In this document: positions 1 through 38,960 of the stretch, in pieces
How positions within the stretch are numbered: position 1 is the first letter of the stretch
Layout of the letters: each line of letters begins with the position of its first letter
Source: Asterionella formosa
Taxonomy: Eukaryota
Direction of reading: 5' to 3'
DNA: 38,960 nt
NCBI GenBank assembly: GCA_002256025.1
Contig: NKIB01015001.1
Location: 1-38,960 of the forward strand
Made by a program: the position numbers and the translations under genes
Notes under the pieces: generated by a model
Told to the model about the DNA's origin: nothing
What the model saw: the letters and a program-made list of their open reading frames with translations, nothing else
Database searches by the model: none

Positions 1-916
1 ATTCTTTGTTGATCGCCTTGATCCACTCTTTCTTGTCTGGTCTTGCCATTGCTTCATCGTAGCTTGTTGGTAATCCTGGATCAGAAGCCAGACTTGCGTT
101 GTACACACAATTCACCTGTGTATTCTTCGTAATTTCCTTCATGTTATCCTCCTCAATAACACCAGGCATCTCAGTATCTCCTGAAATTTTTACAATTTTC
201 GTACTCATAGGATTGAACGATGAGTCCAATCTTCGCATTTCACGTGCCAACTTCGCTTGCTTAGACTGAGCACTTTCCGCACGTTTAGCCTTCACAATTG
301 GGGTATTGGTACCTGTATCTTCGTATTTCGTAGTACCATCTATCTTAGTTGATTGTTCAGTTTTCCTCCCCAATTCTTGCTTGTCATCATCTTCATCTTC
401 ATTATCGGACACTTCTTGAGGTTCGAACTCATCATAAAAATCGTCATGCAATTTTTCATTATCTTCTCGTACTGATATCTCCGTATCCTGTTGGTTGGTG
501 ACTGGTTTGAACATTTTCTCTAGTCCATCTGTTGGTACATTTGTTCCATGCCACTCACTCCACTTTACGTCACGTGTATTGACCACAGTATTTGTCTCAT
601 GATTATACATGCGATACGTATCTGGAGAGTGGTCATCTGAGTATCCCAAAAAGACACACTTGATGGAACGTGCATCTAATTTCTTGACACCTTCTCTTAT
701 AGTAACCCAACCAACACGTCCAAATTGCCTGTAGAGCTTGTAGGGCCGCCTTGCATTCGTTTCTCCATAGAACAAATCATCAGGACTCTTCTTAGTCACT
801 GAATTCACTGTACTGTTCGTCAATCTTGTCGCAGTATGTACAGCTTCTGCCCACAATAGCCCCTGATATTCATCTGTAAACTTCGCACTTAGCATCATAG
901 CGAGTGCTCTCTGACG
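1..916 (-). pseudogene. copia pol fragment: integrase C-terminal part, SH3-like domain and linker to reverse transcriptase (partial, continues beyond window)
   Basis: Manual translation from 916 gives RQRALAMMLSAKF...LWAEAVHTAT...KKLDARSIKCVFLGYSDDHSPDTYRMYN...DPGLPTSYDEAMARPDKKEWIKAINKE. It is joined to the upstream ORF by a frameshift near 916-920. Confidence 0.85.
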
Positions 917-1890
917 CCTGTAACAAAACCACGTTCCACGACACCGTTGTGCTGCAGAGTATGAGGTGCCGTAAATTCCATCTTGACACCTTGGTTTTCA
1001 CATACTTTCTTTAGTTGCTTGGAGTTCTCACCTGCGTCATCACATCGGACAAATTTAGGCTTATGTCCTGCACCTGCGCACACCTTTAAATTTCCAACAA
1101 GTTTCCACCCAAATAATTTCGATGTCTCACGAAGACATTTTTCCCCCACATGTCCAAGCATTTCATGCGCTTCATTTATTTCCACAATCACATCATTATT
1201 TTCGTTCGCGTTTCTTTCCTCGATCGTTTCACATATCGCTCTCGTCGTCCATTCATTCTCGTCTTCTTTAGTATCATAGTCGATGGATTGTTGTGTTGGC
1301 TTCTCGCTTTCTTGTTCAACCTCCAACACCGTTTCCTTTAGAATAGGCGTTCCTCGCACATGGTACATTGCACCAATTGTCGTCGTTTCATCACGTTTGC
1401 AGATCAAAAATCCGTTGTTGTTTTTGATCGTCATCTTATCATCGTCAAACATAACTTTATTTCCCTTGTCAATAATTCTCGAAATGCTGATAATGTTCTG
1501 CTTGAACTCCGGTGCATAGAGCACATTGGTGAGTTTCAACACTTTTCCTTTGTCTGTCGTCGTAAGGGTCATTTTGCCTGATACGGTCGCAACAATTGCT
1601 GCGCCATTTCCCACAAGAACAGTTTCACGCACTGCGCGCTTGTCCTCCATGATGCGCTCATCATTGCATATATGTACCGTAGCACCACTATCTAGGACTA
1701 GCCAATGGTCCTTATGCATGCATGAATGATTTACCTCTTCGTTGTACCTTGCCTCAATACACGTCACCATGAACATTCCTTGCATAGTGGTGTTGGCGTC
1801 TTCTCCCTTCTGTTTGATTGGTGCATTTTGTTGATTGTTGCACTCACTGGCATAGTGCCCAATCTTCTGGTAATTATAACACTTCCACAT
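895..1890 (-). pseudogene. copia pol fragment: second zinc knuckle, aspartic protease, pre-integrase, internally deleted integrase
   Basis: KCYNYQKIGHYASEC (degenerate knuckle), DSGATVH protease, NVLYAPEFKQNIISISRI. The zinc-finger KVC is joined directly to KPKFVRCD, so the first integrase core segment is missing. Frameshifts at both ends. Confidence 0.88.
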
Positions 1891-2704
1891 TCTTTCTCTT
1901 ATTTCGTTGCTCAGGAGTTAATTCTCTCTTTTCTGTAGTATTGCCCTTGCTTCGGCAATCAACTGCCTTGTGGCCATACTTGCCACATTTCCTGCAGTCT
2001 CCATTAAACTTGCTTTTTGAAAAGAAGGCCTGCTCGCCATTCTTACTCGTCTTGGTTTCGTCACGCATATACAAATCGTAATAGTCTCGTACATTCTTCT
2101 TGACCTCTTGGATCGTGAGCTCGGAGCTCGCGAGACCAAATTTTCCAACCACCAAACTCTTGTAGACTTCCGGTAGGTTGTTGATAACGTGGGCCACATT
2201 GGCACCATCCGAAATTGCGGAGCTCGTACGACTCAATCGTTCTCGAATTCTATCCAACTCCACAAACCAAATGTCGGGGTTCTCATTCTCGTTAATCGTG
2301 CATTTTGTCCACTGACCTGACAAGGCAATCACATTTGCCATATTACTTGACTCGTATATAGACACTAACTTGTCCCACGCTTCCTTCGCATTTCCATTGG
2401 GGAACTCTTCACTTCTGGCACCATTTACGTACCCAAATGGTCCGCTCTGACATGCCATAATCAAACTTGCATAGGCAACCGTATTATTTCGTTTCGTACG
2501 CTTCTCATCGTTGTTGCTCGGAACAATCTTCACTCCAGCAGCTGAATCTCTCTCACCTGCTGATACTTCATCTCCATTTAGGATTCCTTCAAAACTTTTG
2601 TAGCAGGCATAGGCCACAAACTTCGCTTTCCAAACGTGCCACTTGGCATCGGTACCATCAAATGTTGGCAACCGCACTCCTGACAATTCGTCATCAATTC
2701 CCAT
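1874..2704 (-). CDS. copia Gag (UBN2-like) with CCHC zinc knuckle; frameshifted at the second knuckle
   Basis: 276-aa ORF: LPTFDG..WHVWKAKF, AKEAWDKL, INNLPEVYKSLV, FNGDCRKCGKYGHKAVDC; ATG lies 36 nt downstream of the LTR. Confidence 0.9.
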   Translation of the reverse strand: MGIDDELSGVRLPTFDGTDAKWHVWKAKFVAYACYKSFEGILNGDEVSAGERDSAAGVKIVPSNNDEKRTKRNNTVAYASLIMACQSGPFGYVNGARSEEFPNGNAKEAWDKLVSIYESSNMANVIALSGQWTKCTINENENPDIWFVELDRIRERLSRTSSAISDGANVAHVINNLPEVYKSLVVGKFGLASSELTIQEVKKNVRDYYDLYMRDETKTSKNGEQAFFSKSKFNGDCRKCGKYGHKAVDCRSKGNTTEKRELTPEQRNKRKNVEVL

Positions 2705-2740
2705 CTTGAGTACCCTTTCAAACCTATCCGCTTTAAAGCG

Positions 2741-3128
2741 TGTTGAAATGGTCCGTACTCCTTCCCGCGGGCTGGGTGTCTCTTCACATAGACTCTTACG
2801 TGATCGTAGTACTAACTAGTACCACTTACTTTCTCTCTTGTCTCTGCTTCTAGCCTTCCTGCTAGATAGACTAATTGACCTTGCTGTCAATTAACACACT
2901 GTTTCCTCGGTTGATAATTATAAGCTAAACTAAATGTTTCCTTTCCATGCATCTTTGCTTCCTGCAAAGTCGTTCTAAGACTCTCTTCGAGTTTCCACTT
3001 AACATTTCCATAGAAATCTTCAATCTTTGATCTCGTTAGACAGCTGATTGACGTGGCAATGCAATATTCGACTCATTCGATTACAATCGAGTCGACAATC
3101 CTTGTGACTCGGGCTAATATTCTTGACA
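2741..3128 (-). repeat. 5' LTR of the copia element (about 388 bp)
   Basis: Begins TGTTGAAAT at 2741 and ends TCTTGACA at 3128 (TG...CA). The first 127 bp match 38834-38960 with 5 substitutions. The right boundary is inferred from the CA terminus and the abrupt switch to a GGTACC array. Confidence 0.85.
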
Positions 3129-3240
3129 CCGGTACCCTGGTACCTGGTACCACATCAGTATCGGTATCGACCTTTGCCACTCGTCTTCGTGCGTAAGAAC
3201 CAGGCAGGTACTTGTATTGTAGTACCGGTGAAGGTTTACT
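3129..3240. repeat. TACCWGG/GGTACC palindromic motif cluster flanking LTR
   Basis: CCGGTACCCTGGTACCTGGTACC directly after the LTR; further GGTAC/GTACCGGT copies follow. Confidence 0.8.
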
Positions 3241-4756
3241 GGAGAGCTACGGTCGGGGTCAGATGCGCGCACAGAGCGACCAGACAAGAATATCTCTCTC
3301 GGTCTGCCAAAAAATGAGTGAATGTACATGTTCATACAGGTAGGTGTATGTATGATTTAAATTTACTCGAATACACATACCTGTATACTTTGTACGTAAA
3401 ATTTATGTAGCGTAGTCCCTGCCTACATTCTTCCTGAAAACAAACTTATGACAAACAGTATGTATGTATACTGGTTCTATTGGCCTGGTGGGTAATAATG
3501 ATTCCTGTTTGGTTTTACCATGCATTTTGCAAATTTTTTCCATTGCCCATTGTTGTTGTGTCATGGCTGGTTCCCATATTACCCCGAATGTATTCTCCTT
3601 CTTGCTGTTATCGCCATCATTGTATTTTCATCCTGCAGTAGAAATAACGTGCATATAAAGTAAAACACTAATCAAATCTAAGGTAATAGAGGAGTATATG
3701 CTACCTACAATATACGAAGTACAGGAACAACTTTGAAGATTATCTGGTAATTTACCATGGGTTCTATGAACATGCCTATGGAAGAGCCGCATTGCTTACA
3801 CGCTTAAGTGTGCTATACCAATTTGTGGAATCAGTATCACCCGATGTGAGAAGAGAAATGGATTGTCCATTAGAGATCATTTCAATTTCTTTCAGTATAA
3901 TTTTATAATTTCAGGTTATGCTTTATATTCATTCATTTTTATCTAGTATTGCCATTGAGGATACCGATACTGTTTAGGCGTTTTCTGGTTAACATGTTAA
4001 ATTAGCCTAATTTCCCTCTGCTAAGAGGACTAAAATTATTTTACATATCCATTGATGAAGATACATATGAAAACAAATAAATGGGTACCAGAATATTTCA
4101 TTATGATCATATGTGTATGAAACATACCAATACCTGGCAGGCACTCAAATGCGACTCCTCCAGTAGTTTTAATTCGACATTGAGAAATTCCTCACGGTTT
4201 CACGCTGGCCCATTCCAGAAATCTCCATGTTTACAGCCCATGCATTTCATACTCTGAATGTACAGAAGTGCAAACAGCTGTGGTAAACATGCATCATATG
4301 AACATACCGTGAACTTCGGTTTTTTTACTTTTTTTACAAGGCCAAATAAACGAGTTGGCCCATTAAAATCCATTGTTTTCAGCATAGTTACAAAACCGAA
4401 GTTCTTTTCTGCCGTTTCTTGCCAGATCCTATACCGGTATCCTGACGATCTATCGCGTTCACCAATACCCCTACTTTGATCTATGACTGTATTTAAGTAT
4501 GTACATGGAAAGGGTGTGTATTGGTGAAAGCTCCGTTTAGCGATATACGTTTATATTTTACCCTAACGATGTCTTTGTTTGATTACTCTGACTCAATATT
4601 ATTTTTTTAACCCTACCTCGAGCTAGGGGTTCAAGTGTGTAATATATGTAAAATGCAAAATATTTTATAAGAAGCAAAAGTTGCCTCCCATCATAAATAT
4701 TATAGTAGGCGCTCCAATATAATTACCCATTCAACAACCAGTCAAAGTGCAGCAGC

Positions 4757-5998
4757 ATGTTAGAAGAAACTAAAAGATTCGAGCTATCAGAAGAAGAGTT
4801 TCAACGAACACTTCAAGACGGCGACGCCGACGCCGAAACTCGCATTCCAATCATCAATCGCCTTGCCGAGGGCAAGAAAACGCCAACATGTGTCATTGTG
4901 GTGGGCATGGCTGGATCAGGCAAGGTTCGTCGTGCATCTGTGTGCAGTATTGATGCCGTCATGTCTGAAGACAGAGTAACACTCAATTATCGTGTTTTCG
5001 TCCAGACAACGTTACTGGCCCAACTCCAGCGGTCACTGGATGCGCCGGTATCAACGGATTTGGAGGCAACTTCATCAGCCGAGAGCGGAGAAGAAAAGAC
5101 GCTTAAGGTCGGATATTGTCTCAATTTGGATCCAGCGACTCTACTAGTTCCTTTCGGAGCTTCAATTGATATTCGTGATACGATTGATTACAAGGTACCG
5201 GTAGTTGCAAACTTCATGTTGATGTTGAGATTGTTTACCGGATACGACCATGCAACAGAATTCAATCTCTCACCTTAACCTTCATTGCATCATTCACAGC
5301 AAGTTATGATTCAGCACAAGCTAGGACCGAACGGAGCCATTATGACATGCCTCAATCTGTTTGCCACAAAATTCGATCAAGTCATGACCATCCTTGAAAA
5401 GCGCTCTGACGATTTGGACTACATCCTTGTGGATACTCCTGGCCAAATTGAAGCCTTCACCTGGTCCGCTAGTGGAACCATCATGGGAGAGGCACTCGCA
5501 TCTGCCTTCCCTACGGTCCTGGCGTTTGTTGTGGATTGTGTCCGATGTGCGTCGTCTCCCAATACCTTCATGAGCAATATGCTCTATGCTTGCTCCATGA
5601 TGTACCGAACAAGATTGCCTCTGGTGGTTGTCTTCAACAAGATTGATGTTGTTCCGCATGAATTTCTGTTGGAATGGATGAAAGATTATGACGTTTTTCA
5701 AGAAGCATTGGACGAGATGCTCGATGAATCGCAGGGATTCTATGGATCTCTTACAAGATCTCTCTCGTTGGTTTTAGATGAATTTTATCGGCAGTTGCAT
5801 TCCTGTGGGGTTTCGGCGGCGACAGGAGATGGAATGGCAGATTTTTGGAGGACAGTAGACATGGCAGCCAAAGATTTTGAAACAGACTATTTGGACGATT
5901 TAAAGAATCGTGTCGACGAACAGAATGCTAAGAAAAAAGCCATGGCGAAGGACAGTCTACGGCGATTGCAAAAGGATCTCTCTCAGGAGGAAAACTAA
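4757..5998 (+). CDS. GPN1: GPN-loop GTPase 1 (XAB1/Npa3); exons 4757-4924, 5006-5194, 5300-5998
   Basis: Walker A GMAGSGK|TT split by GT-AG intron 4925-5005; NLDPA; IDIRDTIDYK|QVM split by intron 5195-5299; LGPNGAIMTCLNLFATKF (GPN loop); DTPGQIEAFTWSASG; FMSNMLYACS; NKID. Confidence 0.95.
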
Positions 5999-8109
5999 TT
6001 CAAGGTGATTTAGCTAATTGGCGTTTGCTCGCTACTAAACTATCTCTTCAGAAACTGAATTGTAATATACTGAAGATTAGAAATTAGATCGTTTGTGGGG
6101 AATGCGAACTGTGTACGCTTTGCCAAATACAATTAACGCCAGTTTCACCTAAACAAACTGCATATTGACACTCAGTATATTGACAAACAGTACACAACTT
6201 AATACAACATTTATGAATAGTCAGAGCTGCATTCCTGTGACTCATCAAATCGTATACTTAGTATATATGTGATTTTTCAAAATTGCAACATTGAACTTCC
6301 TTTTCATAATACTAAGCCCCCAGCAGTCTGTAGCGCTTAGTTCTCAAGGGAATCAAAAGGAACATCCCTTGCCAGAGCTCACATTAATGCAAAGATAAGG
6401 ATATGACCATCACATGACTCTTGTCATTTATTGTTAGTTTTCAGCTTGCTTTGCTGGAATTATTCCTGCAGGTGCAATTGATAAGAGAAAACTACGTTGA
6501 GTCTTGAATTTGGGTTCCAAATGAAATTTGGAGGTTCTGTTCTTGTCCTCTTCTTTGAAACGTCATTGCACGCCAACTTTATTCTTCATCTTCTTAGCTT
6601 TCCTCAGCAAAATATCCAACCCTTCATTATTGATACAACTTCAGAGAGTATTGACCTTGCCAAGGATGAGAATTTGTTTTAGGTGATTTAATATATACTA
6701 CCATTGGTGCACTCTGATACTCAAATGCATTGGACCATGCTTCCTTTTGAGCTTCAACTTGAGTTATTCAAAACTTGTGTTGATCCATTTACACATTGTT
6801 GTAGGAAAAATAAGAATTTCATTGTCATGGATTCAACAACCAAAAAAGGTCTTACCAAATACTCCACTGTTCCATCAGTTGTCTGGCGCTTGGGTTAACA
6901 AGGACCAGTACTCATGGTTCCTATATGATTCTTCAAATTGTTTTCAGATCAAGTTGCGACTCTTTGAGTGTTTCGTTGAGCTCTCAAGCTGGATGATTGT
7001 AAAAGTGCTTCATAAAAATGATGATATCATTGTAAGACTACCAACAGGAGCAAAAACCACTTAACTTTCAACCATGACTAATCAGAAATAGCCTCTAGTA
7101 AAGAATTGTTTAGGAGCAATATGGATAGTAGTATGAAACTGACACACTATTTTTCCATGTATAAAGGCGAGTTTACGAAAGACAAATACAGTACTACTGC
7201 CGCTGATCACAGAATTTAGTGTTATGCAAACTAGTACAGGGATCATCTTTGGGTCCTGATAGTTAATAATTCCTAAAAACGACCAATCCACCTTGACGAA
7301 AGTTGCTATCCAAGCGGCCAGCCAAGCAAAGAAGAACGAACAAATCATTCATATGGGACAGAACCACAAGATATTAAAGAAATCCGATAGAAAGCAACAA
7401 GAGAATGCAGAAAGGCAGGATGAGTTGGAAAAGCATACAAAGATTAATACAGGAGCAGTGAAAAGTGGCAATTGCATGGATGTCGATTTGGTTTTTGATG
7501 CAAACAACACAATTGATAAATTCATGGTGATGGTATCAACACAATACAAGCAGGAGTTGAACCATGCAAAGAAAACAACAGCATGAGAAGATAAGAAGGA
7601 GAAGTTTAACCCCTTTGTCATGACAGTGAGAACAATTACAGTGCAAGAAGAAGAATACAAGAATGGCGATGTGCTAAACATTGACAAGACAGAAGAAGCA
7701 TATAAATAATTAAAGAAGTCACTGATGAAGAAATTGTGCCAGAGCTGGAAGTGCTGCTCAAAGCAATAATTTCATGATGACGAAAACAAAGATGAAAAAC
7801 AATGAGTTGGAAGCCCTGGAATCACCAATTGTTATGGGTACTTCAAATAGAGTGAGCAGAAGTGGTGCCAAAATGGAATCTTTAACCCAATCCACACTCA
7901 CCCTCCAATTCTGCAGCTGACATGATGAGAAGTGAAGTCATAGACAACTGAACCAAGAACAAAGCTACCACAGTTTTTTAACTACATCAAGCACATGAGG
8001 AAGTGAATACCACCCAAGCCTTTCCACCGACCCACCTTATATGGGCCAAGGAGCGCAAAGACGGGAACTCTAGAAATAGAAGAGTAATCTGCGCTATAAA
8101 AAAATAATT

Positions 8110-8880
8110 ATGATTTGAAACTGACCCTGCAACAAGCTGGGAATACAATGTCATAGCACATCAATTTCTACAATGGGTCGACTAATGAAGCAACACTATG
8201 CGCGTTCCAGCGCCCAAAGTCACAACTACAGTTGTAAGGATGATAATGTAATGGTAAGTAAGTACATGAACACCAACAGAGCTGGACAGGAAGCAATACA
8301 TGCCTCATAGCAGTCTAGTACTCTTCTAGTTAGCAAATGAGAGTCCTAAAGCACTTGATATAAGTGAATCTAAATTTATGTGACATCCTTGTTAATTTTT
8401 CTCTTGATGGAAAAATCTATTGCTTATAATTTCATGCACCTGCTGGTGTTCTCCATGACCCAACAATGGGCACTCTGTCATCTAGCTAAATATGATCAAA
8501 TTTAGACTGTTTATGGCAAAACAGGTAAGAAAGTTGTTTCAGACTCTGCAATTGCATCAAAGAAATCTCATGCAATGCTGCCTGAAATCTCATGGAACAA
8601 AAATTGTCATGAATGGAAGTCGTCCTCATCTAAGATTTGGCATTGCCTGCCTGTCAAGCCACTTTAGTCATTCAGCTGTCTGAATAGGAAATCTGGTTTC
8701 TTCCGGGTTCATTTCCCAAGATGACCACAGCATTAATTTCATTAGGAAGTGAAAGGTGAAAGGAAATTAGTCCTCCAAATGATTGTATTACTATACAATT
8801 TTCGTGCCAGGAAAGGTGGTCAGAATGAAATTGCGTCTGTGTACATGCCCTATTTGCACTGGAATGCTAAGAATAGGTAT
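8110..8880 (+). pseudogene. decayed PIF/Harbinger (DDE_Tnp_4-like) transposase
   Basis: Successive remnants across frames and stops: DLKLTLQQAG..FYNG, FSLDGKI...APAGVLHD, VVSDSA, QLSE*...GSFPKM, GERKLVLQMIVLLYNFRARKGGQNEIASVYMP. Motif order matches this family as I recall it. Confidence 0.7.
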
Positions 8881-9159
8881 GCTTACGTCATTGAATGCAA
8901 TTTAATGATTTTTCTAAGGTTATTCGTCATCAACTATTTACTATTTGGGGTTACGGTTAATTGATGTACTGTGCCAACACAAGGATGCCCAGGGCAGTCG
9001 TTTCTGGAATTTGTATTCCAGCCAGAACGCATACCTGTAGATCACATGATATGTCATCGAGTTCTTGATCATGATACAAAATGCCTTACAGGTGGTGAAT
9101 TATAAAAATCCAGAGAAACCGACTGTTGCTTGAGGGCCTGACCACCAAACTAACCAACA

Positions 9160-9777
9160 ATGAGAGAAATACAGGCGTTTATTGATCCGTGTTTCAAACT
9201 TAGAGGAAAGAGAAAACGATGTGAACGCAGTTTCACATTTACAACAGCGTTGAACTCAGCTTTTGACACTCCATTTTCAACTTATCAGCTGACTCTTCCA
9301 ATGTTGCAACCATCATCAATAGTGCTATTGAATGCACTGGATCCTGATGATGTTCTCAGCAAAGAAGATATTATAATTGGCACTGTACTTGGGTTTGCGC
9401 TCGCCTTTCTTTGGTCGTTTATCCAACGAAGGCAGTCCGACACTAACATAGTTTTATGGCGACAGGATTCAGACGAGGAAACGGACAGGTCGACACCATC
9501 CAAGTCAACAACAACGTTTGATGCTGACGATTGGAGAGAAATAAGTCGCGAAGAAAACTACGTATTTTTCAATACGAAAGTACGAAAGCAAATTGCAGGA
9601 CAAGACAAACCGAAATCGTTGAAACACGGGCAGAAGTGGGTTCTTGTGGCTTTAATGGCGCTCTTTGTTCCTATCTTTTCCTTCGAGATCTTTCTGGCAC
9701 TGAGTAGAGGATTATTGTGTGATGATTTACTTTCAGATTGGGACATGGCCCAGGTACTCTGTGCTCCTCACAGATAA
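9160..9777 (+). CDS. hypothetical membrane protein with two hydrophobic segments (true start may be ATG 9301)
   Basis: 205-aa ORF with segments IIIGTVLGFALAFLWSFI and WVLVALMALFVPIFSFEIFLAL and a C-terminal LC..LCAPH; composition looks coding from 9301. Confidence 0.7.
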   Translation: MREIQAFIDPCFKLRGKRKRCERSFTFTTALNSAFDTPFSTYQLTLPMLQPSSIVLLNALDPDDVLSKEDIIIGTVLGFALAFLWSFIQRRQSDTNIVLWRQDSDEETDRSTPSKSTTTFDADDWREISREENYVFFNTKVRKQIAGQDKPKSLKHGQKWVLVALMALFVPIFSFEIFLALSRGLLCDDLLSDWDMAQVLCAPHR

Positions 9778-9879
9778 CATAAAATTCGCGAAGTAGTATG
9801 AGCGGACAGGTAAAATCTAACATTTTTCGCAAGATCGCACAGTACTTGGTACATTCTTCAGATGCCATGTACTGTATTA

Positions 9880-11283
9880 TTAATTCATATGTAATTGCGA
9901 ATCTCGTTTGGGAGAGTCTTTTTGGACCTTAGTAACAATCTTGATAGGACGGACTTTCGTTTCTCCGAGACGCTTTAAAAGCACTTTACCAAGAAGCTCG
10001 GCTGGAGTGCCAAAACCGTCATCACTGATTCCAGGTAAATTCGATCGGTCCCACACCAAAGCCAGTGCAGCCTCGGACACAACTTGGGCAGTAACAAGAT
10101 TCCCAGGGTCTCCTTGGAAACCCATATAGCATGTACCTCTATCGACACGGCCATCTGCTGTTGGAGCAGCCGCTTTGGTAGTTACTTCCGCATACACCTC
10201 GGTATAACACGCCTTGTTAAAGGCATCTGGTGCACCACTTCCAGGCGGAAAGAACCGGTCTGCGATCTTCTTTCCAAACACGGGGAAACCCAAAATGCAC
10301 CCAACAGCAACGAGTACAAACAAGTATATGGCCGCAGGAATGACTGAGAAAATCCCAAGCATACGGGTAAGCTTGAAGCCTAAAGGATATAATCGCTCCC
10401 TATAGGTGAATTCTTTTCCATAACCGAGTGCCACAGCGCTAGCAAGCACGACCTTGGCATTCACAACTGCCATGAAAAAAGGGGCACTCACACCGTAGCC
10501 TGTGTTACTTTCAAGTGCAGGCAGCTGATTCGCCCACTCAGCCGCTGCCATGTTGGCCTTCAAAACTTCAAAATCTGGATTGAAACGGACCTTCTTTGGG
10601 TCAGCCAAAAGCAATGGGTCGTCCATAAAATAAGGCACCTTGCGCAATCCTCCTGTTTTTGACAAGATCATTCCCCAAAAATCAAATGGCATCGCAAGTG
10701 CACTTTGAACAGTTCCTCCATTCACGGCTCCCTTTCCCGCATGCCAAGTTGTTCCCTCCTCAATCACTACATCAGACCCACGGATATCACGCAGAGCGTC
10801 GACAGCTGCAAAGATGGAAAGGTCACTCGGAATCGAATCGAATCCACAGAGAGAAATAATACGAGAACCAGAACTTTTGGAGAGATCTCCAAACTGAAGA
10901 CGCATCTTCGCCACCCAAAAGGTTTCTCCCGTAATATCTACGTAGTCTGCTCCAGTCTGAGCACATGCCGCCACAACGTTAGTTGCGTAATGCTGGAACG
11001 GACCAGCACAGCAAATTACGACTCTGGAGCGTTCCGCCATCTTCGTGAGTCCAGGGGCATCACATGAATCGGCAGTGAAAATGTCGACACTGCTCTGTTG
11101 TTGATCCAACGAATCTTTACGAGCTTCCAACGTTGATTTGTTCCGTCCTGCCAATGTGAGCTTAATGGGCTTCGATTCAGCTACAGCAACAGCGAGGAGA
11201 TATTGGCAAATGTATTTACCAACGTATCCAGTGGCGCCATAGACTGTAATGTCTGTTTCAATTTTGCCAATGTCACGAGGCAT
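9880..11283 (-). CDS. saccharopine dehydrogenase-like oxidoreductase (SCCPDH / trans-acting enoyl reductase family)
   Basis: Rossmann motif VYGATGYVG, LAGRN, CAGPF, DYVDITGE, CGFDSIPSD, GDPG, GFGTPA. The ORF is open to 11400 but the likely start is ATG 11283. Confidence 0.9.
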   Translation of the reverse strand: MPRDIGKIETDITVYGATGYVGKYICQYLLAVAVAESKPIKLTLAGRNKSTLEARKDSLDQQQSSVDIFTADSCDAPGLTKMAERSRVVICCAGPFQHYATNVVAACAQTGADYVDITGETFWVAKMRLQFGDLSKSSGSRIISLCGFDSIPSDLSIFAAVDALRDIRGSDVVIEEGTTWHAGKGAVNGGTVQSALAMPFDFWGMILSKTGGLRKVPYFMDDPLLLADPKKVRFNPDFEVLKANMAAAEWANQLPALESNTGYGVSAPFFMAVVNAKVVLASAVALGYGKEFTYRERLYPLGFKLTRMLGIFSVIPAAIYLFVLVAVGCILGFPVFGKKIADRFFPPGSGAPDAFNKACYTEVYAEVTTKAAAPTADGRVDRGTCYMGFQGDPGNLVTAQVVSEAALALVWDRSNLPGISDDGFGTPAELLGKVLLKRLGETKVRPIKIVTKVQKDSPKRDSQLHMN

Positions 11284-12689
11284 GTTGCTAATATTCTTGA
11301 TGGAAAATATATTAGAAGTGAATGAAGCAGGTGCGGCAACGACTGCAGCGTGGGCTACCGGTAGATGGGAATGGTTAGAGCAGCAATTACCGGCAGTCAT
11401 TCGTGTTACCAGTACCAGCAGGTGGTTAGTGTTTTCGGAGTCGATTCGTTTTCATTTTTTCATGTACAAGCAATAAACACATCAGCAGGCTATTAAAAAG
11501 TTGCCTCCACGGTTCCCGCCAAACAGGAATGTATGTACCGAGCGCAAATGTCAGCCTTGCCGCCGCCGACGGCTGTTACGTCATTTCAGCTGATTTTTTT
11601 AATTCAGGTGAAATGATGTGAGCACTCAAAATCTGGTGAGTAATTTTGTTCTTTAAAATAAATTAGCTGTAAGTAAATTTATTTCTGATGCAGGCCTCAT
11701 GATTCCTCCTATCTAATTTTTGGGTAATTTTTATTTCACCCAAAACCTCTTCTCTATCAAAACTTAGATTTATTTAGATAGCAGCAGGACGATCCTGTCA
11801 AATGCTTACCTGTAGCCACGTGTACCTACCTACTTGCATTCAATTCTGAATCAACAATGTGGTTGGGCCAAAAATGATGTTTCTGCAGCATATGAAACCG
11901 GTTTTGGAATTGATTTTGATCCCATTATGCCAGACAAGGCCACCAGAGACAGCATCCGCAGATGCACAACTATCCAAGAGCGCATGGATGTGGCAGCTAG
12001 CAGTAGATTCCGTGCTGTTGTGGAATCCATGCATGACTTGACCCTTAATTCCCCCCAGTGACACCAATGACTCTGTCTCCATGGAGTTGACATTGCCACA
12101 GGTTGGCAATGTCTGTGACAGCACTTTCAGTGGCTGTGACATTTCACAACGTTTTGCTGAAATTTTGGAAGGACCTGATGTTAGAAACAGTGTTCAAGCT
12201 CAATCAACAAATGATTATGAGGAAACCAGTGGCTATGATATCAGCAGCAGCAATGATGAAAAACCTGAGAGAAAAGAGCAGTCTTTCCACGTCTACTGCC
12301 ACAGTAAAGATGAAAATCTGCATCACAACGAAAATCTGGGTAATCACTTGTTTCAACAGCTAGTACAGCTAGATTGTGGCACAGACAACTTGCTGTCGTC
12401 TTCTTCCACAGGCAACTCAGTCAAAGGCATAGACAACATGCTGCAATCTTCTGCCAGTTGCAACACAGAAGAAAAGTAGCCAGATGGTGATTGTATAAGT
12501 TATGAAATCATTGCAGTTCCTCCACAAACAAGAGAAAGGAAAATGACAAAAAGAAGAAGAAATGCCTTATCAGTTCAAGAAGCATTGGAATTAGGTGAAG
12601 GGTCAATTCATATTTGGGGAGGACAACACTTCAAAAGGTTATATCCCACACTCAATTTCATTTCATGTTGCTTTTCAGGATACCATTTA

Positions 12690-14014
12690 ATCACAGTTTG
12701 AAATGAAGCATACTACTCTAAATGTGAGAATACCAATGCCTGGTATGAAACTGATTTTATATCAAGTTTTGCAGCACTGATTGCTCACAAGAACAATGTT
12801 GGTTCCATTCAATTTGTTCATTGTCTGTTACCAAGGATGGAAAAAGTAGAATCGCAAATGTGCAAGAAATTGAAGGTCAATGTAAAAAGGGTTGTAAGTG
12901 TCTTTCATGGCAATGATCACTTTGCAGTGATGGAGAGCAACCTTGACACCAATGTCATAACAATTTATGATAGCCTCAATCTAGGTCTTAACAACTGGTT
13001 CCACCATATCAACGATGTGCTGAAACGGACGAAACTACTTGGAAGGAACTCTTTGCCAACTTTCCATTTCAATGGTAAAACAGAATTTGAGCTGGTTACT
13101 GATGAGGATAGCTGGATCATTTCAAAGTCAATCATTGTACATCAAAAAGATGGGACAATTGTGGCCTGATTGCTTGCCTTTTCCTGGGTTCGATTTTTGA
13201 ACCAGAAATCGTAAACATATCAGCTATTTCTCCACATAACTAGTAGCTATCGCCCCTTTGTTGTAACAATTTTCAAGAAAATGGTTTATCAATTCAATAC
13301 TGAATTGATCTTACTACCAAGTGACCTACATGATACTGTTTCAATGACACAGCAAGTGAATACTGAGCAAGTGGATTTTGATGGTCAACTGATGCTAAAT
13401 GAAATGGTAGCAAGAAAATTACGTCATGGGAATGAGAACAGATGTGCAAGACATGCTATGGAAAGAGCAGTTAAAGAAACTTTTTTTAGAGCACAACGAC
13501 AGAAGGATCAAAGAAAATACATGAAAGGCAGACATATGCAGTCAAGGCAAAAGGCAACTATTGGGTCTATAGTTACACTTAAAATGGACTACAGCGATGT
13601 AAGCAACCCACATGGAATTCCTGCATTGTCTTCGCCGTATCTACAAATGAACTTGGACGAGGAATACAAGCAGTAACTGATCATCACATTATATGTTCTG
13701 GAAAGGGAGAAATGAGAAGATAGCTATGCTTTATCCCTCAAGAAAGACACATTGTCCATCCAAATGAGGCAGTCATTTCACCATATTTGAATGAAAAGAG
13801 ACAAGCCATACTTGATGGAACTTTCGCTTGTGAAAAATATAGAAAAATGAGTATGCGGCAAGCTCATGCTTTATGTTATCCTCAAGATAGCAAGTCAAAA
13901 CCAAGGTGTACTAGGTGCCTGAAAGAATGCACAAATGCTTGTGGATGCTTTAAGGAAAAGCATGGTTGCAGTGTGTCTTGCAGGACGCAGCAGGCAATCA
14001 TGGCAGCTACTTAA
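12690..14014 (+). pseudogene. decayed transposon-associated gene: Ulp1/C48-like protease domain followed by Cys-rich (CXC-like) C-terminus; element probably extends left to about 11800
   Basis: HFAVM...ITIYDSLN...HQKDG then frameshifted NCGLIAC (H-D-Q-C order of C48 proteases); IGSIVTLKMDYSDVSNPHGI; terminal CTRCLKECTNACGCFKEKHGCSVSC. Multiple stops and frameshifts. Confidence 0.6.
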
Positions 14015-14033
14015 GTGCTTTGGTTCTATCATG

Positions 14034-14600
14034 TTAATCTACTTGATCATCATCCATCTCTAATATGATAGTCCTACCCATTGCTTTACTGACCACAACC
14101 TCATTCCAGTAATGTCTATTCATTTTTAGAAATAGGATTGCTTTCAACACAGCAGGTGATGTTGACTTTCTCACACAAGTAAGAATGTGCTTGGCAATGG
14201 AAAAGTGCCTTTCACAACTAACAGAAGTACCAAGGAGGAGGTCAAGACAAATGTAATTTTCATTGATGGACCTGACAGCATCATCATGCTTGCGCCATTT
14301 AATTCTCTTCTGAATCAAATCTGCATAGTTTTGTTGGTGTTCTGAAGAAACAGCATCATCTGAATTTTCAGGACATTCTTCAGAGGAATCATTACTCATA
14401 CCATCGGCAGGTACAGCATGTGTCTTCCTAAGTTTTGCAATTTTATTGCTTTCTTCAGCATTCAGCTCTTCACCTTTCATTACCTTCATGACAGCCAACT
14501 CAAACAGTTTGTCAGAAGTACCAAGGAGGAGGTCAAGACAAATATAATTTCTATTGTATGCCGATTTTTCTATTTTGGTGTTGCTTAATAGCCCAAGCAT
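14034..14600 (-). pseudogene. hAT transposase C-terminal (dimerisation domain) remnant
   Basis: TSVSCERHFSIAKHILTCVRKSTSPAVLKAILFLKMNRHYW resembles the hAT dimerisation signature (TS..CERLFS.A.....R); no upstream catalytic region. Confidence 0.75.
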
Positions 14601-14739
14601 TGAACGGAATTTCGCTTTCCAATGCTACAAGACATGCCGGATTTTCTGTAGATTCCTACATAGCCGTATAGTGGCAAACTAGACCAGTATGTTGGCAAAA
14701 TTTTGGAACAGTATGGTATTTGGAATATAGAGTGACAGT

Positions 14740-15455
14740 ATACTGGTATGCTGATACCTGGTACTGTGTCTGGAGCAGTATCAGTATCAAATACTGCCGT
14801 ATACTTTCGCCGACCTCTGACGCAAACCGATAGGTACTACCGGTATGTTCCATCCTTGTCGTCAAGGCAGGAGGAGCGACGGCAGAACTATTTATGATGG
14901 ACCAATAGGAACGCACAAGCTTGGAACAGTCGAAACAAGCAAAATCCTACCGGTACTTAAACTTCGTATTGTGCTCATTCCTTGAAATGCTGCCTGGCGT
15001 TACTTGGGGCTTCTTTTGTGTGGGCGGTGAGCGATACAGCTAGACAGTACGCACGTTGGATTACCAGGACCAGGAGGTACCTGGCACCTACCTGTACTTT
15101 CCTACACATGACATGCAACGCTATGTGTGGAGAACCTGCACTTGCACCAGTGACAGCACACTACCAGGTACTCCTTCAATAACTTGGGCGAAATCTGAAA
15201 CTACGACTACCGGTACCGGTTTATGTCTATTTATTATTGCCTTTTAATACCGGTTTACGCCCACAACAAGACAAATGTTAATTGCCGGCGAGGATATGCT
15301 ACTTAGAAATACAAATTCGAGAACCATACGCCAAGGGGGAGGAGGGCGCACCACAGCAACTGATGTACCGCTTCTCCAGGGTAGAGAGTTAATAAGAGAT
15401 ATAATTCGATCCCCAGTGGGGGGTTGCACGGTACCAGGTACCGGTACCCGGTAGT
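14740..15455. repeat. TACCWGG/TACCGG palindromic motif cluster
   Basis: Examples: TACCTGGTAC 14755, TACCAGGACCAGGAGGTACCTGG 15062, TACCGGTACCGG 15208, GGTACCAGGTACCGGTACCCGGTA 15430. Confidence 0.8.
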
Positions 15456-15762
15456 CTGACAAGAATAAATAATACAAGTTACGCTAAGCATTATGCAATG
15501 CGAATTGCCCTGCTGCTGTGCGGCTCAAGAACTTTTTTGCTCTCGAAAGTTTGTTGCCATGATCTGAAAGAAAAGAGCAATATTGCTAAATATAGTGAAA
15601 GGAAAAAAACAATTGTATAAGTAGTAATTGTATCACACGCTGATGTCATAACTTAAATTTAACAAACATACTAGCCACACATATAAACTTCGACACACTG
15701 AAAGCTAAAAATACTTGTGTTAACAACGGTCAATCGACAAAAAGCACCTCCAACGACAATCC

Positions 15763-16332
15763 CTAGCTGTTGCGCGAAAAGTAGCTCGCTTCACAAGTGA
15801 AGTCATCGGAGTTGCCCCTGGAAAATCTTGGCATTAATGATAATATTGGACGAGTTGGAGGGTGGCTATGTCGCCTACTAGTGCTGGTACCAGGTCTCGA
15901 GTCTGCCATCATAAAATCAGTATTTCTACCAATTGGGTGAAAAAGATTATCCTCGAGCTCATAGTGACCACTTTTATCGCCCGATTGCTCCAGCAGGTGA
16001 AGGGTGAGTGAGCAATCCATGGGCGATATTACAGCTGCACTTGATATTTGTGGCTCGTGTGGGGTCAGCTCGTTCGCACCGGAACGAGAACCAAGACAAG
16101 GCGAATGGAATGCGGGTCGCAGAACCTGTGGACGAGTTGTCGTCGAATGCAGCTCATGTGGTGTTATCAGGAAGAAACTATCCTTGGACGGATGCGTTAT
16201 CTTCCTCGTTGCTTGAATATCCACGAATTGTATCGCTTCATTTCTTCGGGCAGGATGTGGTGGTGCAACAATTTGTTCTTCCCTTTGTATGTCTCGATCA
16301 AGGGGAGAGAGATACATGTAACTCGCCATCAT
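15763..16332 (-). CDS. hypothetical Ser/Pro/His-rich protein
   Basis: 189-aa ATG-initiated ORF, more GC-rich than its flanks; no recognisable domain. Confidence 0.55.
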   Translation of the reverse strand: MMASYMYLSPLDRDIQREEQIVAPPHPARRNEAIQFVDIQATRKITHPSKDSFFLITPHELHSTTTRPQVLRPAFHSPCLGSRSGANELTPHEPQISSAAVISPMDCSLTLHLLEQSGDKSGHYELEDNLFHPIGRNTDFMMADSRPGTSTSRRHSHPPTRPILSLMPRFSRGNSDDFTCEASYFSRNS

Positions 16333-16459
16333 CTGCTCTTTACCGGCTCGATTTAATTGGCAAAACGCCTGGTGATTGTTTTAGGTTAATAAGGAATGTG
16401 TCAACTCCTTGATGTTTATTATGGTAATCAACAGCGAAAAAGGCAATTGCGAATAACTG

Positions 16460-17325
16460 ATAGTACCTGGTACCACTACCAGCTACTTCCATGCACCGAA
16501 ATCCTTGAACCTGGTCTAAACAAAGAAAGTTCTATGTATGTGCATGTACGTGAAACTTCAAATCAAATACCAGTATACTACTCCGTATTATTTAAGTATC
16601 TACCGGCACCAGGTACAGTACCAGTACTGTAGACATAACCTCAATAAGAATCATGATGTGGCAATGTGACACGACTGTTCTTTCGATTACCCCCATCATA
16701 TTCGCCGGCATACCGGAATCAAGTCGATTACTTAGCGTTATATATAATTCCTCATGTATGAAGTTACATACATAGTGATTTTGAACATCTCTCCGCTTTA
16801 ATTTTCTTCGATAGTTACCGGTACCTGGAATCCCCTACGCTCCGTGTACCTGATGCCACCAAAAAATAATAAAAATAGATGGACCGGAACACAAAGAATA
16901 TTCTGGCATTCAATTTTTAGTCAAGCCGAATTGTATGAAAAGAAAAATACCGGTTGGAATCCACATCCAATCGTTTTGCTTTTCGATGAGAACTGTGGGT
17001 GTCGAAGTAATATTTGGTCATTTAAGTAATTTTTATATAGGGGCAATATAGCTAGGACACAGTGGATTTTCGGCAGTCCAATTTTAGGTTTGCTGAGCAG
17101 GGGACCATCGAGCAACGTCAAGAATAAAATTTTCATGGGTAATGGTTTACCTACCGGTACTTACCGGTAGATAGAAATCAAGCAACGGATGCCACATCAA
17201 GAACGTATGGACCACCGAATACCGGCATATGCATGAAAAATAGTCACACAAGAATAAATGGATGGCTGCTGGGTGCAAAGTTTGAGAACATCGGGTGGGC
17301 TCATGTAGACCTACCGGTGGTACAA
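16460..17325. repeat. TACCWGG/TACCGG motif cluster (dispersed)
   Basis: GTACCTGGTACC 16463, TACCGGCACCAGGTACAGTACCAGTAC 16601, TACCGGTACCTGG 16816, TACCGGTACTTACCGGTA 17152. Confidence 0.7.
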
Positions 17326-17924
17326 AAAATAACTCAGACCCTTTTACTGAAATAATTTATGACGCAAAAATACTTGTTGATTCGCCTTGACAATGGCCTA
17401 AACCAACCATTGCTTTACTTTGCTCCTTCCTGTGATCTCGCTGATCCATCACTGGATAAAGCATTGTAAATGTTTGCACTAATAGAATGAGTCAATGGAT
17501 CTGCAAGGGCACTCATTTCCATTGAGTATTTACTGTTTTTAAAATTGCTGTTACCAGCAATTGACTTGCTATTACTAAGCGAAATGTACAGGACATTTGG
17601 TCTGAGGTGGAGGAATGGACCATGAGAAGTATGCTCAAAACTAGGGAAGATAATAAATACTACAATATATAAATTAAACTCACTTATAATGCGCTTTCTA
17701 AGACCATGCTGGAGTTACATGTGGAATTTCATAGCACAGCCTGCCGACAAGAAGTCCATTGGCTTCCCTAGTTTTGTTAGTGCAGGTGAGTCCCCGACCA
17801 TCTTTCGCAAAAGGTGATCTTCTTAGCCAAAAAATTAGGGGAAACTCCGACCACCTAGGAAGGTGACGCACTGCTTCTAGGGGCAACCCACTTTTTCTTG
17901 CACACCCAGCAAGACCGCCAGGGA

Positions 17925-18037
17925 TGGTGAGGAGTGTGGGACTCGAACCCAACAGGTGCTTCTCAAAAAATTGTGGAAATTGAACCCCACAACTTGAAAT
18001 CAAAGGCAACATGCCCAACCAACTGAGCCATTCCCCT
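17925..18037 (-). ncRNA. tRNA-derived sequence (tRNA pseudogene or SINE head) with A-box, two B-box/T-arm hairpins and encoded CCA
   Basis: Minus strand reads GGGGAA-TGGCTCAGTTGG (A box, D arm GCTC/GGGC)...GTGGGGTTCAATTTCCAC-AA-TTTTTT...TGGGTTCGAGTCCCA-CACTCCTCA-CCA. Anticodon and acceptor stems are imperfect, so this is not a clean tRNA gene. Confidence 0.65.
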
Positions 18038-18403
18038 AGATTATAATTAATAACATACAGTAGTAAGTGGAACAAAGAATAGTGGCTAAGTTCGATCATA
18101 TAGCTACATTCAGAAACATGTTTGGTGGAGCAGTACAATGCCTGAGTCGACCTTCTTGCACTTTGCAACAAGTTTATCAAAGTATGAATGGTGAATAACG
18201 AAGACCAAAACACATTGCGTTCAACCAGTTTCTTTTTCTTTGCTCCAAAGATGTTCATGGACAGAAGTATAGTGGTATATATGTGTTTTAAATACACTCA
18301 GGTGAAGAATGTAAATTTGAATGAATGATCTGATTCTATTTTAGTAAGTACCTAGCAGTAAAGGATTATCAAATCTTAGTCCAGATTGCCCCTACGAGTT
18401 TAT

Positions 18404-19417
18404 CTAATCACTCCAATCAATGCGAATGGGACGACCAAGCAAGTTTTTTCCATTCAGAGTGGCACCTTTCTCGCAGGCCTCGGTATTCCAAAACTCCACA
18501 AAGCCTACACCCTTGAAATCACCAGTATCTTGATGATGAATCCAACGCACAGCCTTGACTTCAGCACCAACATTAGCAAAGAACTTTGTAATTCCATCAT
18601 CATCAATGTCGTAGCTCAAATTTCCAATGAAAAGTTTGTGACAATCTGCCGGTTTCTCGCTCATGGCCTTGATACCCGATCCACCTGCCTGGCCTCCTTT
18701 AGTTGCCGATTGCTTGGGAGGTGGCCATACGTCGCCAGGTCGCGATTCGGCAAAGTTGATCTTCACGTTTCTCCCCAACAATTGCTGTCCAGCCATGGCG
18801 ACAGCTTCTGCAGCACTTCTCGAATTGTCCATTTCGATAAATGCCGACCCGTAAAATTTTCCAGTTTCTTTATCTGTGATCCATTTGACGTGCGTAATTT
18901 TCCCAGGAAGAAATGCTCCCAGCGATGTTTCGTCAACTGTAAATGGCAAGTTACCGAGAAAGAGACGCGTGATTCCCTGAGGATTGCCTTTGCAAGGTTG
19001 GTTCTTGGTACCAGACGATTCGCTGTTTTCAACTATTTCTTTCTTGGTTTCCTCAGTATGCTGAGCACTAGTTAGGGTTTCATCGTCGCTCCCATTTTCA
19101 GTTTTAATTTTTTTGATTTGTACTTCCTGTTCCCTTTCGACAGATTTGCGTTTCACTTTCTTCTCCTTTCTTTCCTTGATCAGTGAAACCGTTCCTTCTG
19201 AATCAATCTTGAGAGCCCCTAGCTCTTCAAGACCTTGTACAGTCTTCTTGAACTGCTTTTTGGCAGCCTTGTCGTCCTTATCAAATTGGAGGGAGAGCAA
19301 AACGAGTTTCCGGAGCTTTTTGACCAGCAGAGAGCCAGATTTCGATCCTTCTTCAGAGCTCCCCTTGAGTGTTGACAGGATAGCCTCCTTCCAGTCAAGC
19401 TGTTTTTCCTTTCCCAT
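18404..19417 (-). CDS. two-RRM RNA-binding protein, nucleolin/Nsr1-like
   Basis: RLFLGNL..KFYGSAFIEM and KLFIGNL..FKGVGFVEF (RNP2/RNP1 twice), LLGRPIRIDWS, K/E-rich N-terminus; first ATG at 19417. Confidence 0.9.
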   Translation of the reverse strand: MGKEKQLDWKEAILSTLKGSSEEGSKSGSLLVKKLRKLVLLSLQFDKDDKAAKKQFKKTVQGLEELGALKIDSEGTVSLIKERKEKKVKRKSVEREQEVQIKKIKTENGSDDETLTSAQHTEETKKEIVENSESSGTKNQPCKGNPQGITRLFLGNLPFTVDETSLGAFLPGKITHVKWITDKETGKFYGSAFIEMDNSRSAAEAVAMAGQQLLGRNVKINFAESRPGDVWPPPKQSATKGGQAGGSGIKAMSEKPADCHKLFIGNLSYDIDDDGITKFFANVGAEVKAVRWIHHQDTGDFKGVGFVEFWNTEACEKGATLNGKNLLGRPIRIDWSD

Positions 19418-19569
19418 TGTTGCAATCACCGAGGCTATAGGCAGAAATCAAAATTGAAACCTTCTGATTAAGGAAGTGTTGGCTGTGCACAAAGGAAGGA
19501 GTCAAATGAATATTCTTGTTTGTCTCATCTAGTCTACTGGTGTTTCCCAGTAGATTGAGTCAACGTGTG

Positions 19570-19965
19570 TACCGGCACGGAATTTATCCGTCCCATAGCA
19601 CTACCGGAACCACGTACCAGGTACATGCAACAACTACGTATAGACGACAAGCAAAGAGCCGCCCGATGAAAATTACATCTTGCACCATTTTCATTCATGT
19701 CGAGATCATGGTAGTGAATGGCGGTGCTTTATGATCGTTTTAGTCTGGCATATGTTCGTGCCTACAACGACCGTTGGCGGAAGCAGTTGCTCTAAACGAG
19801 AAATTTAGCTTCGTGGTGTTTTTCTTTACCACAACCTCCACTTGCTTACCGGTACCGGCACTGGTAGCTAGTACGCATTCCACAGAGGATTCAAACTACC
19901 GGTACATATTACTGTAGGTAAATTATTCCAGGGGAGGAGGCATGATGATTACTCGGAGTACCGTA
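19570..19965. repeat. TACCGG/TACCWGG motif cluster in divergent intergenic region
   Basis: GTACCAGGTAC 19614, TACCGGTACCGGCACTGGTA 19847, TACCGGTAC 19897. Confidence 0.7.
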
Positions 19966-20045
19966 GTCAAGTCGACTCATTCTGGTGATCTGTTCGTCGC
20001 TCATTTTGTGGTACTTGTTGACTGTGACCGCGTGCTTCATGGGTC

Positions 20046-21653
20046 ATGTCTGTTGCCCTCATCGGAAGCTCTGGGGGAGGTGCGGCGACGCTAGGACACA
20101 CAGATCCAGGTCAGCTGCTGCAAACGATCCACAAAGAACTGCGAAAGATCGACGGTGCCGAAGGAATCAAAATCGCACTTTTTGTCTCGTTGCACGGCGG
20201 GAAGGGTCTGGACACATCGAATGACGAGGTGGATACCGCTACATTGTACTCAGTGCCACTATCGGAAGAGCCAAATGAGCAGTGCCACGTTCAAGTTTTG
20301 AAAACAGGAACCCTCAGAGAAGTGAACGAAGCAATAAAGGGATTGGATGCTGATATTGCACAGGCCATCAAGGACAAGAAAATCCAAGGAATAATTTGCA
20401 TCTCTTGTCATGTTGATCTTCATTCCAACACGCTCAAGACTGCAGCATCCATGCAGATTCCTGTTACTGGAAGTGGAGGAACATCACTATCAGCGGCCAC
20501 CACGAAGTTTGGTGTCATGTTAGTTGGTAATGCCGGAGGGTCCGTAGCAACAACAAGCTATACTCGAGCAGTTTCTTATACACATGCTCTTGCTACAACT
20601 TGGTCAAGAGTTTACAGACCATTTAATTCTTCTTTTACCACACCGCAGTGGAGGTCAGTCTTGAACGCGTGTCTGCCTGCATTCTGGGGTGTCACTCTGC
20701 TTTGTCGAGTGATAGAGATGTGTTTGGAATATTCGCCACCACAACTAGATCTGACAGCGCAACGCCATATTCTTGAGATAGTAAGATCAAATGTGCTACC
20801 CATCGTGTGCTGTGTTGTTATGGCGAGCTCAACGTCTCCTCAGCATGGCAGTACGGTTGTGATTGCATCCATCATTGCTGGTATTATGTGCGCAAATTCT
20901 GTTATTGGTGGTCTGGTGGCTGGTTGGCTTGTATCATTGTTCATTGGGAGGACATTGTATGCTTGCATTTGTCTAAGAATCCCGGCAACAATGACTAACT
21001 TAATCGCAGGCGGTGGCGTTGGAGTGGGAGTGGCCATGGTGATGGCACCATTTATACAATTTCTCCCATTCATTACACTTTCATTACGAGGAGCTATACA
21101 CAAGTCCATGAATGGACAGGTGCCTGGGCTGGGATTTTTGATTGGTTGCCTTTTTTGCTATGGTAGTAAGGTTGGGTATTACCATGAGATTGGGTTGCCA
21201 ATAATACTCCTGGAAATGGAACAGGGACAAGCCAGCCTTCTTGGAACCATCGACGAATGCACACTTGTCCTAGTTTCAGCTGGCATTTGCATCGGAAACC
21301 TCCTTCTTCCAAAAAACTTAGATTCCTCAGATTTGGCGCTGTGTACGCGTGGCCTCCAAATCAATTTACTTTTTGGGGATTTCATTGAAGCTGCATATCC
21401 CTTCATGGAGAGGAGCCCAATCATCAATTTCGCTGGGTATCTTGCCAGTGGCATATCAACAGAACTCCTGACTGGAACAAACACCATTGATGTGCTTAGC
21501 ATGGCGTACTTACCATTGCCTGTGAGCATTTTGCTAGCCAAGGATTGGACACGAGTATTACTTGCCTATTTGGCCGCCTTTATTGTTGCCTTCACTGGAA
21601 CTCTGGTTAATAATGTGGTATCGCCACAAAATATGATCAAAAAGGGAAATTGA
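20046..21653 (+). CDS. PTS EIIC-like multi-pass membrane protein with N-terminal soluble GSSGG domain
   Basis: Intronless 535-aa ORF. About 200 aa soluble (VALIGSSGGG, VTGSGGTS, GSVATTSYTRAVS) then many hydrophobic helices with GGLVAGWL, GYYHEIGLPIILLEME and FGDFIEAAYPF, which resembles the EIIC GI.E.AIPF substrate-binding motif. The family call is from recalled similarity to bacterial 'PTS sugar transporter' proteins. Confidence 0.7.
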   Translation: MSVALIGSSGGGAATLGHTDPGQLLQTIHKELRKIDGAEGIKIALFVSLHGGKGLDTSNDEVDTATLYSVPLSEEPNEQCHVQVLKTGTLREVNEAIKGLDADIAQAIKDKKIQGIICISCHVDLHSNTLKTAASMQIPVTGSGGTSLSAATTKFGVMLVGNAGGSVATTSYTRAVSYTHALATTWSRVYRPFNSSFTTPQWRSVLNACLPAFWGVTLLCRVIEMCLEYSPPQLDLTAQRHILEIVRSNVLPIVCCVVMASSTSPQHGSTVVIASIIAGIMCANSVIGGLVAGWLVSLFIGRTLYACICLRIPATMTNLIAGGGVGVGVAMVMAPFIQFLPFITLSLRGAIHKSMNGQVPGLGFLIGCLFCYGSKVGYYHEIGLPIILLEMEQGQASLLGTIDECTLVLVSAGICIGNLLLPKNLDSSDLALCTRGLQINLLFGDFIEAAYPFMERSPIINFAGYLASGISTELLTGTNTIDVLSMAYLPLPVSILLAKDWTRVLLAYLAAFIVAFTGTLVNNVVSPQNMIKKGN

Positions 21654-22493
21654 TTGCATGTTGACAAGGGGTGTCAATGGCATGCCTTCAATTTTGGCTT
21701 GTACTCCCAAAGTCGAACTTTGTGATAAAGGTTGCAAATTCAGTGCTGGAGCAAATGTGCAAGGTTGGTAAGTTTTTTAATATAACAAGGAAAGCTGGAC
21801 CTCAAAAAATGTTCCTGACAGGTGTAGACTTGGTATTATCTTTAAGAGACTAGTATGTTAAATTATTTGCTTCACAATTCATTGATTTTACATCTGCCCA
21901 ATTTTGAACTCACAATCATGATTCCCACTCTATCCTGCCTGCCATTGCTTGATTTGAGCTTGCAACAGGGACCTTTTGACTTTCTCTTGATGCCATTGTC
22001 TGCTGTGTGATTGGTGAGAATAACAGTGAAACACTGCATGTGGAATGTAGATACTATTTGTCCAATTTGTGATTTGATTGTTTCCATTATCTGATTTGAT
22101 TGCTTCTGTCATTGTTTATATAGCAAGTAACAAATACACAGCATGTACTTGTATCATTCATTAGGTATTATCGCCCAAAGGTTGCTGTTGACACGAAATT
22201 GCGAAAATTGGATATTTTCAGCACGTTCACTCTATTGAGCAAGCTGATCACCTTTTCCATCTTATACAGGTATGAGAATATTCCTTGGCTAGAAAACTAA
22301 TTTAGTATCCCCAAAACTTTATTCAATAGGGCTACGACGTAATTGCGCTTTCTCTTGTGCAACATAATAAAGAGATAGATTCACTGAAGGAAACAATCAT
22401 CAATTAGAAATTCCTGGCACGCCCGAATTATTAGTAAAAAGTTTAAATGCAAACACAGCAATCACTCATCACCTGTCACAATACCAATCATCA

Positions 22494-22740
22494 TGACCTG
22501 GAAAGCACCTTGACAAAGCAACAAAGCTTTGCCTCGAAAGAAGTTTCCCCCTGAAGAGCTGGTCAGCATTCAGAAAATTTGTCTTAATGTGATTATGGAG
22601 CTAGAACAAGCTACTAGTAAGAAGGCTAACAACGGTGAAAAAATGCCTTACGGTGCTATTTCTGGGACAGTATAAGCTAAGCAACGCATTAAACTTTGTA
22701 TATCTGTTAACCAAGTGAAGAATGAATTAAGGTTGCGGCC
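22494..22740 (+). pseudogene. possible N-terminal remnant of pogo-like (DDE_1) transposase
   Basis: Translates ...ELEQATSKKANNGEKMPYGAISGTV*..., similar to the NG..PYG N-terminus I recall for diatom pogo-like transposases; contains stops. Confidence 0.4.
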
Positions 22741-23899
22741 CCGCAGTTACACATCACGAGGTCTGTTTTTTTCCAAAATAATTTTATGATGTACTTCAAT
22801 CCACGCACACAGTACGTGCAACGAAATAAAAAAGTTAATGGTAAAATTAGCTTTCACCAATACGACCACTTTGCATATGCTTAGATACAGTCATGGGTCG
22901 ACTTAGGGGTATGATCTATATACAGATATGGTAAGGGTAAGCCTTTAGCATTCAGCTTGATAATCGCTCCACAACAAGCATGCAAGTCGCAGCTTCGACT
23001 TTTGAAATAGATCTCAGGACAAGGATATAGCCATCGCAAATGTCATTGGCATCGCTCGTTGTTGTTGTTAATTGTTGTTTCATGATGGTGACCGGTAAGA
23101 ATACAATTAAATAGTAAATACAGTAACAACTAGCTAGAATACAATAATATGCTGTTATTTTTTCTGTAGACATAAAATATTTGGGGGTATTGTGCCAGAT
23201 GTACGAAGGGGGGTACAGGTATCTGGGGGGATACGAGACACCAGGTTTTACGGTATTCAAATGGACACTCGAATCATGAGAATTCATAGTAGGAAACTCC
23301 CTGTTCCACGCCGTTTTTACAACCCTAGCGATATTTTCTCCGAACTAGGGTTAAGCCGGGGCCGCTACCTTAAAACAAAGTGCTAAGCTAGAAGTTTGTC
23401 CTTAATTCAACCATCAACTGCAACCAGCCATGTCTACATTGACACCTGATCTTTGTAGCCCTACTAAACAACTTCTCTTGAACTCTGATGGCATTTTCGC
23501 CTTTATAGTTCCCAGCATGAGTGAATGACAACAATGAAGGTGTGAGTGAGCATTTTGATAATCAGCTAACAATGCGCACTTCAGCATATGAAAATGGAGA
23601 CAATGGTAGTATGCTCCTTACCTGGGGAATTTTGAAAGCAAAGAGAAAATAGACAATTACAAACACAAAGATAACAAAAAAGGAGGACATGAGTATTACA
23701 ATTGTTGCTAGATGGCCCAAAGGTGCCAACAGCTATAAGCAACAAATCCCAGACTGGTGTTCCTTAGTATGGCTACTGGCAGGTTGGAGACAGTAGTGAG
23801 CAAATCGGTTATTTCAAAATGGTCATAACAAAAGCAAAACGAAAATTAATCGCATTTAAAGCAGATCACAGGCAAGAGCTCGTCTGTAAAAAACAACAT

Positions 23900-24255
23900 G
23901 AATATATGATCAAGGGTTATCATATGCTAAGTGGCACAGGATTTTCACATATATGATAGTTTTTCGATCAAAAATATGATCAATGTATCATATAATTATG
24001 ATCATGCAGTAAACTTTTACCGAGCTTGAAGTATTTTTGAGAGTATCATAGTTATAATACCATTGCATCATATAATTAATTAAACATGGTCATATGATGT
24101 GTATACTTTTGTCATACATCTATCTTAGCATGATCTTAATTCTCATCGATATCACTGTCTAAAATAGGATGAAATTGATCGAAATTTAGAACTATATTTA
24201 GCTAAGAATGGTTCTATGATTCTATATCTTACTAAGTGGCTACAGAATGATCAAC
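23900..24255. repeat. ATGATC/GATCAT/CATATG motif-dense region
   Basis: Many ATGATC, ATCATAT, CATATG and GATC copies; a similar cluster lies at 25660-25820. Confidence 0.6.
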
Positions 24256-24925
24256 AATGCTCTCATCGCAATGATTGTTGGTGCCGCTTTCACTTCCACC
24301 TTCCCCCCAATCCAATTCTGAAGGTTGTTGTACTGGTTGCCTTGCCATTGTTCCCCTGCTTGCTTTGTTCCATTTACTCCTGAGATCTGAGTTTGCATTC
24401 ACGCATATTTCTATTACTATTGAATCCGTTTCGTTGTTCTAATCAGCCATACTAACAAAGAGAAGCAGTTCATTGTTAGCTGTTCATGTTTTGCTTACAC
24501 AACAACATTCATTTCGCTTCTATCTTCCTTCACTTACCACAAATTGAGGAAGTAACTGATGCATACTATTTCTGTAGAAGAATGTGTCAGTCGAAGATTG
24601 AATGAGAAGCAAAGAGTATCGATCAATAAATGGGCTCCAACACTGCTCTTTGTAACTTACAAATACTGTTTGTCTACCATTATCCTGAAAGAAGCAACAC
24701 ATATGTGTCAGTTTTTCTAACAGTTGTGGATTGATCCAAAGATGGCTGATAGGCAGCACTTACCGATTTCTTTTGCCCACATTGATGGTTGTTGGCCAGC
24801 CACCAAATCGAGAAGGAGCTATTGAATCACTGAAAGGGGACGAGTCATTCCGTATTTGTAATCCCAGCAATTGATCATCTTGGCATTTGCTCTGGACAAC
24901 AAACCGTGATGCTATGCACAGCTTG

Positions 24926-25206
24926 TTGATTCCGCCCTTTTCCATCATATTCACTCATTCTTATCGTGCTGTATTGTCTCTTCAGTTTTTCGCATCATGT
25001 GTTACTTGAGATCCTTCATTTCAGGAAGTGTATGCAGCATGACAAGGAACATGAAAGTCATTTGCTCTTGACTTACCATCAATTGATTCCGCCCTTCTCT
25101 TCTAAGCCGCAAGTTTTGTTTTATTATCACTTTCGTTTTCCGCGTCATCATGTGTGATGATCCTTCATTTCGGGAGCAAAGTGTATGCATGACAAGGAAC
25201 ATGAAA
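24926..25206. repeat. degenerate tandem duplication, unit about 150-157 bp
   Basis: TTGATTCCGCCCTT at 24926 and 25083; GATCCTTCATTTC at 25010 and 25159; GCATGACAAGGAACATGAAA ending at 25056 and 25206. Confidence 0.8.
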
Positions 25207-27404
25207 ACATGATTTCAAATGTTTCAGCAATGAATACATATATATAAAGATTTGTAAGAAGTTTAAATGTATGCTGTGTAGTTGAACATTTGCATAGTTT
25301 TAAACACGCTCATTATACAGCACATCCTGTGTATACTAATATCAATTTTGATTATACATAGTTCAAATATATACAATGCATGATGAGTTCATAGTTTTCC
25401 ACGACCTGTCGAATTTTTTCAATTTTTGTTGTGTCAATTCTTGTACCTACAAGTCAGTGGCTGATTTAATTAGGCCCCTTCATAAATGGGAGCCATCACC
25501 AATTTTTCAAATGGTCGAAATCATACATTTATGTATATAGGCATATTGACCAAAATTCACATGGCCTACTACCGGTAGTACTTTATAATTGCTGGTAATT
25601 ACTTCTATCATGGAAATACCACAATAGTGCAGCGGAAAACTGAATATGCTCATGTGTTTAGGATCATTTGATCATATTTCTAAGATCAATTTATCCTGAT
25701 TCTTGAAAATAAATGTTGATCGTTCATTTTCTTATCAACGACACCGTTCATCATATGATCAATATGTTATGATCAAAGTTATAGGATAAACGAATCGAAA
25801 TTCATTGATTAAAGATCATAGTTTATACCGGAGTAGTTGCTCATGCATGCAACCCCTTCCCCCCTCCCTGTATACAGTACGGAAGTGATAACCCCCGACT
25901 TCTTCATTGATGAAGTCAAGGTAGCTATATTGACGACATCAGGTGGCGCAGGCTTGTGTATAGATTAATGATGCTGAAAGCATTGCTTCCTTTTCCCGTA
26001 GGTACCTATTTGTCAACATTGTTTGGGTCAATCTATTCCTGTTCCCGCAAGACCAGAAGCAATTATCCCTTTACTTCTCCTCCCAAGAACCTTCATTTCT
26101 GTTTCACAATTACCCTGATGTTTGCAGAGCGTTTTTAGTTCCCTTTTGCCTTTTGATTTTTCCACTGGTTTCGATCCCTTTTGCACCATTCAAGTCAAGA
26201 AACAAGCAACTCATTGAGATTTCTGGAGGTCTCGGTCAGTGGCACAATAAAGCAACAATCAACAGATCATGGCGGCTGTTCTACATTTTCTGTAGCAAGT
26301 GACATTCAAGAAGGGTCTGGGATCATTGGGGAGAAAAATTAGTAGGATTCTCTGTGTTTGCCCCCGCCCGTTTGGCAGCCATTCTAGTACCAGCATTGCT
26401 TCCTCTCAATCAATACTAGCTAGTATAGCTAATGAAAACCGTAATTATATGAAATGTGACTTCCTGTTTCTAATATTTTACATTGTTGCACTACTGAAAC
26501 TTGAATCCATAAATGGGCATTCAACTTGTGCTTGCTTCTTGCATTTTTGCAGTATAGACTGGCTGTGGTGGGCGATAGGCCAAGCAAAGTGTCTCGCTTT
26601 TCATGAACATCTACAAGGTACTAGTGCTTTTTTCGAGGTCTTTGTCTAATACCAACTGCTGCCATCCATTGAAATATTCCAGATACATCAAAGAGGAACT
26701 AGAACGATGACAAAGAAAATCTAATGAGACAAGAAAATTACGAAACCAGAATAACTCTGTTACTATAAATAGACGGCACAGTCTCATGCTTCTTTGTGCA
26801 TATCGCCTGCTATGCTGCGTTTCAATTCTAGATGTATTAAGTTCTTGTTAGAGAGACGATGTTACGGAGAATTACATTGTGCCGTTTTATAATGGATCTT
26901 GTTTAGCTATGATTGAGGTTGTAACACTGATTGATGCTCTGGTGACAGACCAGCCGGAAATATTCGTCTTGTGTGATGAGCCATTTCGTTTTCATTGGAT
27001 TTCTTTTCAAGCTCTTAACGGATTGCATAGTACAAACATACTGTGCAATGTAGATGATGATTCATCGAAGACATATGAGGACTTGAACGACAAATGAAGA
27101 TTTTATCACTAACACTCTCGTTCCTCTCGACAAGGTGGTGCAAGAATCAGAGTGAGGACTGGCGAGGATGATGAGCCAAAGAACCACATTACTCTAACTG
27201 GTACATTATCCTACTAAGAAATTTAAATAAAGAAACCTAAAAGAAACAATTTATATAATAATTAAATTTCCATAGTCAAAAGGGTTACTATTTAAATTAC
27301 GAGGGCATTTATCAAAATTATTAGATGATATGACGAAAAATTATGATCAGATGACCATAATCATATGATGCATCATGGAAATATGATGGATTTTATTTGC
27401 AGAC

Positions 27405-28090
27405 GCTTACAGTTAACAAGGTCAACATATTTGGACTGGTGACTATGGCATGGGACAATTCCTTTGCAAATTTTGCGACAAACAGGAAAGCAATTCTTTC
27501 CGAATGAGGATGGTATCCCCTGAACTATAATGTCTTTTTGCTTCACCCTGAGATTCAATTATCCCAACCACAACAGACCATCAATGCGCACACAGAAGCT
27601 ACTGCCGCCTCTCCCTCCTGTTGAGTTAAACTTCCGCACTGGCTTTGCTAGCACAATTGTTGGAAGAATTAACCAGTTTTGCAAATGTGAGGATGTGAAA
27701 AATGGAATCGACCGGAGGCCCAAGCTAGTAAGAGAAAGGAGACAGCGGATTCTCACATTGAAGGACCAGAACAGGATAACAGTAGGACTACTGGCCTCTG
27801 CACAAACCTTTTCCCTTGGGCCAACTATTCTTGCTGCTACACTGGAACAGAAGCGAATTTCGGACCTTTTCATTATTACAAAAGAAAAAAGGCAACAAGA
27901 ATTCAATACTCTTGGCGGAAAAGTACTTGCATTGAAGTAATACTAGTACAAGCAAACAAAAGAACAAATGCCTGTGGCAGAATTGAAATTAATGGTGCAT
28001 TGGCACAAACTATCAGGTGATTTGCTGGTTCCACAAACAAGGCAAGCTCTAATTACAAGATTCGATGACACCAATCACCGTGGTGACCAG
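27405..28090 (+). pseudogene. C-terminal remnant of pogo/Tc1-mariner-like (DDE_1) transposase
   Basis: VNKVNIFGLVTMAWDNSFA...NRKAI..GWYPLNYN..LHPEI, LNFRTGFASTIV, RITVGLL, VAELKLMVHWHK..GD..VPQTRQAL; frameshifts and stops. Confidence 0.6.
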
Positions 28091-28615
28091 CAGCCGCCAT
28101 TCCATCTCCATAAACCTCTCCTACTGTGGTTGTTGTTGCTGCACCTCCTCTTGTTGCAACTCTTTCTCCTTCTATGACTGCTAGTAGCTGCTGCCAATCC
28201 ACCATTCCGTGAGATGAAGTTTGAGACTTGTAAGTAATTGGATGCAAATTTTGTGATTTATGTAATGCATCAGAAGAATTCTACAACAATGATGCTGCTC
28301 TGCTGCAAAAGTGTAAAATATAAAGTGATAAGAAAGAAATTTGTAGCATAAATGGAGTAAAATAGACACGGTTTGGGGGAAAATTATATTTGTATACAGA
28401 TAGAAAAATATGCACTGTAAGTCACTGCTATGCAGAAAATCTCTATGGCTTGATACACTGAATCAAAACTGATTCCTTAATAGCATAGCAGAGAGCATCG
28501 TCTAACATACACTATTCACTTGCATCAATTTTTTATTGATAGTATAACATTTATATTTTTAGTCAGAAGATAGAGGAAAATAACGGTGGCTTACATTTTT
28601 TAATCGGTTCTTCTG

Positions 28616-29410
28616 CTGGTTGAAAATAATTGCGGCGATTGCTAAAATTTCTCCAGGGCAATTTGGATTCCTACGATTTTCTCCGGTTCAATAGCCCTAA
28701 TATACGAAATTACATAAGCTACAGATCTATGTATGATATATATTTAGTAAATTTAAAACTGAAAACTGTGTACCAAATTTTTTTGGGCTTCTCCGATTTT
28801 CACTTATGGCTTTCTCAAGCAGAAGAATGCACCAGATGCATGAGGACACATTTTTCTTCGAACCATCTAGTATTCTCAACATACTTATGATGTATGATAT
28901 AACAGTAGAAAAACGGCAACTTGCGTTTAAGTATGGAATGCGCAACCCCAAAAGTTTCAATGGTGGGAAGGAAGAAAACAACGATATGCTTGTTTTGAGG
29001 AAATCACCATTAAATATCCGGGGATATGGTCCATGTAAGTGCAACAATCATAGAAAGTATACAAAACAACAGTTACTCTATTCATGTTATAATTATGATA
29101 GAGGCTTGTTGTATTTTGTTTCCCACAAATATTTGAGTGGCCGGCCAATATAAAATGGTATTTGGCAATATGCACATTTATGTAATTAATATATGTATGT
29201 TAAATTGGTTTCAAATAATTTATGTAGATGCTATTAGTTTAATTACAGAAACAGAGGGTATGTTCATGTCTATGTAACTAATAATGAAAGCATTTTTTGA
29301 GTAACCCAATCCTCATGTAGAAAGATGATATGTTAGCTATGTAATCCTTCATATGCAAACAGTGAAGACACTAGTGGTGCTGGCGATTTGACACAATTAT
29401 TTTCAACCAG
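28616..29410. mobile_element. MITE-like non-autonomous element with 17-bp perfect terminal inverted repeats
   Basis: CTGGTTGAAAATAATTG (28616-28632) and its exact reverse complement CAATTATTTTCAACCAG (29394-29410) enclose an AT-rich non-coding interior; no clear TSD. Confidence 0.6.
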
Positions 29411-29415
29411 AGGGA

Positions 29416-29490
29416 GTACCCTGGTACCAGCAGGACCAGGTACAGTACCGGTACTTTTATTGCAGTGCCTGTTAGCTGGTACATGGTACT
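29416..29490. repeat. TACCWGG motif cluster
   Basis: GTACCCTGGTACCAGCAGGACCAGGTACAGTACCGGTAC directly after the MITE end. Confidence 0.75.
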
Positions 29491-30025
29491 CCTACTTGTC
29501 ATTTTATTTGTGCAAGGAGAAGAAGCATTGACTCTGTTGACTCATCATCCAAACAAGCACCAGCATCATCATACTGGTTTTTTTAATACTTTCCTGGACT
29601 CATGTTGAAACTGCGTCCCGAAGCCTTCTGTTGTTTTCTTCTATCCTGTAAGGATATGTCAGGGACCACATGGGCTGTAGATATTAACAATGATGTGGCT
29701 GAGATTGATTGTAATCATTCCTAAAAGATTGAAAAGAATTTATTGGTTTTACTTGTGGTGGCGCAGATTGTTTTCGAATTCTGATCTTGATACCGGTATT
29801 CTTTTTGATTCATTTGATTCAATGTGTATATACTTATGTAATTTCATACCGGGATGTTTCCTAAATTAATTTCTCCAATGACAATCATTATGGCTCTTTT
29901 GTTTATAAATATACCAGCCCAGCATGATCCAATGAATGCAGATCATTGAAACGTAGAGTTCAAAAAGTAATTCGGAGGCTCCTTCCTTTCACTAATTGTC
30001 CAAAATCAAAATAACTACCGGTATA

Positions 30026-31861
30026 ATGCTTAGACGAACGCGCACATTCAGCACTCCCGCTATAAAACAATTTAGTCATCAGTTGCCCTCCCTTTTCAGA
30101 AGAACAGGATTCATTGCTTCCACGGGTCTCGGGCTGTGGTTGGCCCATCGCGAGGCCGTCAGATCACATCCAGAGTTTAAGGGAACCGGGGAAACAATCA
30201 TTCGAGCATTGAGATTAGTTGGATCTGTCGCTTTGATTCTGGTAGATTATGAGTATGCCAAGTTTGAAAACAAATTTAGGCCGATACGTGAACCCGAATC
30301 AATGCAACAGTATTGGGACCTCGAGCGAGAGAAGAGAATAAAAGGCTTGGAAGAAGCACAAGTAGCATATACATCGCCTAAGGATAAGATCTTATTGAGT
30401 TCTGGCAAGACGAAAGAGGAAATCATTCTTGAGCAACGAAATGCGGTCTACACCGCTGCCGAACAATTAGCCGAGGCTGAGGACATGATTTCCGAGATCG
30501 GAGATCCGAAGGGTCTGATTCACAAGAAGGCTGCCACCCGATTGCTAAAACTTTGTCAAAAGAATGGAGGTTCATACATCAAGGTTGGACAGCATTTGGC
30601 TAATCTTGATTATCTTATTCCTAATGAGTATATTGTGGTCCTCTCGACACTCTTTGATGCGTCGCCAAAATCAAGCTACGAAGACGTATGCGCGGTAATA
30701 CAGGAAGATCTGGGAATGCATCCCGATGAGCTCTTCGATTCATTTGAGAAGGAGCCGATTGCCTCGGCATCGCTGGCTCAAGTTCATGTTGCGTATGAAA
30801 AAGAATCAGGTAGAAAGCTTGCAATAAAGGTGCAACATCGTGGTTTGCGAGAGACTTCCAAGGGAGATATACTGGCATTGGTAGCCACAGTAGACATGGT
30901 TGGCCTGATGTTTAAAGATTTCAAGTTCGGTTGGATTGTAGAAGAAATCGCACCTCAGCTTCCAAAGGAACTTGACTTTTGCAACGAAGGCAAAAATGCC
31001 GAACGAGCGTCGGTGGACATGACAAAAAATGGCATGGCGTGCATTATCCCGAAAATCCGATGGAATCATACAAGTGAGCGTGTGTTGACAATGGAGTTTG
31101 AAGAAGGCTTTAAAGCAACAGACTTGGAATCAATTGAAAAAGCAGGCCTAAAGAAGTCAGATGTTTCTAAATTGATCTCGTCTGTGTTCAACTCGCAAGC
31201 TTTTTTGTCATCCTTTGTGCACTGTGACCCACATCCCGCCAATGTTTTGATCCGAGCCAATAAAAATGGCAAACCTGAAATGGTTTTGGTCGATCATGGT
31301 CTGTACAAACAAATAGATGACGAATTTCGGATACGTTATGCCAATCTTTGGAAATCTCTTATGCTGGCAGATCTCAGGGGCATTGAAGAATCTTGCAAGG
31401 CTCTAGGCGTGGATGAGACGTACACGCTACTGGCTGCGATTTTGACTTCAAGGCCCTACGACGAAATTATGGAACGCAGCAAGACAGGATCATTGTATGG
31501 GAAGGTCAATACTGAAAGTAAGATGGATCGAGCCATAATTCAAGGTTACGCTCAACAGTTTCTGAGTGATATTATTGAGATTCTTGGCACCCTACCACGG
31601 CAAATGCTCTTGTTACTAAAGATGAATGATTGTTTACGTCACATTGACTACACACTTGGTTCCCCGACTAACACATTGGTGGTGGCTGGGAAATACGCCT
31701 CGATGGCAGTACTGCAGGATCAAATGCTTAATAATCCAACCGTAAAAGGTCGATTTCTTGCTATTTTGGACTTCATGCAAGTTATTTTACGTGTTCAGAT
31801 TCATAATTGGGGTGTGTGGTGGATTGAAAGGAGAAAGACAATGCCTGCAATAGCCTACTAA
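30026..31861 (+). CDS. ADCK1: ABC1/UbiB/AarF atypical kinase, ADCK1-like
   Basis: NGGSYIKVGQH, PIASASLAQVH, LAIKVQH, ELDF..EG, LTMEF, FVHCDPHPANV, LVDHGLY; Arg-rich acid-free N-terminus compatible with mitochondrial targeting; first ATG at 30026. Confidence 0.9.
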   Translation: MLRRTRTFSTPAIKQFSHQLPSLFRRTGFIASTGLGLWLAHREAVRSHPEFKGTGETIIRALRLVGSVALILVDYEYAKFENKFRPIREPESMQQYWDLEREKRIKGLEEAQVAYTSPKDKILLSSGKTKEEIILEQRNAVYTAAEQLAEAEDMISEIGDPKGLIHKKAATRLLKLCQKNGGSYIKVGQHLANLDYLIPNEYIVVLSTLFDASPKSSYEDVCAVIQEDLGMHPDELFDSFEKEPIASASLAQVHVAYEKESGRKLAIKVQHRGLRETSKGDILALVATVDMVGLMFKDFKFGWIVEEIAPQLPKELDFCNEGKNAERASVDMTKNGMACIIPKIRWNHTSERVLTMEFEEGFKATDLESIEKAGLKKSDVSKLISSVFNSQAFLSSFVHCDPHPANVLIRANKNGKPEMVLVDHGLYKQIDDEFRIRYANLWKSLMLADLRGIEESCKALGVDETYTLLAAILTSRPYDEIMERSKTGSLYGKVNTESKMDRAIIQGYAQQFLSDIIEILGTLPRQMLLLLKMNDCLRHIDYTLGSPTNTLVVAGKYASMAVLQDQMLNNPTVKGRFLAILDFMQVILRVQIHNWGVWWIERRKTMPAIAY

Positions 31862-31917
31862 AAAGGATAGTGAAAGCTATGTCTACATGTTGATTGGTGA
31901 AATCGTGAGCTTGGATG

Positions 31918-32823
31918 TTACAAGTGAAAGTCCCCCTCCTGCTTCCTCTTCGACTTGATGAGGGCATACTGTGCCTGAACCTTTCGTCTCATTTCCTCCA
32001 TAGCCTTGTGCTCTAGTAGAACTTGGAAGTTCTTGCTCGACTTGTTGTTTTGCGCCATTGTGGCCTTTTTGTGTACAGCACCCCGTGGTAATTGCTGAAA
32101 GGACGGAGGTCGTTCGACTTGGTCGTGTATAGTCGACATTCGAGCCGCTTGTTCACCGGTAATAAAGGTGTCATGCTCTTCATCGTCAGCCCCCGCCCTG
32201 GAATCCAAGTCACTGTCTTCAGTCTGTTTCGAACCCTTACCCTTCTTAGCCTTCTTCTTGGCATTCATAAATTCTTTCTTTCTTTGTCTTTTTTCTGGAT
32301 TTTGCGTTTGCAATTTGTCCTGACGAATTAGCTGACGCGTCTCCTGCTTGACGCGCTTGTAGAAGGCCTTTTTCGATTCCCCTTCTATACGCTTCATCGT
32401 TTCTTCTTTCGGTTTTGCCTCCACTGCGATCTTCAGAACTCTTGCTGTCCGCTGCTCGTCCTCCAAAGAATTAATCATAAATTGATTCGATACTGGAACT
32501 TCCAGCTTCGTCATTGTCCTTGGGGCCGCTGCTTTGGCATCGTCCGCAATCGGCGGCGCCACGAATTTTTCTTTCTTCAACGAATTGACCATGTCTTTAA
32601 TATCAAAGTCATCCCTTTCCGGTGCTAAATCGAAGAGACCTCTGTCGGAAGCATCTTCCTTCTTTCGCTTCCTTCTCAGCTCCGTTGCCGTATATGATCG
32701 CTTCTTTTTCTTCCGTCCATCGTCGCCAAGCCCCCAGGTAACTTCGCTGATGCTTCTGCCGCCGTTTTTCTTCGAAAATGGATCTATCGCCTTGATCTTC
32801 TTGTAGCGTGCAACTCGACCCAT
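31918..32823 (-). CDS. basic coiled-coil protein, CCDC137-like (probably nucleolar)
   Basis: KKIKAIDPF N-terminal motif, R.EGESKKAFYKRV, DQVERPP, EEMRRKVQAQY..K: motif order as I recall for CCDC137-like proteins. Confidence 0.7.
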   Translation of the reverse strand: MGRVARYKKIKAIDPFSKKNGGRSISEVTWGLGDDGRKKKKRSYTATELRRKRKKEDASDRGLFDLAPERDDFDIKDMVNSLKKEKFVAPPIADDAKAAAPRTMTKLEVPVSNQFMINSLEDEQRTARVLKIAVEAKPKEETMKRIEGESKKAFYKRVKQETRQLIRQDKLQTQNPEKRQRKKEFMNAKKKAKKGKGSKQTEDSDLDSRAGADDEEHDTFITGEQAARMSTIHDQVERPPSFQQLPRGAVHKKATMAQNNKSSKNFQVLLEHKAMEEMRRKVQAQYALIKSKRKQEGDFHL

Positions 32824-33075
32824 GGTGAAGATTTATCTTCTTGTGTTTGTTTGTGGATGAGAGACTTAGTGTGGTTTCCTTTTGAAAGCAGTTTGCTATA
32901 CATAAGCAAATAGGATGCACTTCTTGTGTTCTCCTTTTATTTTATGATTTAAAAAAATATTAAATATATAAAATTTAACATTTCCACTTCAAGCAAATGT
33001 CGAATATTTTTTACGTGGCTGTATTTTATCGGTTTCTTTGTTTCGTTCGATCCTTCGACAAACTGCGGCTATTAG

Positions 33076-33270
33076 TATACCGGTAGGCATTATACGGCTT
33101 GTCAACTCGATGTACCGCTGGTATAGTACCAGTACCCTGGTACCTGGTACCGGTAATTTAGCTAGTCATAGAATGCATGGCTATTATTGGTGAACAGTGT
33201 GGGCCTCGCTCCGAAAATTCGCGTACAAGTATGTATATACAGTGCCTGGTACCAGCACCGGGTACTCCCT
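33076..33270. repeat. TACCWGG motif cluster in divergent intergenic region
   Basis: TACCGGTA 33078; GTACCAGTACCCTGGTACCTGGTACCGGTA 33126-33155; CCTGGTACCAG 33245. Confidence 0.8.
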
Positions 33271-33952
33271 TTTGCTTCTCGAATGAGCGATGATACTCGG
33301 ACTATGCAGACGTAACTACGGTGTTTATTATGGCTACTGGTTATCATCGATTCCGCCTGCCCATCACTCGGAAATGTGGATGATGACCGTTGAGCAGCAA
33401 AAGCTACCCATCATCACGCGTAATGCCTAGCGGCTATTGAAGAAATTAAATGTCAAGAGGGTGAAGATGAGCGAGGATGGCATCAATAGTAATTATAGCA
33501 TTGTTTTATACCGGCATGTATATGGTTAGATGCATGATATTGACTACGGCCATCAAAGATGTAGAAATTAGCGCATACGTATGTAGGGAAAAGGTATATG
33601 TTTATATTATACTGCCTGCGAGTGCGTATACCACATGGAGGGGATAACGAAAGCCACGGGACACAATCTTTTTCACAATTGAACAGATCATTCACGTCAT
33701 CGGCGAGGGCCAAAGCAGCCAAGCGAAGGAAAAGTCAAACAATTCATAGAAGACGCAGCTGGTGCATTCATCATATTCGATAATTCCGCCGCTGTTTACA
33801 TTGTCCACCATAAAAAACCGTTGAGTGTAGCGGTGACTGTAATTGCTTAGATCGCAGCACCCCCAAAAGTATAACAAGGTGGTTGAACGATTTTATTCGC
33901 CGTTCCAAAAACATCACGTTTACGTTCCCGATCGATTGAGTACACTGACGCC

Positions 33953-36070
33953 ATGGCTAAGAAGAGGAAGAACACCAAGAAAAAGTCCTCCAACGGAACA
34001 GCAACCGGAGATAACGACGCGGAAACCACTCTAGAAGAAAACATGGAAATGGAAAAGGACGAACATGTAGAGGTGGATTGCATGGACCCCACAGCAAGCG
34101 ATACCGGCAATCTTGAAATTGTTGCTGCGGAGGACTCTGCAGCCGACGATCCACCCCCTGATTCTTTTCCAGACGACGAATCACAAGATGATAAACCATC
34201 TGAGGCCATTCCTGATGTTGGTGGATTTACTTCAGATGAAAAGGACCTTGAGGAGTCGGTTGTGTGCAACGAACCAGCAACAAAGGTGGACGACAACACA
34301 GACGTCACTGGTCAACCTGACAACGATGCAGCAACCGCTGCAAAATTCGCAGAGGAAGAAGGAACTTGCACTGAAACGTTCAAAGAAGTGATGGAAACAG
34401 CTACCTTACTTTCTGAAGATGGACTTATTGCGTCAGTCGTCGTGCTGGAGGAAAAGGACTCCCTTGTGGTACCCAACGAAGCCGAAGCCTTTGAAGGAGA
34501 AGTGGAGGGCACTCCTACGGCATCCAATGACGCAGAGGGAGAAGTTGTATCTTTTAAAGGAGAAGTTGACGACTCTGCTGTGGCACTCCATGAAGTACAC
34601 GAAGAAGCAGCAGCTTCTAGGGGAGAAGAGGAGGACTCTGCTCTTGCACACCATGAAGCAGAGAGAGAAGTTGCTTCTTTGAAAGGAGAAGGAGAAGACT
34701 CTGCTGTGGCACTCAATGAAATAAACGAAGAAGCAGCAGATTCTAAGGCAGAAGAGGAGGACTCGGCTGTGACACCCAATGAAGCAGACGATCAAGCAGC
34801 AACTGTAAAGGGAGAAGAGGAGGACTCTGCTGTGGCACCCAATGAAGCAGAAGAAGAATCACCAACTGTAAAAGGAGAAGAGGAGGTCTCTGCGGTGATA
34901 CCCAATGAAGCAGACGAGGAAGCAGCAGCTGAAAAAGGAGGAGAGGCAGACTCTGCTGCTGTCCCCAATGAAGCAGACGACGGAGCAGCAGCTTCCACTG
35001 AAGAAGAGGTAGACTCTGCTGCTGTACCCATTGAAGCATACGAAGTAGCAGCAGCTTCCACTGGAGAAGAGGTAGACTCTGCTGCTGTCCCCAAGGAAGC
35101 AGACGAAGGAGCAGCAACTTCCACTGGAGAAGAGGAGGACTATGTTATGGCACCCAATGAAGCATACGAAGAAGCATCAGCTATAAAGGAAGACGTGGAC
35201 TCTGTTGTGGCACTCAATGAAGCTGACGACGAAGCAGCAGCTGTAAATGGAGAAGAGGAGGACTCTGATGCGACACCCAATGAAGCAAACAAAGAAGCAG
35301 CAGCTGTAAAGGGAGAAGAGATAGACTCTGCTTCTACGACCAATGAAGCAGACGAAGGGGCAGCAACTTCCACTGGAGGAGAGGAGGATTCTATTGTGGC
35401 ACCCAATGCAGCAGACGAAGAAGCAGCAGCTGTAAAGGGAGACGAAGACTCTGCTCTGGCACCCAATGAAACAGATGAAGAATCAGTATCTGTAAAGGGA
35501 GAAGGGGGAGACTCTGCTGCTGTCCCCAATGAAGCAGACATAGAATCATCAACTGGAAAGGGAGAAGAGGTAGACTCTGCTGCTGCCCCCAATGAAGTAG
35601 ACGAAGGAGCAGCAACTTCCACGGGAGAAGAAGAAGACCCTGCTGTGGCACTCAATGAAACGCAAGAAGGAGCAGCAGATTCTAAAGGAGAGGTGGAGGG
35701 CTCTGCTGCTTTCCTCAATGAAGCAGACGAAGGAGCAGCAGCTGTAAAGGGAGACGAGGACTCTGCTGTGGCACCCAATGAAGCAGAAGAGGAATCTGTT
35801 GTGTCGTTTGCCGAGGTAACTGCTGTGGAGGCAGTACCTGCAGACTCTGCTGTTGAGACCCCTGTTGTGCCGGCTACTGCATCAGAAAAGGTTATTTTTT
35901 ACACGTTGGAAGAACTGAAGGCAGGTGTTGCTGGAGTCGACTATGCAAAGCGTGAACAATACCTCCCGGAGAATGTGTTTCAAGACTTGTTTGGTATGAA
36001 TAATGATCAATTCAAGAAGCTGCCATCATGGAAGCGCATTGCTGCCAAAAAGAAGGTAGGATTGTTTTGA
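33953..36070 (+). CDS. acidic tandem-repeat protein with C-terminal villin headpiece domain
   Basis: 705-aa ORF; C-terminus VDYAKREQYLPENVFQDLFGMNNDQFKKLPSWKRIAAKKKVGLF is a villin headpiece (F..F..F, LP.WK, KK.GLF); basic N-terminus MAKKRKNTKKK. Confidence 0.9.
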   Translation: MAKKRKNTKKKSSNGTATGDNDAETTLEENMEMEKDEHVEVDCMDPTASDTGNLEIVAAEDSAADDPPPDSFPDDESQDDKPSEAIPDVGGFTSDEKDLEESVVCNEPATKVDDNTDVTGQPDNDAATAAKFAEEEGTCTETFKEVMETATLLSEDGLIASVVVLEEKDSLVVPNEAEAFEGEVEGTPTASNDAEGEVVSFKGEVDDSAVALHEVHEEAAASRGEEEDSALAHHEAEREVASLKGEGEDSAVALNEINEEAADSKAEEEDSAVTPNEADDQAATVKGEEEDSAVAPNEAEEESPTVKGEEEVSAVIPNEADEEAAAEKGGEADSAAVPNEADDGAAASTEEEVDSAAVPIEAYEVAAASTGEEVDSAAVPKEADEGAATSTGEEEDYVMAPNEAYEEASAIKEDVDSVVALNEADDEAAAVNGEEEDSDATPNEANKEAAAVKGEEIDSASTTNEADEGAATSTGGEEDSIVAPNAADEEAAAVKGDEDSALAPNETDEESVSVKGEGGDSAAVPNEADIESSTGKGEEVDSAAAPNEVDEGAATSTGEEEDPAVALNETQEGAADSKGEVEGSAAFLNEADEGAAAVKGDEDSAVAPNEAEEESVVSFAEVTAVEAVPADSAVETPVVPATASEKVIFYTLEELKAGVAGVDYAKREQYLPENVFQDLFGMNNDQFKKLPSWKRIAAKKKVGLF
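34523..35796 (+). repeat. coding minisatellite, about 20 copies of a 63-bp (21-aa) unit, three of them 60 bp
   Basis: Consensus near PNEADEEAAAVKGEEEDSAVA; AATGAAGCA at 34778 and 34841 (63 bp apart). Confidence 0.95.
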
Positions 36071-36613
36071 TTTCTAGCATCAAAAACCTTGATCTCGAAA
36101 CACAAAAGAAGTTCACTACGCTCGAGTTAATCTGAGAGTATAGGTAGCAATAACTTTGTTGCGACAAGGGACAACTTTCCTTTTCAACCGGTGTTTTAAG
36201 AATTACAGCCAATTAGAACTATGTTGTTGCAAACAAGCTTCTCAGAGGTTGTTCCAACATAGGTGGTACTGACTGACAATTGGTATCAGCAATGACATTC
36301 GTTTATCTACAGGTAGTGACAAATGGAGTGCTGTAGGAGGCTATGTACAGCTACAGTACCGAGGCACATCTCCATTCCGCGACTTGGTACCCTCACGTTT
36401 TTTCTCCGCCTAGGTATGAAAAACTATTGGTAAAATATTCGAAAGTATCAAGATGTTTTACAAAGTAGAAACAACGACCAGAAAACTTTGAATCGATAAA
36501 CGTTTAAGTCTACCGCTCCTTCTTGCAAGGTCTCGCCTTCCAATTCCAGTTCTACATAGACAGTTACAGCAAACAATTGAAATCTCCTTTCTATCTAAAA
36601 TAAAAAGTTCGTT

Positions 36614-37228
36614 TCAAAGGATCACACAACAAGCAGCTTCTCCTCCACTTCTTTTGAACGACCGCTTGTATCCTTCCAAATAGGTCAACTGTTTTTCATT
36701 GATAGCGCCTTGTCGGTATTTTCGAATGAGCGTAACAGCTTCCACAGGGTCCATATTAGAGAATTCAATCAGGGCTAGTGCCACCATGGCTGGCGCTCGG
36801 CCCAAGCCAGCCACGCAGTGGATCGCAATACACTTCTTCTGAGTGGGAGCTTCGTCCATCTTGAAGAACGACTTTTCCACCAATTTGAGCCATTGATCAA
36901 TGATTTGTTGTGGAGGAGCATGGCCATCTTCATAGGGCATTTCATGCAAATATATTCCAGCATTGACCAATTCGCCGGAAGTATAGGTCGTGGGTTCACA
37001 AACCCGGACCATGTCAGTTACTCCGTGTTTCTTCATTTCCTTGATGTATAAGCCAAGGTTTTGCTGTCGTGGAGCGTCCATGATGAGAAACTTCATAGGT
37101 TCCACGTTGATGACTGTTGGTCGAGGTCCAATCATGATGCTGCTAGTAGGCTGGCTGTTGCTGGACCCTTGTCGAGCAATAGCAGTGGAAGCGGTGCTCG
37201 CGATGGCGGGAGTCATTGATGTTTTCAT
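36614..37228 (-). CDS. PTP4A: prenylated protein tyrosine phosphatase PRL / PTP4A
   Basis: FLIMDAP, VRVCEPTTY, DGHAPP, P-loop HCVAGLGRAP (Ala after Arg, PRL-specific), R..RQGAINEKQL, C-terminal CaaX CCVIL. Confidence 0.93.
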   Translation of the reverse strand: MKTSMTPAIASTASTAIARQGSSNSQPTSSIMIGPRPTVINVEPMKFLIMDAPRQQNLGLYIKEMKKHGVTDMVRVCEPTTYTSGELVNAGIYLHEMPYEDGHAPPQQIIDQWLKLVEKSFFKMDEAPTQKKCIAIHCVAGLGRAPAMVALALIEFSNMDPVEAVTLIRKYRQGAINEKQLTYLEGYKRSFKRSGGEAACCVIL

Positions 37229-37609
37229 TTTCAAATAAGAATGTTGGCTTGGAAGAACAAGTTCAAGGTCTCATAAGTTAGATGGCTACGTTATACGTAT
37301 ATGCACGAATGAAGTCCTAATGCGATGAATCACGTCAGCGCTAATCAAATCAGCCAGGAGTATCAGAACTGGCAGCAACGCTTGTAGTTAGCAGTAGCAA
37401 AAGCCAGTGAGATGCTCCACGTTGATGAGGAGTATGAAAGGGCTGAAGGCAAGAGGGATTCATTAAACAACCTGCTGTCGATTGGTGCCAGCAGGTAGTG
37501 CTTCAAGGGAAAGTTGAATGCGGAGCAAAGAACGATTGCAATACTCCAGTTTCAATGGAAGAGATTCGTGTCGAACCGTAACTGACTGTGCTGTCCACTG
37601 TGCTGGGTT

Positions 37610-38833
37610 CTACCAGGTACCTGGTACGGTACCAGGTACCCTAGTACTACAGTAACAGTGGTAGATTATTCCTGTGGTACAATATGCTATCATGTACACC
37701 GGTATACAAATCGTATTTCGCCATGAACGAACGAAAAAACTACCGTTACCTGGTACTACATATATATGCATGTAGGCTGCTGTCCAGAATTATGACTGCG
37801 ATTAATGGTACAACTACCTACGTTGGAAAGCTGTTACTTGCTTATTCTTGACGTTTCTAGTATATACTGTATAGTAAAGTTACAGTTCATATACTTACCG
37901 GTTATATACCGGGACATCCTCTACCGGTACGTGGTACCGTAGGCTCCCACAAACGAGCAAGCAAACAACCACGAGTAACGGTACCGGTAAGTAGTTTTGT
38001 ATTATATTATTTTTTAGCAGAATTTGACATACCCTGGTCCCACTACTAGGTACCAGGTACTGGTACCAGTACCAGGTACCAGGTTACCGGTGGCTGGGAT
38101 TAATAACGTAGCTAAAATTGTACTCTTGATGTGTACTGGTACCTGGTACCAGGTGCCGCTCTGATCAATACCTGATACCGTTGGGGCAAGAAGACCGGAA
38201 GGATCACTGGTACCTGGTACCAGGGTGGTACAGACACTACCCGGTACCTGGCACCTGTACCTACCAGGGAACCAGGTACGAGAACGAAGTCTTCATATTC
38301 ACAGTACCACCCTGGTACCGAGGTACTGTTACCAGCGTACCAGTAGCAGCACACCGCCGAAAACACAACTGCAACTCAGAGTACAAACCAGTATTAATTA
38401 TTTTTACAAGTAGACTACCTCCATGTACTAGTACGGTAGACATTTACCGGTATGTAGGCCATACATAGAACTTCTGTACATACGCACGAAGATGTACCGG
38501 TATAAGCACTCCAAGTAGCTATCTTATTTACATGATACTAGGTACATATTATAGGAGATCTTGGAATACAGCTGTTTCAATGCACATACCGGTACCAGGT
38601 ACCTGCATTTGCTCAACCGCGGTATCCTCTAAAGAATGGAACCGTGTCAACTTTGCATATTTTATCATGGATCATGATATTTGTGTAATTTTCTAGACCA
38701 GCTTTATTTACATACCGGTACCTGGTACCTGGTAGTAGGAGTGGAGAATACCAGTAGAGATCATCCATTAACAACACCAATATACATTACCTGGCACCTG
38801 GTACCGGTACCTGGTACATGGTACCAGGTACCC
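37610..38833. repeat. largest TACCWGG/TACCGG/GGTACC palindromic array region
   Basis: Dozens of GGTAC/GTACC units; 16-bp perfect palindrome 37611-37626; 32-bp palindrome with one mismatched pair 38049-38080; 12-bp-arm hairpin 38806-38832. Confidence 0.9.
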
Positions 38834-38960
38834 TGTTGAAATGGTCCGTACTCCTTCCCGCGGGTTGGGTCTCTCTTCACGTAGACTCTTACGTGATCGT
38901 AGTACTACCTAGTACCACTCACTTTCTCTCTTGTCTCTGCTTCTAGCCTTCCTGCTAGAT
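38834..38960 (-). mobile_element. second LTR of the same copia family (3' LTR of another copy or solo LTR), truncated by window end
   Basis: 122/127 identity to 2741-2867 in the same orientation; its left flank is genomic GGTACC array rather than the gag leader. Confidence 0.92.

Follow-up and report, generated by a model that had tools for sequence, protein, structure and literature searches.

Partial insertion bias of Ty1/copia elements toward promoter-side GGTACC/TACCWGG arrays in the diatom Asterionella formosa

Targeted integration of LTR retrotransposons is known at the level of mechanism in a few yeasts, an amoeba and plants. The copia-type elements Ty1 (AC40/Pol III) and Ty5 (Sir4) are reportedly steered by a short C-terminal motif of their integrases, and the families studied here carry a candidate motif, KLxRE(M/L), in the same integrase region, although targeting by Ty1 and Ty5 is far tighter and their partners are known. 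For Tf1 of Schizosaccharomyces pombe, Sap1 binding, integrase contact and fork-barrier activity have been demonstrated (PMC5371812). As in the Tf1/Sap1 case, we deal with an LTR element of a gene-dense genome and with gene-upstream, putatively nucleosome-depleted DNA predicted by a sequence-specific feature; unlike Tf1, which is Ty3/gypsy, our element is copia, its bias is partial and any host factor is hypothetical (PMC5371812). Tal1, a Ty1/copia element, integrates into centromeric repeats via CENH3 chromatin, providing a precedent for pairing of a copia element with host repeats, but those are centromeric tandem repeats, whereas the targets here are dispersed promoter arrays of 15-50 bp (PMC11735389). 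Like ours, the CoDi elements of Phaeodactylum and Thalassiosira are Ty1/copia elements of diatoms, have TG/CA LTRs of comparable length and lie between genes, sometimes near them; the accessible CoDi text gives one 5-bp duplication (ACAAG), describes duplications as heterogeneous and reports no motif bias (PMC2806351). In a published system with a weakly palindromic consensus, duplications measure 5 bp in 87% of cases and 6 bp in 1.2%, and site preference acts locally. We find a similar weak palindromic consensus about the duplication, attributed to integrase symmetry, but in two families the duplications are regularly 6 bp long, and a further effect tied to one word family reaches to about 100 bp.

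A literature search, which took in few subscription papers and not one relevant supplement, returned no diatom study describing an insertion bias linked to a motif or copia duplications of 6 bp. Our results hint at guided insertion near promoter arrays, with most copies landing elsewhere. A bias toward the dominant promoter word of the genome brings new copies preferentially into regulatory DNA, and it offers a handle on array function and a testable integrase motif; should accessible DNA and an ordinary preference of integrase explain it entirely, the case is neat yet expected.

Two family A insertions in the window

The window is the entire contig NKIB01015001.1 of Asterionella formosa (38,960 nt), a freshwater diatom whose GPN-loop GTPase homologues (Phaeodactylum, 72%) mark it as pennate. 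Its left end holds the internal sequences (1..2740, minus strand) of a Ty1/copia element of family A, which is defective and truncated by the contig end before the reverse transcriptase (RT). Gag (ORF 1874-2815, ATG at 2704), protease (895-1917) and integrase SH3 with the C-terminal linker (2-997), all on the minus strand, follow one another in Ty1/copia order; the integrase core (about 900-1200, minus strand) is broken, and a sister-family polyprotein aligned by tblastn in three pieces and two frames. Pfam families for the element are PF14223, PF22936 and PF25597. Sister family B encodes rve, SH3 and RVT_2 in a single frame, integrase preceding RT, and a partial RT-RNase H piece of family A, which Pfam alone failed to detect, is 73% identical to family B and nearest to RVT_2 clusters. 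The 5' LTR (2741..3128, minus strand, 388 bp) has TG...CA ends and boundaries consistent among copies, and a purine tract precedes the 3' LTR. By its sequence, the primer-site position immediately after the 5' LTR (2729..2740, minus strand) is a perfect 12-bp palindrome; a primer-site complement of at least 9 nt, and with it self-priming complementarity, was absent from the family A LTR. The genome holds 383 candidate matches to this LTR, 40 of which were scored, at 81-100% identity. At the other end of the window lies the 3' end of a second family A LTR (38834..38960, minus strand; a 3' or solo LTR truncated by the contig end), 96% identical to 2741-2867 across 127 bp. It belongs to the youngest age class, and its duplicate locus shows zero divergence to the third-nearest copy.

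With a 5' LTR on the left and an LTR 3' end on the right, and minus-strand sense in each, the pieces represent two separate insertions, as the first-pass annotation had proposed. Reading the sequence also bore out the junctions it gave, TTCTTGACA meeting CCGGTACCCTGGTACCTGGTACC at 3128/3129 and GGTACCAGGTACCC meeting TGTTGA at 38833/38834, as well as its hairpin with 12-bp arms one base from the right LTR: a perfect inverted repeat with a 3-nt loop at 38806-38832 (DNA fold -13 kcal/mol, z -2.57). That annotation had set both junctions inside GGTACC/TACCWGG arrays; adjoining arrays are indeed present (3129..3151 on the left; 38788..38833, containing the inverted repeat, on the right), but "inside" goes too far with a single assembled side per site. 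Its differing flanking 5-mers had the wrong size, since the family duplicates 6 bp, while the 6-mers expected under a 6-bp rule do differ, CCGGTA on the left (3129..3134; partner side unassembled) and GTACCC on the right (38828..38833). The 50-bp flanks contain 6 (left) and 9 (right) GGTAC/GTACC words, counts reached by 0.54% and 0.05%, respectively, of the 50-bp windows of this sequence. Both sites are extreme, as at least 6 words in 50 bp occur at just 3 of 157 other junctions.

The right array closes an array-rich intergenic region (37611..38833) with seven clusters of at least 3 words, 5' of a dual-specificity phosphatase ORF (36614-37270, minus strand). Contigs X2 and X7 from two other runs partly cover this region, where they have gained units of 6 bp at 37697 and 38782. 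The right junction recurs on contig C8973. When the genome was searched for empty alleles with both host flanks, the sole matches were the window itself and a single further copy of the right junction, and among the contigs listed from four runs over 36100-38960 none bridges 38833/38834, where loose contig ends proved to be mixtures of other arrays. Partner junctions of the two window sites were absent from the family A junctions examined.

Array enrichment at LTR junctions

The arrays follow a grammar of one half-site, inverted pairs and fixed spacings, with TACCGGTA enriched 134-fold in non-coding DNA. They are dispersed, non-coding DNA holding about 1.5 clusters per kb, and are a promoter-side feature: at 100-800 bp from coding segments, words number 7-9 per kb on the 5' side versus 3-5 on the 3' side. 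Nucleosome-scale periodicity was looked for among the array clusters and not seen, and no other elements adjoining CCWGG were found in the examined loci.

From 243 family A ends we removed 71 internal ends, one more internal end of 12 nt that had been misclassified, 12 duplicates and both window sites. All insertions scored are old, selected survivors. At least 2 GGTAC words within 50 bp were found at 25 of 92 left junctions (p = 6e-12) and 23 of 65 right junctions (p = 8e-14), compared with 5.2% of intergenic positions in a background of 460 kb taken from large LTR-bearing contigs under a home-made coding mask rather than from a random genome sample. Against this background, which rises to 6.6% after repeat masking, clustered motifs are 5-7 times enriched, and about 3-4 times after matching for GC or gene position: 48 observed versus 15.2 expected in the GC-matched control, which rules out GC richness as the cause, and 24 against an expected 5.6 when 76 flanks were matched for the orientation of genes and the distance to them. 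More flanks face a 5' end (56) than a 3' end (22; p = 0.001), and none of 157 starts within a predicted coding segment. Word density, about 5 per kb in the background, falls from 33-43 at 0-10 bp to about 6-7 at 150-200 bp, its excess having faded by about 200 bp. In a logistic model the motif term has p = 1e-7. Even where the first 15 bp are motif-free, 12 of 22 paired events have at least 2 words at 15-80 bp (versus 8.8%), and of 38 paired events, 8 carry motifs on both sides of the insertion, versus 3%. The pattern recurs in metagenome contigs from other samples, where 3 of 7 host junctions are motif-rich. Youngest LTRs are motif-rich more often (25/61, 41%) than oldest ones (7/36, 19%; Fisher p = 0.043).

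The bias of family A is nevertheless partial, with no obligate target: about 70% of junctions are without a motif cluster in the first 50 bp (48/157 have one), and 70 of 156 flanks are motif-free within 100 bp. The enrichment beyond matched background expected of tethered integration is present, but a majority of insertions at the feature with a reproducible offset is not (48/157; no extra offset peak), nor is the near-invariant target of strictly sequence-specific LTR integration. The comparison of LTR flanks with intergenic background suggested by the first-pass annotation, made here on a sample of copies, leaves its claim standing, the flanks being 5-7 times richer. Of the targeting it proposed, insertion into pre-existing arrays is supported by the age trend and the motifs on both sides; a tight, family-specific repeat-retrotransposon pair finds no support, given the insertions without clusters, a divergent copia family that shares the bias and the contribution of integrase preference.

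Target duplication, local preference and other families

Exact duplicated 6-mers are present in 24 of 34 same-locus pairs of family A; a single mismatch separates the 6-mers of 3 pairs, and 7 pairs lack a duplication. A 5-bp duplication is rejected, as none of the 34 is 5-bp-only; the short duplication of Ty1/copia elements, typically 5 bp, is thus present but measures 6 bp, as in 5 of 6 pairs of family E. A strict target sequence is likewise rejected, since even the commonest 6-mers recur only 3 times apiece in 119 events. G/C stands three bases beyond the duplication in 123 of 157 half-sites, and in motif-free half-sites (n = 88) it still does so at 80% versus 38%. GTAC start positions peak at one offset (18, versus 0-7 elsewhere), and no fixed cut offset from the motif was found besides this local-site peak. 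A matrix of the site predicts 8.6% motif-rich junctions (5.9% if built from motif-free sites), whereas 30.6% were observed. Part of the array signal is ordinary palindromic integrase site preference.

Family E, 44% identical in RT, is motif-rich at 5 of 27 flanks within 50 bp and at 10 of 27 within 75 bp; for 50 bp, the distance specified beforehand, the result is marginal (5/28 before one internal row was dropped, p = 0.013). The array bias is probably common to divergent copia families rather than family-specific, family E being a small sample. T-A-C stands just outside the duplication in 7 of its 27 half-sites, and its own-site matrix, overfitted on 27 half-sites (effective sample 251), predicts 14.6% against 18.5% observed; local preference alone may suffice for family E. 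Family B has at least 146 LTR ends, with 1 motif-rich among five host junctions, and family C gave a single exact match. For a TTAA MITE (52 ends minus 13 duplicates), 2 of 39 flanks have at least 2 words, which equals intergenic background and is about twice the TTAA-matched 2.6%; family A differs (48/157 versus 2/39, p = 0.0008). An earlier MITE end pattern had matched its source only.

Explanations for the bias

We tentatively prefer, at slightly less than an even chance, a biased integration in two tiers into arrays that pre-existed insertion. Regionally, the arrays would act as promoter-side marks of DNA that is probably nucleosome-poor or otherwise accessible, and copia integration complexes would capture intergenic DNA 3-6 times more often at distances up to about 100 bp from them than elsewhere; this association was observed, and its cause is what we infer. 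Locally, integrase would make a 6-bp staggered cut at a weak palindromic site, S-W-N/6 bp/N-W-S, a base-frequency pattern seen in the data that we take, from established knowledge, to be the integrase's. Since GTAC supplies half of the S-W-N site, the cut would often fall within the word, with the duplication's outer edge separating G from TAC. Attraction to arrays is most likely via accessible promoter chromatin and possibly via a Tf1/Sap1-like tether. This two-tier reading is challenged by the MITE, which might likewise be expected to use open DNA and whose lack of clear bias fits plain accessibility less well than something retro-specific, by the many motif-free flanks and by the marginal result for family E, where local preference may do. 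Growth of the arrays after insertion, or an assembly artefact, is very improbable: samples do differ in array length by 6-bp units, a duplication of 6 bp can on its own contribute a copy of the motif and neither window site has a visible empty allele, but LTRs of zero divergence have the richest flanks, arrays straddle intact duplications, few words accumulate in LTR interiors as they age (1 in 20 kb of young and 3 in 8.6 kb of old sequence) and the pattern is repeated in independent assemblies. Random intergenic insertion followed by selection sparing copies in or near redundant arrays is improbable too; every examined site is a survivor, none starts in a predicted coding segment and Phaeodactylum elements are reported to be intergenic (PMC2806351), yet enrichment is higher in the youngest than in the oldest LTRs, and MITEs in the same intergenic space show no clear excess.

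That integrase itself prefers bendable, pyrimidine-purine-rich or hairpin-prone array DNA, so that an additive 18-bp matrix underestimates the preference and neither chromatin nor a host factor is needed, seems to us quite unlikely. The palindromic preference is strong, removing the matrix term lowers the likelihood far more than removing the motif term does (LR 179 versus 28), family E has its T-A-C edge, and weak palindrome preference and a palindromic Tos17 consensus have been published (PMC6911290). Even so, motif-free cut sites keep an excess at 15-80 bp (20/94 versus 5.1%). This distance lies beyond the intasome footprint. Moreover, inverted repeats are not in excess at motif-free flanks (19/57 versus 30.5%), for which a general hairpin preference is rejected. 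Direct tethering, in which a hypothetical host protein on TACC/GGTA half-sites would contact integrase, possibly via KLxRE(M/L), is somewhat unlikely, and the evidence divides: the binding-site-like grammar of the arrays, a compatible reach of about 100 bp, the MITE without clear bias, the distribution of the integrase motif and the over-representation of TACCGGTA in promoters of an oomycete (PMC3597505) argue for it, while the only offset peak cuts inside the word that a protein would cover, most copies lie away from arrays and a KLxRE(M/L) search found no match in three upstream segments of a further family. We offer as an unlikely extension of tethering that a host protein reading TACC/GGTA might be a shared platform for divergent copia families via KLxRE(M/L), a Tf1/Sap1-like convergence in stramenopiles, and that 6-bp staggered cuts may in turn supply the arrays with units of 6 bp. 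The KLxRE(M/L) motif occurs in families A, B, D and E at 50-75 residues before the RT start, as a short island in the otherwise variable C-terminal linker of integrase.

Association of family A insertions with arrays

Contig C15001, all of which is the window, belongs to a 68.4-Mb assembly of 15,436 contigs; homologues of its GPN-loop GTPase point to a pennate diatom host, and the sequencing runs containing host DNA are mostly freshwater. Its left end carries a defective minus-strand copia element of family A, with gag, protease, a broken integrase core and the integrase SH3 region behind a 388-bp 5' LTR (2741-3128, minus strand), and at its right end are the final 127 bp of a second family A LTR. 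The sequence agrees with the first-pass annotation that both LTR junctions adjoin GGTACC/TACCWGG arrays, and the hairpin it placed next to the right LTR is confirmed at 38806-38832. The window also contains a 727-codon ORF (33887-36070) in which a 63-bp (21-aa) acidic unit recurs about 20 times, followed by a terminal villin headpiece domain.

The junction set was drawn from the places among the matches listed from two LTR searches, an exact LTR-end pattern (155 matches in the genome, 100 of them listed) and a DNA search with the LTR (383 candidates, 40 of these scored). From 243 LTR ends with flank, leaving out 71 facing the element interior, 12 duplicates, 2 window sites and 1 misclassified, we kept 92 left and 65 right family A host junctions, or about 119 independent events; the left set by itself gives one junction per insertion. 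The background came from large contigs, sampled as 46 segments of 10 kb, with coding sequence masked by a codon model (50% called coding), GGTAC words occurring there at 1.14 per kb in coding versus 4.96 per kb in non-coding DNA.

Motif-rich flanks, those with at least two GGTAC/GTACC words in 50 bp, make up 25/92 left and 23/65 right junctions, compared with 5.2% of intergenic background (6.6% when repeats are masked). The excess is seen against a GC-matched control (48 observed, 15.2 expected) and also when controls share the flank's gene side and distance (24 of 76 flanks motif-rich, 5.6 expected), and array words take the top rank of all 512 five-letter words 12-80 bp from the junction. 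Words reach 33-43 per kb within 10 bp of the junction and 12-32 per kb out to 75 bp, returning to near background by about 200 bp. In metagenome contigs, three of seven host junctions are motif-rich, none of the seven being in the genome's junction set. The bias of copia insertions to arrays is real and reproducible. Of the targeting proposed earlier, the excess near arrays held but the tight repeat-retrotransposon pairing did not, as 70 of 156 flanks lack any word within 100 bp; only 3/157 junctions equal the window sites in array richness.

Target site and local preference

Family A makes a 6-bp target duplication, exact in 24 of 34 same-locus pairs and with one mismatch in 3, with none five-only and 7 lacking one. 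In plants, 6-bp duplications are put at 1.2% of cases (PMC6911290); the feature table of the CoDi paper, outside this comparison, may bear on the 6-bp claim. One two-LTR copy of family A (G000:C12336:44279-48305), whose 6-bp duplication has one mismatch, is 4 kb long, below the range of 5.2-8.1 kb given for full-length diatom elements (PMC2806351).

The insertion site has the weak palindromic form S-W-N / 6 bp / N-W-S, with G/C three bases outside the duplication in 123/157 half-sites. This G/C preference holds in motif-free sites and is therefore independent of arrays. GTAC matches half of the site, and the peak of GTAC starts places the outer edge of the duplication between G and TAC. Background weighted by the site matrix predicts 8.6% motif-rich flanks, versus 30.6% observed. 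Moreover, where the first 15 bp are motif-free, arrays are still nearby at 20/94 junctions (versus 5.1%) and 12/22 paired events (versus 8.8%). A joint model requires both a local term, the site preference at the cut, and a regional term, attraction to arrays within about 100 bp, the local term being larger.

The arrays and the regional term

Arrays are built from a single half-site, TACC/GGTA, which occurs as inverted pairs with fixed spacings, and their words are the most enriched non-homopolymer words of non-coding DNA (1.5 clusters per kb). Their density 100-800 bp upstream of coding segments is roughly double that on the downstream side; convergent gaps also contain arrays, but fewer (2.96 versus 6.61 per kb). 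Insertions also lean upstream of genes (56 versus 22, p 0.001). The sequence TACCGGTA is among the promoter motifs listed for Phytophthora (PMC3597505). Array length differs between samples by 6-bp units; contigs from other runs carry additional 6-bp motif units at window positions 37697 and 38782, a length equal to that of the copia target duplication.

The regional term may arise from accessible promoter chromatin at arrays, which would admit more copia insertions nearby; we lean tentatively towards this cause, and Tal1 offers a precedent for copia-repeat pairing via chromatin (PMC11735389). A Sap1-like tether, in which a host protein on the arrays guides integrase, seems less likely. Tf1 with Sap1 (PMC5371812) is the closest system in working, but the diatom bias neither brings most insertions to arrays nor sets them at a fixed offset. 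Readout of naked array DNA by the integrase itself is more doubtful still. No report of such an insertion bias in diatoms was found in the literature searched.

Selective retention of copies in or near arrays is improbable, since the youngest LTRs, not the oldest, have the richest flanks (25/61 versus 7/36). Array growth after insertion, or an artefact, is very improbable: few words accumulate inside LTRs as these age, and arrays straddle intact duplications. Together these three observations favour insertion into pre-existing arrays over later growth or retention. No empty allele of the window sites was seen in a genome search with host flanks or, at the right site, in other runs' contigs.

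Other families and elements

Family E, another copia family (RT 44% identical to that of family A), also makes a 6-bp duplication (5/6 pairs). Its flanks, from 20 fetched of 159 listed or counted ends, are motif-rich in 5/27 cases at 50 bp and 10/27 at 75 bp, and local preference may account for most of its array signal. At two loci (L087, L205) a family A LTR is nested in a family E LTR or sits no more than about 70 bp from one, and at L251 a family E LTR has inserted into family E RT sequence. Four copia families have in common a short conserved KLxRE(M/L) island within the otherwise variable linker of the integrase (window ORF 2-997, minus strand, about residues 247-258); as a guess, it could be the contact point for a tethering host protein. 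Just 3' of the family A 5' LTR, the primer-site position (2729-2740) is a perfect 12-bp palindrome, and family E has a different one there (L251, L253, L259, L270); judged by sequence, neither looks like the usual tRNA primer site. The family A LTR contains no complement of at least 9 nt to its palindrome.

A non-autonomous DNA element family (MITE), which has terminal inverted repeats and makes TTAA duplications (window 4329-4619; L032, L170, L010, L085), has 534 ends in the genome. Its flanks are motif-rich in 2/39 cases, which matches the intergenic background and is roughly double the rate at TTAA-matched sites. Between the left LTR and the GPN gene the window retains a remnant of this family, and one of its copies is embedded in an LTR. 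At L085 and L269, families A and E occupy the equivalent position in two MITE copies, both with the duplication CACCCC; this position is a recurrent motif-free hotspot.

Follow-up and report, generated by a model that had tools for sequence, protein, structure and literature searches.

The diatom Asterionella formosa has a genuine nuclear gene, present in polyA RNA, for a protein of 535 residues that is predicted to consist of a soluble N-terminal domain and a membrane domain with the EIIC fold of the PEP:sugar phosphotransferase system (PTS). To our knowledge, the sugar-uptake membrane protein of the PTS has been regarded as absent from eukaryotes; an expressed and conserved gene with this fold, on a branch that includes diatoms, a chlorarachniophyte, a diplonemid and a choanoflagellate, represents a counterexample for the membrane component. 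Nevertheless, the diatom protein has the fold, but in the fragmented assembly no other component that defines a working PEP-dependent PTS was found, and a carrier for which the usual partners were not found, and which has an extra domain instead, probably works by a different rule. The features referred to below are the following; positions are those of the window, i.e., the whole stretch of 38,960 nucleotides that was analysed.

18404-19417, reverse strand: divergent eukaryotic RRM gene by which the ORF is tied to a eukaryotic contig (RRM_1 match, E 7.5e-25)
19972-21851, entered as forward, the strand not being shown by the contigs: span of the polyA RNA contigs, with no splice joint
20046-21653, forward strand: intronless gene of a 535-residue two-domain membrane protein, N-terminal domain plus EIIC-fold carrier (ORF, model, RNA)
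20046-20627, forward strand: predicted soluble Rossmann/flavodoxin-like domain, residues 1-194, its fold score (Z about 9) tied among many folds (fold searches, conservation)
20064-20078, forward strand: glycine loop 1 (G7-G11), after strand 1 (model, conservation)
20469-20486, forward strand: glycine loop 2 (G142-S147), aligned with the STGGT motif of E. coli PurH (weak-scoring alignment, conservation)
20538-20567, forward strand: glycine loop 3 to R174, with residues 167-168 touching the other protomer in the dimer model (conservation, dimer model)
20640-21629, forward strand: membrane domain with the predicted Glc-Fru-Lac EIIC fold, residues 199-528, the scaffold 207-338 being the predicted dimer interface (fold searches, dimer model)
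21180-21185, forward strand: Y379-H380, aligned with PtsG H211-H212 and, for H380, with MtlA H195 (profile alignments, conservation)
21252-21254, forward strand: D403, aligned with MtlA E218 (profile alignment, conservation)
21375-21401, forward strand: G444-P452 motif, with E448 aligned with MtlA E257 and the glutamate of the TreB GVTE motif (profile alignment, conservation)

The window is eukaryotic in content, with genes for RRM, ABC1 kinase, GPN-type GTPase and villin headpiece proteins, and copia genes. An earlier note on this DNA, made from the letters alone, had described an intact ORF with three motifs between an RRM gene and transposon debris. The ORF is indeed uninterrupted by stops, and the motifs were located at residues 7-11 (GSSGG), 142-147 (GSGGTS) and 443-453 (FGDFIEAAYPF). 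Of the two flanks, the RRM gene stands as described, while the debris downstream was seen only as high-copy DNA at 22700-23500, a repeat with a depth in the thousands in the DNA runs and many loose ends. Elsewhere the window holds copia-type gag and partial pol frames at 895-2704 (reverse strand), a weak hAT match (E 0.004) at 14034-14600, a GPN-loop GTPase gene, apparently interrupted by introns, at 4757-5998 (forward), and a 705-residue acidic repeat protein with a C-terminal villin headpiece domain at 33953-36070 (forward). Upstream of the ORF, the in-frame stretch runs into a stop after six codons without an ATG, and thus the protein has no longer N-terminus or presequence. The gene is single copy in the A. 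formosa assembly, which is fragmented (68 Mb in 15,436 contigs).

Contigs of polyA RNA from both RNA runs examined span the ORF with no splice joint: three overlapping pieces cover 19972-21767 in run X7, and a single contig covers 20098-21851 in run X11. X11 comes from the same sample as the best DNA run and only X7 is independent RNA evidence; X7 and the DNA run X10 belong to other studies. In all, four of the 24 listed runs were compared, and since X2 barely covers the gene, a gap there is uninformative. The possibility that the gene is a bacterial contaminant or a chimeric join, against which the earlier note had also warned, has in its favour the intronless structure, the bacterial type of fold and one X11 contig with 255 unlike letters before position 20371. 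Against it, two overlapping X10 contigs (19209-19882 and 19810-20147) between them contain the starts of the RRM gene and of the ORF, polyA RNA covers the ORF, and its GC and GC3 contents of 0.465 and 0.431 lie within the range of the seven other ORFs of the window (0.442-0.480 and 0.430-0.546). Moreover, among named sequences its closest relatives come from the diatoms Grammatophora oceanica and Fragilaria crotonensis, the identity to diatom relatives being 53-59% as against 31-32% to named bacteria. The runs that contain the gene are from freshwater samples, so a freshwater diatom is the most likely host. Contamination is thus largely refuted already, and we regard its chances as negligible. 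The RRM gene appears as a separate RNA piece, and the spacer between it and the ORF is nearly bare of RNA.

The AlphaFold model, built from 107 homologs (pLDDT 94, pTM 0.91), agrees with the proposal of a soluble domain (residues 1 to about 190) followed by a multi-helix membrane domain (about 200-528). In a fold search against 48,161 chains, the top four matches were EIICs aligned over residues 198-535, i.e., PtsG (Z 17.5, rmsd 4.9 Å over 318 aligned residues), MalT (16.6), ChbC (15.9) and the V. cholerae IIC (15.8), the next unrelated chain scoring Z 9.2. With Foldseek the top six matches were again EIICs, the best with E 0.0016, and no row reached E 0.001. By structural comparison, the membrane part therefore carries the fold of the Glc-Fru-Lac superfamily, in line with the EIIC fold that the earlier note had supposed. 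At the level of sequence the likeness is faint: neither PF02378 nor the NCBIfam IIC models gave a match above cut-off for the query, no Pfam or NCBIfam family fits it, and neither the query nor the eukaryotic profile drew useful matches from Pfam, NCBIfam or PDB sequences; the bacterial member P0316 scored 24.2 against PF02378, whose cut-off is 30.7. Assignment to a single EIIC subfamily failed, since ChbC, FruA, MtlA, TreB and PtsG swap rank by method.

Conservation was read from an alignment for which 160 of 305 full-length proteins were selected and 150 rows, near-copies included, were retained; by tree position these are 104 eukaryote-side and 46 bacterial-side rows. Y379, H380, G444 and E448 are invariant in all of them, and D403 and Y488 are present in 149. 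Y379-H380 fall on H211-H212 of PtsG in a profile alignment (E 8.6e-5) that is out of register at the glutamate, whereas H380, D403 and E448 fall on H195, E218 and E257 of MtlA in a low-scoring alignment with few gaps. In PtsG, H211, H212 and E298 bind glucose (PMC11393339, in part), and the motif glutamate of EIICs is described as essential in the accessible text of PMC12900739. These alignments indicate that the histidine and glutamate of the EIIC sugar site are kept in the diatom protein. The membrane domain has no basic column that is invariant on both sides of the tree, E390, D403 and E448 being invariant on both; K375 (73 of 104 rows) and R435 (94 of 104) are found on the eukaryote side and bacteria have neither.

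The diatom protein also models as a homodimer through its scaffold. Two copies of residues 1-500 gave a score of 0.62, with a pLDDT of 73, when the best control gave 0.00, and the runs agree in at least 90% of the contacts, which involve residues 207-338 together with residues 167-168 of the N-terminal domain. In the benchmark, 21 of 30 solved pairs from microbes and none of 23 single chains attained the mark used; for eukaryotes the figures were 17 of 29 and none of 30. This result may mirror the likeness of the protein to solved EIICs.

The N-terminal domain occupies the place that EIIB has in IIBC proteins, and in the alignment it is conserved to the same degree as the membrane domain, with 17 of 167 columns at 90% conservation against 24 of 287. 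Its invariant or nearly invariant positions are G10, G11, D56 (147 of the 150 rows), N94 (149), S120 (all 150), G142, G144, G145, S147, G165, S/T166 and R/K174, the last being the only basic column of the whole protein that is invariant on both sides of the tree. No cysteine or histidine column of this domain is common to both sides in the 150 rows; H18 is present in 68% of the eukaryote-side rows, and 45 of the 46 bacterial-side rows have glycine there. For this reason the candidate identification of the domain as an EIIB was rejected. Supposed likenesses of its loops to those of EIIB and of MurG/ALG14 were unsupported by comparison (MurG, E 0.48), Foldseek rows for a GT-B N-lobe were weak, and the Atlas gave no named match for the domain. 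Weak matches to Peripla_BP_4 were obtained with 12 of 50 members (best E 3e-6) and to the methylglyoxal synthase (MGS) family with five of 50. Among ten panel proteins, MgsA (25.7) and PurH (21.9) scored highest against the domain profile, and 40 shuffles scored at most 16.1; these MGS-like alignments cover 40-50 columns with probabilities of 2-20%, their Pfam scores are all below the cut-offs, and they are absent from the top 50 fold rows. A binding-protein lobe and an MGS-like phosphate-binding domain are thus the best candidates, as leads rather than assignments. Phosphate sites are typically built of glycine, serine and threonine loops plus one basic residue. Given that the three loops and R/K174 are of this kind, we infer that the N-terminal domain binds a phosphorylated ligand.

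As to the origin of the gene, the earlier note took it to be horizontally acquired. Kinship to bacteria was upheld; the gene is not a recent arrival in A. formosa but lies on one old protist branch. In an IQ-TREE phylogeny of 50 rows (LG+G4, quick search, SH-aLRT support only, uneven composition, root set by us, inner order not resolved), all 12 named eukaryotic rows lie on one side of branches with supports of 99 and 96 and all ten named bacteria on the other; a FastTree of 150 rows agrees with this split. The named eukaryotic members are diatoms, Phaeothamnion, Amorphochlora, Namystynia and Helgoeca, the last three of which we take to be a chlorarachniophyte, a diplonemid and a choanoflagellate, respectively. 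This distribution suggests one old transfer from a bacterium to a protist, followed by losses or by spread among protists. The Logan protein P0162 looks bacterial but carries the GDFVE and GGSVA motifs of the eukaryote side; of the rows outside the eukaryotic branch it lies closest, and it may point to the donor. P0027, a eukprot 'Skav' record from what is presumably a dinoflagellate dataset, shares 56% identity with the query and nests next to Fragilaria crotonensis; it would represent either diatom contamination of that dataset or a transfer from a diatom to the host, and was not counted as a separate lineage. A Seminavis protein had already been named 'phosphotransferase system component' automatically.

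When 1.84 billion representatives were searched by profile, 564 matched, including bacterial proteins with both domains, of about 520 residues and automatically named 'PTS sugar transporter' (WP_080030396.1, RYL97418.1); a profile of this bacterial family found 966 proteins. The fusion, which the earlier note had described in the eukaryotic gene, is by this comparison ancestral and belongs to a large unstudied bacterial family. Five members, P0222, P0188, P0178, P0208 and P0198, reach 729-1029 residues through long low-complexity loop insertions with no added Pfam domain, and in two loci (L024:334-1903 and L065:7992-9565) the carrier is split into two ORFs near its C-terminus by a frameshift or an assembly error. 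Among 5,426 E. coli genomes, three have the gene. Besides it, the family profile matched just FruA (E 5e-5) in an E. coli chromosome, and plasmid searches with three queries were empty.

Of 317 bacterial loci, the best 80 were analysed. A TIM barrel of 280 residues is encoded in 48 of them and, where there is at least 1 kb of room, directly follows the carrier in 42 of 65; the other 23 have no barrel after the carrier, which can hence occur by itself, as it does in the diatom. The barrel (L082:9615-10454 and at least 47 other loci), automatically named 'histidine biosynthesis protein', has invariant EPNHP, HxHK and AEGGI motifs, is a homolog of PDB 4ml9, an 'uncharacterized protein' (E 1e-118), and weakly matches hexulose-6-phosphate synthase, NanE and RPE. 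Also found among the best 80 loci were regulators of the GntR-UTRA (25) and DeoR (six) types, Cof HAD proteins (six) and, in only seven, nearby sugar kinases; two E. coli loci have the order carrier, barrel, Cof HAD and DeoR (WP_080030396-399). Among 232 neighbouring ORFs, one per cluster of the 799 called, there was no EIIB, HPr or EI and one EIIA, on the opposite strand; a tblastn search with nine E. coli queries over 837 kb of loci likewise gave no EIIB and the same single EIIA match. As these loci lack an EIIB, doing without a dedicated one looks like an ancestral trait and not like an adaptation of eukaryotes.

The earlier note had stated that the window has no PTS partners, and none was found in the whole assembly either. 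Searches for EI-N (PF05524) and HPr (PF00381) gave no candidates in the fragmented A. formosa assembly, with controls positive in seven of 14 genomes, and none of EIIB (PF02302, PF00367) or EIIA (PF00358, PF00359) was matched there; for each search the controls were positive in five to seven of the 14 genomes, introns were disregarded, and the Lac-type EIIA and Man-type EIIA and EIIB families were left out. Absence of partners is not proven, since the assembly is fragmented and the search disregards introns. The TIM barrel of the bacterial loci was likewise not found in this assembly with two single-protein queries, run with no positive control.

Taken together, these data lead us to propose, tentatively and with a little under even confidence, that this nuclear gene, derived from an old bacterium-to-protist transfer, encodes a PTS-independent, homodimeric elevator carrier of the EIIC fold, which is gated by an N-terminal domain that binds phosphate, and which moves a polyol or a neutral or amino sugar and frees this cargo unmodified. 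The protein would dimerise through its scaffold helices, as modelled, and the cargo would be held in the transport domain by H380, D403, E448 and Y488, judging from the alignments with PtsG and MtlA; an acidic and aromatic site argues for a neutral or amino cargo, while K375 and R435 of the eukaryote side could bind an anion, which counts against it. At the position of EIIB, the cytosolic N-terminal domain would bind a phosphorylated small molecule through the three glycine loops, S120 and R/K174 and, when loaded, might gate or pace the elevator, replacing the accelerating role of phospho-EIIB. Without phospho-EIIB the turnover of an EIIC is 100-1000 times slower (PMC13543919, in part), so that a bare facilitator needs a substitute, which we only infer here. 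The cargo would then leave unmodified and be phosphorylated by separate kinases; transport free of phosphorylation through PTS permeases is on record in the accessible portion of PMC10989795. As the protein has no presequence, it would be expected in the plasma membrane or an endomembrane, with the N-terminal domain in the cytosol.

The bacterial loci pull in another direction. Their phosphosugar-type barrel, Cof HAD and DeoR or GntR-UTRA regulators, with a kinase near only seven of 80, suggest a phosphorylated product and favour a protein that phosphorylates its own cargo. Under this alternative, a one-protein group translocator, the N-terminal domain would be a phosphotransferase that modifies the cargo on release, with ATP, pyrophosphate, polyphosphate or a sugar phosphate as its small donor, and would stand in for the whole relay from EI through HPr and EIIA to EIIB. 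The cassette of carrier and barrel, extended by Cof HAD and DeoR in E. coli, and the near lack of PTS components in the 837 kb are consistent with this, the invariant D56, N94, S120 and R/K174 with the three loops look catalytic, and in the dimer model loop 167-168 extends to the partner protomer. Matches to PFK (E 0.003, one of 50 members), to DAGK (two of 50) and, with Foldseek, to PPi-PFK (E 0.065) are weak, and no kinase family was matched significantly; no kinase is among the top 50 fold rows, one ribokinase-fold row (Z 7.7) appearing in the second fold search. A single lobe is rarely enough for a kinase, and bacteria could use distant kinases or EIIBs. This alternative is unlikely in our view, although it has to be taken seriously; if true, eukaryotes would have their first case of PTS-type transport coupled to phosphorylation, at work in diatoms and other protists, and in bacteria the mechanism would be common though overlooked.

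A phosphosugar-type enzyme and a phosphatase with neither kinase nor EIIB would also be explained if the carrier imported an already phosphorylated sugar or polyol and its N-terminal domain bound the phosphate group or sensed the product. In L017 and L018 the carrier adjoins a class B acid phosphatase and a Cof HAD, and the eukaryote side has K375 and R435; nevertheless, the invariant site of the membrane domain is acidic or aromatic and has no basic residue common to both sides, and we consider such an importer improbable. Equally doubtful is a sensor, or transceptor, in which the EIIC fold would bind sugar and signal through the N-terminal domain with little net flux. The resemblance of this domain to periplasmic-binding or LacI lobes (Z about 9) and to Peripla_BP_4, and the slowness of unphosphorylated EIICs (PMC13543919, in part), speak for it, but in bacteria the neighbours of the gene, in small cassettes of catabolic appearance, are an enzyme and a dedicated regulator rather than signalling proteins, and no additional Pfam domain, signalling domains included, was found in 27 long or divergent members scanned. 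Finally, the bacterial proteins could be ordinary orphan EIICs for which other operons supply EIIB and EIIA, and in protists the copies would be relics or have another role. The named bacterial carriers are mostly from Bacillota and enterobacteria, groups that have a PTS, which would fit, as does, in two E. coli loci, a Man-family IIA/IIB operon that lies past yjbD and rluF, some 6 kb downstream; borrowing of a IIA within a family is on record (PMC13543919, in part). Yet the diatom gene is expressed, and the site residues and N-domain loops are invariant in the 104 eukaryote-side rows when no partner was found in the host, which leaves this last explanation a slim chance.

The gene provides a naturally occurring case in which to ask if, and by what means, an EIIC elevator can run in the absence of phospho-EIIB, and it points to a candidate path by which algae could take up dissolved sugars or polyols. 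It also brings to light a large bacterial family together with the TIM barrel that accompanies it, to both of which automatic annotation has given wrong names. In the open literature, searched by titles and the beginnings of abstracts, no paper on this family was found, subscription papers and the supplements of diatom gene-transfer catalogues lying outside the scope; the accessible parts of PMC12145455, PMC10305011 and PMC6048161 hold nothing on it.

Compared with the EIICs of the Glc-Fru-Lac superfamily (PtsG 8qsr, MalT 6bvg, ChbC 3qnq, MtlA, FruA), the diatom protein shares the predicted fold (Z 15.8-17.5), the modelled scaffold dimer and the putative sugar-site histidine and glutamate. On the other hand, its structural identity to them is 8-14%, it has no Pfam or NCBIfam EIIC match, the GITE/GIHE motif is replaced by GDFIE, and it is fused to a 190-residue domain unlike a recognisable EIIB in a eukaryotic host where the relay was not found. 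The bacterial 'PTS sugar transporter' family is closer, with both domains and the invariant residues over the full length at 31-32% identity; it differs in that its genes usually come with the TIM barrel and a GntR or DeoR regulator, and D445, K375 and R435 are characters of the eukaryote side. With EIIBs of the Fru/Mtl/Lac (PF02302) and Glc (PF00367) types, the N-terminal domain has in common a cytosolic alpha/beta fold at the N-terminus, as in IIBC, and glycine-rich loops after strands, but it is about twice the size, has no shared Cys or His, and its profile does not match ChbB or the IIB-bearing FruA, MtlA and PtsG. The MGS-like domains (methylglyoxal synthase and the IMP cyclohydrolase of PurH) and the type I periplasmic-binding-protein lobe are the nearest leads for it, by top profile scores and by Z about 9, respectively, though over 40-50 columns only and below the Pfam cut-offs. 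A precedent for the proposed transport comes from the passage of xylose through GalABC and of galactose through the glucose PTS, in which the sugar crosses an EIIC unphosphorylated (PMC10989795, in part); such facilitated diffusion is a side activity of a complete PTS, whereas the bacterial and diatom family seems to be built without an EIIB.
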